Notes under the pieces: model-generated | Seen by the model: the letters and a program-made list of their open reading frames with translations, nothing else | Told to the model about the DNA's origin: nothing | The model's database searches: none | Shown: positions 1 through 64,000 of the stretch, piece by piece | Layout: the number at the start of each line of letters is the position of its first letter | How positions within the stretch are numbered: position 1 is the stretch's first letter | Made by a program: the position numbers and the translations under genes | From: Polyangiaceae bacterium | GTDB taxonomy: Bacteria; Myxococcota_A; Polyangia; Polyangiales; Polyangiaceae | Reading direction: 5' to 3' | NCBI GenBank assembly: GCA_050287085.1 | Contig: JBNKBE010000024.1 | Location: 30,283 to 94,282 of the forward strand | Length of the DNA: 64,000 nt

Positions 1-45
1 GGCTGGCTGCTGCACGGCTGGCTGCTGCGCGGCTGGCTGCTGCGC
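1..45. repeat. 15-bp tandem repeat x3 (GGCTGGCTGCTGCRC), possibly truncated by the window start
   Basis: Three adjacent copies read directly; period divisible by 3, so probably a 5-aa repeat in a gene leaving the window. Confidence 0.7.
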
Positions 46-403
46 GGTGTCGCGGGGGACAGGTCGCGACCAAGACGCCCCGCCGGGGAACAGGCGGCGA
101 ACCGGGGCTGACTCGATCTGACACGGCCTGTCTGTGTGACGAATGCGACAAGATGAAGTGGTACTCCGTGTACGAAAGCGTGACGATGGAGGGTTTCGAC
201 TGGCTATGAAACTACCATTTTGCGGAAGTGTCGGCCAAGTGGACACACGAGCCGGCGAAATGTGAGCAAACTGAGGACTACCGGTGGAGACTGCCACGTC
301 TGCGTCGGCCGGTTCAATGGCTCGGCCCTTTCCCCGACATGAGGGATGTTGACGCGCAGCAATGTTATGGACGTCCAACTCCGTGGATCGTTCTACCCCC
401 CTC

Positions 404-1654
404 ATGACTTCACCGCCGCACCCGCTGGGACCTCCCGCTGAAAGCATCGGGATCTATGTGCATTTTCCCTGGTGTATCAAGAAGTGCCCCTACTGCGACT
501 TCCTGAGCATCCCGGGGGATCCGGAGCACATTCCCCATCAACGCTATGCGGATCAGGTCATCACCGAGATGGCTCAAAGAGCCGAGGAGTATTCCGAGCG
601 CGCCGTGCACAGCGTTTTCTTTGGCGGTGGCACCCCCTCCTTGTGGGAGCCGCGCGCGCTTGGGCGCGTGCTCGAAGCACTGTTCCACCGCTTTCCAGGC
701 TTGGGTGCAGACGCGGAGATAACGGTCGAGTGCAATCCTGGAAGCCTGACCCGAACCAAAGCGGAGCAGCTCCGCGCTGCCGGGGTCAACCGACTGAGTA
801 TCGGTGTCCAGTCACTGTCCGCTGAACGTCTAGCCTTTTTGGGCCGGTGGCACGACGCCTCTCAAGCCCTCGCCGCCATTGACGCGGCCCAACGGGCCGG
901 CTTCCAACGCGTCTCTGCGGACATGATCATCGGTGTAAGCGGCCAATCCGCAGAGGAAGCGGTGACCGAGATAACGACACTGGCCGGCCTTGGATTGGAG
1001 CATCTTAGCGCCTATACGCTAACGTTGGAACCCGGCACTCGGTTCCATGCCCAGCACAAACAGGGACGACTTCCGCTGCTACCGGAAGAGGAAGTGGCTC
1101 GCTGCTTTGTGGCGGTACGGCAATGCCTCACCGAACGCGGCTTCCGTCAATACGAAATCAGCAACTACGCGAAGCCGGACGCCGAAAGCCGGCACAATCT
1201 CGGCTATTGGCTCGGCAACGACTACGTGGGCCTGGGTACAGGCGCGTTCGGCACCTGGACAACGCGTTCAGCGGCGGAAACGCGTGGGCTCCGCTACCGC
1301 AATACCCTGTCCGTCGAGCGCTATTTGGCGCAGGCCTTCAAGCCCTTGCCCTTGGGGCCTCCCCTCCCCGGACAGGAACCCACCGCGCTGACCTCTGACC
1401 CCCTGCTGTCCGTGGAGCACCTGACGGCCGCCACCCTGCTCAGCGAGCGTTTGATGCTCGGACTACGCACCGATACGGGGGTTCTACCCGCCGCCCTCGC
1501 AGCGGCCCTGGGAGTGCCGGTTCTGACCCCCGAGCGCTTGAAGAAGGTGCAGCAACTGCAGGCGCGCGGCCGCCTCCGCGTCGCCGGCGATCGCTGGGTC
1601 ATCCCCAGCGATCAGTGGCTATTCAGCGATGACACCATCGCGCGGCTGCTCTGA
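404..1654 (+). CDS. hemW: Radical SAM heme chaperone HemW (HemN-like)
   Basis: YVHFPWCIKKCPYCDF (CxxxCxxC), FFGGGTPS, YEISNYA, HNLGYW motifs; start could be 362. Confidence 0.9.
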   Translation: MTSPPHPLGPPAESIGIYVHFPWCIKKCPYCDFLSIPGDPEHIPHQRYADQVITEMAQRAEEYSERAVHSVFFGGGTPSLWEPRALGRVLEALFHRFPGLGADAEITVECNPGSLTRTKAEQLRAAGVNRLSIGVQSLSAERLAFLGRWHDASQALAAIDAAQRAGFQRVSADMIIGVSGQSAEEAVTEITTLAGLGLEHLSAYTLTLEPGTRFHAQHKQGRLPLLPEEEVARCFVAVRQCLTERGFRQYEISNYAKPDAESRHNLGYWLGNDYVGLGTGAFGTWTTRSAAETRGLRYRNTLSVERYLAQAFKPLPLGPPLPGQEPTALTSDPLLSVEHLTAATLLSERLMLGLRTDTGVLPAALAAALGVPVLTPERLKKVQQLQARGRLRVAGDRWVIPSDQWLFSDDTIARLL

Positions 1655-1709
1655 ACTTTGGGCCCAGGCAGGTCGCTCCGAGCCGCTCCCTGATAGCCCG
1701 CATGCGCTA

Positions 1710-3062
1710 CTAGGACACGTTGGCCTGGAGGCGCCCCGCGTTGACTTGCTCCTGAAAGGGAAGCAGGTCCGTCAACGCGCGCTCAGCCATCGCCTGATAC
1801 TTCATGCGCTTCTTCAATCGGGCCCCGTCCCACGGGGCTAGGTGACTGAACGTGATATTGGAAGGCTGGTAGTCTCCTGGATTGCGCCCCAGCTGCTCGA
1901 TCAACCCGCGATGAGCGGTCGTCAGGGGCGGCAGCAAGGGCTCCCGACCGCACAAGCGCTCGAAAACGAAGTGGCCGACGAGCAACCCCCCGGCAGCGCT
2001 CTCCACGTAGCCCTCGGTACCCGTGATCTGCCCCGCGAAGTACAGGTCTGGTTCGCTGCGAAGCTGGAACGTCGCGTCCAAGCAGGACGGCGCATGCAGG
2101 AACGTGTTGCGGTGCACAGCCCCGTAGCGCAGGAACTCCGCACGCTCGAGGCCGGGTATCGTGCGGAAAACCGTCTCTTGATCCGGCCTCGCCATCCGCG
2201 TCTGAAAACCAACCAGGTTGTAGGCCGTGCCGGCCGCGTCCTCGCGCCGCAACTGCACCACGGCGGCAGGGGTCTTGCCCGTGCGCGGATCGCGCAAGCC
2301 AACCGGTTTCATCGGGCCGAAAGCCAGCGTCTTGGGACCGCGCTCCGCCATCACTTCGATAGGCAGACATCCCTCGAAATAGCGCGCGTCCTCGAATTCG
2401 CGCGGCAGAACCTTGCGGGAGCCAAGCAGAGCCGCCACGAACTCCGAGTACTGCGGTTCGTAGAGGGGGCAATTCACGTACGCCTTCTGCTCTTCCTCCG
2501 TGTCCCCCTTGTCATAGCGGGAAGCGCAATAGACCTTGTCCCAATCGATGCTGTCGGCGGCGACAACGGGGGCGATCGCATCGTAGTAGGCCAGGTGCTC
2601 CGCCCCGATCCGCTCGGCGATGCTGCCGGCCAGGGCATCAGCCGTGAGCGGGCCGGTTGCGATCACCACTGGCCGCACGTCGGGAATGGCGTCGACCCGT
2701 TCCGGCACGATGCGAATCAAGGGATGACTCCTCAGACGACGCGTCATCTCTGCGGCAAACACCTCGCGATCGACAGCAAGGGCCCCTCCCGCTGGCACGC
2801 GCGCTTGTTCTGCTACGGCCATGACCACCGAGCCGAGGCGCCGCATCTCCTCCTTCAATAGCCCGACCGCATTCGTCAGCGCGGCTCCGCGAAAGGAGTT
2901 GCTACACACGAGCTCGGCCAACGCGTCGCTCTTCTGCGCCGGTGTTCGGTGCTGAGGCTTCTGCTCATAGAGGTCGACCCGAACCCCTCGCTCCGCCAAA
3001 AACAAACTGGCCTCTGCGCCGGCAAGACCGGCCCCAATCACAGTTACGACTCGAGATTCCAC
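1710..3062 (-). CDS. trmFO: Folate/FAD-dependent tRNA (uracil-5)-methyltransferase TrmFO (Gid)
   Basis: [14 protein letters not shown] motif, [30 protein letters not shown]; start placed at GTG 3062. Confidence 0.92.
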
Positions 3063-3127
3063 GGCCCGGTTAATACCAGAGCCCAACCGGTGTACAAGCA
3101 GAGGTGTTCGCATCACGGAGCCAGCCC

Positions 3128-4159
3128 ATGCCGCACTCATTCGATGCCGCCGTTGTCATCGGTCGCTTTCAGCCCTTCCACGCAGGTCACCTGGCCCTGG
3201 TCAGGCACGCCCTGGAGCTCGCACCGAAGGCCTTGGTTGTTCTCGGCTCGGCGCACCGACCGCGTTCCCCCAAACACCCCTTCACGGTAGCCGAACGCTC
3301 CGCTTTCATACGCGCAGCTATGGGCCGTGACGCTGAACGCGTCACCTTCCTGCCCGTCCGCGACTACTATGACGAGCCACGCTGGCGCGCCGACGTCGAG
3401 GGTCAAGTGGCCGCCCTAGCTCCCAATGCTCGGGTTGCGCTCGTCGGCCACGAGAAGGACGCTTCGAGTCACTACCTCCTCGGATTTGCGCGCTGGAGCC
3501 GAGTCCTGCTGCCACTTCAGGGCGACGTCCACGCCACGCCGCTCCGCGAAGCCTATCTGAGCGCCCCAGCTCGGGCGCTCTCGAGCCTACTCGACAGCTG
3601 GAGTGCCCAATTTCCTGAGGCAACTCGGGACTTTCTCGCGGCGTTCGCTCGCCGAGCTGAGTACCAACACCTCGCCGCCGAGCTCAAAGCGCAACAGGCC
3701 TACCGGGCCTCGTGGTCAGGCGCTCCTTTCCCGCCGGTGTTCGTCACAGTTGACGCGGTCGTGACATGCAATGACCAGGTCTTGCTCATTCAACGCGGCC
3801 ACTCCCCAGGGCGCGGGACCTGGGCCCTGCCCGGCGGGTTTCTTGAAATTGCGGAAACAACCTTATGCTCGGCCCTGCGTGAGTTGGAGGAAGAAACTGG
3901 GCTAGTACTGCCGGAGAAGGCTCGCAGGCCCGCAGCCAGCGCAGTTTTCGACCACCCCGCGCGAAGCGAACGCGGCCGAACGATCAGTCATGTCTTCCAC
4001 TTTGAGCTAAACACCGAAACGCTGCCCCCGGTGCGCGGCTCCGACGACGCGGTGGCGGCCGAGTGGCTACCTAGAGCCGCCTTATTGGAGCGCGAAGCGA
4101 CGCTTTTTGACGACCACTTTCACGTTTTGGACACCTTCCTCAATCTGCTACCCCGGTAG
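3128..4159 (+). CDS. Bifunctional NMN adenylyltransferase / Nudix ADP-ribose pyrophosphatase (NadM-Nudix)
   Basis: [11 protein letters not shown] (HxGH) N-domain; Nudix box [26 protein letters not shown]-terminal DDHFH. Confidence 0.9.
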
Positions 4160-4165
4160 CTCCCT

Positions 4166-5140
4166 TCAGCTCTCCGTCGAACCAACGCGCGCTACCACGC
4201 CAAGGGCAAAGGTCACCGCTCCTTGAAGGCAAAGCTGAAGCGCGCCGAGCTGAGCCTCGGCGACCGATATTCCGAGCCGGGACGCCACGTCATCCACATG
4301 AAGCGGCCCATCAGCGAGCGCGGCTAGCAGCTCATCCTCGAGAGCCACTTGTGGGCTTCCAGCAGCCAGAGGGCTCTGCAACACCGGCGCGCGCAACAGG
4401 CGGCCCCGCTTCGGAGCCGAACCGGAGGCGGCGAGCGACGCGGCGCCTACGGGCACACACCCGCGCACGCGCAGGGCCCGCAGCACGTCCGCCGGCCCCA
4501 GGCAGAGCTCGGCCCCCCGCTGCAGCTCTTGATTGCTGCCGAGCCCTTGTGAGACCCAAGGACAAGTCGGAACCACCAAGACGGGACGGCCAAAGCTGCG
4601 TGCCCACTTGGCGGCATTGCGCGCGCCACTCCGGATCGGTGCCTGAACGAGTACAACCAACTCGGAGAGCGCAACAAGCAACTCGTTGCGACGGAAGAAG
4701 TGATGCCTTCTGGCGACCACTTCCGCTCGATGCTCGGAGACAAAGCCGCCGCCAGCGTCGACGATGGCCTGAAAAAGCGCCCCATGGCCCTCCGGATAGG
4801 GGCGATCGAAACTACAGGGCGCTACGACAACACTGGCGTGGGGGCGGCCGCCGTGCTCGGTCTCAGCCGCCCGCGCCGCCGCAAGAGCCCCCTCATGGGC
4901 CGCGCGGTCGATCCCCTCGGCCCCCCCCGAGAGCACCGTGACGCCGGCAGCGGCCAGTTCACGCCCCATTCGGTGCGCGAAGTCCCACGCGGGCTGAGTC
5001 GGATGGCGCGTGCCAACCACGGCAACGCGTGGAATGTGGCCTAAATTGCCTAGCAGGAAGAGTTTCTTGGGAGGGCTATCGAGCTCCCGAAGCGCAGGCG
5101 GCAGGTGAGCTCTGGACACGACCTCCGGGAGCTGTGGCAT
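4166..5140 (-). CDS. dprA: DNA-processing protein DprA
   Basis: VAVVGTR, VLSGGAEGIDRAAH, FFRRNELL, RSGA motifs plus C-terminal wHTH. Confidence 0.88.
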   Translation of the reverse strand: MPQLPEVVSRAHLPPALRELDSPPKKLFLLGNLGHIPRVAVVGTRHPTQPAWDFAHRMGRELAAAGVTVLSGGAEGIDRAAHEGALAAARAAETEHGGRPHASVVVAPCSFDRPYPEGHGALFQAIVDAGGGFVSEHRAEVVARRHHFFRRNELLVALSELVVLVQAPIRSGARNAAKWARSFGRPVLVVPTCPWVSQGLGSNQELQRGAELCLGPADVLRALRVRGCVPVGAASLAASGSAPKRGRLLRAPVLQSPLAAGSPQVALEDELLAALADGPLHVDDVASRLGISVAEAQLGALQLCLQGAVTFALGVVARVGSTES

Positions 5141-5264
5141 GGGCTCCGTTCGTTCACCGCGATCCTGAGTTGCTTCAAATTGCACCGCTGGCGCCTAGAT
5201 ACTACATCCACACACAATAGTTTCTGGACGACACGCGGAATGACCCGCTAAAGGCGTGTTGCTA

Positions 5265-6221
5265 ATGGAGGTAGTCGTCGCCACGCATGGCCACTGCTTC
5301 GACGGACTCGCCAGTGCCACTCTCTTCACGTGGCTATTGAGCGAACTGCGCGGAGCTAAAGCGGATTTTCACTACGTCGCGTGCGGCTATGGTCCCGGAC
5401 ACCCCGGCGCTCCGGAGTCCTGTCTCAGCGGGGATGAAAACGCGCTGCTGGACTACCGCTTCACCGCGTCCTCACGCCTGCATTGGTACTTCGACCACCA
5501 CAGGACCGCCTTCGGCTCGGAGCAGGACCGAGCCTACTTCGCCGCACAACAGCCCGACCGGCACTACTTCTTCGACCCCGACTACAGTTCCTGCGCCAAG
5601 TTGATCTTTGACACCGCCCAAACTCGCTTTGGGTTGGATCCAGCACCGCTCCAGGAGCTAGCCCAATGGGCTGACGTCGTCGACTCGGCGCGCTTCGAAA
5701 GCGCTGAAGCCGCAATCGACCGCAGCGAGCCGGTCATGCGCTTGGTCAGCGTGACCGAACACCACGGCAGCGCCGACTTCATGAAGCGCTTTGTTAAGGG
5801 GATCTTGAAGGAGGGTATAAGCGCCGTCGCAGCAAGCCGCGAAGTAGAGCAGTTCTACGGCGCAATCGGTAAGAGCCACGACGCCTTCCGGAGCGCGGTC
5901 AAGCGCCAAGCGCGCGCCGACGGCCGCGTCGTCTTGGTCGATCTGACGGAGCAGTCCGTCGACACGCTCGGCAAGTTCGTGACCTACGCGCTGTATCCTG
6001 AAGCGGTGTTCTCCGTGGTCGCCGCCCGGATTCGACGCGGCTATAAGATCTCAGTCGGCTATAATCCGTGGTGTGGAAAGCCGCTCGATACCGATATCAG
6101 CGCCATCTGCGCCCGCTACGGCGGCGGAGGGCATAAAGTGGTTGGAGGCATTTCGTTGCCCGAGGGCGAGGGCGACCGCGCTCGCGAGATCGCGCGCACC
6201 ATCGCCCAAGAGCTCCGCTAG
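5265..6221 (+). CDS. DHH/DHHA1-family phosphoesterase (nanoRNase-like)
   Basis: HGHCFDG, FDHH, GGGGH motifs. Confidence 0.8.
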   Translation: MEVVVATHGHCFDGLASATLFTWLLSELRGAKADFHYVACGYGPGHPGAPESCLSGDENALLDYRFTASSRLHWYFDHHRTAFGSEQDRAYFAAQQPDRHYFFDPDYSSCAKLIFDTAQTRFGLDPAPLQELAQWADVVDSARFESAEAAIDRSEPVMRLVSVTEHHGSADFMKRFVKGILKEGISAVAASREVEQFYGAIGKSHDAFRSAVKRQARADGRVVLVDLTEQSVDTLGKFVTYALYPEAVFSVVAARIRRGYKISVGYNPWCGKPLDTDISAICARYGGGGHKVVGGISLPEGEGDRAREIARTIAQELR

Positions 6222-6248
6222 AGCGGGGCTCGATTTGCGAGGTGCCTT

Positions 6249-7019
6249 GTGACCACCCGCTCGGCCCCCTCCCTCTCCTCCCGCTGGCAACGCCCCGCCG
6301 AGCGCCCTCTGGTCTTGGGTCATCGCGGCGCCCGGCGGAAGCGCCTCGAGAACACCCTGGCGGCCTTCGAGCAGAGCCGTATCGACGGAGCTGATGGCAT
6401 CGAGTTCGACGTGCAGCTGAGCGCTGATGGGCTACCCTTTGTGGCCCACGACGAGACCTTCACGCGGGTGAGCGACGGCGCCATTCGTTCGCGGCTGGCG
6501 GAGCTGGACAGCCACACTCTCGACCACATGCGCCTGCCCGGCGGCGAGGGCCCACCCCGCCTGCAGACGGTGCTGGACTGGGCGGCTCGCTACGACCAGC
6601 TACTGAATATCGAATTGAAGAGCTACGCCCCAGCGCGGGATCCCCTGCCTCGGATGGTGGCAGAGGTCCTGACCGCCACACCCGGCGTGGAGCGGATTGT
6701 CGTCTCTTCCTTCCACCCCGAGCTGCTCTTGCAGCTGCACGCGGCGTTGCCCCATGTTCAGCTCGGACTGCTGTTTACGGCTGAAGAGGCTCCAGTACTC
6801 GATAGCGAGGCGCTCCGTCCCCTGGCGGGCGCAGCTCTTCACCCGCCCAAGGACTGGCTGCTGGAACGCCCAGGGCGCGTGCAAGAGTACGGGGCAGGCC
6901 GAGCCGTCAACACTTGGACCGTCAACAACCCTGAGGAAGCGCGAGAGCTCGCGCCCTACGTCAATGCGCTGATCAGCGACTGCCCTGACCAGCTACTCAG
7001 GGCGCTGACTTCCGGCTGA
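6249..7019 (+). CDS. Glycerophosphodiester phosphodiesterase
   Basis: GHRGA, ENTLAAF, GIEFDV, HD, NIELK, WTVN motifs. Confidence 0.9.
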   Translation: MTTRSAPSLSSRWQRPAERPLVLGHRGARRKRLENTLAAFEQSRIDGADGIEFDVQLSADGLPFVAHDETFTRVSDGAIRSRLAELDSHTLDHMRLPGGEGPPRLQTVLDWAARYDQLLNIELKSYAPARDPLPRMVAEVLTATPGVERIVVSSFHPELLLQLHAALPHVQLGLLFTAEEAPVLDSEALRPLAGAALHPPKDWLLERPGRVQEYGAGRAVNTWTVNNPEEARELAPYVNALISDCPDQLLRALTSG

Positions 7020-7919
7020 GGGCCGAAGGGCACAAGGCGTCGCAACGCGTTGCACTCCACCCGGCTGCTGTTGGCTAAACGTGCCCGGCAAGAGCGGCGG
7101 ATTGTGCTCCAGTCGCTTGTGCTGGAAGGTCACGTCTTGCTCGGCCACGGGCACACTGAAGCGAATGAAAAACGGCAGCTCCGCCCGGCACTCTGGACCG
7201 CTGGGGGAGACATCGGGTTCGATTCCTTCGGGATCTTGACGCGGCTTCGCCGTGTTGACCCGGCGGTGCTCTCCAAGTTCCGCTTCGTAGAGCACAACCC
7301 CCGCCTGCACCACGCGCACCCGCCGAACGCGGAGTCGCTGCTCGGTCCAAGGTCCCGCGAAGGTATCTTCCGCGACTGCAAGCCATACCTCTTGAGTGCT
7401 TTGGTTGGCCCCCGAAAAGCGCAGCAGATATGCGCCGTCATCCCACTGCAGCGACGCATCACCCGGCTCGTGAAGCAGGACCGGAACCTCGCCTTCGAGC
7501 AGTTGCACCAGCGCCTCCGGTGGGATCGGCACTCGCAAGAACTGCTCAAGACTGCATTGGTCTGCAGGCCCGACCACGAACTTTCGCTGACGCTGGTCCA
7601 AGAGTGTGAACCACTCCCGATCCGCGGCCAGGGTCGCAAGCGTACCCCCCATGGGACTGATCACGTCGAGGCGCACCTGCTGGGGGTGCTGCGCCAGGAA
7701 CAACGCTTTGAGCCGCACCCGGCCGGTGTCGTCGAATGCGTCAAAGATGGTCTCGCCGCGAAGCGCGCGGCTGCAGGCCTGTTCAGCCCGCAGTCGCGCA
7801 ATCGCCTGATCGGCGGTGGGGATCGGACTGCGCGGGGGCGGACCACCCAGGGCGCAAGCGCTGGCCCCAACACATACGAGGCCAGCGAGTATCCAGCGCG
7901 CTAGCTCAGCCGCCGGCAC
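6993..7919 (-). CDS. Putative lipoprotein, LolA/LolB-like (DUF4292-like) fold
   Basis: Signal peptide with lipobox-like ASAC; VRLDVISPMGGTLATL resembles that family. Confidence 0.5.
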   Translation of the reverse strand: MPAAELARWILAGLVCVGASACALGGPPPRSPIPTADQAIARLRAEQACSRALRGETIFDAFDDTGRVRLKALFLAQHPQQVRLDVISPMGGTLATLAADREWFTLLDQRQRKFVVGPADQCSLEQFLRVPIPPEALVQLLEGEVPVLLHEPGDASLQWDDGAYLLRFSGANQSTQEVWLAVAEDTFAGPWTEQRLRVRRVRVVQAGVVLYEAELGEHRRVNTAKPRQDPEGIEPDVSPSGPECRAELPFFIRFSVPVAEQDVTFQHKRLEHNPPLLPGTFSQQQPGGVQRVATPCALRPSAGSQRPE

Positions 7920-9663
7920 GCAGCGCCTCGAAAAGCTCCGCGTCCGGCGTGGAAAGCTTGATGGTATCGGAAACCACCAACAACCCGTGTTGCTGGCACA
8001 GGTCTGCCAGAGTGCTTCCGGCGATCAAGTGAACGGGCGTTGCGCCGGGTGCCGCGGCTTCCTCGCGGGCGCCGCTGAGCACCGACGCGGGTGTTACGAT
8101 AACCCCAACCGTCGCCTGCTCGTAGTGATGCAAGCTGCCGCGCAACTCCGTGACCCGCTCGCGGCCGACGTCGCGGCCCTCGCGACGCACGACCACGGCT
8201 GCGACCACGGGCCCCGTCGGCAAGGTCCAGGTTGCGGAAAAGTGCGACTCGGGACCATTACCCCCGGGGCGCTTGACGGCCCGAAAGTCCGAGAATCCAA
8301 GAACCTCGAGCAACGTGAGGGCCACTTCACCGAAGGCCCGTGAGGGCAGCTCCGACAAGCGCTTGGCCAGGGCCTTGCTCGCGGCTTCCTGATGACGGCG
8401 CACCAAAGCGGCGATCTCGCGCTCGATGGCCGCGAGATCGCGATCGGCGCTCCACTCGGTGAGGGCGAGTCGCCCACCCGACAAGAGGCGAAAACGGGGC
8501 TTCTGCCCCAGCGCTTGACGTCGCAACGCGTCCGCGCGGACAGCGGCGCTGATCAGTTGCTGTTGGGGGCTGTCGCCACCACGCCCCCCGCGGCCCTTGG
8601 CAGCTCCTTGAGCGCGGCCGCCCTCGGCGAGCTGCTTGATGCTGGCTGAGCCCTGGCGGCGATAGCCACCAAGCGCCTGCTCCAACGCATCGGCCAGCGC
8701 GAGCCCGGACTGACCGTCCAGCTTGGGGCGCTCTCGACCGCCCCGTTCCTCCTCTATGACCGCCGGGGCTGCCTCAGGCGCGTCCGACACGGTGTAGGTC
8801 GGCAAGTCGTTGTCGTCGCGCTCCCGCTCACGTCCGCGCCGCCCTCGACCCCGACGCCTGCGTCGCCCTCGACCCTCATCCTCATCCTCGTCCTCATCGT
8901 TGGCGTCGCCCCCTAAGATGGGTTCGTCGTCGTCGTCTTCCGCCTCGAAGATCTCGTTGGCGCCGGCGCTCAGCTCCGCGCGGGCGCGCTCATCGTCTCC
9001 AATCCCGGCGTCTTCGTCCTCGGAGTCCATGCTGGGCACCGGAATGCTGACCAGCGAAGTCTCGGCGGAGGCGTGAGCAGACTCTTCCTCTTCGTCGTCT
9101 TCGTCTTCGTCCACCTCCGGCTCAGCGTCGCTGTCCGGCGCCGCTTCCGAAGACGCAGCCGCCCCGAAGAGCTCACCTTGTTCATCTCCGTCGGAAAGTC
9201 GCTCGCTTCCGCTGTCCGGCGCTTCGTCGCTATCAGGCGCGCCCCGCTCGCTCGAAAGCGGTGCCTCCTCGTCGTCCTCTTCATCGGGGGGAAGGCTGTC
9301 GGCCTGCTTTGCGACGGCCTCAGCGGCTCCGCGTTCGCGCGCCTCCGCGCGTTTCGCCCGCGCCTGCTCCGCCTCCAGTCGCTGTAGCTTCTTGAGGGCG
9401 GGCGTTCGATCTTGAAGCCCCTGATCGATCGTCGCCTGATCCCAGTCGGATAGCGCAAATACCCCGGGCTTAACGCGTACGAGCTCGCTGTCGGGGCTCG
9501 CCTTCTTCACCACCGCGGCCAAACGTGCGCCCATCGTCACTTCCGGGCTCTTGCCCACGTGGCTGAGCAGATCTTTCTCGATCGCGACGTCGGTGATTTC
9601 TTTATAGTGGAGGGGCTTGCCCACGAGGCGCAGAACCTGCACCGCTGCTTCGGTAAAAGTCAT
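7906..9663 (-). CDS. HARE-HTH domain protein with long acidic linker and C-terminal Mrr-like restriction-endonuclease fold
   Basis: N-term MTFTEAAVQVL..PLHYKEIT..GKSPEVTM (HARE-HTH); D/E-rich middle; C-term VGRERVTELRGSL..GVIVT..LIAGSTL. Confidence 0.75.
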   Translation of the reverse strand: MTFTEAAVQVLRLVGKPLHYKEITDVAIEKDLLSHVGKSPEVTMGARLAAVVKKASPDSELVRVKPGVFALSDWDQATIDQGLQDRTPALKKLQRLEAEQARAKRAEARERGAAEAVAKQADSLPPDEEDDEEAPLSSERGAPDSDEAPDSGSERLSDGDEQGELFGAAASSEAAPDSDAEPEVDEDEDDEEEESAHASAETSLVSIPVPSMDSEDEDAGIGDDERARAELSAGANEIFEAEDDDDEPILGGDANDEDEDEDEGRGRRRRRGRGRRGRERERDDNDLPTYTVSDAPEAAPAVIEEERGGRERPKLDGQSGLALADALEQALGGYRRQGSASIKQLAEGGRAQGAAKGRGGRGGDSPQQQLISAAVRADALRRQALGQKPRFRLLSGGRLALTEWSADRDLAAIEREIAALVRRHQEAASKALAKRLSELPSRAFGEVALTLLEVLGFSDFRAVKRPGGNGPESHFSATWTLPTGPVVAAVVVRREGRDVGRERVTELRGSLHHYEQATVGVIVTPASVLSGAREEAAAPGATPVHLIAGSTLADLCQQHGLLVVSDTIKLSTPDAELFEALRAGG

Positions 9664-10166
9664 AGTGTTCCGTATTCCGTGCATGCGGCGTCGGATGCGC
9701 CCCTTGGCGCTCCGCCCGTGAGCTCCCGTGCTTCGCGGTACCACCCGGACGGGCGTGACTTCTCACCGCTCCACGAGGGGAAGCGCTCGACGCTCCCAAC
9801 GTGTGCGCAAGCAGCCCGCTCCGCGACGTTGTCCTCGCTCCGCCGATAGTCCGGCGTTTGCGAGCACACGTCGATGCTAGGAGGTGAGCGACTTGGGTGA
9901 GACACGCAACGTGCGTACCTCGCTTGGCCTCAGAGCGTGCGGCGATCGGAACGATGGCTCGCGCCAGGGACGACGTCCCCGCTGTCAGCCAATCCCGACG
10001 TCCAACTACCCGTTGCATCACAATGGTCTCTGAATTGCGGGCTCTGCCCACCGTGGGCGGCTCCCGCGACCGCGCTTCATACCACGCCCGCCCGGACCTA
10101 GTAGCTAAACGCTGCAAAAAAAGGCGGCTGACCAAGCCAAGCGCTGCTAGAGCTGCGGGCCGACTC

Positions 10167-11222
10167 ATGACGTTGCCGGCGATCCGAGAGCAGGTCCCCC
10201 TAGGACCCATGACCACCACTGGGCTCGGGGGCCGGGCGCGATTCCTCGCGGAGCCACGAAACGAAGCGGAGCTCGCCGCCACCCTGAGCTGGGCTACGGG
10301 AGGGGGCGTCGACGTATTTGTGTTGGGGGGCGGGAGCAACACCGTATGTGCTGACGCAGGGGTGGACGGGCTCGTCGTGCGCTACAGGGCCCAAAGCATC
10401 AGCGAATCCCCCACGCGGCCGGGCCTCGTGACAGCCGACGCCGGTGCCGAGTGGGATCAAGTGGTGGCGTGGAGCGTGGAACGTGGCCTCAGCGGGATCG
10501 AATGCCTGAGCGGGATCCCGGGTTCGGCGGGAGCTACCCCCATTCAGAATGTCGGCGCCTACGGACAAGAAATCAGCGAGGTGCTGGAAAGCGTGGAAGC
10601 GTGGGATCGTCACGCGCAGCAGTCCACCGTCTTGAGCCACGCGGACTGCGAGTTTGCCTACCGCAACAGTCGCTTCAAGGGGCGAGATCGAGGGCGTTAT
10701 GTCGTCACCCGCATCACCCTCCGCCTAACGCCGAAGGGCTCACCGGCCATTCGCTATCCGGAGCTAGCCCGGCGACTCGAGGGTGAATCCCATCCCAGCC
10801 CCGCTCGGATCCGCGAGCACGTGCTCGCCGCTCGCCGCGCCAAGTCGATGGTCTATGAACCTAGCGATCCAAACCATCGCAGCTGCGGCTCATTTTTCCT
10901 AAACCCGGTGATCTCGGAGATGGACTACCAGCGGGTGAGCGATAGGGCCAAGACGCCCCCACCCCGTTATCCAGCAGCGGCGGAGCGCGTGAAGGTTCCG
11001 GCAGCCTGGCTGATCGAGCAGGCGGGCTTTCGCAAAGGGCAGCGAGCCGGAAACGTCGGGTTGTCCTCGCGCCACACGCTTTGCTTGGTATGCCACGACG
11101 GCGCAACAAGCGGCGAGTTGGTTCGCTTCGCCAGCCAGATCCAAGCGCAGGTGTTGGAGCGCTTTGGGATCGCCTTGACGCCCGAGCCCGAGTTCTGGGG
11201 GCTCGAAGCACCCACGGCGTGA
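10167..11222 (+). CDS. murB: UDP-N-acetylmuramate dehydrogenase MurB
   Basis: LGGGSN, LSGIPGSAGATPIQNVGAYG, YRNSRFK, SCGSFFLNP, LTPEP. Confidence 0.93.
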   Translation: MTLPAIREQVPLGPMTTTGLGGRARFLAEPRNEAELAATLSWATGGGVDVFVLGGGSNTVCADAGVDGLVVRYRAQSISESPTRPGLVTADAGAEWDQVVAWSVERGLSGIECLSGIPGSAGATPIQNVGAYGQEISEVLESVEAWDRHAQQSTVLSHADCEFAYRNSRFKGRDRGRYVVTRITLRLTPKGSPAIRYPELARRLEGESHPSPARIREHVLAARRAKSMVYEPSDPNHRSCGSFFLNPVISEMDYQRVSDRAKTPPPRYPAAAERVKVPAAWLIEQAGFRKGQRAGNVGLSSRHTLCLVCHDGATSGELVRFASQIQAQVLERFGIALTPEPEFWGLEAPTA

Positions 11223-11404
11223 GGCGCTCGCAGCGACGCCGACTGACCCGCCTGTTGGCCCCAGCCAACAGCAGAGCCAGCAGGCTGTTGGTCCATGACA
11301 ACGCAGCGGCCGAAGCGGGGCGCCCTGCGCGTCGCTGGCGGCCCCAAAGCGGCCTACAAACGCTGGACGCCACAACTGGCACGACCCGTGCAGCGTTCGC
11401 AAAT

Positions 11405-12328
11405 ATGAACTGCACCCTGAATCCGAGCCTTCCCTCCTGTCGAGACGCGTCAGCGCGCGCTGCCAGCGGAAACCAGCGGCGTCGACTCCAAGGGCCCCAA
11501 GCGCCCACCCACCGCCGCGCGCCGCGGCGATGGGCTGCTGTGCTGGGGATACCGGCGTTGCTCACCGCGGCGAGCTGCGCCCCCACCCTGACGCGCGAGG
11601 AGGCTCAAGAAGCCGTGGACGAGATTCAGTTCGCATCCGAGGGAGCTGCCCTGAGCAGTGAACACATCGAGCTCAGCACAAGCTTCACGCTGGGCCAGGG
11701 GCTGCGCAGCGCCGGGAGCGCGCTCGTGAGCACCTTGCGCGAGAACCTGCCCTGCGCCGCCATCACGCTCGACGCCGACCAACCGAGCGTGACGGTCGAC
11801 TACGGCACTCGCAGTGAGGCGTGCACAAGCGAAGCCCGCACGCCACTCAGCGGTCGGCACACGATCTCCATCGCTCGCGCCGACGCGGACGAAGTGATCG
11901 TCGACCACGTCTTTGACGCGCTCGCGACCGAGCGGGTGGAGCTCAGCGGAACCGCCACCGTCACGTGGAACACCGAAGACAAGACGCGACACGTAGTTCA
12001 CGACTCCGTCTGGACGCGCAAGAGCGATGGGCATAGCGCCGAGGGCAGCGGGGAGCGCACGCAACGCGCGCTCCCCGGGGGGCTCAAAGACGGGTTTGCG
12101 GTCAGCGGCCACCGAACCTGGAGCGGTCCGCGCGGCACGTGGAAACTCGACATCAACGACGTCGAGATGCGCTGGGAGGATCCAGTGCCCCAGGCCGGAA
12201 GCTACCAACTCGAAACGCCCAGCGGCGTCGAGATCGAACTCCGCTTCAAGCGAGAGTCTGAAAACGCCATTGCGGTGACGGCCGAAGGACCGCGACGCTC
12301 GTTCGAGTTTGTGGTGCGGCGCAAGTAG
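11405..12328 (+). CDS. Hypothetical lipoprotein (beta-rich)
   Basis: Hydrophobic stretch then LLTAASC lipobox; coding-like composition; start uncertain. Confidence 0.55.
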   Translation: MNCTLNPSLPSCRDASARAASGNQRRRLQGPQAPTHRRAPRRWAAVLGIPALLTAASCAPTLTREEAQEAVDEIQFASEGAALSSEHIELSTSFTLGQGLRSAGSALVSTLRENLPCAAITLDADQPSVTVDYGTRSEACTSEARTPLSGRHTISIARADADEVIVDHVFDALATERVELSGTATVTWNTEDKTRHVVHDSVWTRKSDGHSAEGSGERTQRALPGGLKDGFAVSGHRTWSGPRGTWKLDINDVEMRWEDPVPQAGSYQLETPSGVEIELRFKRESENAIAVTAEGPRRSFEFVVRRK

Positions 12329-12404
12329 CCGCCGCGGGCGTGCTCGCCGACAGGGCCTACCGGCGCCCTCGGCCCCGCAGCCGCGCAGCCCGCGCCGGCG
12401 CTGC

Positions 12405-12965
12405 CTAGCGAGCGGTTTTCGCCGCACTCGTCTCGAGCTCGGCGATGCGCGCGAGCAGCACCTGGTTTTCGCTCCGCAGCGCAAGCCCGCGCGACCGCTC
12501 CACCACCAGCTCTCGTTTCAGCCGCGCCACATCGAGGTGCGCGCCCAGACGACGTTTGAGCTCCTCGGCGTGCAGGGGCTTGACGACGTAGTCAACCGCC
12601 CCGGCGCCAAAGGCCTGACGACGGTTGAAGTCAGTGCCCAGCCCAGAAACGAAGACGACCGGGATATCCGCGGTAGCGGGCTCAGCTTTCAACAGCTCAC
12701 ACACCTCGATCCCGTCGCGCACCGGCATGTGCATGTCGAGCAGCACCGCGTCCGGCGATTGTTCGCGCGCCAGTTGCAGAGCCGCGACGCCATCGATGGC
12801 TGACAACACATCAAAACCCGACTCGCGAAGGGCCCGCACCACGAGCTCGAGGCTGACGGGATTATCGTCCGCGACCAGAACGCGGGGAGCCCGCGGAGTA
12901 CTTCGCTCCCTGAGCGACGAGTCCTCGGCCCTCTCAGCGTCTTCGACCAGCCGTGCTCCAGCCAT
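12405..12965 (-). CDS. Response regulator receiver protein with C-terminal coiled coil
   Basis: VLVADD, LLDMHMP..DG, VFVS, DYVVKP. Confidence 0.85.
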   Translation of the reverse strand: MAGARLVEDAERAEDSSLRERSTPRAPRVLVADDNPVSLELVVRALRESGFDVLSAIDGVAALQLAREQSPDAVLLDMHMPVRDGIEVCELLKAEPATADIPVVFVSGLGTDFNRRQAFGAGAVDYVVKPLHAEELKRRLGAHLDVARLKRELVVERSRGLALRSENQVLLARIAELETSAAKTAR

Positions 12966-13263
12966 AGTTCCCCCTCGGAAGCGACGCCAGCGCGGCGCGC
13001 GTGATATCTCCACCCCAAGCAGCGCCCCGGAGGCACCTCGCTCAGCCTGTCACGACAAGGGCGCAACGCCAACTGCTCACTCTTCCCCGCGTTCGGCCAC
13101 AACCCCAACCCTCAAAGCGCGCGGGCGCCGAAGGGCGCGCGGCGGGGGAACGAGCGAATTGGCAGCCCCGGCCTCAAATCCAAGGGCTCCCCGCCTTGTA
13201 CAGCTGGGCGCCCGCTCAAAATTCGATTTCGCCCTCGAGCTCGCCTCTGGCCAACACAAATGC

Positions 13264-13291
13264 TTGACGTCAGAAACGGGCCGGCTATGTT
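13264..13291 (+). promoter_or_regulatory. Sigma70-type promoter for tRNA-Asn
   Basis: TTGACG-N16-TATGTT followed by a GC-rich discriminator, about 45 nt upstream of the tRNA. Confidence 0.6.
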
Positions 13292-13337
13292 TCCCGCCCC
13301 GCTGCCCAGCGGGCCCCGCGCAAGCGGCCTCAATCAT

Positions 13338-13413
13338 TCCAGAATAGCTCAGTTGGTAGAGCGGTCGGCTGTTAACCGATTGGTCGTAGGTTCGAGTCCT
13401 ACTTCTGGAGCCA
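13338..13413 (+). tRNA. tRNA-Asn (GTT)
   Basis: Acceptor stem TCCAGAA/TTCTGGA, D-arm AGCTCAGTTGGTAGAGC, anticodon loop CTGTTAA, GGTTCGAGTCC T-arm, encoded CCA; 76 nt. Confidence 0.97.
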
Positions 13414-13456
13414 TTTACGGCGGTCCACCAAGAGGTGGGCCGCCACCAGTTCACAG

Positions 13457-13490
13457 AAGCCCCGGTCGGAAACGCCCGGGGCTTTTTCTT
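13457..13490 (+). terminator. Rho-independent terminator after tRNA-Asn
   Basis: AAGCCCCGG..CCGGGGCTT stem followed by TTTTCTT. Confidence 0.85.
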
Positions 13491-13764
13491 GTATCCCCCA
13501 GTCTTCGCAGGCTTCTACGCGACCCGTGACGGTCGCGATGCTCTCGGCCGCGAGCTCGCAGAGATCACGCGCGGTCACGACGACGGTGGTCTCGGGGCGT
13601 CCTCGGCTCTCTGTCTCTGAGATCGGGGAGAGAGCGCGGGGGCCTGGTTTACAGCGCGGCCCGTTTCGTCGGCGGGAGGCTCGAAGGCGGGTTTACTGCG
13701 CGATGGGGACACGCTCCGGTCTCCGAACGGGCAACGAACGCTACTGGACCGGCGCCGCGGCGCA

Positions 13765-16700
13765 TCAGCCGCCTTCGCCGCTCGGGGGCGCTGAGCTTCC
13801 AGAGCCCTCATAGGTCGAGTTGAACACCATGTCCGAGAGCCAGCGCTTGAAGCTCTCGTTGTCGCTGAATTGCTTGAAGAGCTGGGTGTCGTCCTTCATC
13901 AGGCTGATCAGGACGCGCTGGAGGGCCTTATCGTGCTCGATGCGGGCGTTGGTACGATCCGGGCGCTTCCTCGCGTTCTGGTAGGCTGGGTCGGCCGCGA
14001 CACGCTCGGGGATCTCTTCGGTGATCAGCTTGCGAACCCGATCGGCGTCCTCCCACGGGATGTTGCCGAAGAGGTCGTTGAAGGCCTTGATGATGTTCGA
14101 CAGCAGGTCGAGCTCGGGCTCGGGCTTGAAGCCGCCGCCAGCGACCGGTGCGGGCTCGATCTCCGCGTCAGCGTCCGGCAACTGGATCCGCATCGATGCC
14201 TGCTTCTCAACGCGGTAGCTGTCCATGTCAATTGCTTCGAGAATCCCCTTCGAGAGGTCCTCTTCCTTCGGGGATGGCAGCTTGGGCACCAGGAAGTTCA
14301 GGAAGATCGAGAGCTTCTCCCATGCGGCGTTCGTGTACGGCAGAATGGACGAGAGAAAGCCGTAGGCGCGGATGAAGGCCTTCGCTTTTCCCTTGAAGCC
14401 GACCTGCCCATCCTCGTCGAGCTGACCGACGTAGACGGCCACGCACACGTCCAGGATGGGATCCAGCTTGTCGCGCGGCTCTTCGTCCAGGTAACGACGC
14501 ACCAGTTCTTCCACCTGGGCGTCGTCGTAGACCTGCGCGCCGTCGAGGTCAGCTTTCAGATCGTGGAGCTTGTTGGGATCGGTTTCTCCGCTCAGAACGG
14601 TCGTGCGAAAGAACGGCTCGAACGACTTCTCGATGGCCTCGCTGTCGTTCATGAAGTCCAGCACGAACACGTCGTGCTTCTTGGGATGGGCACGATTCAG
14701 ACGAGAGAGGGTCTGAACAGCCTTGATGCCGGACAGCGTCTTGTCGACGTACATGGTGTGCAACAGCGGCTCGTCGTAGCCCGTCTGGAACTTGTCGGCG
14801 CAGATTAGGAATCGGTACGGGTCTTCAGCGACCTTGTCCGCGATTAGGCTCGACGGAAACCCGTTCAGACTGGCTTCGGTCACCTTGACACCGTCGTACT
14901 CGGGCTCGCCGGAGAATGCGACAATTGCCTTGTAGGGACTCTTGCGCTCCTCGAGGTACGCGGTGATGGCGTGAAAGTACTGGATCGCCCTCTGAATGCC
15001 ATTGGTCACCACCATGGCGCGAGCCTCGCCGTCGATCTTGCGGCGATCGATCACCTGCTCGTGGAAGTGGTCGACCATGATCTCAGCTTTGAGTCGGATC
15101 GCATGGTCGTTGCTCTCGACGTAGCGTCGAAGCTTCTTCTTGGCCCTCTTGGTGTCGAACTCCGGGTCAGCGCTGACGGTCTTCACGAGCTTGTAGTAGC
15201 TCTTGACCGGGGTGTAGTGGCGCAGCACATCAAGGATGAAGCCTTCCTGCGTGGCCTGTTTCATGGTGTAGCTGTGGAAGGGCCGTCGCTTGATCTCAGG
15301 ACTGGTCTCAGCCACCTCACCGAATAGCTCGATGGTCTTGCTCTTGGGCGTCGCGGTGAACGCAAAGTAGCTGGCGTTGGGCAGCATCTTCCGCGTCTCC
15401 ATGATGCGGTTGATGCGGTCCTCGTACGTCTCCTCCTCCTCGGCGTCCTGCTCGGACAGTGCCATCGACATCTTTGCGGAAGTCCGCCCACCTTGACTGG
15501 AATGGGCCTCGTCGATGATCACAGCGAAGGTGCGCGTGCGATGGGAGCTGCCCAGCTCTTCAAGTACAAACGGGAAGGTCTGAATGGTCGAGATGATGAT
15601 CTTCTTGCCCGACTCCAGGAAGCTTCGAAGTTGCTTCGTCTTCGACTGACCACCCTCGGTGACTGCTCCCACGGTGGCCCCCACCTGCGCGAACTGCTTG
15701 ATGGTGGCACGGATTTGCTGATCCAGGATTCGGCGGTCAGTGACGACGATGATGGAGTCAAAGGTCGGCTTTCCATCCTGCTGGAGGCGAATGAGCTGGT
15801 GCGCCAACCACGCAATCGAGTTTGACTTGCCGCTGCCCGCTGAGTGCTGGATCAAGTAGCGTCGCCCCGCCCCGCGCTCGCCGGCATCAGCGAGAAGCCG
15901 TCGCACGACATCAAGCTGGTGATAGCGCGGAAATATCTGGACGGTCTTCTTCTTGCCGGTCTTCTCGTTCTTCTCCTCGACGACTTGTGCGTAGTTCTCC
16001 AGGATGTCGGTGAGCCCAGTCGGCGTGAGTATGCGTTTCCAGAGGTAGTCGGTCTTGAGCCCCTCCGGGTTCGGGGGATTGCCCGCACCGTCGTTGTAGC
16101 CCTGATTGAACGGGAGAAACCAGGATGCCTTGCCCTTGAGATGCGTGCAGAACCGGACCTCGTGGTCATCCACCGCAAAGTGGGCAACGCACCGGCCGAA
16201 CTCGAACAGCTTCTCGCCGGGGAGGCGAGTGAGCTTGTATTGCTCGACGGCGTCGGCCACCGTCTGCTTGGTGAGGCTGTTCTTGAGTTCAAAGGTGGCT
16301 ACGGGAAGTCCGTTGATGAAGATCGCGAAGTCGAGTGCCCGCTGCGTTTCGTCACGGCTGTACCGGAGCTGGCGAGCGACCGAGAACCGATTGCACCGAA
16401 ACCGCTCTTCGGCGGCCACGTTGCCCGGCGTGGGCGTGCCGTAGAAGAGGTCGACATGGTGAGGGCCGTGCTCGATGCCGTTCCGCAAAACATCGATGAC
16501 GCCGCGCTTGCTGATCTGGCCTTGGAGCCGAGCGAGGAACTTTCGGCGAGTGGGGCCGTCGGCGGCCAGACCAAGCTCATCTACCAAGTCGTCCTGCGTG
16601 AGGCCGATGAACCCGGCGAGCTGCACCAAATCCACCGTGTACTCGCGATCGTAGTGGGTCGGATCACCAAGGATCCAGCCGGTGCCGCCGGCTACTGGCG

Positions 16701-16806
16701 CAGAGGTTCCCGTTGGCTTGTACGCCGGCACCAGGATGTCGGTCCGACCGGTCATGGCCCGGAGGATGAGCTCTTCGAGGCCCTTCTCGCTGGTGTCGGT
16801 CGTCAT
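13765..16806 (-). CDS. hsdR: Type I restriction endonuclease subunit R
   Basis: FELKN nuclease motif, HSAGSGKS Walker A, IIDEAH, FTATP, KFQTGYDEP, QTLSRLNR. Confidence 0.93.
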   Translation of the reverse strand: MTTDTSEKGLEELILRAMTGRTDILVPAYKPTGTSAPVAGGTGWILGDPTHYDREYTVDLVQLAGFIGLTQDDLVDELGLAADGPTRRKFLARLQGQISKRGVIDVLRNGIEHGPHHVDLFYGTPTPGNVAAEERFRCNRFSVARQLRYSRDETQRALDFAIFINGLPVATFELKNSLTKQTVADAVEQYKLTRLPGEKLFEFGRCVAHFAVDDHEVRFCTHLKGKASWFLPFNQGYNDGAGNPPNPEGLKTDYLWKRILTPTGLTDILENYAQVVEEKNEKTGKKKTVQIFPRYHQLDVVRRLLADAGERGAGRRYLIQHSAGSGKSNSIAWLAHQLIRLQQDGKPTFDSIIVVTDRRILDQQIRATIKQFAQVGATVGAVTEGGQSKTKQLRSFLESGKKIIISTIQTFPFVLEELGSSHRTRTFAVIIDEAHSSQGGRTSAKMSMALSEQDAEEEETYEDRINRIMETRKMLPNASYFAFTATPKSKTIELFGEVAETSPEIKRRPFHSYTMKQATQEGFILDVLRHYTPVKSYYKLVKTVSADPEFDTKRAKKKLRRYVESNDHAIRLKAEIMVDHFHEQVIDRRKIDGEARAMVVTNGIQRAIQYFHAITAYLEERKSPYKAIVAFSGEPEYDGVKVTEASLNGFPSSLIADKVAEDPYRFLICADKFQTGYDEPLLHTMYVDKTLSGIKAVQTLSRLNRAHPKKHDVFVLDFMNDSEAIEKSFEPFFRTTVLSGETDPNKLHDLKADLDGAQVYDDAQVEELVRRYLDEEPRDKLDPILDVCVAVYVGQLDEDGQVGFKGKAKAFIRAYGFLSSILPYTNAAWEKLSIFLNFLVPKLPSPKEEDLSKGILEAIDMDSYRVEKQASMRIQLPDADAEIEPAPVAGGGFKPEPELDLLSNIIKAFNDLFGNIPWEDADRVRKLITEEIPERVAADPAYQNARKRPDRTNARIEHDKALQRVLISLMKDDTQLFKQFSDNESFKRWLSDMVFNSTYEGSGSSAPPSGEGG

Positions 16807-17861
16807 GCCTCAGCCCCGCTCAATGGTGCGCACCAGCCCTTACGCGAGAGAACATTCAGAGCCAGGTGGATTTGCCGGTCGGAGAATTGCCGCTTGCGGT
16901 CGTTCCAGCCGTGAATCTCGGAGATAACTTCGTCTGCGGATTGCGGTTGTTTGCGAGTGGCTACCCAGTGAACAGTCGACAGAAGCTCGAGCCCAAAGGG
17001 CGACTCGAAGCCGTCGACGAGTTCGGAGACCTTCTGAAGGTGTGACCGCGTCGCCTCCTTGCCCTCGAGGAAGCTCTGAGCATCGCTCAGCGCCTTCGGG
17101 ACGAGCTCGAGTTGCTTGTCCGGAGCGTCGCCACCATCGGCGTAACCGGAAACCATGTGGCCCTCGATGGCATTGAGGACGTGACGCAGGTTCTCTGCGT
17201 AAGGGCCGTAGTGCGCTTCTCTGTACTTGAGCTTCAGCGGCTCTCCAGCCTCTTGGAGGAAGTACATCAGCTTGTGTAGCTCGAGTAGCGTCACGAAAGG
17301 ATCGAGCAGACCTGCTAGATATCGGTCCATCAGCGTGACCAGCGCCGCGCGTCCCGGCGTCATGTTCGGGACGTCGCTGGACCGATTCGGTCGCTCGTTG
17401 GGCTTGGCGTCTCGCGGCTCGAAGACCACGACTCGCACGTCTTCGAGGTTACTCAGCGCGCCCTCGATGCGCGCTCGAACCTGATTCCAGTCGAGACCCC
17501 CAAGGCCTGCACCGAGTGGCGGAATCGCGATCGATCGGATACCGCGCGCGCGAATTTCTTCGGCCAGAGCGACGAGGCCCGACTCGATATCCTCCATCCT
17601 GCTCTTGCCACGCCAGTGCCGCTTGGTCGGGAAGTTGATGATGTACCGCGGGTTCATGAGACGGCCCGTCTCGAAGACGAACATCCGTCCCGGCTCCACC
17701 TGCTTGCGCTTGCACGCGGCCGCGTAGACCTTGAAGTTCTCCGGGTAGGTCTTCTTGAACTGCAGCGCGATACCGCGCCCCATGACGCCAACGCAGTTGA
17801 CCGTGTTCACGATTGCCTCGCAGTCCTCTGCGAAGAGGTCTCCTGTCTTGTAGGTGATCAT
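16803..17861 (-). CDS. darG: DarG antitoxin (macrodomain DNA ADP-ribosylhydrolase + C-terminal domain)
   Basis: GDLF..NTVNCVGVMGRGIALQFK, INFPTKRHW, PPLGAGLGGLDW; C-term KLMYFLQ..YGPY..GFESPFGLELLSTVHW; alternative start 17879. Confidence 0.9.
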   Translation of the reverse strand: MITYKTGDLFAEDCEAIVNTVNCVGVMGRGIALQFKKTYPENFKVYAAACKRKQVEPGRMFVFETGRLMNPRYIINFPTKRHWRGKSRMEDIESGLVALAEEIRARGIRSIAIPPLGAGLGGLDWNQVRARIEGALSNLEDVRVVVFEPRDAKPNERPNRSSDVPNMTPGRAALVTLMDRYLAGLLDPFVTLLELHKLMYFLQEAGEPLKLKYREAHYGPYAENLRHVLNAIEGHMVSGYADGGDAPDKQLELVPKALSDAQSFLEGKEATRSHLQKVSELVDGFESPFGLELLSTVHWVATRKQPQSADEVISEIHGWNDRKRQFSDRQIHLALNVLSRKGWCAPLSGAEA

Positions 17862-17878
17862 GGTCTTCTCCCTCTTCA

Positions 17879-18523
17879 TCAGTAGTACCAACCCGGTATC
17901 TGCTCGACTGGCGGTCGATGGGCCGAGTGCTGGAGGCTCGCCAGCACCTTCGTCCGGGTGGCGATCGACTGCACCCCAACGCGCGTCACGAGTTCCCAGG
18001 GGAACTGCCGCTCCACGAGGAACTCGGCTTGTTTGCCCTCCTTGTGGGCTCGCCAGTCCGTGGCCTGAACCGCGGCCCAATCCACCTGATCGAGCTGAGC
18101 CAGGTCCGCCCGATCCTCGAAGTAGTAGGCGCCGGCATTGGAGAGCGTGAAAGCCCACCGCAGTCCGTTGCTCTCGGCCCACGACACAGTCGCCGCCAGG
18201 TCTGCCTCGAGGTGGACAATCGGGCCTTGCCCCCCCCGATAGCTCAACTCGTGGTGATTGCTCTGGTAGAGCAGGTACAGCATGATCGAGCGAGGGCAGA
18301 AGTAGAACGGTACGCAATCACCAACGTGAAGGCTCGGATGGCTGTCGAGAGTCAACTCCGTCAGTCGACGCTGTTTGATGTTGCTCATGCCGATCGTGGT
18401 GCCCGAGTTCCCAGCGCGCGCCACCATCGTCGCGTCGCACCAAAGCCACCCGTCGCCAAGGATCGACGGCAATCGATCCTCGTGGACGATGTGGTAAATC
18501 TTTGGCTGCGCGGGGACCGGCAT
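17879..18523 (-). CDS. darT: DarT DNA ADP-ribosyltransferase toxin (DUF4433)
   Basis: IYHIVH, VPFYFCPRSIMLY, FTLSNA, KQAEFLV catalytic QxE; directly upstream of darG. Confidence 0.9.
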   Translation of the reverse strand: MPVPAQPKIYHIVHEDRLPSILGDGWLWCDATMVARAGNSGTTIGMSNIKQRRLTELTLDSHPSLHVGDCVPFYFCPRSIMLYLLYQSNHHELSYRGGQGPIVHLEADLAATVSWAESNGLRWAFTLSNAGAYYFEDRADLAQLDQVDWAAVQATDWRAHKEGKQAEFLVERQFPWELVTRVGVQSIATRTKVLASLQHSAHRPPVEQIPGWYY

Positions 18524-18525
18524 CT

Positions 18526-19917
18526 TCAGTTCTCCACGCCTTCGTCTTCGTCGAATTCGTCGCCCGAGTCCTCAGCGTCGATATCCATCTCTTCCGGGTG
18601 AATGAGCGAATCGGGCAGATTGGAGGCAGCTTCCCGCACGTCGAGCTGCCCCGTCACAACGTCGGCGATGAGCCGGGACCGGTACTCACGTAATAGCTCT
18701 ACCTCTCGGCGCGCTACGGACAATGCCGACTCGATCTCCGAGGACTCGACCTCTATCGCCCGGAGGATCTCCTCTTGCTCGTCCAACGGGGGAAGAGGTA
18801 CCCACAATCTCCCAAACTGGTCGGTGTAGAGGCGCATGAATCCGGAGGACCCAGTACCGAGCCCCTTGGAGGCGAGACGAAACTCGGAGCACATCGCCTC
18901 AGTCTTGAAGAGACTCAGGTAGTACGAGGGGACGACGGTACTTGCTGGAACAAATACCGCGTAGTCGGGGCTGACGAGACCCGCCTGAGTCGGGACACCG
19001 AAGATCCCAATTGCCGCCCGCATACGGTTCATCACCAGCTGGCCTGGGACCACGTGCTTGTATCCGACAAGGGCGCTAGGCGGGATTGGCTTGTCGGAGA
19101 CATCCTCATGCGGAACGAGCCCCTGATACATCCTAAGCGACAAGAGCGTTTCGGTTCCGGTCTCGCTCCGCTTGTTGACCTCGCGGAAGAGCGTCTTCAG
19201 TCGTCGAACTTCCCAATGCTCCGGTACGTCGCCAAGCCACTCAACGCCGGACGGCTTAAGGCGCGCACCGGGATTAACACCTTGAGTGACAGCACGATGG
19301 ATGATGACCCGCTTCTGCTCCTCTAGCAGCTTGATGAGCTTCTTCTTCGCCTGGATGTAGCGTTGGATGCGGCCATTCGCGTAGCCGAGAAACCTGACGA
19401 TTGCTGCTTGCTCTTCGAGCGGAGGGAGAACCGCCGTCACGCGCTTCAGGTGGGGCCAGTACAGGTTTCTCTGGATAGAACCCACGCCTTTGGAACACAC
19501 CAGGTACTGACTGACCATTGTGCGTTCCCGGAAGAGCAGGTTCGCAAAGTCCGGGCGAAGTCTAGAATTGAGTGACAGCACGAGGTACGCAGGGCTTACG
19601 ATTCCTTTGTGCGCAGAAACACCCACCGAGCCGCGCCACGCCTGCTGGTTGTTTAGGACGAAGTCCCCGGGGTCCACCGCTTGGTACTTCGACAGGTCCT
19701 TGCTGGTTGCGTTGGTTCTCTTCTCCTCTACGTCCGAAAAACGGACGACGCCGAGATGCAGGTACACAGAGAGTAGTTCCCGGTGCTCCTTGTTGGTTAC
19801 AGACTTCGGACGAGCCAGCGCGCACAATGGCGCAGCATCCCAATGCGCTGGAATCTCAGGCAGCCACGAAATGGATGTGGGCCGCATCGTGGGATAGCCT
19901 TGCAGATCTTGAATCAC
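18526..19917 (-). CDS. hsdS: Type I R-M specificity subunit S
   Basis: Two TRDs separated by conserved PPLEEQ..SGVEWLGDVPEHW regions; ends VVTGQLDV. Confidence 0.9.
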   Translation of the reverse strand: MIQDLQGYPTMRPTSISWLPEIPAHWDAAPLCALARPKSVTNKEHRELLSVYLHLGVVRFSDVEEKRTNATSKDLSKYQAVDPGDFVLNNQQAWRGSVGVSAHKGIVSPAYLVLSLNSRLRPDFANLLFRERTMVSQYLVCSKGVGSIQRNLYWPHLKRVTAVLPPLEEQAAIVRFLGYANGRIQRYIQAKKKLIKLLEEQKRVIIHRAVTQGVNPGARLKPSGVEWLGDVPEHWEVRRLKTLFREVNKRSETGTETLLSLRMYQGLVPHEDVSDKPIPPSALVGYKHVVPGQLVMNRMRAAIGIFGVPTQAGLVSPDYAVFVPASTVVPSYYLSLFKTEAMCSEFRLASKGLGTGSSGFMRLYTDQFGRLWVPLPPLDEQEEILRAIEVESSEIESALSVARREVELLREYRSRLIADVVTGQLDVREAASNLPDSLIHPEEMDIDAEDSGDEFDEDEGVEN

Positions 19918-22247
19918 GGGCTCACCCCTCCAACGATTTCGGCAAGAAGCCCCTCCGTCTCCTTCTCAAGTACGGCGATGTCAGAGCGGATCTCGGCGAG
20001 TGTGCGGAGCGGTGCAGGCTTGTAGAAGTGTCGGGTGAAGCTCACCTCGTAGCCGATCTTGGCGCTCTTCGCGTCGTACCAGGCGTCCTCCGCGTAGGGC
20101 AGCACCTCTCGACGAATGAAGGCGTCGATGCCGCCATCTTCGAGCAGAGGCACCTGTTCGGTATCGCGCAGGTCCGGGTCGTGCTCGTACTCAACGACAC
20201 ACGGCTTTCCGTCTATGGTCGCTTCAAAGCGCCCGTGTAGCGGGCTGGCTTTGGCTTTTCCTGGCCTGTGCTGCTTCTTGACCACGCGCGCGGCCCTGGC
20301 GTCGGTCCAGCTAACCGCCGCGTAGATGGCCTTCTTCTCGGTGGCGGTCAGCTTGTGGCCCAGTCGCGCCAGCTCAGCCTCTACCTGGGCTCGGAACGCG
20401 TTGTGGTCCATGAAGACTTCTTTGCCGAGCGCAGACCTCAGTGCAGCCCCTATCTCGGCTAGCTTGGCGTCGCGTGCCCACGTCTTTGGATCGAGAAGCT
20501 TCTTCTGCTTCTTTGCGGGGATCTCTTTCTGCTCTGAACCGCCATCCTCATCGTCGTCCGACTTGCCCCAGTTCTCAATGAGCTGCTTCAGGGCGCCGGC
20601 GATCTTGGAAAAGTTCTCGAAGAGGTCTTCGCCAAGTTCTTCGTAGAGGGCTTGCCGAAGCTCGCTGTCGCCCGAAGCGAATCGGAGACTTTCGATATTG
20701 CTCACGGTGAGCTGACTGCAAAGGCGCAAGGGGCGGTCCACCGTGACCTTCCAATAACCGAATGCCTTGTTCTCGAAGAGCTTCGAGTGCTCACTCTCCT
20801 CCATCGTCAAGAACGCCCGGCAGATGCGCTCAATATTGTCCGCGCTGAGCTCGCAGTTCTTCTGCCCCAGATTCCTCCTCAGCGGCACATACCATTCGGT
20901 GGCATCGATGAGCTGGATCTTGCCTCGCCGCTCGGGGGTCTTTCGATTGGAAAGCACCCAGATGTAGGTGGCGATGCCTGTGTTGTAGAACATGTTCAGT
21001 GGCAGCGCGACGATGGCTTCGAGCAGGTCGTTTTCGATGATCCATCGCCGGATGTTGCTCTCGCCCTGGCCCGCATCACCGGTGAAGAGCGATGAACCAT
21101 TATGTACCTCGGCGATGCGGCTGCCGAGCTTGGTGCCTCGCTTCATCTTCGAGACCATGTTGGCCAGGAAGAGCATCTGCCCATCGCTCGAACGCGTGAT
21201 GAGAGAGAACTCTGGGTCACCATCGTGCTCGACGATGAAGCGCGGATCTTTCAAGCCACTCTTGCCACCCATCCGTTCGAGGTCGCTCTTGTAGCTCTTT
21301 CCGTAAGGAGGATTCGACAACATGAAGTCGAACTCTCGCGACGGGAACGCATCGCTAGACAGGGTGGAGTGCTCGGGCCCACCAACCAGGTTGTCAGCGT
21401 CGTCGCCCTCGCCCTTGAGCAGAAAGTCAGCCTTAGCGATCGCGTAGGTCTCGGCGTTGATCTCTTGCCCGAACATGTGCGTGACGACTTTCTTGCCACG
21501 CTCATTGGCGAGTGTTTCGAGGGTCTCCTCAGCGACAGTCAGCATCCCACCGGTACCGCAGGCGCCGTCGTACAGGAGGTAGGTCCCCGACTCGATCCTG
21601 TCAGCGATCGGCAGGAAGATGAGCTTAGCCATCAGGCGCACGGCATCGCGCGGAGTCCAGTGCTCTCCCGCCTCCTCGTTGTTGTCCTCGTTGAAGCGAC
21701 GAACCAGCTCTTCGAAAACCGTGCCCATGGCATGGTTGTCGAGGCCAGGGTGCTTCACCGTGTTGTTGCCGTTGAGCACCGGCTTCGGGCTCAAGTTGAT
21801 AGCGGGGTCGAGGAACTTCTCGATCAACGTGCCAAGCGCGTCTGCGCGGGAAAGCTTGGGTACCTGGTGGCGAAAGTCGAAATTGCTGATGATCTCTTGC
21901 ACGTTTGGCGAGAAGCCATCCAGGTAGGCGATGAAATCGTCGCGTAGGTTCTGCTGGCTGGCCCGATGGCGCAGGTCGCGTAGCGTGAACTTCGACGTGT
22001 TGTAGAACGCCTCACCCGCGGCCTGACGCAAGGCTTGATCTTGGTTGGTGACGCCAGCCTCGTCCAATGAGGCTTTCATCTCGAGGACGCCCTTCTTGGT
22101 GCCCTCAAGCACGGCATCCAGGCGCCGAATCACGACCATTGGGAGAATGACGTCGCGATACTTCCCGCGCACGTACAGGTCCCTGAGCACATCGTCTGCG
22201 ATGCCCCAGATGAAGTTGGTGATCCAGCTCAGCTCAGAACTCTTCAT
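19914..22247 (-). CDS. hsdM: Type I R-M methyltransferase subunit M (m6A)
   Basis: AGEHWTPRD, YDGACGTGGML, GQEIN, SNPPY; start at MKSSELSW with SD. Confidence 0.93.
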   Translation of the reverse strand: MKSSELSWITNFIWGIADDVLRDLYVRGKYRDVILPMVVIRRLDAVLEGTKKGVLEMKASLDEAGVTNQDQALRQAAGEAFYNTSKFTLRDLRHRASQQNLRDDFIAYLDGFSPNVQEIISNFDFRHQVPKLSRADALGTLIEKFLDPAINLSPKPVLNGNNTVKHPGLDNHAMGTVFEELVRRFNEDNNEEAGEHWTPRDAVRLMAKLIFLPIADRIESGTYLLYDGACGTGGMLTVAEETLETLANERGKKVVTHMFGQEINAETYAIAKADFLLKGEGDDADNLVGGPEHSTLSSDAFPSREFDFMLSNPPYGKSYKSDLERMGGKSGLKDPRFIVEHDGDPEFSLITRSSDGQMLFLANMVSKMKRGTKLGSRIAEVHNGSSLFTGDAGQGESNIRRWIIENDLLEAIVALPLNMFYNTGIATYIWVLSNRKTPERRGKIQLIDATEWYVPLRRNLGQKNCELSADNIERICRAFLTMEESEHSKLFENKAFGYWKVTVDRPLRLCSQLTVSNIESLRFASGDSELRQALYEELGEDLFENFSKIAGALKQLIENWGKSDDDEDGGSEQKEIPAKKQKKLLDPKTWARDAKLAEIGAALRSALGKEVFMDHNAFRAQVEAELARLGHKLTATEKKAIYAAVSWTDARAARVVKKQHRPGKAKASPLHGRFEATIDGKPCVVEYEHDPDLRDTEQVPLLEDGGIDAFIRREVLPYAEDAWYDAKSAKIGYEVSFTRHFYKPAPLRTLAEIRSDIAVLEKETEGLLAEIVGGVSP

Positions 22248-22296
22248 TCTTGGTCTCCGGCGGGAAGAGTCCCCCCACGAATCTGTGTCTTCATCC

Positions 22297-22491
22297 TCAT
22301 TGCTCGTCCGCGGCCTTGTTGGCCGCTTCTTCCTTCTGTTTCGCAATCCACTTGTCGAGATCCGCCTTCTCGAACCGCCAGCTTCCGCCCACCTTGAACC
22401 CAGGGAGCTCGCCCCGATTCACCAGCCGGTACACCGTCTTTGGATCGATGTTCAGGTATTCAGCGACGTCCTGGACGGTCATGGCGGTCAT
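22297..22491 (-). CDS. Excisionase-family HTH DNA-binding protein
   Basis: MTVQDVAEYLNIDPKTVYRLVNRGELPGFKVGGSWRF typical HTH_17; SD GGGAG. Confidence 0.85.
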   Translation of the reverse strand: MTAMTVQDVAEYLNIDPKTVYRLVNRGELPGFKVGGSWRFEKADLDKWIAKQKEEAANKAADEQ

Positions 22492-22610
22492 GCGCAGCGG
22501 CTCCCTCGTGGTCACTCGGCCTCGTGAGACAGGTGGGTACGGTAGTCCAAAATTGTCCAACAGACAATGCCAAAACGCAGGGAATTCCAGCGGTTGTGCG
22601 TAGATCGCAG

Positions 22611-23075
22611 CTAGGAGGTGAACTGGGGGTCGGGCACGATCTCGCGCCACTGGGCCCGCTGCGCGCCCCAGTCCCCCGCGTAGATCACCGCCCGCAGGTC
22701 CCGCTCGCTCATGGGCTCCCGGCCGTCGACAGCCTCGAGGAAGAGCACCTGCTCCTGGATGTCCGGGGCCAGCAGCATGAGGTTCATGAGCTGAGTGATT
22801 CGCGCCCGCGTGAGCTGGAAGTGCCGGGCGGCGTCGGCCTGGTCGCGGAAGTCGCCCCGCTCGATGGCGGCACCCAGGCCGTGGGCGAAAGCCAGCATCT
22901 GGGCCACCCGGGCCGGGCGACGAGCGGGGTCGTGGACGGGCTTGGGCTCGGGGGGCTTCTCGGTGAAGACGTAGCCTCGGCCGCGGCGTTTGCGGAAGAG
23001 CTTGCCGGTCAGCACGAGGGTGTCGCCGTCCGTCTTTTCGGCATGCTGGGTGGGGAGCACGGCTTCGTCAGTCAT
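22611..23075 (-). CDS. Recombinase-associated HTH-like protein
   Basis: ATGA-coupled to the serine recombinase; AARHFQLTRARITQLMNL..LAPDIQE HTH-like segment. Confidence 0.65.
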   Translation of the reverse strand: MTDEAVLPTQHAEKTDGDTLVLTGKLFRKRRGRGYVFTEKPPEPKPVHDPARRPARVAQMLAFAHGLGAAIERGDFRDQADAARHFQLTRARITQLMNLMLLAPDIQEQVLFLEAVDGREPMSERDLRAVIYAGDWGAQRAQWREIVPDPQFTS

Positions 23076-24700
23076 GGGGTGGCCTCCATCGCAACCGGGG
23101 CGGGCACGGGCTCGCCGGCCTCGGCTTCATCCGTTCGGTCGTCCTGGCGATCCGGTGCGCCGAGGTCGTTGAGCATCACGGTGACCTCGTTCTCGGGCTC
23201 GTTGACGATGACCTTCTTCACGACGGCTTCGATGAGGCGCATGCGGTTGGCCGGCGACATCACGTCCCAGACGGTGTCGAAGGTCTTCAGCGCGCCGCTG
23301 ACCCAGCGACCCTCGGACTGCAAGTCGTCGAGGCCGTTGAGGGTACGCTCGACTTCGACCAGGCGCATCTCGTGCTTGGCCATGGCCTGCCCCAGCTGGT
23401 CGATGCGGGTCTCGATTTGCCGACGCGCCGACTCGTTGACGCCGATGATGGTGTCGATGAGCTTCTTGATCTCCGACGACAGCTCCGCGATCAACGCGGG
23501 CAGCTTCTTCTGCTCGCGCACGAGGGAGCCACGCTTCTGCTCAAAGTAGGCGTCCATGCGACGGGTCACTTCGTCGGCGAGGTTGCCGTCGGCGGTCACG
23601 TCGCGGATGCGGGTGACCACGAAGCTCTCGATGGCGTTGGCGGGTAGCGGTCGCGCGTCGCAAGCGCGCCGGCCTCGCTTGTCTCGGTTGACGCACTGGT
23701 AATAGCGGTAGCGCTTGGTGTTGCCCTTCTTCTTGCTGGTGCTCTTGCCGGTCATGGCGTAGCCACAGACACAGAAGAGCCGCCCGGACAGCAGGTACTC
23801 GCCGCTGCGCGGCTTGCCGGTCCGGCCCGCCCCGAACTTCTTCAGGTAGACCTGCACGCGGTGGAAGATGGCCGGCTCGATGATGGCCTCGTGTTCACCC
23901 TCGAAGACCTCGTCGCGGTACGGCATCAGGCCGGCGTACGCGGGGTTCTTCAGAATCCGAAGGACGACATCCTTGCTCCATGCCCGCCCCGGCCGGACGC
24001 GCCCCTTGCGAGTGGTGCGCTGCTTGGTGAGCTGGTGCGCCTCGTTGAGATGCTGGGCGATCGACAGGGCCGACTGACGGTCGAGGTAGCGCTCGAAGAT
24101 CTCGCGCACCACCTGGGCCTCGTGCTCCACGATCACCAGCTTCTTATCTTGTGCCTCATAGCCGATGGGCACCGCACCGCCGGTCCACTTCCCGCGCCGG
24201 CGGGAGCCGGCGATCTTGTCGCGCGTCCGCTCGCTGATCATCTCACGTTCAAACTCCGCGAAGGACATCAGGACGTTGAGCGTGAGACGGCCCATTGCGT
24301 CGGCCGTGGAGAAGTTCTGGGTGACCGACACGAAGGCGGCACCGGCCTTGTTGAACCGATCCATCACCTTGGCGAAGTCGAGAAGCGAGCGGCTGAGGCG
24401 GTCGACCTTGTAGACCACCACCACGTCGACACGGCCGGCGTCGATGTCGTTGAGCAATCGGGCGAAGGCGGGCCGGTCGATGTTCGCGCCGGTGAAGCCG
24501 CCGTCGTCGTAGCGCGTGTCGGTGAGCTTCCAGCCGAGGTGTGCTTGGCTCTTGATGTACTGCTCGCAGGCCTCCCGCTGGGCGTCGAGGGAGTTGAAGT
24601 CGCGCTCGAGGCCCTTGTCCGTCGACTTGCGCGTATAGATCGCGACGCGCTTCGGTTCGACGGTGGGCACGCCCGCGGTGTTGGCCTGGCCGTTCTTCAT
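23072..24700 (-). CDS. Large serine recombinase (resolvase + recombinase + Zn-ribbon + coiled coil)
   Basis: AIYTRKST catalytic Ser, DDGGFTG..RPAF, VYKVDRLSRS, FAEFERE, LKNPAYAG, CVCG..YYQC..C. Confidence 0.93.
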   Translation of the reverse strand: MKNGQANTAGVPTVEPKRVAIYTRKSTDKGLERDFNSLDAQREACEQYIKSQAHLGWKLTDTRYDDGGFTGANIDRPAFARLLNDIDAGRVDVVVVYKVDRLSRSLLDFAKVMDRFNKAGAAFVSVTQNFSTADAMGRLTLNVLMSFAEFEREMISERTRDKIAGSRRRGKWTGGAVPIGYEAQDKKLVIVEHEAQVVREIFERYLDRQSALSIAQHLNEAHQLTKQRTTRKGRVRPGRAWSKDVVLRILKNPAYAGLMPYRDEVFEGEHEAIIEPAIFHRVQVYLKKFGAGRTGKPRSGEYLLSGRLFCVCGYAMTGKSTSKKKGNTKRYRYYQCVNRDKRGRRACDARPLPANAIESFVVTRIRDVTADGNLADEVTRRMDAYFEQKRGSLVREQKKLPALIAELSSEIKKLIDTIIGVNESARRQIETRIDQLGQAMAKHEMRLVEVERTLNGLDDLQSEGRWVSGALKTFDTVWDVMSPANRMRLIEAVVKKVIVNEPENEVTVMLNDLGAPDRQDDRTDEAEAGEPVPAPVAMEATP

Positions 24701-25233
24701 TCGCTGGACGCCTCCGTGCTCTGGCTGGCCCGGCTCCGGCTGCGCTTCTGCAGGCGAAAGAACAGGTAGCCGTTCCAGTTGGTGCCGGTGATCTCGCGGG
24801 CAACCCGAGACAGCGTTGCGTAGCGGCGGCCGGCGTACTCGAAGTCTTCGTCGCGAACGATCACCTCGTGAGTTTCGCCGCCCCACTCGCGGGAGACCAC
24901 CGTGCCGGGCTCCGGCAAGCGGGGGTCTCGCTCCGACTTGGGCTCTGGTCGTGGCTTGCCGATCAGCGGTCGCCACCGAGCTGGCGCGAACACGGCCAGC
25001 TCCTCGATGCGCTCGACCGCCCGAGGCGACAAGCCGCCCTCAGCCAGCTCCTGGATGCGCCAGGAGATCTTCTTCTGCAGGTACGCCTTGTTGCGCGAGC
25101 GGGTCGGCTCGCCGAAGACCTCGCGGTACTTCTCGGTCAGCTCCCCGACCGTCATGTTGGCGACGGCGTCGAGCTCGGTCGCCACATCGACGATGGCCCG
25201 TTGCTCCGACCGCCTTTCTCCGACTGCTTTCAT
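24697..25233 (-). CDS. DUF2924 family protein
   Basis: ISWRIQELAEGGLS, PGTVVSREWGG, LSRVAREITGTNWNGYLFF; start may extend to 25362 (TGATG overlap). Confidence 0.85.
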   Translation of the reverse strand: MKAVGERRSEQRAIVDVATELDAVANMTVGELTEKYREVFGEPTRSRNKAYLQKKISWRIQELAEGGLSPRAVERIEELAVFAPARWRPLIGKPRPEPKSERDPRLPEPGTVVSREWGGETHEVIVRDEDFEYAGRRYATLSRVAREITGTNWNGYLFFRLQKRSRSRASQSTEASSE

Positions 25234-25361
25234 CTCATGCCTCCGATGGCCGGGTTCACCGGGCCCGGCTCTCAGAGCCATGGAGGCGTTCTCTGGGCGG
25301 TAAAGCAACTCGAAATCCCCAGTAGATTCGAGCGATTGACTGGCGGTTGCAGCGTCCGACA

Positions 25362-28457
<3,096 letters not shown>

Positions 28458-28491
28458 CGGCTACCTCCGCGCCTTGATCGAGGTGCGTGCT

Positions 28492-29942
<1,451 letters not shown>

Positions 29943-29946
<4 letters not shown>

Positions 29947-30671
29947 GCGAAGGGGTCCACTTCTTCCGGCTGGCTCTGCTTGGCGAGGAGCTGGTCGATG
30001 AAGGCCCGCGCGGCCGTCTCGTGCTTGGCCTCGAGGTCGCGCACGCGCTGCACGCCAAACTCGGCGAGAAAGGCATCCACATCCGAGCGCGGCAGGGCCT
30101 TGAGCTTGGCGACCAGGTCACCGGCGACGCGCGGGTCGATGGGCCCAGCGGCGTTGCTCGGCTTCTTGGTGGCCGTCGAGCCCTTGCCGCTGGCGTCCTC
30201 GTCGTTGCCGGCGCCGATGGACTTGAGGTCGTGCGCCTCGGCGGCGGCGATGCGCGCCCGCATCTCGTCGTCGAGCTTCTCCTCGGGCAGGATGCTGTAG
30301 GTCGTCTTCGGATCGCCGGCGTCGCCGTGGCGCTCGATCTCGAAGAGCCACTTGTCGAGGCCGTACTTGTCGCGGACCTTCAGCACGTCCTTGAACCAGA
30401 CCGTGCCGCCCTCGATGACCTTCATCGCGCCCTCGGCGGGCACGTAGAAGTTCAGCATCACGCGCAGGCTGGGCCGCTTGCCCTGGTGCGCGCTGTTGTT
30501 CTCGTCGAACTGCTCGTAGCGCTCGCCCGTCCAGATCACCTCACGGGCGTAGGGCTCGCCGCAGAACGCGCCGACGATCTTGTCTCCGTTGGCCGCGAGC
30601 CGAACGAAGATGCCGCCCGAGTTCGCGTGCTTGTCGGCCATCGTCGTGGCCAGGTCCCATGCAGTCGTCAT
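29943..30671 (-). CDS. Putative phage ssDNA-binding protein
   Basis: Position before helicase/primase; OB-like beta pattern (FEIERHG..TTYSILP); acidic-aromatic tail EEVDPFA. Confidence 0.55.
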
Positions 30672-30702
30672 TTCCTTGGTCCTCCAGTGTTGTGTCGGTT
30701 GT

Positions 30703-30945
30703 TCAGGCCGCCTCGGCAGCCAGGGAATCCATCTCGTCGAGCAGTCCGTGCAGGGCGCTCTTCGCCTCGTCGCTCGGGCGCGGACCCGAGCGGTTCAGGT
30801 GGGCTCGGAAGACGCGACCGAGGGCATCGGCCGTCGCCTCCACAAGCTCGGGCTCGGCGTCGTAGAGCTCGAAGAGCCCGATGAGGCTGAGCGTCACTTC
30901 TCGAAAGGCGCGGGTGAGCGCCGGTCGCTGGTCTTTGGTGCTCAT
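30703..30945 (-). CDS. Hypothetical protein (80 aa)
   Basis: Strong SD AAAGGAGG; coding-like composition. Confidence 0.65.
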   Translation of the reverse strand: MSTKDQRPALTRAFREVTLSLIGLFELYDAEPELVEATADALGRVFRAHLNRSGPRPSDEAKSALHGLLDEMDSLAAEAA

Positions 30946-31880
30946 GGCTTCTGACCTCCTTTGCGGGCTCGGTGGGTTCCGCCGTGCGGCGGGCTTGCCG
31001 AGTCACAGGAGGTCAAAGCCTGGGTGGGGTTCGGTCGGGGACACGCGGTTTGGGGACACTCGAAATCGACCCGCAGCTCCGCGAGCACCTCACGCAGCCG
31101 AGCGATGGCCCGCGAGTGGCGCCGCTTGATGCGCTGGTAGGTTCGACGCCGCTCCGGTGGGGACAGGTCCGGGTGAACGCGATCGACGTACGACGTCAGC
31201 AGCTCGCCGCGCACCAGAGTGGCGACCACCAGCTCGAGCTTGTCGCCGTCCAAGATGTGACCGGCGCGCTCCACCAAGAACGACACCAGCGCGGCGTTCT
31301 CCTTCGGATCGCGGCGGCGCGGCTTGTTCGGCTTGGTCTCGGGCCAGCTCGCCAGGTGCCCCAGGGTTTCGAGATCGTCTTGCCTGCGCGAGATGTCGTC
31401 GGGGTCGTCGAAGCGCACCTGCTCGAGGTCGCGTTGCTCGGCCCGCACCCGCTTGAAGACCTCGCGCTGGGTCATTTGGCGCAGGTACATGCAGGTGCGA
31501 TCGCGCCGCTGACTCAGTGGGAAGTCGCGGACGACCTCGAAGAACGACGAGAGCACGATCTGGTCGAGGTCGTCGCCCGGGACGGCGTCACCGAAGATGC
31601 GACCACGCAGACGCGCCAGCATCGGGTAGAAGGCGACGACGAGCACCGCATTCCAGAACGGATGCGGCCGTCGCTTGTGCTCGCGGAGCAGCGCCCGGGT
31701 GAGCGCCTCCTTCTCCGCGTAGCGCAGCGCCGATTCGTCGCCGAGGACGGCGAGCACGCTGAGCACGGTCTCGTGCTCGCGCAGCTCCAGTTGGTGTTTC
31801 TTGGCTTCTTCAAAACGCTTCTGGTTTCTCTCTGCACGCACCTCGGCTCTGAGGGCGCACTTCATCTGATGAAGGCCCAT
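30942..31880 (-). CDS. Phage-encoded sigma70/ECF-like factor
   Basis: Region-2-like DDLDQIVLSSFFEVVRDF..YLRQMTQREVFK and region-4-like C-term IKRRHSRAIARLREVL; SD GGAGG. Confidence 0.65.
   Translation of the reverse strand: MGLHQMKCALRAEVRAERNQKRFEEAKKHQLELREHETVLSVLAVLGDESALRYAEKEALTRALLREHKRRPHPFWNAVLVVAFYPMLARLRGRIFGDAVPGDDLDQIVLSSFFEVVRDFPLSQRRDRTCMYLRQMTQREVFKRVRAEQRDLEQVRFDDPDDISRRQDDLETLGHLASWPETKPNKPRRRDPKENAALVSFLVERAGHILDGDKLELVVATLVRGELLTSYVDRVHPDLSPPERRRTYQRIKRRHSRAIARLREVLAELRVDFECPQTACPRPNPTQALTSCDSASPPHGGTHRARKGGQKP
31012..31042 (-). promoter_or_regulatory. Phage motif copy GTCCCC-N17-GCTTTGAC upstream of the replication operon
   Basis: Matches six + strand copies; its 3' part pairs with the SD/start region of gene 30703-30945. 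Confidence 0.7.
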
Positions 31881-32036
31881 GGGCTCCTCCGCTCGCGGCG
31901 GTGGCCATCGGCGCGTCCCGGCTGGGGCGCGGTGCCGATGGGCCTCGAGGAGCCTCTGGCGTTGCCGCTCAGTTACTGGTTGTTGGTCAATGGGCCGCCG
32001 CCACGACCACCGCGACGACGGCGGACGTCATCGCGG

Positions 32037-32252
32037 CTACGCACACCTCCGTTCGTGACGGGGGTGGGCATTGCGGGTGTCCAGACGGTTCGCGGCGCCG
32101 CACTTGCGGCAGTCGGTCGCGAGCTCGCCGCGCACGCGGTAGACCGCCGTCTTGTAGCGGACCTCGACCTCGTCGCCGGTGGCGACGCCGAGGAGCGTGC
32201 CGCACTTGCGGCAGCGCCACTGAGAGTTCTGGTGCCCAATTCCTGACTGCAT
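32037..32252 (-). CDS. Mu Com-like Zn-ribbon protein
   Basis: WRCRKCGTLLG..EVEVR..DCRKCGAAN; SD GGAGG. Confidence 0.65.
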   Translation of the reverse strand: MQSGIGHQNSQWRCRKCGTLLGVATGDEVEVRYKTAVYRVRGELATDCRKCGAANRLDTRNAHPRHERRCA

Positions 32253-32401
32253 CTTGTCCTCCGGTTGTTCGGGCTCCGGGGACTTCCCGGACGCCTCGAA
32301 CCGGAGGCGCGACACAGCGATTCGCCGCCGCGACATTTGGCGTCGCGGCAGAATTTCTTCAGAAAATCAGCGGTGTGGGCGATCGGAGACGACGGGCGAG
32401 G

Positions 32402-34465
32402 CTAGGTCTCCCAGGCCACCGCGGTGTCTCGGTACTGGAGGAAGAAGCCCTTCTTCACCTGCGCGTGGAGGTACTTACCGCAGGGTTTGTGGGCCTTCTC
32501 GATCTCCTTGATGGCGCGGTTGATGGCCTTGGTCACGGCGTCCCGAGCCCGCTTCTGGTCTGGATTCTCGCGGCGCTTCTTGCCCCCGGCGCCGGTCTCG
32601 GCAGAGAGATACTGCGCGAGCTGTGCGATCTGGTCGTCGAACTTGGCGACGGCGTCCATGTCGCAGAACTCCTCGGCCTCGTCGCGCTGTTCCTTCAGCT
32701 TCTCGTAGGCCTCGCGGACGTTCTTGATCGTCTCGTCGTCCGCCCCAAGTGCAGTGGCCATCGGTCTGGATGCCGCCGTGTTGCCCTCTTCGATGTCGAT
32801 GAGCGCGAAGGCGTCGAGGGTCTCTCCGGGGCGCTGCAAGAGCGTGTGTAGATAGGTGAGTCCCTTCTGTGGGCTCAGCGAGAACGGCTTGCCCCCGCGG
32901 AAGCGCACCGTCCAGTTCTGCCCGAATTTGCGGAAGACGTACTCGCTCTCCACCTGAAGTGCTGGGTCAGCGTCGAACGACGGATCCGTTCCGGGTGCCT
33001 GCTGGCCCCGCGCGAACAGGATTGCCGGCAAGGAGTCCGGCGACAGCGAGCCCGGCGTGCGGATGCACTTCGCCATCTTCGCCAGCGTCTCGGAGATCAC
33101 TCGCCCGACGTCTGTGCCGTGGCGCTTGTGCATCTCGAAGATGTTCTTCGACACGGTGTCGCCGTCGTTCCCGGACAACTCCATCATGGCTGGGATGGCC
33201 CGGGCAGCCTCGCCGAAGCTGCCGAGGAACTGGTCGGCGTTGGCAAAGCTGGTGAACTGGTCGGCAGCATCGATGTAGTCGAGCACCAGCGCCCGATCGC
33301 CGTCCTTCTTCCACTCGCCCTTGATGAGGTCGACCTCGTAGCCTTCTTCGGGGTCCTCGTTGTCGAGCCCTCGAGCCAGGACGGAGAAGCGGCGGTCGAT
33401 GCACTGCGAGCATACGCCGCAGTGAGGGTGCATCGTGCTGCTTCGGTGGACGTGGGCACAGCTCACGGTGTGGCGCAGCATCCCTGCGGCGCCGGCGTCG
33501 TTGATGACGTCCAGCACCTCGGCGCGCGTCTTGAGCTCGAACGGGTTCTCGACCGCCATCGGCTTGCCCCGAGCCAACCCGAGAATCTTGGCGAAGCCGA
33601 GCAACACCCGGGGGTGGGTGGTCCGAGTCGCACGCGCACCAACGATCTGAGGAGAGATGGGCAGATTGAAGCTCGTCGTGCCGTTCTCGTAGAACCGGAT
33701 CTTGTCGTGGCCGATGATGTGGGCGACGGTGCCGGCCATCGCGGCGTAGAGGAACGAACGCGAGCGCTGCGTTCGCTCCTTCCGTAGGGCCTTGTCGTGC
33801 TTGTGGACCTGGATGCCGACGTGCGGGATGCCGTTGCGCGACGACCAGGTCTGCAGATCACTGACCAGCTCGCGCTGGGTCTTCCAGGTCTTCGACGCGC
33901 TCCGGTGGCTGACGAGTACCGGGCTCTGCTTGTCGATGGCGAGCGCCTGCACCGCGCCGCCGAACGAGTCCATTCCGCCCGAGAAGAGCTGAACGACGTC
34001 GATGTCTTTCCAACCCCCGACCAACGGCTCGCCATTGGGCCCAGTGAACTTGAGCTGCTCGGGTTCTCGGTTCGCCAGCGCCTCGAACTCGAAGGTGTAG
34101 CTGTCGTCGGAGAGGAAGCCGAGCGTCGACTGGAGGGCCTCGACCATCTCCTGCGAGTTCCATAGGTCGGGCTCCTCGACGGCGACCACGAAGTGCAGGT
34201 CGCGGCGCCAGTTGTCGCCCAGGTCGATGCGATCAGCATCACCTCGCGGGAACGCCTGGTCGGCCGCGATGACGTACGAGGCCACCCGCACGAGGTCCTT
34301 CATCACCGGTGGGATGTTCGCGATCAGATTGCTGGCCAGCCCCTCGATGTCGACGGTGAGGTTGGCGTCCGGCCCCGACACCGCGAGGCGCAACGCATCC
34401 TCAGGCGCAGAGGCGTGATTCGCCCCGCCACAGAGGATCCAGCGCTCGCCCGCGGAGGAGCTCAT
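32402..34465 (-). CDS. QueC-family PP-loop protein (QatC-like) fused to C-terminal winged-HTH-like domain
   Basis: LFSGGMDS PP-loop, ERTQRSRSFLY, TRTTHP, NPFELKT, SCAH..HCGVCSQCIDRR Zn site; C-term KGLTYLHTLLQRPG..RARDAVTKAINRAI. Confidence 0.8.
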   Translation of the reverse strand: MSSSAGERWILCGGANHASAPEDALRLAVSGPDANLTVDIEGLASNLIANIPPVMKDLVRVASYVIAADQAFPRGDADRIDLGDNWRRDLHFVVAVEEPDLWNSQEMVEALQSTLGFLSDDSYTFEFEALANREPEQLKFTGPNGEPLVGGWKDIDVVQLFSGGMDSFGGAVQALAIDKQSPVLVSHRSASKTWKTQRELVSDLQTWSSRNGIPHVGIQVHKHDKALRKERTQRSRSFLYAAMAGTVAHIIGHDKIRFYENGTTSFNLPISPQIVGARATRTTHPRVLLGFAKILGLARGKPMAVENPFELKTRAEVLDVINDAGAAGMLRHTVSCAHVHRSSTMHPHCGVCSQCIDRRFSVLARGLDNEDPEEGYEVDLIKGEWKKDGDRALVLDYIDAADQFTSFANADQFLGSFGEAARAIPAMMELSGNDGDTVSKNIFEMHKRHGTDVGRVISETLAKMAKCIRTPGSLSPDSLPAILFARGQQAPGTDPSFDADPALQVESEYVFRKFGQNWTVRFRGGKPFSLSPQKGLTYLHTLLQRPGETLDAFALIDIEEGNTAASRPMATALGADDETIKNVREAYEKLKEQRDEAEEFCDMDAVAKFDDQIAQLAQYLSAETGAGGKKRRENPDQKRARDAVTKAINRAIKEIEKAHKPCGKYLHAQVKKGFFLQYRDTAVAWET

Positions 34466-35232
34466 GCATCCCCCCTCCGCAGCTCAAGCCGCATTTTCTT
34501 GAGCGCGTAGCCGACGAAGCGCGCGGTTCGGTCCTCGGTGAGGTCCTTCTCGAAGCGCGCCTTCGAGTACCAGGTGCCAGCGAACTTCTCGACGATCTTC
34601 GAGGCCTGCTTGCAGTGAAGGTCGAGGGCTTCGTTGAATCGGCGCTGCTCGGCGGCGCTGCCAAATCGTTTGTCGGGGCCGACGTGCTGCGGGAGCTCGC
34701 GACTGACGTAGTAGGTCAAGAAGCGCTGCGCGAAGCGGGCGAAGAAGTCGCGAGCGACCGTGCCGAACTGCTTCTCAGTGGCGAGCTTGGAGACCTCACG
34801 GCGGACGTCATCTGGGGTCGAGCCGAAGAGGCTCTGGGTGCGACCGCTGACGAGCGATGCGAGCGTCTCGACCGCGGCCGACTGCGCCATGTCGCCGAGG
34901 TCGGTGCGTCGCCTCGTGCTGTTGATGTGGCGGTCGATGGCGTCGGAAAGCGCCGCAGACAGCTCGGCCGTCGATGGCGAGGCCGATACGTCGATTCCCA
35001 GGCCCCGAAGAGCCGACGCGAAGTCTTCACTACGTGCGGCATCAGGGAGCTGGGTCAGCAGATAGAACGAGCGCAGGACACCGGGGTCGGATGCAGCGCG
35101 GGCGAGGTCACCTTCGGCTGCATCGAGGGTCGCGGAGGCCACCGCCGCGGAGCTCGCGCTGCCACCGATGAGCTCAACGACCTCGTTCCACCGCTTTGTG
35201 CGCGGGAGCCTGCCGAGGCGGATGTGTCCCAT
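34462..35232 (-). CDS. Helical partner protein with N-terminal Gly (MGHIRLG..), QatB-like by context
   Basis: Coupled on both sides (TGATG with repressor, ATGA with QueC-like gene); all-alpha pattern; assignment by analogy only. Confidence 0.6.
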   Translation of the reverse strand: MGHIRLGRLPRTKRWNEVVELIGGSASSAAVASATLDAAEGDLARAASDPGVLRSFYLLTQLPDAARSEDFASALRGLGIDVSASPSTAELSAALSDAIDRHINSTRRRTDLGDMAQSAAVETLASLVSGRTQSLFGSTPDDVRREVSKLATEKQFGTVARDFFARFAQRFLTYYVSRELPQHVGPDKRFGSAAEQRRFNEALDLHCKQASKIVEKFAGTWYSKARFEKDLTEDRTARFVGYALKKMRLELRRGDA

Positions 35233-35804
35233 CAGCGAGCCTCCTTGCCGCGGAGATTCCGCCGAACCTCGATCACCTTGCCGATCACCTCGGGCCCGCC
35301 GGGTCCGGTGGCGCGCACGAGGTTGGCGGCGCTCTTGGATGCTGCGGCCAGGACGATGTCCCCCGCGACGACCGCCACGCCACGAGCGACGATCACAACG
35401 TCACCCACAGCGATGTCCGGCGACGGTGCCTTGAGCTGTTCCGTGACCCGCACCGCGAAGAGCTCCTCGTCGCCGTCATCGACCGTGATCCAGCCGTCGA
35501 CGTCCTTGGTGAGCGCCGCCCGCTTGCGCAGCGGCGGCTTGGCGACGATGGGCACCTTGCGGATCCCGGGCCCAGTCTCCTCGTCCGGCAGGCGGCCGGT
35601 TGGCTTCCAGCTACGGCCCGTCCCCTCCTCGTGGTCGACGAAGCCCTTCTTCTTCAGCGCCACCAGATGCTGGTAGGCCGTGGACCGGCCCACCGCGATG
35701 GCCTCAGCCACGTCGGCGACGCTCGGCGCCATGCCGCGCTCGCGCCAGAACCGCTCGACCACCTCGAGCACGGTTCTCTGCTTGTCGGTCAGCCCCCGTG
35801 CCAT
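35232..35804 (-). CDS. LexA-like repressor with degenerate S24 domain
   Basis: LTDKQRTVL..PSVADVA..STAYQHLVALKKKGFV LexA wHTH; C-term FAVRV..GDVVIV..VIGKV but no Ala-Gly site or GDSM. Confidence 0.8.
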   Translation of the reverse strand: MARGLTDKQRTVLEVVERFWRERGMAPSVADVAEAIAVGRSTAYQHLVALKKKGFVDHEEGTGRSWKPTGRLPDEETGPGIRKVPIVAKPPLRKRAALTKDVDGWITVDDGDEELFAVRVTEQLKAPSPDIAVGDVVIVARGVAVVAGDIVLAAASKSAANLVRATGPGGPEVIGKVIEVRRNLRGKEAR

Positions 35805-35814
35805 CCCTGGAAAC

Positions 35815-35849
35815 TACCGAACAAATGTCCGTGCATCAAATGTTCGGTA
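35815..35849. promoter_or_regulatory. Candidate repressor operator(s)
   Basis: Perfect IR TACCGAACA-N17-TGTTCGGTA containing two tandem Cheo-like boxes, CGAAC-AAAT-GTCCG and GCATC-AAAT-GTTCG, about 10 nt upstream of the lexA-like ATG. Confidence 0.65.
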
Positions 35850-35856
35850 TTTGGAT

Positions 35857-36142
35857 GTGGACGGGACCGTGGCCGCCCGTGGACAGGTTGGCGGCCGCGG
35901 GCTTCCGTCACGATTCCGGGTGGTTGAGCCCAGTGGACGGTGTGGACGGCTTTGTGCGACCAGGGAGCAGCTTGCAGAGAGCCGTTGATTTGCTCGCCGG
36001 AGCACGCCTGTGTGGGCACCCGTTCTCTTCGTAGAAGTGAGAGAAGAATCTTGTCCATCCTGTCCACACAGACTCAACCGGCTGAATCGGCTCCGGTTTT
36101 TCCGGGACAGGGTGCGCGTCCACAGGCGTCCACCGTGTCCAC
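35857..36142. repeat. Degenerate ~90-bp inverted repeat built of GTGGAC iterons; candidate replication origin
   Basis: Left arm GTGGAC x4 + CGATTC + GGTTGAG mirrored by CTCAACC, GAATCG and GTCCAC x4 in the right arm. Confidence 0.6.
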
Positions 36143-36166
36143 GGCGCCCTCGGCGCCGATGCCGTC

Positions 36167-36196
36167 GTCCCCTCTCGTCGTCGCCGTCGCTTTGCC
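36167..36196 (+). promoter_or_regulatory. Phage motif GTCCCC-N16-GCTTTGCC
   Basis: Exact 16-nt spacing, about 30 nt before ATG 36226. Confidence 0.75.
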
Positions 36197-36225
36197 CCTC
36201 CGGACACATGCACCGGAGGTTCTCC

Positions 36226-36396
36226 ATGAAAAGCGCTCTGCCGATTGAGGCCCGTCGCCCGGCCCGTGAGGAGGTGGTCGACATCCTGGCCGCCACCCTG
36301 ATCCAAATGCTCGCCCGCGGTCTCGAACCCAACCGCGGCGACGAACCCGACAAGGAGGAACCGGCGGCTGAGGCCGAGGCCGACCCATGTCACTGA
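36226..36396 (+). CDS. Small hypothetical protein (56 aa)
   Basis: SD GGAGG; overlaps the next gene. Confidence 0.6.
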   Translation: MKSALPIEARRPAREEVVDILAATLIQMLARGLEPNRGDEPDKEEPAAEAEADPCH

Positions 36397-36968
36397 AGGC
36401 TCGGCTCGCCGTCGTGGAGCAGCCCGCCGCGCCCGCGACGTTCAGCTGTCCCGACTACGACCCGCCGCCCGGGTCGAAGCGGTGTCGCAGCTATCTCGGC
36501 AACGGCAGCTGCGCTCGCGACGACCACTTCATGTGCGAGGAGTGGATGAAGGCGAACGGCCACGCCGTGCCCGCTCCGCTCGAGGCGAAGCCCGAGCCCG
36601 CGCGCGACCTCTTCGGCAACCCGCTCCCCGAGGAGCCGCCGCCGAAGAAGCCCGAGAAGGTGACGCCACCACCGGCGCCCAAGCCCGCTCCGATCGCGGT
36701 GCCATCAACGACCGACCGTGACGCCGTCCTCGTGCGCAACCTGACCGACGAGGACATCGCGTCGTTCAAGGCGCTCGGGGTCGAGGTCTGTCTCGCGTCC
36801 GAAGAGATCGGCGAGGTGTGGATCGTGCCCGAGTACACCGAGCAGGAGCGACGAGAGCTGCGCATCGATCACGCCGCGACCCTCACGGCCGTCTGCGCTG
36901 CGTTCCCGGGCGCCAAGGTCACCTCGTTCGAGAAGCTCGCGAAGGCCGAGGGCCCGAAGCCGACCTGA
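36387..36968 (+). CDS. Hypothetical protein with Cys-rich N-term and Pro-rich linker
   Basis: Open frame with phage-like codon usage. Confidence 0.65.
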   Translation: MSLKARLAVVEQPAAPATFSCPDYDPPPGSKRCRSYLGNGSCARDDHFMCEEWMKANGHAVPAPLEAKPEPARDLFGNPLPEEPPPKKPEKVTPPPAPKPAPIAVPSTTDRDAVLVRNLTDEDIASFKALGVEVCLASEEIGEVWIVPEYTEQERRELRIDHAATLTAVCAAFPGAKVTSFEKLAKAEGPKPT

Positions 36969-36971
36969 GCT

Positions 36972-37001
36972 GTCCCCGGCGGTCTTCGTCGGCGCTTTGC
37001 C
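36972..37001 (+). promoter_or_regulatory. Phage motif GTCCCC-N16-GCTTTGCC
   Basis: Intergenic, exact spacing, 30 nt before ATG 37032. Confidence 0.75.
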
Positions 37002-37031
37002 CTGGTGGCGACCACCACCGGAGGCAAGCGA

Positions 37032-38192
37032 ATGACCCGTCTGAGCTTCAGCAAGCTGTCCAGGTACGAGACGTGCCCGCTCTCGTACAAGCTGCACTAC
37101 CTCGACCGGCTCAAGTCCGAGCCCGGCGTTCCGCTCTTGTTCGGCTCGGCCGTGCACGCGGTGCTCGAAGGCCTCGTGCTCGAGCACGTGCGAGAAGAAC
37201 GCGTCGGCGCGCTGTCGGAGGACCGCGCCGCCGAGCTTTGGCAGGAGGCGTGGGCAAAGTCCGGCATGTCCGGCCTCGACGTGTTCCGCGAGGGGCTCGA
37301 GCTGGTGCACCGCTTCGTTCGCGAGCAGGGCATCCTCGATCACCACGACGTGCTCGCCGTCGAGAAGGAGTTCCGGCTCACCATCGGCGGCTTCCAGGTC
37401 ATCGGCTACCTCGATCGCGTCGATCGGGTCGACGACGAGACCGTGGAAGTCATCGACTACAAGACCAATCGCCAGCTGTTCACCCGCGAGGAGACCGACG
37501 CCAGCCTGCAGATGTCGCTCTATCACCTGGCCGCGCAGGAGCTGTGGCCGTGGGCGAAGAAAGTGCGGCTGACGTTTTGGATGTTGCGCCATGGGCTGCG
37601 GCAGACCACCGAGCGCAGCGCCGAAGACATCGAGGGCACGCGCCGCTACGTGGACACCCTCGGCACCACAATCGCCAAGGCCCGCGAGTTCCCCGCTCGC
37701 CTGAACTCGAACTGCATCTACTGCGATCACCGGCAGCACTGTCCGGCCTACGCCGACGCGCTGCAGGGCAAGCGCGAGTTCATCTGCGAGGACACGAGCG
37801 ACCTCGAAGCGGTCGCCAAGGAGCGTGAGGAGGTCGCGCGTCTCGCCAAGGTGCTCTACGCCCGCAAGGGCGAGCTGGAGGGTGTGCTCAAGACCGCACT
37901 CAAGGAGCACGACGAGCTGGTGCTGGGCGGCGTCCGCTACACCATGTTCAAGACCAGCAAGAGCGACTACCCGCTCGGCCGCACGCTCGCGGTGCTCGGT
38001 GAGGCCACCGGGCTCGACCGGGAAGCGCTGCTCGAACGCATCGTCTCGGTCGACAACAAGGCCCTCGAAGGCCTGCTCAAAGAGCTGGGCAAGTCGATGG
38101 AGCGCCCGCGGGTGAACCTGCTGAAGGCCGAGCTCGACGCCATCGCCGAGAAGACCCACTCGCCGCGCTTCTGGGCCAAGGAGGTGGCGTGA
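37032..38192 (+). CDS. RecB-family PD-(D/E)XK exonuclease (Fe-S, Cas4-like)
   Basis: LSFSKL..CP, GSAVH, VEKEF, GYLDRVD, VIDYKT, QMSLY, CIYC..HCP. Confidence 0.85.
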
Positions 38193-39247
38193 TGCGCCCG
38201 CTGGTGTTCGTCGACTGCGAGACCACCGGACTCGACCCGTCTCGCCACGAGTTGATCGAGGTAGCGGTCCTCCGCGTTCACCCGCAGACGCTGGTCGTCG
38301 AGACCGAGCTCGCGCTCAAGGTCCGCCCCGAGCGCATCGAGGACGCGGACCCTGAGGCGCTGCGCATCAACGGCTACAGCGAAGAAGCCTGGACCGATGC
38401 TGTGTCCCTCGACGAGGCGATGGCCCAGCTGGCTCCGGTGCTCGAAGGGGCGATGCTCGCCGGCCACAACGTTGCCTTCGACCGCGGCTTCCTGGACGCC
38501 GCCTGGACGCGGGTCGGTCACCGCCCGGAGAACCTCGACCACCACCTGCTCGACACGGCGACCCTGGCGTGGCCGCTGCTGTCGTCGGGAACGCTCGACT
38601 CGGTGTCGCTGACGCCGGTGTGCAAGCACCTCGGCATCGAGCGCGGCGAGGAGCACTGGGCCCTCGACGATGCCCGGGCCAGCCTGGAGGTCGCACGACG
38701 TCTGCTTCCCGTCATGGAGGACTACGCCCAGCTCTCGGCGTTCGCCGGAGACGAGCGCGCCATCTTCCGCACGCTGCTTCGCCGCATCGACGTCGGCCGC
38801 GGTCACTACGGGCCGTGGAAGGCCGACGATGGTCGGCAGTACCTGCGCGAGGCGCTGGCCGAGGTCCTCGATGCGCTCCACTACTGCGCCGCCGAGCTGG
38901 TGCGCCTGGACAAGCGTCGCCAGGTGCCGGGCTTTCGCACACGCCGGGTCTACGTCTGCCACCCCTACCGCAACGCGCCGGCCGAGAACGTCGAGCGGGT
39001 GACCGAGATCTGCAAGGCGCTCTCGGCCAGCGGTCACCTGCCGGTCGCGCCGCAGCTCTACCTGCCGCAGTTCATGGACGAGGCGACCGAGCGTGAGCAG
39101 GCCGTCGCCGTGTGCCTCGAGCTGCTCGACGCCAGCGACGAGGTGCGGGTCTACGGGCGGTCGATCACCGCCGGCATGCGGCTGGAGATCGAGCGAGCCG
39201 AGGCCCGCGGCATCCCCGTGCGTTTCGTGGACGCGGAGACGGTGTGA
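38192..39247 (+). CDS. DEDDh 3'-5' exonuclease fused to MazG-like and NDT/DUF4406-like domains
   Basis: VDCETTG, HNVAFD, DT, HWALDDA; middle [19 protein letters not shown]-term [18 protein letters not shown]. Confidence 0.75.
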
Positions 39248-39258
39248 TGGGAGGCGCC

Positions 39259-39585
39259 ATGTCGCGACGCAAGGGAGCCACCTTCGAGCGCGAGCTGGTC
39301 TGGCGCTTCCGCGAGGTGATGCCCGGCGCCGAAGTGAAGCGCGGGCTCCAATCGCGCTCCGGTGAGGAGGTCGCCGACGTGGACTGCCCGGTGTTCTGGA
39401 TCGAGGCCAAGCGCGGTCGAAAGCCCAACGTCCGCGCTGCCCTCAAGCAAGCCGAGGCGAGCGCGCCCAAGGGCCGCATCCCGGTGGCCGTCATTCGCGA
39501 CGACCGGGCCGCCGCCTTCGTGGCGCTCTCCCTCGAAGACTTCCTCGAGCTCGTCCGCGAGTGGTGGGAGCTGTCACGACGATGA
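39259..39585 (+). CDS. PD-(D/E)XK Holliday-junction resolvase-like nuclease
   Basis: [22 protein letters not shown]. Confidence 0.75.
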
Positions 39586-40424
39586 GCAAGAACGACTCCG
39601 AGAGCACCGGCAACGCCATCGGTCGCCCGAAGAAGGGCGAAGGCCCGCGCATCCCGTACTCGGAGCTCGACCGCATCCTGGTGTTCGGCGAGGTGGTCGA
39701 GTGCGACGACGGCAAGGGCACCACGGTGGTCTACCCGTCGTATCGCGACCTCGGTCGGCGCTATGGCGTCTCGCACAGCCTGATCGCCGACTTCGCCAAG
39801 AAGCACAACTGCATGCGCCGGCGCGAGGTTGCCCAGGCCCGCATCGCCGAGAAGACCGACCAGAAGCTCATCGAGATGCGCGCCCAGTCGCTGGCCATGT
39901 CCAAGGACGACGAGCTGCGCATCATCGACACCTACCTGGCCGGCTTCGAGAAGGCGCTCTCCGACGGGCGCGTGCGCTTCGACAACCCCGCCGACTTCAA
40001 CACCATGGTCCGGCTCAAGGAGTTCGTGCAGGGCGGCGCCGACTCGCGACAGGAGGTCCACGCCGTGCTCTCGCTCGAGGAACTGCAGGTGCGGCATCGC
40101 CGGATGATGAAGTCCATCGAGGCGAACCAAACAGCCGAGCTCGATGAAGTGACCGCTGCCGGTGGAGTGCTCGATGTTGGTGAACAAGAATCGCCCGTAA
40201 ACTCCCCGCCGCCCGCCTTCGACGAAGCCTCCGGGGAAGTGACCGGTCAGTGGGTGGAAGGGACCACGGCCGGCGACGACGGCCCACGTGCCGCGGTCGA
40301 GGGCGAGCCCGACGACGACCCCGAGCTCGGCGAACGCGGCCGACACGCGGCCAACGTCGGCCACACGCGGGGCGACACCGCGGCGAGCTGGGACGACGAG
40401 GACGACGACGAGCCCGAGGAGTGA
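39582..40424 (+). CDS. HTH protein, probable terminase small subunit
   Basis: GRP motif, [19 protein letters not shown], acidic tail; precedes terL. Confidence 0.5.
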
Positions 40425-40859
40425 GCCGTGCCGCGCCGTCCACCACCACCGCGGCCGACTCCGGCAACTGACCGCGTGCAGTTCCTCGCCGAACATCGCC
40501 GCCCCGAACACCGCCGAGACGTGCAGAAAGCGGCGGTTCGCGGCGCACGGGCGTTAGCGTTCTCGGGGAGTTGCGCGTGCCCATCGCCGGCCCCGTCGCC
40601 GAGCTCGACCGCCGCTTTCCTCGATCCGTCACCCGGACCGCGGCCGCCCATCACCACGATGGAGGCATGCGCCTACCCCCGGGGGGCGGGTCCGACTTTC
40701 GCCGCACCAACCCGACAGCCCAAGGGTTCCCGGGGCCGTTTCCGACAGCGGCTGTTCTGGGAAAGTGGACAGGGGTGCGCGTGGAAACTGACCGCTCACT
40801 TCTCGCGGTCAGCTCACGGGTCGCGGTCACTTTCGTTGTGCAAGTGGGTCGCGGATCGC

Positions 40860-41474
40860 TCAGCAAGGCAGGTCGAGGACGGCGCGCACCAGGTCTTCGT
40901 CGCTCGGGTGGGCGTAGATGCTGGTCGTCAGGATCGACTTGTGCCGGGCGAAACGCTGGGTCACCCGGATGTCCTTGGTGCGTCGGTAGAGGTTCGAACA
41001 GGCCGTGTGGCGAAGCGCGTGGAAGTTCAGCCGGCGCTCGAAGCCGGCACGCTCCTGCCAGACGTGGAAGACCTCCCGGAGCTGGCGCGCCGACAGTCGG
41101 TTGCCCCGGCGGCTGACGAACACCGGAGCGTCCCGGTCGAGGCTCTCACCGGCGCTGCGCTTCCACCGGTAGAAGCGATCGAGCTTGGCCCGGACGGCGT
41201 CGGGCAGCACCACCTCCTGGGTCGCCAGGCTGTCGCTGCTGCGCTTGAACACCCGCAGCACCAGCCGTCGCCGTGCCTTGCCCCCGTCGAAGACGTCGCC
41301 GACGTCGAGGGCGAGCAGCTCGTGCTCGCGAAGGCCGGTTCCAAGGGCGAGGCTGAAGATCACGTGGTCCCGGAACCCGGCTTTGTGCTCGCCCGTCGCC
41401 TTCAAGAGGCGCCGCTGCTCCACCTCGGTCAGCGTGCGCGGCGGGGTTCGGATGTTGTCTGCGTAGGTCGCCAT
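40860..41474 (-). CDS. Minimal tyrosine recombinase (catalytic domain only, 204 aa)
   Basis: TGLREHE (R), K, FHALRH, ARHKS, TSIY catalytic set. Confidence 0.88.
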
Positions 41475-41566
41475 GGGTGCTGCTCCTTGCGAGCGTCGGT
41501 GCTCATCCCATGCAGGCGTCCTTTCGCCGCAAAGGCAAGGGAAGCGGCGGTGTCCCGGAGGGCGTC

Positions 41567-43003
<1,437 letters not shown>

Positions 43004-43176
43004 GTCCCTGCGCGCAGAAAGTCACGGAAAACGTTACTTACTGCGACTGCGCGCTTCGGTGCGCTGGTCATCGCGAGCTGGTCCGGCGCGGATGTTGTCC
43101 CGGATCGGCATGTTGCACGATGCGGACAACAGCGCTTTTCCGGACAACACCTGCGGCTCGTGGTCGGCCTGACATT

Positions 43177-43206
43177 GTCCCCGCGGAGCCCGTCCCACGC
43201 TTTGCC
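43177..43206 (+). promoter_or_regulatory. Phage motif GTCCCC-N16-GCTTTGCC
   Basis: Intergenic, exact spacing, about 40 nt before ATG 43246. Confidence 0.75.
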
Positions 43207-43245
43207 CCCCTGGGTGTGCCTCGTGTGCCGCCCGGGAGGCATGCG

Positions 43246-43725
43246 ATGGACTTCACCGATGTTGCGCTCACGGCCCTGCAGGTGGTTTCGCCGGTGCTGG
43301 TCGCTGCGCTGACCTGGGCGGCCGCCAAGCTGGCGAGCCTCATTCGAAGCAAGGTCGACAACGAGTACCTGCGCGGCGTGCTGGTGCGACTGGACGACGC
43401 CGTAGTGACCGCGGTCAAGGACCTGCAGCAGACCGTGGTTGCCGAGATCAAGGCGGCCAGCGCTGACGGCAAGATCAGCGAGGCCGAGAAGCGGCGCATC
43501 AAGGACGCGGCCGTCGCCAACGTGAAGAGCTATCTCGGCGCCAAGGGCATCCGCGTGCTCGCGGAGGTGCTCGGGCTCTCGGGCGGTGCGCTCGACAGCT
43601 TCCTCGGCTCCAAGGTCGAGGCTGCCGTGCATGACCTCCGTCTGACCGAGCGAGCGGTCTCGGCCGCTCCGGCGTCCAAGCCCGCCGAGGAGTCCCCGCG
43701 CCCTTTGGCATCGACGCCAGCCTGA
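43246..43725 (+). CDS. Holin-like membrane protein (LL-H-type pattern), 159 aa
   Basis: Single N-terminal TM followed by AVVTAVKDLQQT..ADGKIS..KDAA..SKVEAAVHDL; SD GGAGG. Confidence 0.65.
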   Translation: MDFTDVALTALQVVSPVLVAALTWAAAKLASLIRSKVDNEYLRGVLVRLDDAVVTAVKDLQQTVVAEIKAASADGKISEAEKRRIKDAAVANVKSYLGAKGIRVLAEVLGLSGGALDSFLGSKVEAAVHDLRLTERAVSAAPASKPAEESPRPLASTPA

Positions 43726-43949
43726 GCCGTGGACTCGATCGGGCTGGCGCGTACTCTCCGGGCCACGGACATCTCGACCTCTTCGGTTACTTGAAGCCGG
43801 ACGCCGCCGGTGGTGGGCTCGACTACGCCCACCGCATCACCGGTGGCCTCTCGGCCTTCGCCCAGGGATGGGGCGGTGTCGCTCGCGATCCGTTCGGTCG
43901 CTGGCAGCCGGACTACGGCGCTCTCGGTGGCCTGCGATGGCGTTGGTGA
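43701..43949 (+). CDS. -1 frameshift extension of the holin-like gene (not in the ORF track)
   Basis: Open -1 frame FGIDASLSRG..GGLRWRW with no ATG/GTG start; slippery C CCT TTG, upstream GAGGAG, downstream hairpin. Confidence 0.7.
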   Translation, partial: PFGIDASLSRGLDRAGAYSPGHGHLDLFGYLKPDAAGGGLDYAHRITGGLSAFAQGWGGVARDPFGRWQPDYGALGGLRWRW

Positions 43950-43961
43950 ACGCATCGCCTC

Positions 43962-43991
43962 GTCCCCACGAAACAGCCGATTCGCTTTGTC
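43962..43991 (+). promoter_or_regulatory. Phage motif GTCCCC-N16-GCTTTGTC ahead of the portal operon
   Basis: Intergenic, exact spacing. Confidence 0.72.
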
Positions 43992-44092
43992 TGTTCGGAG
44001 GCGAGGCGTGCGGCTCGCCAAGGTCCTCCGGTGCAGAAGGTCTCCGAAAAGGCGAGTCGCACGCCGAACCTCCGCTTCCGCCGGAGGACACC

Positions 44093-44298
44093 ATGCAGCG
44101 CGCCGTCAGGCTCTTCGTCATCGCCCAGGACCGAAGCCCCACCGGGCCCCCTCGAGCCGGGGAGACGTTCTCCGTCGAAGCGACCACGACCGACGGGCTG
44201 CGTGATGCGGTGAAGGCCGAGGTCGCGGACCGCGGCCTGCGACTTCGCTCGGTCTCGTTCGGTCCGAAGAACCTCGTCGCCTACGCCGAGGAACCTGC

Positions 44299-44302
<4 letters not shown>
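44093..44302 (+). CDS. Small hypothetical protein (69 aa)
   Basis: SD GGAGG; ATGA overlap with portal. Confidence 0.7.
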
Positions 44303-46106
<1,804 letters not shown>

Positions 46107-46110
<4 letters not shown>

Positions 46111-46364
46111 AGGACGACCCCATGCAGCGGGCGTGGCTCAAGCAAGCCCAGCTCGATGCTGCTCGCGGCGTCATTGCCTGCCGCATGTGCAAGGCCATCC
46201 AGGGGCTCGATGAGACGGTCACCCTCTGGCGAAACGGTGTGCTCGTGTTCGCGGTCTGTGACACCTGCGCCCAGCGGCACGACATCCTGATGTCGCCCGT
46301 CGACGCGGGCATCGAGGTTCGCGCCAGGGCACGTGGACCGCTGGTGATCGGGGGCGCGGCATGA
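46107..46364 (+). CDS. Small Zn-finger protein
   Basis: CRMC..CDTC; coupled on both sides. Confidence 0.65.
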
Positions 46365-46660
46365 GGCTGCAGGTCACGAGCCGCCGTCCCTGCGAGCTCG
46401 AGCGCGGTCAGGCGCGGCGCGTGTCCCAGAACCCGCGCGGCGTGCTCGTCGGCTACCACGTCTGCTGTCCGCGCTGCGGCTACGTGACCGTGGCCCTGCA
46501 CGGAAGCGACGGACTCACGATCACCGAGAGCGACGACCGCACGGAGGTCACGCTCTCCGAGCCGCTGCGGTGCCTCTTCTGCAAAGTCCGCATCGCCGTC
46601 ACGGCGGGCGAGCTACAGCTCATCGAGGACGAGCATGTGCGAGACGTCCGCTATCGTTGA
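46361..46660 (+). CDS. Small Zn-finger protein
   Basis: CPRC..CLFC; coupled. Confidence 0.65.
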   Translation: MRLQVTSRRPCELERGQARRVSQNPRGVLVGYHVCCPRCGYVTVALHGSDGLTITESDDRTEVTLSEPLRCLFCKVRIAVTAGELQLIEDEHVRDVRYR

Positions 46661-47714
46661 CCACGAGCTGGTGGTCGCGGCCCGGCACGCCTCCGACCTG
46701 ATCCTCGGGCGCTACCTCCGTGTGCCTGTCGCCAAGGCCATGAACCTCGGCACGCCCCGCGGTTTCGACCGGGCGGTCGCCGAGCTGGCAGCGGCCCTCC
46801 GGTCGCGCAGCGCTGCCTCCGATGCAGAGGCCGTCCGCAGCGTGATCGGCATCCTCGACGTGGACTGGTTGGGGACCACCGCCGAGCAGCGGCGCAACCT
46901 CGTCGCCCAGGCGATGCAAGCGGCCGGACGAATCACCTCGGCCGTTCCCCGGTCGGTGGAGACCGTCTTCGGGCCGGCCGCCGACGAGGTCGTGGACGCC
47001 ACCCGTACCGCAGCTCGCCGAGGCCAGCGCCTCAACATCGCCGCCGACTTCAACGCACTCGACCGCCGCATCACCGAGCACCTGCGCACGAGCCAGACCA
47101 CCTATGTGCGCGACGAGTACGGGCGACGGAACGCCGCCTTTGGCGAGCGGGCCCGCTCCATCGTCGCGGACGGGCTTGAGAGCGGACTCGGTCGAGATGA
47201 CATCGCCGCCGACCTGCAGGCTGCTGCCGAGGGCATCCTCACCGGCCGGGGCCAGTTCTACTGGGAGGTGGTTGCCGGCTCCTTCATCTCTCAGGGGCGG
47301 TCGTTCGCGCAGCTTTCGGCCTACGCCGAGGCCGGTATCGAGCGCTACCTCATCGAGGCGGTGCTGGACGAGCGCACCACTGAGATCTGCCGCTTCCTGC
47401 ACGGCAAGAGCTTCACCGTGGGCGCGGGTCTGCGGACCTTCGAGCGCATGGAGGCCGATCCGGAGTCAGTGCCCGCCGTCGCCCCCTGGGTGCGCGAGGC
47501 CGTCGACCCGGATACCGGGGGGAAGGTGCTGTTCGTGGACAGCGGCGGTCAGCGCACAGCGGTCGCCGAGGTGACCCGCTCGGGCTTCGGCAGCCGCGAC
47601 GACCGGGGCGAGTTTGGGCGGTCTCTTTCCGAGCAACAGCTCCTCGACCTCGGCATCAGCTTCCCGCCGTACCACGGCCTCTGCCGCACGACGACGGTCG
47701 CCGACGTACGGTAG
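46635..47714 (+). CDS. Head morphogenesis protein (MuF / SPP1 gp7)
   Basis: AVLDERTTEICRFLHGK and PPYHGLCRTT motifs. Confidence 0.85.
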   Translation: MCETSAIVDHELVVAARHASDLILGRYLRVPVAKAMNLGTPRGFDRAVAELAAALRSRSAASDAEAVRSVIGILDVDWLGTTAEQRRNLVAQAMQAAGRITSAVPRSVETVFGPAADEVVDATRTAARRGQRLNIAADFNALDRRITEHLRTSQTTYVRDEYGRRNAAFGERARSIVADGLESGLGRDDIAADLQAAAEGILTGRGQFYWEVVAGSFISQGRSFAQLSAYAEAGIERYLIEAVLDERTTEICRFLHGKSFTVGAGLRTFERMEADPESVPAVAPWVREAVDPDTGGKVLFVDSGGQRTAVAEVTRSGFGSRDDRGEFGRSLSEQQLLDLGISFPPYHGLCRTTTVADVR

Positions 47715-47716
47715 TT

Positions 47717-47746
47717 GTCCCCAAAACGCAGGTCCCTGGCTTTGCC
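47717..47746 (+). promoter_or_regulatory. Phage motif GTCCCC-N16-GCTTTGCC ahead of the head operon
   Basis: Intergenic, exact spacing. Confidence 0.75.
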
Positions 47747-47763
47747 CCTTCGGAGGTCCAGCC

Positions 47764-48037
47764 TTGGCCAGGGAACGTGCATCGACAGAGCGAGCGGCCG
47801 ACGCCGCGAACGAGCTGAAGGCGATCCGGGAACGGGTCGTCGCCCTCGAGAAGCGTCTGCGCGATGAGGCCTCGCCCGAGGCGGTCGCCGAGCTGCAGAA
47901 GGAGGTCGAGTCGCTGACGCGCGTGCTCACGGAGCTCGCCGAGGCACCTCCAACCGCTTCTCCTGAGCCCTGGCCCCGAGACCTCAACAGCCAAGCCGCC
48001 GATGCGACCTGGGGCGGCGACCCGGAGGGCCTCCGCG

Positions 48038-48045
<8 letters not shown>
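47764..48045 (+). CDS. Small coiled-coil protein ending in WPRDLN motif
   Basis: SD GGAGG + TTG start; heptad pattern. Confidence 0.6.
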
Positions 48046-50460
<2,415 letters not shown>

Positions 50461-50461
<1 letters not shown>

Positions 50462-51312
50462 TGGCTGCTGGCAAAGCCCAGAGCGCGGTCCATCGGCTCC
50501 TCGACATGGTCGTCGAGGAGGTTTCGCTCGTCGACCGCGCTGCCAATCAACACCGCTTTCTCATCGTGAAGAGGAGTGAACCCATGGATCAAGACACCGC
50601 TGCTGCGGCCGACGCCACCGAGACGCCGCGCGACACCGAGCCGGCACCCCCGGACACCGACGAGACCGTCGTCGACCTCAACGATCTGCCGGACGACGAC
50701 GGCGATGACGTCGTCGAGACCAAGGCCCTGGATGGGAGTCCGTCGGCCCTCATCCTCGCGACCCAGGCACTCGAAGCACTGACCGAAGCCGTCGAGGTGC
50801 TCGGCACCGTCTCCGAGGAGGAGGCCCGCGCCCGCGTGGCCGAGCTCGCCCGCGAGCTTCACATGGTCGCGACCCGACTCGGGGGAGCCATGAACGTTGG
50901 CGAGATGCCGGCACCTCCGGCGGCGGACACCGCTCCCGACCTCGGCAGCGTCGTCGCCTCGGTCCGCAGCGTGCTCGAGCGCGTCGGCCAGATGATCACC
51001 CAGCCCGCACCCGGCGCCACGCCCGTCGAAGGGAAGCAGCCGGATGCAGCCAAGGCAAACGATGCGTCGGATGCCGTGGCGGCGAAGCTCGACAGCGTCG
51101 TCACCGAGCTGCGGGCCATCGGCGAGACCGTGAAGGCGCAGCAGCAACGGCTCGCTCGCATGGAGAAGCGCTTCGGTCTGCCCAACAGCGCGCCCATCGG
51201 GGAGCGCCCGACTCGGGCCGAAGACGAAGCCGACGTCGGCTGGCCTCTGGACCTCAACCGCAGCCTCGACCGCGAAAGCGTCGACAAGGCGATCTCGTTC
51301 CACGACGTGTGA
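50461..51312 (+). CDS. Scaffold-like protein with N-terminal protease strand ([10 protein letters not shown])
   Basis: [19 protein letters not shown]; helical/coiled-coil body; C-term WPLDLN; lies between protease and capsid. Confidence 0.7.
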
Positions 51313-51339
51313 GCGCCCGCGATCACCAAGGAGAAGAAC

Positions 51340-52278
<939 letters not shown>

Positions 52279-52295
52279 TGGGGAGGACCTGAGCC

Positions 52296-52676
<381 letters not shown>

Positions 52677-52677
52677 C

Positions 52678-53313
52678 GTGTACGCGAGCGTGGCCGACCT
52701 CCGCGACGAAGGCGTGTCCGTGGCTCAGGCCTCGGATGCACGCCTTCTTGCGCTCATCGACGAGGCAGATCGCGCCATCGACTCGTTCACCGGCTGGTTC
52801 TTCGAGCCTCGCACGCTGGCGCTACGCCTCGACGGTCGCGGCACCCCGAGCATCGAGCCGCCGGTGCCGCCCATCGAGCTCACCCAGCTCTCGGTGGGAG
52901 GCAGTGACGTGTCGTTCGCGCCGGACGACCTCGTGGTCGTTGGTGCGCCGGTTCAGCCGGGATTCGACGGGCCGCGGCTGACTCGCACCCGCGGCCGTGT
53001 GTTTCCAAAGGCTGTCGGCAACGTCGAGGCCGCCGGCACCTGGGGCTACACCGAGGAGGACGTCACGCCACAGGGCCGCACGCCCACCGAGATCCGTCGC
53101 GCCTGCATGCTGCTGGTGCTGCGTTGGCTTTCGCCGCTGGGCACCGACGATGCCGAGGCCCGCAACCGCTGGCGCATCATCGAGGAGCGCACCCGCGATC
53201 AGAGCTACAAGCTCGACCGCGTTTCGGGAGGTGGCAGCACCTTCACCGGCGACCCCGACATCGACCGCATCGTCGCTCGCTATCGGCGACCGCCAGGACT
53301 GGGGGCTGCGTGA
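52678..53313 (+). CDS. Head-tail adaptor (gp6-like)
   Basis: [29 protein letters not shown] pattern. Confidence 0.72.
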
Positions 53314-53849
53314 TGCGTGGTCGGCTCATCTTTCCATTCCTGGCCGAGCTCCACCGTCTCGACACGGCGGGCACCGCCGCCACCGACCCGGACGGCGCGG
53401 GACCGCTCACCTCGGGCTACGACCCCGACTTCAAGGAGCCGGTGGGCGTCGACTCGAACGATGACGGCATCGGCGAGCCCGTGCGCGTGGAGCATCCGGC
53501 CGTTCGCGTGCCCTGTCAGGTCGAGCCCAAGACCTTCGAGGAGCTGCGCATGTTCGCGGCCGGCAACTCGCCGCGCTCGCGCGTCGAGCTGGTGTTTCAC
53601 TTCCGCGACCTCGAGCAGCTCGGTCTCGTCGATGCGCCCACGGGAGAAGCCCTGGTGCGCCCCGGCGATCGCCTCGGTGCCCTGTACGACAAGGCCGGTG
53701 CGCTGGTGCAGGCAGTTCGCACCCCTCCGGGGCTGTACGTCAGCGAGGCGCGACCGATCGGCTTCGGCCTTCATCGCCAGCGCCCCAGCCGAAACTTGCT
53801 GCTGGTCGCCTTCGAAGACCGACAGCTCGCCGCCGGGAGGGCCGCATGA
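53313..53849 (+). CDS. Putative head-closure protein
   Basis: TGATG coupling; synteny. Confidence 0.55.
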
Positions 53850-54439
53850 GCGTCCAGAAGACCGGTGACTGGGCGGTTGCGCGCCGCATCCTGCGGGCGG
53901 GTCCGATCCGCTTCAAGGCCGCGGTCGGCACCGCACTCCGGCAGGAGGCACAGCTCCTTCGCAACGAGATCGTCCAGGGCATCACCAAGCAGGCTCCGGG
54001 GGGCGAGGCACTCGCGCCACCGAGTCCGCTCACGCTCGCCGCTCGCGAGCTCAAGGGTCGCGGCGGCACCAAGGCACTGCTCGTCAAGGGCGACCTGCGC
54101 AACTCGGTCGCCGCCATCGTCAAGGGCGACGAGGCCTTCATCGGCGTGCCGCGCAAGGCACGAGCGCAAGGCGGCAAGGCGCTGGTCGACGTCGCCCAGG
54201 TCCAGGAGTTCGGCAAGGGGCCCATCATCGTGCCGATGACGCCGGCAATGCGCCGGTTCCTGTTCGCGCTGCTGCGCAAGGCCGGCGAGGAGCCCAAGGG
54301 CGGCTCCAGCAAGGGCGTCGTGATCATCAACGTGCCGGCGCGGCCGTTCCTGCGCCCGGCGTTCAAGAAGTTCTCGCAGGGATCGCAGGCGCGATTCCTC
54401 GCGCTGGTTGCTGCGCTGAGCGGCTTGGGAGGTCGGTAA
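53846..54439 (+). CDS. Neck / virion morphogenesis protein (HK97 gp10 / Mu gpG-like)
   Basis: [26 protein letters not shown]. Confidence 0.75.
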
Positions 54440-55353
54440 TGGCTGTTCCGACGATCACCTCCGTGACGCCCAGCGCCGGCCCGGCTGCCGGCGGCGACCT
54501 CGTGCGCGTCACGGGGATCGACTTCTCTGCGGCCGTCGAGGTGTTGTTCGACGGCGTGCTCGCCACGGTCGAGTCGCTGCGGAATGAGGCCGGGGTCGGC
54601 ATCGCCGACGTCCGCACGCCTGCCCATGCCGACGGGAGCGTCGACGTCACCGTCCGCAATTTCGACGCGGGCGGCGTGCCCGTGCCCGGCGAAGAGGCGA
54701 CACTCGCAGCAGCGTATCGGTTCCTCCGGGCCCGCATCGCCGAGGAGTCGAACCTCACCCGCATTGTCCGAGAGCTGCTTCAGCGGCTCAGGAGAGAGGT
54801 GCTGGACGCCACCAGTATCTCGGTGTCGGTCGACTACGACGACACTGTCATCGACGGGGTGAACGTCATCGCGCTCGCGCAGCTTCCCGCGGTGGTCCTC
54901 TCCGGTCCCCGCATCGACGAGAACCGCTTCTTCTCCAGCAACGTGCCCCACGAGGATGCGGTCGCGGGAAGCGCTGGCCCCGAGCTTCTGCGCCGGCGTC
55001 CGCCGTTCACTGTGGACCTCGAGTTCACCATCACCGGTGCGTCGAGCCGGACAGTGGAGCTGCTCAACCTGATGGCCGCCGTGGCGACCTTCCTCAATCG
55101 CACGCGCTGGCTCGAGCTGCTCCGCGACCCGGCCGAGACAGCCAAGGGCACCGTTCGCTGGGAGATGGATCCGCAGGGCGAGTACCGCACGCGCCTCGAC
55201 GGACCCGACGACGTTCGCGCGTTCACCTGCGGCTTCGTCGTTCGCGGCTTCGACATCGACGAGGGGCTGCCGCTCGACCTCGGCAAGGCGGTCGACACGG
55301 CCGAGCTCGAGACCGAGGCCATCGCGCCGGCCCTCCCGGGAGGTGGACCGTGA
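54439..55353 (+). CDS. IPT/TIG Ig-domain protein fused to tail-terminator-like domain
   Basis: PTITSVTPSAGPAAGG..VTG..VLFDG..TPAHADGSVDVTV IPT signature; C-term VDLEFTIT. Confidence 0.7.
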   Translation: MAVPTITSVTPSAGPAAGGDLVRVTGIDFSAAVEVLFDGVLATVESLRNEAGVGIADVRTPAHADGSVDVTVRNFDAGGVPVPGEEATLAAAYRFLRARIAEESNLTRIVRELLQRLRREVLDATSISVSVDYDDTVIDGVNVIALAQLPAVVLSGPRIDENRFFSSNVPHEDAVAGSAGPELLRRRPPFTVDLEFTITGASSRTVELLNLMAAVATFLNRTRWLELLRDPAETAKGTVRWEMDPQGEYRTRLDGPDDVRAFTCGFVVRGFDIDEGLPLDLGKAVDTAELETEAIAPALPGGGP

Positions 55354-55679
55354 CCGTGATTCTCATCAACCGCGCCCGGCGCATGAAGGTCTTCACCCTG
55401 GCGCACGCCACCTACTGCGAAGCGCTGGGGAGCTGCGGCTGCACCGTCGTCGAAAGGCGTTCGGGACGGAGGGTGGCGCAGTCGCTGACGCTCGCCGCCG
55501 GCGCTCGAAGTACGGAGCTTCCCGAGGCCGTGCTCAAGCTCGGTGACGTCATCCGTGCCGTGGCCTCCGGTGAGCTGGGTGTCGAGCGCATGGTGCCCAA
55601 GCCCAAGCCGCGCATCAGCAATACCGAGCGTTCCTCCTTCGAGAGCCGCCGGACCAGACCACGAAAGGGATCGAGGTAG
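55350..55679 (+). CDS. Hypothetical protein
   Basis: GTGA coupling; precedes the sheath. Confidence 0.6.
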
Positions 55680-55682
55680 ACC

Positions 55683-57905
<2,223 letters not shown>

Positions 57906-57919
57906 GGTAGGAGGAAACC

Positions 57920-58381
57920 ATGGCGGTCATCGGCAATCCCCGCAGCTTCCACAAGAAGTTCAAGTTCATCGTCGAGATCGACGACATCGGCCACGCCGGC
58001 TTTCAGAAGTGCAGCGAGCTCTCGGTCGAGGTCGCCAACGTGCAGTACTTCGAGGGCGGCTCGCTCATCCCCAACAAGAGCCCGGGCCGCCTGACCTTCG
58101 CCGACGTCACCCTCGAGCGCGGCGCCACTCAGGATCGGGACCTCTTCGACTGGTTCCAGGACGTGGCGATCACCTCGAGCGGCCTCGGCCTCAACGACGT
58201 CTTCTACAAGCGCAACCTCGACATCGTGCAGCAGGACCGCGACGGCACCACCCTGCGCCGCTGGTCGCTCTCCCGCACCTGGCCCGTGAAGTTCGTCGCT
58301 GGCGACTGGGACAACGAAGCCGACGAGAACGTCATCGAGTCGGTCACGCTGACCTACGACTTCTTCGAGCTGGTGCAGTAG
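57920..58381 (+). CDS. Tail tube protein (T4 gp19 / CIS Afp1-5-like)
   Basis: [50 protein letters not shown]. Confidence 0.9.
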
Positions 58382-58396
58382 GCGGAAATCACTGGG

Positions 58397-58452
58397 GCTT
58401 TACTAAATTCGGCATTTTGCGCCGGCGGTAAAGCTGGCGAATTTAGTGAAGC
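58397..58452. repeat. 56-bp element with 15-bp terminal inverted repeats flanked by ACTGGG direct repeats (MITE-like scar / bidirectional terminator)
   Basis: GCTTTACTAAATTCG..CGAATTTAGTGAAGC; ACTGGG at 58391 and 58453. Confidence 0.55.
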
Positions 58453-58460
58453 ACTGGGCT

Positions 58461-59591
58461 TCAGAGTGGGACTCCAAGGACGCCGTTCGGAAACGCGACG
58501 AGCGCCGCGCCCCCTTCGACTGCGCTTCGGGCCAGACGGGAATCGGCAAGCACCGACGAAATTCGCCGATGAAGCCCGTCCGTTTCTCCTGCCAGGAGCT
58601 CTTTGGCCACGCTCGCCAGCAACCCCACTCGTAAACCCAACACTTCACCAAGAAAGAAGACCCGTTCTCCGTGCACCTCTTCGAAGTCCGCGTCCGGTGG
58701 GATGAGCGGGCGAATGTCCCTGCGCAGGAACGGGGTCACCCATCCGTGACCCAGAAACTGGAGGACCTTGCAGTACGAGGCAAGGACGATGCCGTCGGCA
58801 TCGAGTGGGACCGGAAGCGGATCAGCATCACCCTCAGGATCCTCGACGTGGACCCCTGTATCGGTCGTCGCATTCCTAACGGCATCCGATTCCAACCGAA
58901 TCGTTGTTGCGAATGCAATGCGTCCTTCGACGGAGCGCATGGGGAGCCCCACCGGATTCACGTTCTGGACCTGCTTCTTAGCCTTCGCACGCTCGGCTGC
59001 GGATACCGCTGACGGTGGCCCGATGGCTCCCTTCGACTCGGCGATTACAACCTCACCCGTCCTCGACAGACAGAAGTAGTCCGGACGGAGTTCGCCGTGC
59101 TGGCCGGCCATTGTGAGTGATGCTCGGTGGTACGGGCTGGCTGGGTCAGCGAGTGCTGCACCGATGAACGGTCCCGCGTCGGCGATGTGTACGACGTCGA
59201 AGTCACGCCAGAGCAGCCATGCCGCTAGCCCCATGCCGAGTCGCTCTCCGAACAGACCCTTGACCCGCGAATCCCAGGATGCGGCGTCATCGATCAGCCG
59301 GAGCGAACCAGGGCGTGTGGCGAAGGAGTCCAAGTGCTCGACAAGAAATCCCCACGCGCTGAGGTCGTTGGGCGAGGTAGAGGGTGCCTGAGCGATACCG
59401 GCGCAGAAGAGGAGATCGCGCAGCACAGCGCGGGAGGTCCAGCGCGATGGGTGATTCGGGCAAGCCGATGGGTGCACCCCGAACGACATGGTCGTGACCC
59501 CAGCCGACCAACTCGCGTAGGGCAGCGAAAATGGCGGGTGCAGCCCCAGCCAGGGCAGAAACCAGGGGTGAGTCATTATTCGCACGGGCAC
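58461..59591 (-). CDS. Moron: PD-(D/E)XK nuclease-like protein inserted antisense in the tail operon
   Basis: GERLG..RPDY..VIAESKG; own SD GGAGG; codon usage less G/C-ending than its neighbours. Confidence 0.65.
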   Translation of the reverse strand: MPVRIMTHPWFLPWLGLHPPFSLPYASWSAGVTTMSFGVHPSACPNHPSRWTSRAVLRDLLFCAGIAQAPSTSPNDLSAWGFLVEHLDSFATRPGSLRLIDDAASWDSRVKGLFGERLGMGLAAWLLWRDFDVVHIADAGPFIGAALADPASPYHRASLTMAGQHGELRPDYFCLSRTGEVVIAESKGAIGPPSAVSAAERAKAKKQVQNVNPVGLPMRSVEGRIAFATTIRLESDAVRNATTDTGVHVEDPEGDADPLPVPLDADGIVLASYCKVLQFLGHGWVTPFLRRDIRPLIPPDADFEEVHGERVFFLGEVLGLRVGLLASVAKELLAGETDGLHRRISSVLADSRLARSAVEGGAALVAFPNGVLGVPL

Positions 59592-59661
59592 CGCGACGAT
59601 CCTCCACCCGTTCTTTTCGCATGCGAAGGACTTCTACTCCAGAACCGCGTGTTGCGGTCCT

Positions 59662-59691
59662 GTCCCCACCCCTGATGCCGGGCGCTTTGCC
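59662..59691 (+). promoter_or_regulatory. Phage motif GTCCCC-N16-GCTTTGCC re-starting the tail operon
   Basis: Intergenic, exact spacing, about 35 nt before ATG 59727. Confidence 0.75.
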
Positions 59692-59726
59692 TCCCTGGGA
59701 GACCCATCTCCAGGAGGTGCGCGCCG

Positions 59727-60500
59727 ATGTCCGAGATCATCACCTGCCCGTCGGGGCTCAGTGGCCGAATCCGCGGCATGAAGGTCCGCGAGGAGCGGGT
59801 CCTTGCCGATCGGCGGCTCGCGAAGTCCGGCGGCCAGGTGGACGAGCTGCTCGCCGCCTGCTGGGAGGAGACGCTCGACGCGGGGCCCTACGACTTCGGC
59901 GAGAAGCCCATCGACTGGGGCGTGGTGCTCCAGGGCGATCGGTTCTATGCGCTGCTCCAGATCCGCGCGCTCACCTATGGCCCGACCTACGCCTTCGCGG
60001 TGAACTGTCAGAGCGAGGCCTGCCGGGCGCGCATCGAGTGGGAGTTGGACCTCGCCGAGCTGCCGTGCCGACCTCTCTCGGAGGAGAGCCGAGCTGCGCT
60101 GCTCGCGGGGAATCGCTTCGAGACCACACTGCCCGACGCGGGCAAGCGGGTCTGGTTTCGGCTGCTGACCGGCGCCGATGAACGCAAGCTGCCGCAGCTC
60201 CGGCGCAACGCGGGCGACCAGCTCTTGTCGGCGATGCTCGCCTTCCGGGTGCTCGAGGTCGAAGGCGTCGAGGCGCGCGACAAGAAGAAGTTCATCGAGG
60301 ACTTGAGCCTGCGGGAAGCCGACTTCCTGGTCGACGAGTTCGATCGGGTCGACTGCGGCGTCGACACCGGCATCGAGATCGAGTGCCCCGAGTGCTTCGC
60401 CACCCAGGAGGTCGACCTCCCTTTCGATCGGACCTTCTTCATGCCCGGCAAGGAGAGGGCGGCGCGTCGCCGGGGCCGCACGAACTCTTTCCAGGGGTAG
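59727..60500 (+). CDS. Tail assembly chaperone / T4 gp26-gp51-like protein
   Basis: [43 protein letters not shown]; between tube and TMP. Confidence 0.72.
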
Positions 60501-60691
60501 ACCTCGATGGCTGGCGCGAGGGCATCTTCCAGATGTGCTGGCGACAGCACGGAGGCTCGGGCCTCGGGGCGAGCCTGTCGGAGGTGCTCACCATGACCAC
60601 CGCCGACCGGGATTGGTTCCTCGAGCGCATCGGCCAGCAACGCTCGCGCGAAGCCAAGGAGATCGAGAAGGCCGGAAAGCGGAGGTCGTAG
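60482..60691 (+). CDS. Second chaperone ORF in the -1 frame (G/GT-type extension)
   Basis: [36 protein letters not shown]; overlaps the end of the previous gene, weak own start. Confidence 0.6.
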
Positions 60692-60694
60692 GCC

Positions 60695-63508
<2,814 letters not shown>

Positions 63509-63516
63509 GGTGACGG

Positions 63517-64000
63517 ATGCCGATCGAGCTCGCCATGGTCCGCCCTCCACGCTGCGTCCTCGTGAACGTCACGAGCGGCGAGTCCATGGAGTGCCTATTC
63601 AACCCGACGCAGCTCACCGAGAAGGTTCAGGTCAACTGGAGCCGGCTCGCCGTGCCCGGGCTCTCGCACCAGGTGCTGCAGTTCCAGTCCACGGCCAACC
63701 GCTCGCTCGCCGGCGTGGAGTTCTACCTCGATCGTTTCTTTGCCACCGAGCAACCGGGCGAGCCGGACATCATGGAGTTTCGCTCGTTCGTCCGCGCGCT
63801 GACGGTACCGCCGTCGGGAACCGAGGGCGTTGTGGACACGGCGCCGCCGCGCACGCTCTTCATCTGGCCCGAGGTGATCACGGTCGAGACCGTGGTCACC
63901 GACGTGGAGTTTCAGTACCGGCAGGTCGCCATCGACGGGCGGGTGCTGGTGTACGCCGCGACCGTGACCTTCGAGGAGATCCTCGACGTGCGCGTGACCT
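63517..64000 (+). CDS. Tail tube initiator (CIS tube / P2 gpU-like), truncated by the window end
   Basis: [46 protein letters not shown]. Confidence 0.75.

Follow-up and report, generated by a model that had tools for sequence, protein, structure and literature searches.

Promoter-like motifs of a Polyangiaceae prophage are predicted to double as hairpin arms that close ribosome-binding sites in read-through RNA

In a 64,000-nucleotide stretch of a Polyangiaceae genome (the window), a prophage carries seven copies of GTCCCC-N16/17-GCTTTG, each on the coding strand and ahead of a gene start. At six sites the motif and the predicted transcription start (+1) fall within the 5′ arm of a hairpin over the Shine-Dalgarno (SD) sequence of the next gene (Table 1), and at five of the six, the exception being 47745, predicted SD occlusion is above that of both shuffled sequences and swapped arms. 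Our reading, to which we assign a probability of about two in three, is that the motif is the promoter of the prophage's sigma-like protein, that transcription starts about 8 nt past GCTTTG, and that the transcribed −10 box and discriminator lock read-through RNA. In RNA initiated further upstream, and only there, these elements would pair with the ribosome-binding site belonging to the next gene; RNA born at the motif would lack the 5′ arm, and a block's first gene would depend for its translation on its own promoter alone.

Table 1. Features of the window. z, whole-hairpin z-score against 200 dinucleotide shuffles; opening, predicted cost (kcal/mol) of opening the SD to the start codon in the long/short leader; controls, number of 20 arm swaps and 30 shuffles reaching the native value.
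Feature	Positions	Strand	Gene, sequence or context	Predicted +1	z	Opening	Controls
Sigma70-family-like gene	30942..31880	−	312 aa, divergent; last codons hold predicted promoter A and overlap next start (ATGA)				
Hairpin A	30946..31020	−	SD of 80-aa gene (ATG 30945)		−5.1	22.6/5.3	0/20; 0/30
Motif A	31014..31043	−	TGTCCCC-N17-GCTTTG; predicted promoter of g80-SSB-helicase-primase block	31006			
Sigma leader	31881..31960	−	predicted multibranch structure		−3.0		
Com-type site	31940..31956	−	GAG-N3-CC-N2-GAG-N2-CC, in sigma leader; one base longer than strict consensus				
Com-like zinc-ribbon gene	32037..32252	−	71 aa, CxxC...CxxC, by alignment				
Hairpin of Com-like gene	32258..32307	−	SD of Com-like gene; no promoter motif		−5.7		
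LexA-like repressor gene	35232..35804	−	PF01726, E 1e-14				
Motif B	36167..36194	+	GTCCCC-N16-GCTTTG	36202			
Hairpin B	36197..36219	+	SD of 56-aa gene (ATG 36226)		−0.5	12.5/5.2	0/20; 0/30
Motif C	36972..36999	+		37007			
Hairpin C	36993..37030	+	SD of PD-(D/E)XK nuclease gene (ATG 37032)		−3.8	16.9/4.2	1/20; 0/30
Motif D	43177..43204	+		43212			
Hairpin D	43207..43239	+	SD of holin-like gene (ATG 43246)		−3.8	22.4/12.3	1/20; 1/30
Motif E	43962..43989	+	precedes 69-aa gene and portal	43997			
Long stem at motif E	43997..44073	+	conserved, 77 nt; starts at predicted +1				
Motif F	47717..47744	+	precedes 93-aa gene (TTG 47764) and Dam/XkdF-scaffold-capsid block	47752			
Hairpin F	47745..47756	+	weak C-UUCG-G hairpin over GGAGG		−1.5	6.8	20/20; 29/30
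Motif G	59662..59689	+	downstream of tube-hub cargo insertion	59697			
Hairpin G	59689..59718	+	SD of baseplate-hub-like gene (ATG 59727)		−2.3	18.0/6.4	2/20; 2/30

The motif and its predicted reader

Outside the prophage copies the genome holds 18 matches to the motif, compared with 16 expected genome-wide. A count over 140 capsid-gene loci, not deduplicated, gave 47/77/42 coding-strand occurrences of GTCCC-N18/19/20-CTTT and 1/0/0 on the opposite strand, and 46 of 78 distinct 3′ ends of sigma genes bear the motif at the position equivalent to motif A. Each block has a copy ahead of its leading gene, and copies also follow points of cargo insertion. We observe the motif, its bias to one strand, its fixed spacing and its placement; what we infer, as likely, is that GTCCCC-N16/17-GCTTTG acts as a promoter, read by the sigma-like protein of the prophage itself. 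An exact-pattern scan of viral contigs returned 121 stretches, close to chance for such a collection, and was discarded; a query of viral contigs with the nuclease found no relative.

The sigma-like gene product is predicted to fold like a sigma70-family factor with regions 2 and 4 in one chain. Its AlphaFold model (pLDDT 85.7) has sigma factors as top structural matches, over residues ~54–155 (region 2) and ~195–270 (region 4), with a best Z of 9.1 in a comparison in which helical folds score middling Z values. All Foldseek matches listed were sigma or RNA polymerase entries (best E 0.002, none at E 0.001). Sigma70_r2 was weakly matched in 5 of 67 homologs, no sequence match to the protein was found among solved structures or in the GenBank phage set, and the ESM Atlas gave unnamed clusters, one of them with Sigma70_r4 in 11% of its members, which is a lead only. 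Among 401 genomes sampled from the class, 26 have a homolog, and the phage family is spread over Myxococcota. Phage-encoded sigma70-family factors such as T4 gp55 are alike in their one-chain folds of regions 2 and 4 and in a bipartite promoter-like motif (PMC9429907 is a publication on such factors); unlike them, the prophage gene embeds its own predicted promoter in its 3′ codons, and its product matches no Pfam family at threshold. The protein is tied to the motif by co-location, and would be the factor that initiates there.

Predicted transcription start

A pyrimidine-purine step lies at positions 7/8 past GCTTTG at 49 of 69 sites, any other position having at most 22, and nine homologs of the 54439 gene begin with GTG exactly at position 8, without an SD. 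Because the conserved step and the leaderless genes agree, the start was placed at position 8, and transcription is likely to begin about 8 nt past GCTTTG, within the 5′ arm. At motif F this position is the first G of the SD, and at motif E it is where the long stem begins. Predicted opening was flat for +1 offsets from −2 to +2; when +1 was moved by −8, most of the occlusion came back (9.5 versus 5.1). Such a return would suit a true start upstream of the arm or early in it, in which case the normal message would keep its hairpin, for damping, for 5′ protection, or for an RNase III/E cut that releases the site. The short D leader, which is still structured, and the conserved long 5′ stem after motif E, which has no SD role, fit the same idea. 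An upstream start is weakened, however, because the arm contains the −10 hexamer, which is impossible in that promoter's own transcript, and the concurrence on position 8 and the flat opening around it also speak against it; we consider it quite unlikely.

The stem at motif E (z −4.1 for 43986–44070) has 14 consensus pairs in an alignment of 20 sequences, five of them changed on both sides. The initial annotation had suggested covariation across homologous prophages as a check; in class F, RNAalifold gave 5 pairs, none of them compensatory. Neither the stem nor the rest of window positions 24000–64000 had an Rfam match at E up to 1. At E, lengthening the RNA scarcely closes the true SD further (4.7 long versus 4.2 short), and in its class long minus short opening exceeds 2 kcal/mol in 5 of 9. 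A relay in which the 5′ GGAGG captures the anti-SD and frees the true SD was rejected; the long stem forms in both the long and the short RNA.

Occlusion of the Shine-Dalgarno sequences

Every hairpin arm quoted in the initial annotation was found at its position and strand. The cost of opening the SD to the start codon was calculated for leaders from 25 nt ahead of the predicted start, each compared with arm swaps and shuffles (Table 1). In this targeted test the claim that each motif copy overlaps an SD-hiding arm, with stems stronger than shuffled ones, stood at five of the six sites. It fell at 47745, it had left out the seventh copy, motif E, and it did not extend to the whole fold of hairpin B (see z) or to site C with 60 nt of upstream context, which was at control level (9.4 versus 9.3–10.7). 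The minimum free energy structure at F is a different helix, of upstream CCCTGG with CCAGGG past the TTG start, and class F relatives have a mean opening of 11.4, versus 9.6 shuffled and 11.2 swapped. All 7 members of class G exceed both swap and shuffle means. The holin-like gene downstream of hairpin D has a holin PHROG match (E 1e-7). As intrinsic terminators the hairpins were rejected: no T run follows any of them on either strand.

Across relatives, in a test that covered sites with a strong SD nearby (80 of 211 have none) and in which related phages are non-independent samples, 24 of 30 non-redundant sites from five gene classes (class A excluded) were above swapped arms and 26 above shuffles. 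Outside class A the own arm had an advantage of −2.96 kcal/mol, with p 5e-5 by permutation and 1e-4 within class. Opening cost was 12.4 for motif genes (n=43) versus 8.3 for other genes of the same phages (n=132; p 5e-6). At held-out sites with a called SD (n=12, six in new gene classes), the long leader exceeded the short one at 12/12 and the swap mean at 11/12. The long leader cost more to open than the short one at 44 of 44 sites, an effect partly explained by the smaller amount of sequence; taken with the promoter-like motif, the likely start in the 5′ arm and the site-specific arms, this effect of truncation supports the T4-type logic of the initial annotation. The complementarity and its site-specificity are observed, and repression in vivo would be their consequence.

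It is likely that the lock is used across most of one predicted regulon. The systematic lock on lytic genes that had been proposed is, however, narrowed to genes that come first in their blocks: sites are open at the genes for capsid, sheath, tube and SSB (on average 4.6–7.3 kcal/mol), the sigma-gene site in relatives is not above controls, and short leaders from the presumed start, predicted at ~4–6 kcal/mol at five window sites, reach 12.3 at the holin gene. Because several downstream block genes have open sites, their silencing would need translational coupling or polarity. Among class A relatives only 2 of 14 are above swaps (own-arm advantage p 0.09); most relatives have no lock at this site, and it is not conserved in distant ones. 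The sigma stop overlaps the following start by 1–4 nt in 11 of 14, and sigma translation would therefore open the class A site.

The promoter could be real and its C-rich discriminator could complement GGAGG by chance in GC-rich DNA, with no selected role. Because this discriminator pairs with GGAGG, any motif copy supplies much of the pairing (mean arm-site interaction −8.0, own arm −11.0), and swapped arms already give 10.3–10.4 kcal/mol, native ones 12.1–13.5. Class A and site F do not rise above controls, and pairing of the SD-start spacer with the −10 box, beyond the SD, showed no site-specificity (p 0.17). Spacer RGC complementary to the −10 box was found in 18/44 versus 44/132, which is not significant, and a narrower spacer pattern, picked post hoc, in 15/44 versus 18/132. 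A chance by-product is nevertheless unlikely, given that own arms outdo real arms taken from elsewhere, even from the same gene class, and do so in the held-out set too, that classes D and G have long perfect stems, and that the discriminators of the nine leaderless sites are less pyrimidine-rich (0.65 versus 0.83, at small n).

The inverted repeats span −10 and +1, and might instead act as a DNA hairpin or cruciform across the start, aiding or limiting the open complex of the phage sigma. Sense strands do not fold significantly better than antisense strands (27/44, p 0.10), so action through RNA rather than DNA is not proven. On the other hand, G-U pairs make up 51 of the 432 pairs predicted across the start, there are bulges and loops that vary greatly in size, the 3′ arm follows the SD wherever it is placed (leaders 11–61 nt), and leaderless and class A copies work without an inverted repeat. 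A role of the repeats in DNA is thus very unlikely.

As to the origin of the read-through that the predicted lock would silence, upstream genes are co-oriented at every window site except B. Tube-hub cargo is largely antisense (22 of 27 cases, judged by the longest ORF). The length of the junctions varies strongly at D/E, F and G, and it does so between capsid and sheath as well. Read-through from cargo is no more than a possible general source of leak.

A Com-like gene and the sigma leader

The initial annotation had offered as an alternative that a Com-like protein opens the six hairpins, which would make the motif an RNA element. A Com-like zinc-ribbon gene is indeed present, and Com of phage Mu opens a structure covering an SD (PMC6483171, accessible text). 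However, a Com-type site is absent at every one of the six hairpins: there are nine relaxed matches in the window, and the sole intergenic one located in a leader is that of the sigma gene. Two fixed boxes with a free spacer of 16–17 nt suit a promoter, and three mapped hairpin-bearing prophages have no Com-like match, their 5′ control regions possibly being missing. Opening of these hairpins by Com is therefore highly improbable, and the sigma leader takes their place as the candidate target.

Pfam Zn_ribbon_Com (PF10122) was matched by 7 of 12 members of the Com-like family at E up to 1 (best 0.0013), not as the top family; members also match other zinc-ribbon families, the window protein itself has no PF10122 match, and structure comparison matched no Com structure. 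At the Com-like gene, the SD-covering hairpin exceeds shuffles in the window clade and in some relatives, not in all.

The published Com consensus is GAG(N)2CC(N)2-3GAG(N)2CC (PMC6483171, accessible text). In the predicted outer helix of the sigma leader the Com-type site GGCTCCTC is paired with the SD region GAGGAGCC. Opening of site-bearing sigma leaders was above shuffles (at most 3/20 reaching native) in 9 of 10 loci, between which the helix sequences have changed. When the leader was folded with 130 nt of context, 8/15 shuffles reached the native value in the window, the signal being confined to the local fold from the Com-type site. In a model with this site forced to be unpaired, 10 of 10 leaders had a lower predicted cost of opening. 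A relaxed form of the site, defined after these leaders had been seen and strict in 2–3 of them, occurs in 10 of 11 sigma leaders with a zinc-ribbon gene upstream versus 0 of 36 without one. Ten sigma loci had no Rfam match at E up to 0.5.

One level up, a mom-type structure covering the sigma gene's SD would be opened by the Com-like zinc ribbon, so that sigma synthesis would act as the gate, backed up by the hairpins embedded in the promoters. We tentatively propose, with rather less confidence than in the lock itself, an RNA-gated lytic cascade in which the Com-like protein opens translation of what would be a novel type of phage sigma, and sigma promoters double as anti-SD arms, leaving every block-leading gene translatable from sigma-born RNA alone. 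The LexA-like gene heads the leftward strand, which also bears QatC-like cargo (QatC match for 32402–34465) and the Com-like and sigma genes.

Comparison with known systems

The transposase gene of IS10 is reportedly shielded from fortuitous read-through by folded translation signals, an observation ascribed to Davis, Simons and Kleckner. Their 1985 paper is cited for protection of IS10 from external promoters in the accessible text of PMC13181058. The likeness is that an integrated element guards a gene against read-through by folding its translation signals; IS10 differs in that a single transposase gene is involved, made from the element end with host sigma and with no regulon.

In T4 the late promoters of e (lysozyme), soc, 49 and I-TevI lie in DNA encoding the 5′ strand of an SD-covering helix, and long upstream transcripts are shut while promoter-born ones lack the 5′ part (PMC3014915, accessible text). 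A phage-encoded sigma reads the promoter in T4 (gp55), as is predicted here. Lytic T4 keeps early and late RNA apart at a few of its genes. This phage, by contrast, is temperate and shows the arrangement at the majority of promoters in a single predicted regulon, comprising replication, nuclease, holin, head and tail blocks; its motif is different, its sigma looks unrelated, and its lock is a predicted one. The prophage system is probably a variant of the T4 e/IS10 read-through lock, placed under a Com-gated sigma.

Mu com-mom likewise has a small gene for a zinc ribbon, placed directly upstream of the target, and a bipartite GAG..CC site overlapping the structure over the target's start signals (PMC6483171, accessible text). 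The Mu target is a DNA-modifying enzyme and that of the prophage would be a sigma factor; in addition, most copies of the prophage site are longer by one base, and its leader is a longer multibranch fold. With the sigma leader, Com-type activators would gain a second candidate target and, if the cascade is real, Mu's Com switch and T4's read-through lock would be united in one circuit.

A lock already described for IS10 and a handful of T4 genes would be regulon-wide in a temperate Myxococcota phage family, and its many natural sequence variants make it directly testable. It suggests how a cargo-laden prophage silences replication, lysis and assembly genes, and it lets a predicted promoter, start site and likely sigma be named for phages without a cultured representative in the GenBank phage set. 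If the reading is correct, the motif is a compact, portable 30-bp promoter that blocks read-through translation and could be a useful insulator part. In the literature covered, which excludes most subscription papers, no paper was found on the sigma, motif or hairpins of this phage family. The supplements of a myxophage preprint, accessible in part (10.64898/2026.09.14.751636), may list these prophages, and RNA runs X15, X16, X18 and X19 hold contigs of relatives.

The motif and the sigma-like gene

On its minus strand the window prophage carries serine recombinase and DUF2924, primase, helicase, SSB, 80-aa, 312-aa, zinc-ribbon (Com-like), QatC-like cargo and LexA-like repressor genes, and on its plus strand nuclease, exonuclease, terminase, holin-like, portal, head, sheath, tube, hub and tape-measure genes. 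Its relatives come from records titled Polyangia, Myxococcales, other Myxococcota or deltaproteobacteria. Of 401 genomes sampled from the class, 26 gave a homolog of the 312-aa gene; of 401 sampled from the phylum, 12 did, and 50,697 GenBank phage records gave none.

The window has seven copies of the motif GTCCCC-N16/17-GCTTTG, each of them on the coding strand and ahead of a block's first gene; copy E, whose gene begins about 100 nt downstream, had been missed in the initial annotation. A looser form has 26 matches genome-wide against 16 expected, seven of them in this prophage and one in a second partial copy. As the 18 that are left compare with 16 expected, the motif does not mark a large host regulon. 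Among 140 loci retrieved with the capsid protein, related loci being counted separately, the coding strand has GTCCC and CTTT at a distance of 18, 19 or 20 nt in 47, 77 and 42 cases; the opposite strand has 1, 0 and 0, and other distances give 0-10. Three other prophages mapped whole carry the motif downstream of sigma, ahead of holin or the portal block, ahead of the head block and of hub, and at two more tail sites. Several motif-bearing junctions differ by kilobases among relatives, the tube-hub junction spanning 8-7662 nt versus about 16 nt for sheath-tube and 195 nt for hub-tape measure; of the tube-hub junctions, 15 of the 27 that carry an insertion have the motif, while it is missing from 5 of the 7 that carry none.

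The model of the 312-aa protein (pLDDT 85.7) matches sigma regions 2 and 4 with a best Z of 9.1, and sigma factors fill nearly all the top rows. The best Foldseek E-value was 0.002, and the Sigma70_r2 profile matched weakly in 5 of 67 homologs. The motif lies within the last codons of this gene in 46 of 78 distinct loci, its translation forming the conserved tail CPRxxPxGAL, and about 17 further loci show, by eye, a GGCTTCTG variant at the gene's 3′ end. With its two fixed boxes, its free spacer of this length and a sigma-like gene beside it, the motif is best read as the likely promoter of the sigma-like protein. In the literature searched, neither the sigma nor the motif of this phage family was described. 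In a divergent clade (L136, L141, L352, L355, L356, L360 and others) the sigma 3′ end reads GTCCCC..GGCTTCTG; the −10 box there contains the sigma stop codon, and the next ATG lies 8-9 nt further on. Judged from sequence, promoter-born RNA would there be leaderless, and read-through RNA would carry a Shine-Dalgarno (SD).

Predicted transcription starts

Transcription commonly starts at pyrimidine-purine steps. Such a step occupies positions 7/8 after GCTTTG, the putative −10 box, at 49 of 69 sites, and any other position at 22 at most. Nine homologs of the gene at 54439 have a GTG start exactly at position 8, without SD, and a conserved stem after motif E starts there (14 pairs, five compensatory, in 20 sequences). 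Each predicted start cuts away the −10 box and discriminator, which form most of the hairpin's 5′ arm. The predicted cost of freeing SD to start codon in the resulting short leaders averages 5.1-5.8 kcal/mol at start offsets of −2 to +2, and 9.5 at −8. The stem after motif E, 77 nt long, lies just 5′ of a 69-aa gene and portal and has no Rfam match; it may stabilise the 5′ end, serve as a processing site or be a small RNA in its own right.

Features of the window. Predicted starts are position 8 after GCTTTG; opening costs are for RNA with 25 nt before the predicted start.
Feature	Position (strand)	Predicted start	Whole-fold z	Opening cost (kcal/mol)
Hairpin A	30946	31006	-5.1	22.6
Hairpin B	36197	36202	-0.5	12.5
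Hairpin C	36993	37007	-3.8	16.9
Hairpin D	43207	43212	-3.8	22.4
Motif copy E	43962	43997
Hairpin F	47745	47752	-1.5	6.8
Hairpin G	59689	59697	-2.3	18.0
77-nt stem	43997-44073 (+)
SD-covering structures of the Com-like and sigma genes	31881-32307 (-)
Com-type site, sigma leader	31956
QatC/QueC-like cargo	32402-35232 (-)
Type I restriction-modification genes	13765-22346 (-)
Head protease fusion	48002-50461 (+)
Short tyrosine recombinase	40860-41474 (-)
GTCCAC/GTGGAC repeats	35805-36166

Predicted folding of read-through leaders

The initial annotation had described six hairpins that overlap motif copies and hide the next SD, and every arm it quoted was found exactly in place. Against controls, the stems at A, B, C, D and G stood out: no more than 2 of the 20 swapped arms and 2 of the 30 shuffles came up to the native opening cost. 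The stem at F did not stand out (20 of 20 and 29 of 30). With 60 nt of context the opening cost at C falls to control level, and the short leader of the holin gene (D) is still closed, at 12.3 kcal/mol. No Rfam family matched in window positions 24000-64000 or in the ten sigma loci scanned.

From 233 distinct motif matches we removed 9 for having the longest spacer and 13 for lying in a conserved stretch of coding sequence. Of the rest, 118 have a strong SD close by, 13 are leaderless and 80 belong to neither group; six gene classes took in 97 of the 118, and 44 were kept at <85% identity. Read-through leaders cost more to open than short ones in 44/44, partly because longer RNA folds more; means were 13.1 kcal/mol for native, 10.2 for shuffled-arm and 5.5 for short leaders. 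Compared over equal windows and at similar GC, motif genes were also more closed (12.4, n=43) than 132 other genes from these phages (8.3; p 5e-6, inflated by kinship). Outside class A, the homologs of site A, native leaders exceeded arms swapped from other classes in 24 of 30 cases, own-class arms in 20 and shuffles in 26, and in an all-against-all matrix own arms gained 2.96 kcal/mol (permutation p 5e-5, within class p 1e-4, both inflated by kinship). An SD and a start could be called at 12 of 13 held-out sites; there, long exceeded short in 12/12 and the swap mean in 11/12, one start being probably miscalled.

Class A does not rise above controls (2 of 14 exceed swaps), the window's clade being the exception. 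In 11 of 14 the sigma stop and the following start overlap by 1-4 nt, which suggests translational coupling in this class. No compensatory pair was found in the class F alignment, nor any site-specificity in pairing of the SD-start spacer with the −10 box, and the folding preference for the sense strand was not significant.

Reach of the predicted lock

The feature itself is real, and we put at roughly 0.65 the probability that it represents promoter-embedded read-through locks at most block-leading genes. T4 e, soc, 49 and I-TevI use promoter-overlapping SD hairpins, e being repressed about 100-fold (PMC3014915). Their geometry is that predicted for the window hairpins. IS10, as cited in PMC13181058, is shielded from outside promoters, a protection that the lock predicted for the prophage resembles. 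By analogy the prophage hairpins may work like these locks.

Read-through could plausibly come from the repressor-cargo-Com-sigma strand at A and from upstream blocks at C-F; B alone has no co-oriented gene upstream, and at G the tube-hub cargo points away in 22 of 27 (by longest ORF). Only block-leading genes carry the lock. Several follower genes overlap their neighbours, but SSB, capsid, sheath and tube sites are open (class means 4.6-7.3 kcal/mol), so full silence would need polarity. The proposal that the lock is systematic and that leaky read-through 'cannot express lytic genes' is therefore too strong.

The Com-like gene and the sigma leader

The consensus published for Com, GAG(N)2CC(N)2-3GAG(N)2CC, adjoins a structure that covers the start of mom (PMC6483171). 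A relaxed pattern, fixed after sigma leaders had been inspected, has nine matches in the window, one of them in the sigma leader (genome background 0.003 per 100 nt). None of the nine lies at a promoter hairpin, which speaks against the earlier suggestion that the Com-like zinc finger opens the six hairpins. Where a zinc-ribbon gene lies upstream, 10 of 11 distinct leaders of sigma carry the site; where none does, 0 of 36 do, a comparison in which gene order and ancestry are confounded. The site forms the 5′ strand of a predicted helix over the sigma SD region, which exceeds shuffles in 9 of 10 leaders, with altered helix sequences; forcing the site unpaired lowers the predicted opening cost in 10/10. 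With the site in the sigma leader and absent from the promoter hairpins, the Com-like protein likely gates sigma rather than the six hairpins, and the leader suggests a com-mom-like switch on a sigma factor. To the whole cascade, read-through locks beneath a Com-gated sigma, we give somewhat less than even odds.

The Com-like and sigma genes each have an SD-covering structure that lacks the promoter motif. Of 12 members of the Com-like protein's family, 7 match Pfam Zn_ribbon_Com (PF10122) at E up to 1, the best at 0.0013, alongside other zinc-ribbon families; the window protein gave no hit, and no Com structure was matched. Another conserved structured leader, CCCCGAGA...GGCCTGCC.CTCGGGA, precedes the zinc-ribbon gene or directly the sigma gene in L326, L325, L324, L312 and L131 and, by eye, L130, L142 and L313; ten loci scanned gave no Rfam match. 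In a different arrangement (L167, L368, L369, L356, L372, L374), tandem repeats of another kind, GAGCGC.TGACGCC, follow a distant zinc-ribbon gene, together with a hairpin that covers the ATG of a second gene matching a sigma profile weakly, a parallel Com-like cassette.

Other features of the window and its genome

The cargo between repressor and Com-like genes is a QatC/QueC-like gene with a 256-aa partner, and possible operators or origin repeats (GTCCAC/GTGGAC, several copies in both orientations) lie between the repressor gene and motif B. Beyond the serine recombinase are Type I restriction-modification genes whose S and R members are separated by an inserted DarT/DarG pair. A short tyrosine recombinase gene stands between putative small and large terminase genes, on the opposite strand, a placement conserved in relatives, and an XkdF-type head protease is fused to two D12-class adenine methyltransferase domains. 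A second related prophage lies in pieces on two other contigs of the source genome, C13 and C6 (terminase, sheath, tube, hub, tape measure), and its C13 part carries a near-identical motif G.

Follow-up and report, generated by a model that had tools for sequence, protein, structure and literature searches.

A QatB/QatC-like gene pair with exchangeable C-terminal domains in the control region of a Polyangiaceae prophage

Introduction

The control region of a Polyangiaceae prophage carries a LexA-like repressor gene together with genes for a partner protein (B) and a long QueC-family enzyme (C), which raises the question of what a pair resembling the QatB–QatC core of Qat might do at the head of a phage early operon. 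Structures of that core have been solved (PDB 9y01/9y02, 9zee and 9vlk; PMC13279940, PMC13376578, PMC13639016), and the product of QatC, the trigger and the action of modified QatB are open questions according to these papers. In the B–C family, which takes just two genes, the enzyme carries an output of its own that can be monitored: through cell death or DNA cutting where this is a nuclease, and through a reporter gene where it is a DNA-binding domain. Trigger and substrate can thereby be screened. If the winged helix described below does control early genes, a lysis/lysogeny or element-induction switch would be based on small-molecule protein conjugation, and an immune sensor would have been recycled as a phage regulator.

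Organization of the locus

The window, that is, the whole stretch of 64,000 nucleotides analysed, contains a prophage with terminase, portal, capsid, sheath, tube, tape measure, serine recombinase and DUF2924 genes; the prophage is truncated on the right, where the contig stops. The preliminary description had placed three translationally coupled genes in the prophage's immunity region, and both statements were confirmed: the open reading frames are real, lie on the minus strand and overlap at TGATG and ATGA (Table 1). The sigma-like gene is so called by resemblance, its sole match being phrog_36246, of unknown function.

Table 1. Coordinates of the features in the window
Feature	Position	Strand	Remarks
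LexA-like repressor gene	35232-35804	-	190 aa ORF
Partner gene (B, MGHIRLG...)	34462-35232	-	256 aa ORF; QatB fold, all-alpha; putative enzyme substrate
QatC-like enzyme gene (C)	32402-34465	-	687 aa ORF
Enzyme core	32996-34465	-	residues 1-490 of the 687-aa ORF
PP-loop SGGMDS	33965-33982	-	residues 162-167
QatC-type T-R-T-T-H-P motif	33611-33628	-	residues 280-285
Zinc site C336...C349-x2-C352-x2-C355	33401-33460	-	four Cys kept in 73/73 rows
C-terminal output domain	32405-32962	-	probable OmpR/PhoB-type winged helix with inserted long helical hairpin
Intergenic stretch before com	32253-32401		like the tail, ~100 nt at its start diverge from otherwise near-identical relatives
Com-like zinc-finger gene	32037-32252	-	likely start 32252, 71 aa; phrog_6417 E 0.005; within swapped block
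Sigma-like first conserved early gene	30942-31880	-	outside swapped block
Operator-like repeats	35815-35849		inverted pair 35815-35823 / 35841-35849, upstream of LexA-like gene
Exchangeable control cassette	32023-36374		replaced by unrelated cassette in relatives

A QatC-like enzyme and its QatB-fold partner

By sequence, the 687-residue protein belongs with the QatC-like PP-loop/zinc enzymes, and it has the QatC threonine motif and not the YxD of Cap9. The PP-loop and the zinc site claimed earlier were both located, with S162 invariant across the 73 aligned C proteins and D166 and S167 each kept in 72 of them. The T-R-T-T-H-P motif aligns with the motif holding T278 and T280 of QatC, and stands where Cap9 and QueC have Y-x-D. 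The enzyme matched the QatC profile of PADLOC (E = 2.3e-52) and the solved QatC chains 9zee and 9vlk (E ~1e-29), and its NCBIfam QatC score was 196 bits, under the cut-off of 280. The enzyme family forms its own branch apart from canonical QatC (support 100); both trees computed here were quick ones, with SH-aLRT support only and a midpoint root, and therefore no order of events is claimed.

Neither the copies of PADLOC, NCBIfam, Pfam and PHROGs that were searched nor a PDB sequence search gave a match for the partner, and its hhalign match to canonical QatB was weak (E = 0.005, probability 7%). Structure comparison (VIA-align) gave Z 11.9 to QatB 9y01_A (rmsd 4.1, 210 aligned), the next best being Z 6.2, and Foldseek gave a probability of 0.95 and TM 0.51/0.59, yet with E 0.77. 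QatB was also the nearest named family in the ESM Atlas (0.89). In a wide structural search the best hit reached Z 5.8 and QatB was absent from the list, being recovered only on a second look. The N-terminus reads MGH(I/E)R(L/V)G, and Gly2, on whose conservation the preliminary description had relied, is kept in 115 of 120 partner sequences. The tail comprises about 8 residues, the fold beginning at residue ~9, and a QatB-style MGTS motif on a 30–90 residue tail is absent.

The predicted B–C complex scored 0.91, against 0.00 for the best of three controls; 116 of 157 pairs with solved structures attain this level, and 2 of 215 mismatched ones. The model runs agreed in at least 86% of contacts, with a partner pLDDT of at least 88. 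As to whether the partner N-terminus enters the enzyme, the predicted complex places it at the active-site loop: residues 2–11 of B would meet residues 270–276, 278–280, 282, 337, 352–354 and 357 of C, that is, the TxT loop and the zinc-site region, a contact of Gly2 itself not being listed. The score may stem from likeness to the solved QatBC structures.

Gene order and neighborhoods of the family

A total of 555 homologues (clusters) of the partner was found, and B and C stand side by side, in this order, at 112 of 113 related loci; together these figures go far beyond chance. QatA lies near the pair in one of the 113 loci, on the opposite strand and ~6 kb off (83 loci have at least 2.5 kb of upstream sequence), and in none of 80 loci of the nuclease branch described below; QatD was found in 0/113 loci, 98/112 having at least 900 nt downstream, and in 0/80 of the nuclease branch. 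In the window no QatA or TatD gene is linked to the locus, and tblastn of the whole assembly with three canonical qat operons agreed, with no match to QatA or QatB, one distant and unlinked TatD-like gene on contig C9, and a single weak KAP match, with Walker-A only, on C30. Missing Qat genes elsewhere in the assembly are thereby rejected, and the earlier view of a minimal QatB/QatC-like pair without QatA and QatD is upheld. Neither que genes nor DpdA/TGT occur among the recurrent neighbors of the family.

A co-oriented early or replication-type gene lies within 5 kb in 83 of the 97 loci with at least 1.5 kb downstream, a count that is partly built in, since 33 of the 113 loci were drawn from a viral collection and several early-gene clusters, having no Pfam label, were named by position. 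Integrase, recombinase or DUF2924 genes are near 67/112 loci and restriction-modification-like genes near 24/112; in several, the B gene directly follows defense-like genes, so the slot may simply border a cargo region. The viral scan with the single partner protein confirmed no locus, and the alignment query gave the 33. Searching 50,697 phage and 72,556 plasmid records with tblastn did not recover the partner; the existence of a divergent plasmid member (L215, HMM E = 3.5e-40) attributes these misses to low sensitivity and not to absence. Cultured carriers include Devosia, Bradyrhizobium and Zavarzinella genomes (L035, L072 and L077).

Variable C-terminal domains

The winged-helix output domain proposed for the C-terminus of the enzyme finds support in the model, its size being revised from 170 to about 185 aa (residues ~502–687). 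Pfam gave no match for this tail. In the model (pLDDT 91.6) it folds like the DNA-binding domains of BaeR, CssR, GlnR, CadC and ToxR with middling scores, the best, to BaeR, being Z 8.2 (rmsd 3.2 over 93 aligned residues), a value equalled by matches to the hairpin alone; the top Foldseek rows are all OmpR-family, but with E of at least 0.095. The same tail ends receiver, GAF, cNMP, CBS and AAA-TPR proteins, and the domains preceding it are many and unrelated, most without a Pfam label. A variable C-terminal domain would also be expected of a phage-sensing defense protein.

At least eight different tail groups are fused to the enzyme core, which is kept whole; seven other tails form a Trans_reg_C group. 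The HTH branch (24 rows, support 91), with OmpR-type winged helices or other HTH-like tails, separates on the tree from a sister branch (16 rows, support 99) whose tail is an intact-looking DpnII/MboI PD-(D/E)xK nuclease in 70 of 80 loci and rarely a cyclase; the nuclease domain is present in 120/120 sister proteins among the matches listed. In the HTH branch the usual place of the pair is at the head of an early operon, with the early genes of a mobile element following directly. At the nuclease loci a recombinase is found in 3/80, c9, sigma or com early genes are found in none with the queries used, and PADLOC defense neighbors occur at 9 of 22 scanned loci, a figure that has no background control. 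Compared with locus L001, the tail is only 61.5% identical, versus 97.1% for the core and 99.2% for B, and this hypervariable tail varies together with the adjacent intergenic DNA among near-identical relatives. The near-invariance of catalytic and zinc residues across 73/73 rows, taken with the tail swaps, suggests that coupling to an output is under selection. This nuclease-bearing sister branch and the natural cassette swap are the most informative facts, and neither was seen in the preliminary description.

The LexA-like repressor and the exchangeable cassette

The LexA-like protein has an intact LexA DNA-binding domain (Pfam LexA_DNA_bind, 1.4e-14), with Peptidase_S24 reaching only 0.008. 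Aligned with five intact LexA proteins from other cassettes, which keep these residues, it has no Ala-Gly cleavage site, catalytic Ser (GDSM) or catalytic Lys, and it is probably not RecA-cleavable. The non-cleavable form was found in one lineage only. The preliminary description had included the repressor gene in the system. Among the 113 loci, however, its coupling to the partner gene is confined to the window and two close relatives; it was rejected as a family member and is local to this prophage lineage.

In lambdoid phage immunity regions repressor, operators and early gene swap together. In relatives of this prophage the repressor, the upstream repeats and com are exchanged as one block for an alternative cassette of intact LexA, two unknown genes (X/Y) and another com, between flanks 83–95% identical. 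LexA with X/Y occupies the slot in L114, L145, L147 and L148, an XRE repressor with an IrrE/ImmA protease in L171, and XRE/CI-type HTH genes in L149 and L160; the LexA, XRE and IrrE families were confirmed by Pfam. Loci L005 and L076 carry both intact LexA with X/Y and the B–C pair, so that the pair does not always replace another cassette. The X/Y proteins matched nothing in Pfam, PADLOC or PHROGs and fell into no named family of the Atlas; the tail of Y in L114/L145 is unmatched by the tail profile, and no winged helix is claimed for it.

Two 10-nt direct copies, 15 nt apart, also lie within the operator-like repeats, which are kept in L146 and L002 and form a putative autoregulatory site of the LexA-like gene. 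The stretch before com is a candidate binding site for the tail; no repeat family was found in 32230-32420, the promoter scan gave no sigma-70 consensus promoter before com, and terminator-like matches were at chance level. Metatranscriptome contigs of relatives span the partner, LexA, flanking and intergenic DNA, and such contigs cannot show transcription or its level.

Possible functions

The reading favored here, with slightly less than even confidence, is a sensor of the QatBC type whose output acts on transcription and controls prophage early genes. B and C would associate as a 1:1 complex, and C would draw on ATP to acylate or otherwise modify the exposed Gly2 of B with a small molecule upon phage infection or a metabolic change. 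The B–C core would be a portable sensor, its state being reported by the domain fused to C; here, as in most of the branch, this domain would be a winged helix that binds close to where the early operon begins, and the module would act as a modification-dependent transcription switch over the com, sigma and replication genes, in whichever direction the control may run, standing in for the RecA-cleavage switch lost by LexA. The small molecule had been proposed to be a deazaguanine, which the findings do not support: T-x-T stands in place of Y-x-D, 11 of 50 host genomes have no QueD-family match, and CDG conjugation by QatC was not reconstituted in the QatBC papers cited here. QueE matched in 32 of the 50, with one query protein that can miss divergent QueE.

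A somewhat doubtful but serious alternative is a two-gene anti-phage system encoded by the prophage, in which a minimal QatBC would modify Gly2 and cause abortive infection or block an incoming phage, the winged helix autoregulating the operon, sensing phage DNA or shutting off transcription as an effector, and the place near the repressor giving expression in the lysogen. Canonical QatB and QatC alone suffice against lambda-vir and require Gly2, the PP-loop serines and two threonines (PMC13279940), residues that are all kept in the window proteins; because the two alone defend, the B–C core needs no output domain to do so. The nucleases and defense neighbors of the sister branch also make the core look defense-type, and defense-like genes often adjoin HTH-branch loci. 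However, the two branches separate on the tree and differ in context, no toxic effector domain was seen in the HTH branch, and the other occupants of the slot include ordinary repressor and antirepressor genes.

It is unlikely that the pair is mobile cargo with no tie to the slot, lodged at a recombination hot spot between integration and replication modules, its HTH tails acquired by fusion with a resident regulator and independent of the enzyme. The many unrelated proteins that share the tail, and the split or truncated C of some loci (e.g., L026, L034, L038, L052 and L072), would fit such cargo, but the near-invariant catalytic and zinc residues and the core kept whole across tail groups, nuclease and cyclase argue against it. 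A metabolic enzyme making preQ0 for tRNA or DNA modification is highly improbable: the host assembly (96.8% complete) has QueD-family and QueE-like genes and no canonical QueC over the cut-off, a gap that it could fill, but C has QatC motifs, is obligately paired with B and has no DpdA/TGT neighbors, a canonical QueC identity (~220 aa, usually beside queD/queE) was rejected at 16.7 bits for TIGR00364 against a cut-off of 150 with the YPDC, VPxRN and YxQxHxxE motifs absent, and E. coli QatC fails to complement a queC deletion (PMC13329287).

Extending the sensor reading to the whole family is slightly more tentative than the reading favored for this prophage. QatB/QatC-type N-terminal modification may be a general, portable sensor with interchangeable outputs. 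One output would be a restriction-type nuclease, making up a two-gene anti-phage system not described so far; the others would be a nucleotide cyclase and a winged helix. The winged-helix form may have been domesticated as an early-gene switch by temperate phages and integrative elements in Myxococcota, Planctomycetota, Acidobacteriota and Alphaproteobacteria, a switch which would sense a competing phage or a metabolite activated by QatC rather than RecA, with the non-cleavable LexA as a static repressor.

Comparison with known systems

The minimal B–C module appears to be a Qat variant, for which the searches made here gave no prior description. It shares with qatABCD the SGGxDS, four-Cys zinc, RxRxxxF/Y, ExG and TxTxHP motifs, the N- and C-terminal extensions of the enzyme, and an upstream, coupled, all-alpha QatB-fold partner that starts Met-Gly and is predicted to form a 1:1 complex. 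It differs in having no QatA or QatD, MGH instead of MGTS, a much shorter N-terminal tail, a fused winged-helix, nuclease or cyclase domain, and a partner missed by QatB models; for canonical QatC, EMSA revealed no binding to DNA (PMC13376578). Type IV CBASS Cap9/CdnD (10.1101/2025.04.06.647259) likewise combines a QueC-family enzyme with a Gly2 partner, but here there is no CD-NTase, Cap10 or Cap11, and C is three times longer and without the Y-x-D pair. A Cap9-type system was rejected, T280/T282 replacing Y/D and the partner being QatB-like rather than a CD-NTase.

One-component OmpR/PhoB (Trans_reg_C) regulators also join a sensor to a C-terminal winged helix; here the input would be an enzyme of the QueC family that has its own protein as substrate, and no input of this kind was found in the searches made. 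Phage immunity regions include lambda CI/LexA-type cleavable repressors and ImmR/ImmA (XRE + IrrE) switches. The locus resembles them as an exchangeable cassette ahead of an early operon, in which the repressor moves along with operator-like repeats and the first of the early genes, but its repressor has no cleavage machinery, and the accompanying genes encode a putative ATP-dependent protein-modifying pair instead of a protease.

Operon and Prophage Setting

The three genes of the operon were found as minus-strand open reading frames (ORFs) overlapping by TGATG and ATGA, as in the preliminary description, and encode a LexA-like protein, a 256-aa MGHIRLG partner (B) and a 687-aa QatC-like enzyme (C). 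The operon belongs to a prophage whose structural genes lie right of it and whose primase, helicase, DUF2924 and serine recombinase genes lie on its left; the end of the window coincides with the end of its contig. A tRNA-Asn gene precedes a stretch of lower GC that encodes a type I restriction-modification (RM) system and, between hsdS and hsdR, DarT; together they are likely the left attachment site and prophage defence cargo. A single ORF joins two D12-class adenine methyltransferase stretches to an XkdF-type head protease domain, a block placed differently in the related prophage L148, and a broken second terminase fragment, on a different contig of the host assembly (G000), is 93–97% identical to the prophage terminase.

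Coordinates of the operon, its surroundings and related architectures
Feature	Location	Remark
LexA-like gene	window 35232-35804 (-)	upstream of B
B	window 34462-35232 (-)	MGHIRLG partner
C	window 32402-34465 (-)	QatC-like enzyme
Exchangeable slot	window ~32023-36374	ahead of early operon
tRNA-Asn	window 13338-13413
Lower-GC block with tRNA-Asn	window 13338-22346	likely left attachment site and cargo
D12/XkdF-type ORF	window 48002-50461
Terminase fragment	G000 C13:4799-5289	broken
QueE-like gene	G000 C7:61372-62070
QueD-like gene	G000 C7:160447-160923
LexA DNA-binding domain gene	L007:1078-1440	unrelated element
X (~390 aa) + Y (~400 aa) cassette	L114:5155-7516; L145:3000-5364; L147; L148; L168; L005:843-3980
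MGHER(V/L)G partner + QatC-like-REase_DpnII-MboI	L226-L305; L215:3201-5845; proteins P0297-P0416	sister branch; L226-L305 are metagenome loci
B-C core + zinc-ribbon + class III nucleotide-cyclase-like domain	L254:3543-5768	recognised by eye from sequence
Third QatC-like architecture	L219:2941-6644; L222:2839-6571	alphaproteobacterial plasmids

The B–C Family

The B–C family is real and widespread, with hosts in Myxococcota, Acidobacteriota, Planctomycetota and Alphaproteobacteria (genome loci being the best 80 of 167). In the 113 loci scanned with the B alignment (these 80 and 33 viral loci), C directly follows B in 112, a few C genes being split or cut, QatD is found in none and QatA in one, on the opposite strand and ~6 kb away. 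The reported absence of the Qat NTPase and TatD partners from the locus holds, since canonical qat queries found neither QatA nor QatD nearby and no QatA anywhere in the host assembly. LexA-like matches occur in only 5 of the 113 loci and translational coupling to B recurs, among relatives, only in L001 and L002; the LexA-like gene is therefore local, and its proposed place as a component of the system is not sustained. In L007, a LexA DNA-binding domain without a peptidase domain lies directly ahead of the partner gene, possibly a second non-cleavable LexA-type gene with a B–C module, judged from sequence.

B had no match in Pfam, PADLOC, NCBIfam, PHROGs or PDB sequences. Its homologues formed 555 clusters among 7,324 candidates, the nearest named ones among the matches listed coming from Myxococcota/Deltaproteobacteria metagenome bins. 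Conservation of Gly2 was confirmed: MG opens 113 and VG 2 of the 120 homologues listed, B included (115 of 120), the remaining 5 mostly looking like mis-called starts, and a loose pattern found Gly after the start in 112 and Gly-His in 102 of the 113 fetched loci.

The B model (pLDDT 89) resembled QatB (9y01_A) with a Foldseek probability of 0.95 and TM of 0.51/0.59, but an E of 0.77, and with a Z of 11.9 (rmsd 4.1 over 210 residues; next entry 6.2). QatB was also the nearest named family in the ESM Atlas (0.89, a lead), and profile-profile comparison with QatB was weak. The N-terminal tail of B is short, because its fold begins at residue 9, against 64 in QatB. A predicted complex of C(1-492), B(2-256), ATP and zinc reached a score of 0.91, the best of three controls giving 0.00; 116/157 solved and 2/215 mismatched pairs attain the mark, counts that apply only approximately to this case. 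Contact agreement between runs was at least 86% and partner pLDDT at least 88, with a confident interface between B residues 2–11 and the threonine loop and zinc-site region of C. The models support binding of B to C, although the high score may come from likeness to solved QatBC.

C matched PADLOC QatC (E 2.3e-52), solved QatC chains (E ~1e-29) and NCBIfam QatC (196 bits, short of the 280 cut-off). Conservation across 73 aligned family members is 72–73 for the PP-loop serines/aspartate, 73 for the four zinc cysteines, 71 for T282 and 72 for T/S280. According to PMC13279940 and PMC13329287, two threonines in place of the deazaguanine-binding Tyr/Asp of Cap9 and QueC mark QatC, and by sequence the threonine pair of C is this signature. 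The C proteins of the family form their own branch, apart from canonical QatC, in two trees (SH-aLRT 95 and 100), both quick, without bootstrap, midpoint-rooted and referenced to 7–9 canonical QatC from complete qatABCD operons.

Deazaguanine Supply

The host assembly has QueE-like and QueD-like genes and no canonical QueC over the cut-off, and thus a deazaguanine precursor (CDG) supply without an obvious consumer. A QueD-family match was absent from 11 of 50 host genomes (50 of 80 having been searched) and a QueE query match also from 9 of these 11, including the complete chromosome that carries L035, most other genomes being incomplete bins; CDG as the conjugated molecule is therefore possible but doubtful. 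With the QatC threonines replacing Tyr/Asp and these genomes lacking QueD matches, the deazaguanine conjugation first proposed loses ground, and an acyl donor other than CDG is more likely. For canonical Qat, PMC13279940 reports no in vitro activity, and PMC13639016 neither CDG density nor an intact-mass shift, yet an NDG peptide by LC-MS/MS.

Output Tails and the Nuclease Sister Branch

The 96 complete C-terminal tails comprise 48 of the window type, 7 in a Trans_reg_C group (matched in all 3 members scanned), 19 in a group without a Pfam match and the rest in small groups. The window-type model (pLDDT 91.6) is best interpreted as an OmpR/PhoB winged helix carrying a helical hairpin insertion: the top Foldseek rows were response-regulator DNA-binding domains (E non-significant), and structure matching placed BaeR first (Z 8.2), with CssR, GlnR, ArlR, CadC, ToxR and hairpin-only matches. 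Its profile found 17,668 representatives; an N-terminal part was present in 126 of the best 150 (QatC-like cluster 26, AAA/TPR cluster 14, Y-like 11), and a few carried receiver, GAF, cNMP or CBS domains there. Such varied N-terminal domains indicate a general output domain. In six acidobacterial loci (L024, L037, L038, L042, L050, L052), an extra domain of ~350 aa separates the enzyme core from a short HTH-like end piece.

A plasmid match led to a sister branch that shares the B and C core and ends in REase_DpnII-MboI, as in 70 of 80 metagenome loci; PF18742 was found in 120/120 homologues listed, and the D/E/K residues are invariant (40/40). Where the locus leaves room for it, B adjoins C in 57 of 59 cases, and the remaining two have B and a split C; QatA and QatD occur in 0/80, a serine recombinase in three and a cyclase-like tail in one. 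PADLOC defence matches (E <= 1e-25) were present in 9 of 22 loci, a raw count with no background control from 99 neighbours in 22 of the 80 loci. Sister-branch loci often adjoin RM or Abi genes. HTH and nuclease forms fall on separate branches (support 91 and 99; quick tree, midpoint root), and on sequence the nuclease form is itself a candidate for an undescribed anti-phage system of two genes. The third architecture orders a 187-aa MSDGPH protein, starting Met-Ser, a QatC-like enzyme outside both Qat and the B–C family on the tree, an XRE/IrrE fusion and a PDC-S70-like gene.

Cassette Exchange

Of the 97 HTH-branch loci whose downstream sequence reaches 1.5 kb or more, 83 have a co-oriented early/replication-type gene within 5 kb. 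An integrase, recombinase or DUF2924 is present in 67/112 and RM-like genes in 24/112. These counts include 33 loci from the viral collection and non-independent kin, and some of the clusters are labelled by position only. The sigma-like gene query matched in 28 of 201 related genomes. Among the four closest prophages, L145, L147 and L148 are 83–95% identical to the window on both sides of the slot and carry in it another cassette, with an intact LexA, X, Y and a different com; the fourth, L146, has the B–C cassette and was counted once, since it and L001 may be one record. In LexA, the Ala-Gly pair is the cleavage site and the GDSM serine and a lysine are catalytic; the window LexA lacks all three, and all five other LexA in the alignment keep them. 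Elsewhere, the slot holds XRE + IrrE (L171), XRE/CI-type HTH genes (L149, L160) or X/Y (L114, L168), and LexA, X/Y and B–C occur together in L005/L076. The lambda immunity region and ImmR/ImmA offer analogies for such a slot. X/Y recurs in this slot in many elements and is a candidate for another switch; none of the libraries tried gave a match to it. Among 126 representatives, 11 have Y joined to the hairpin winged-helix tail.

Compared with L001, the window has 99.2% identity in B and 97.1% in the C core but only 61.5% in the tail, and the first ~100 nt past the C stop codon also differ. By sequence, the tail and the DNA beside it would seem to move as a unit, the pattern expected of a regulator with its binding site; recombination of a block or variability of a phage sensor would leave much the same picture.

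Proposed Function and Comparison with Known Systems

The best reading, a tentative one, is that B–C would be a modification-based sensor driving the winged helix in the window prophage, which in turn would control the prophage early genes in place of RecA cleavage; that the module is a domesticated switch is also tentative, and slightly more doubtful. That the lysogen expresses a minimal anti-phage system is possible though less probable; this reading is a close rival because QatB and QatC alone stop lambda-vir, according to PMC13279940, and the sister branch has a nuclease. The switch and anti-phage readings can both hold. An uncoupled cargo fusion is unlikely for this module of the prophage slot, and that C, with its QatC threonine pair, is a metabolic QueC is highly improbable.

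The literature searched, with most subscription papers outside it, held no description of QatC with a winged helix or of a QueC-like protein with a fused anti-phage nuclease; searches on QueC with DpnII defence, QatC with prophage repressors, DUF2924 with recombinases and QueC/QatB lysogeny regulators gave only apparently unrelated work or Qat itself. Published Qat supplementary alignments and neighbourhood tables may include family members. The available text of PMC13329287 describes no fused outputs on QatC and has only ~34% of the QatC cluster neighbouring qatA/qatD. Compared with qatABCD, B–C lacks QatA, QatD and the MGTS tail but would work like QatBC, and with its interchangeable outputs it is a variant of the Qat kind, undescribed in the literature searched.
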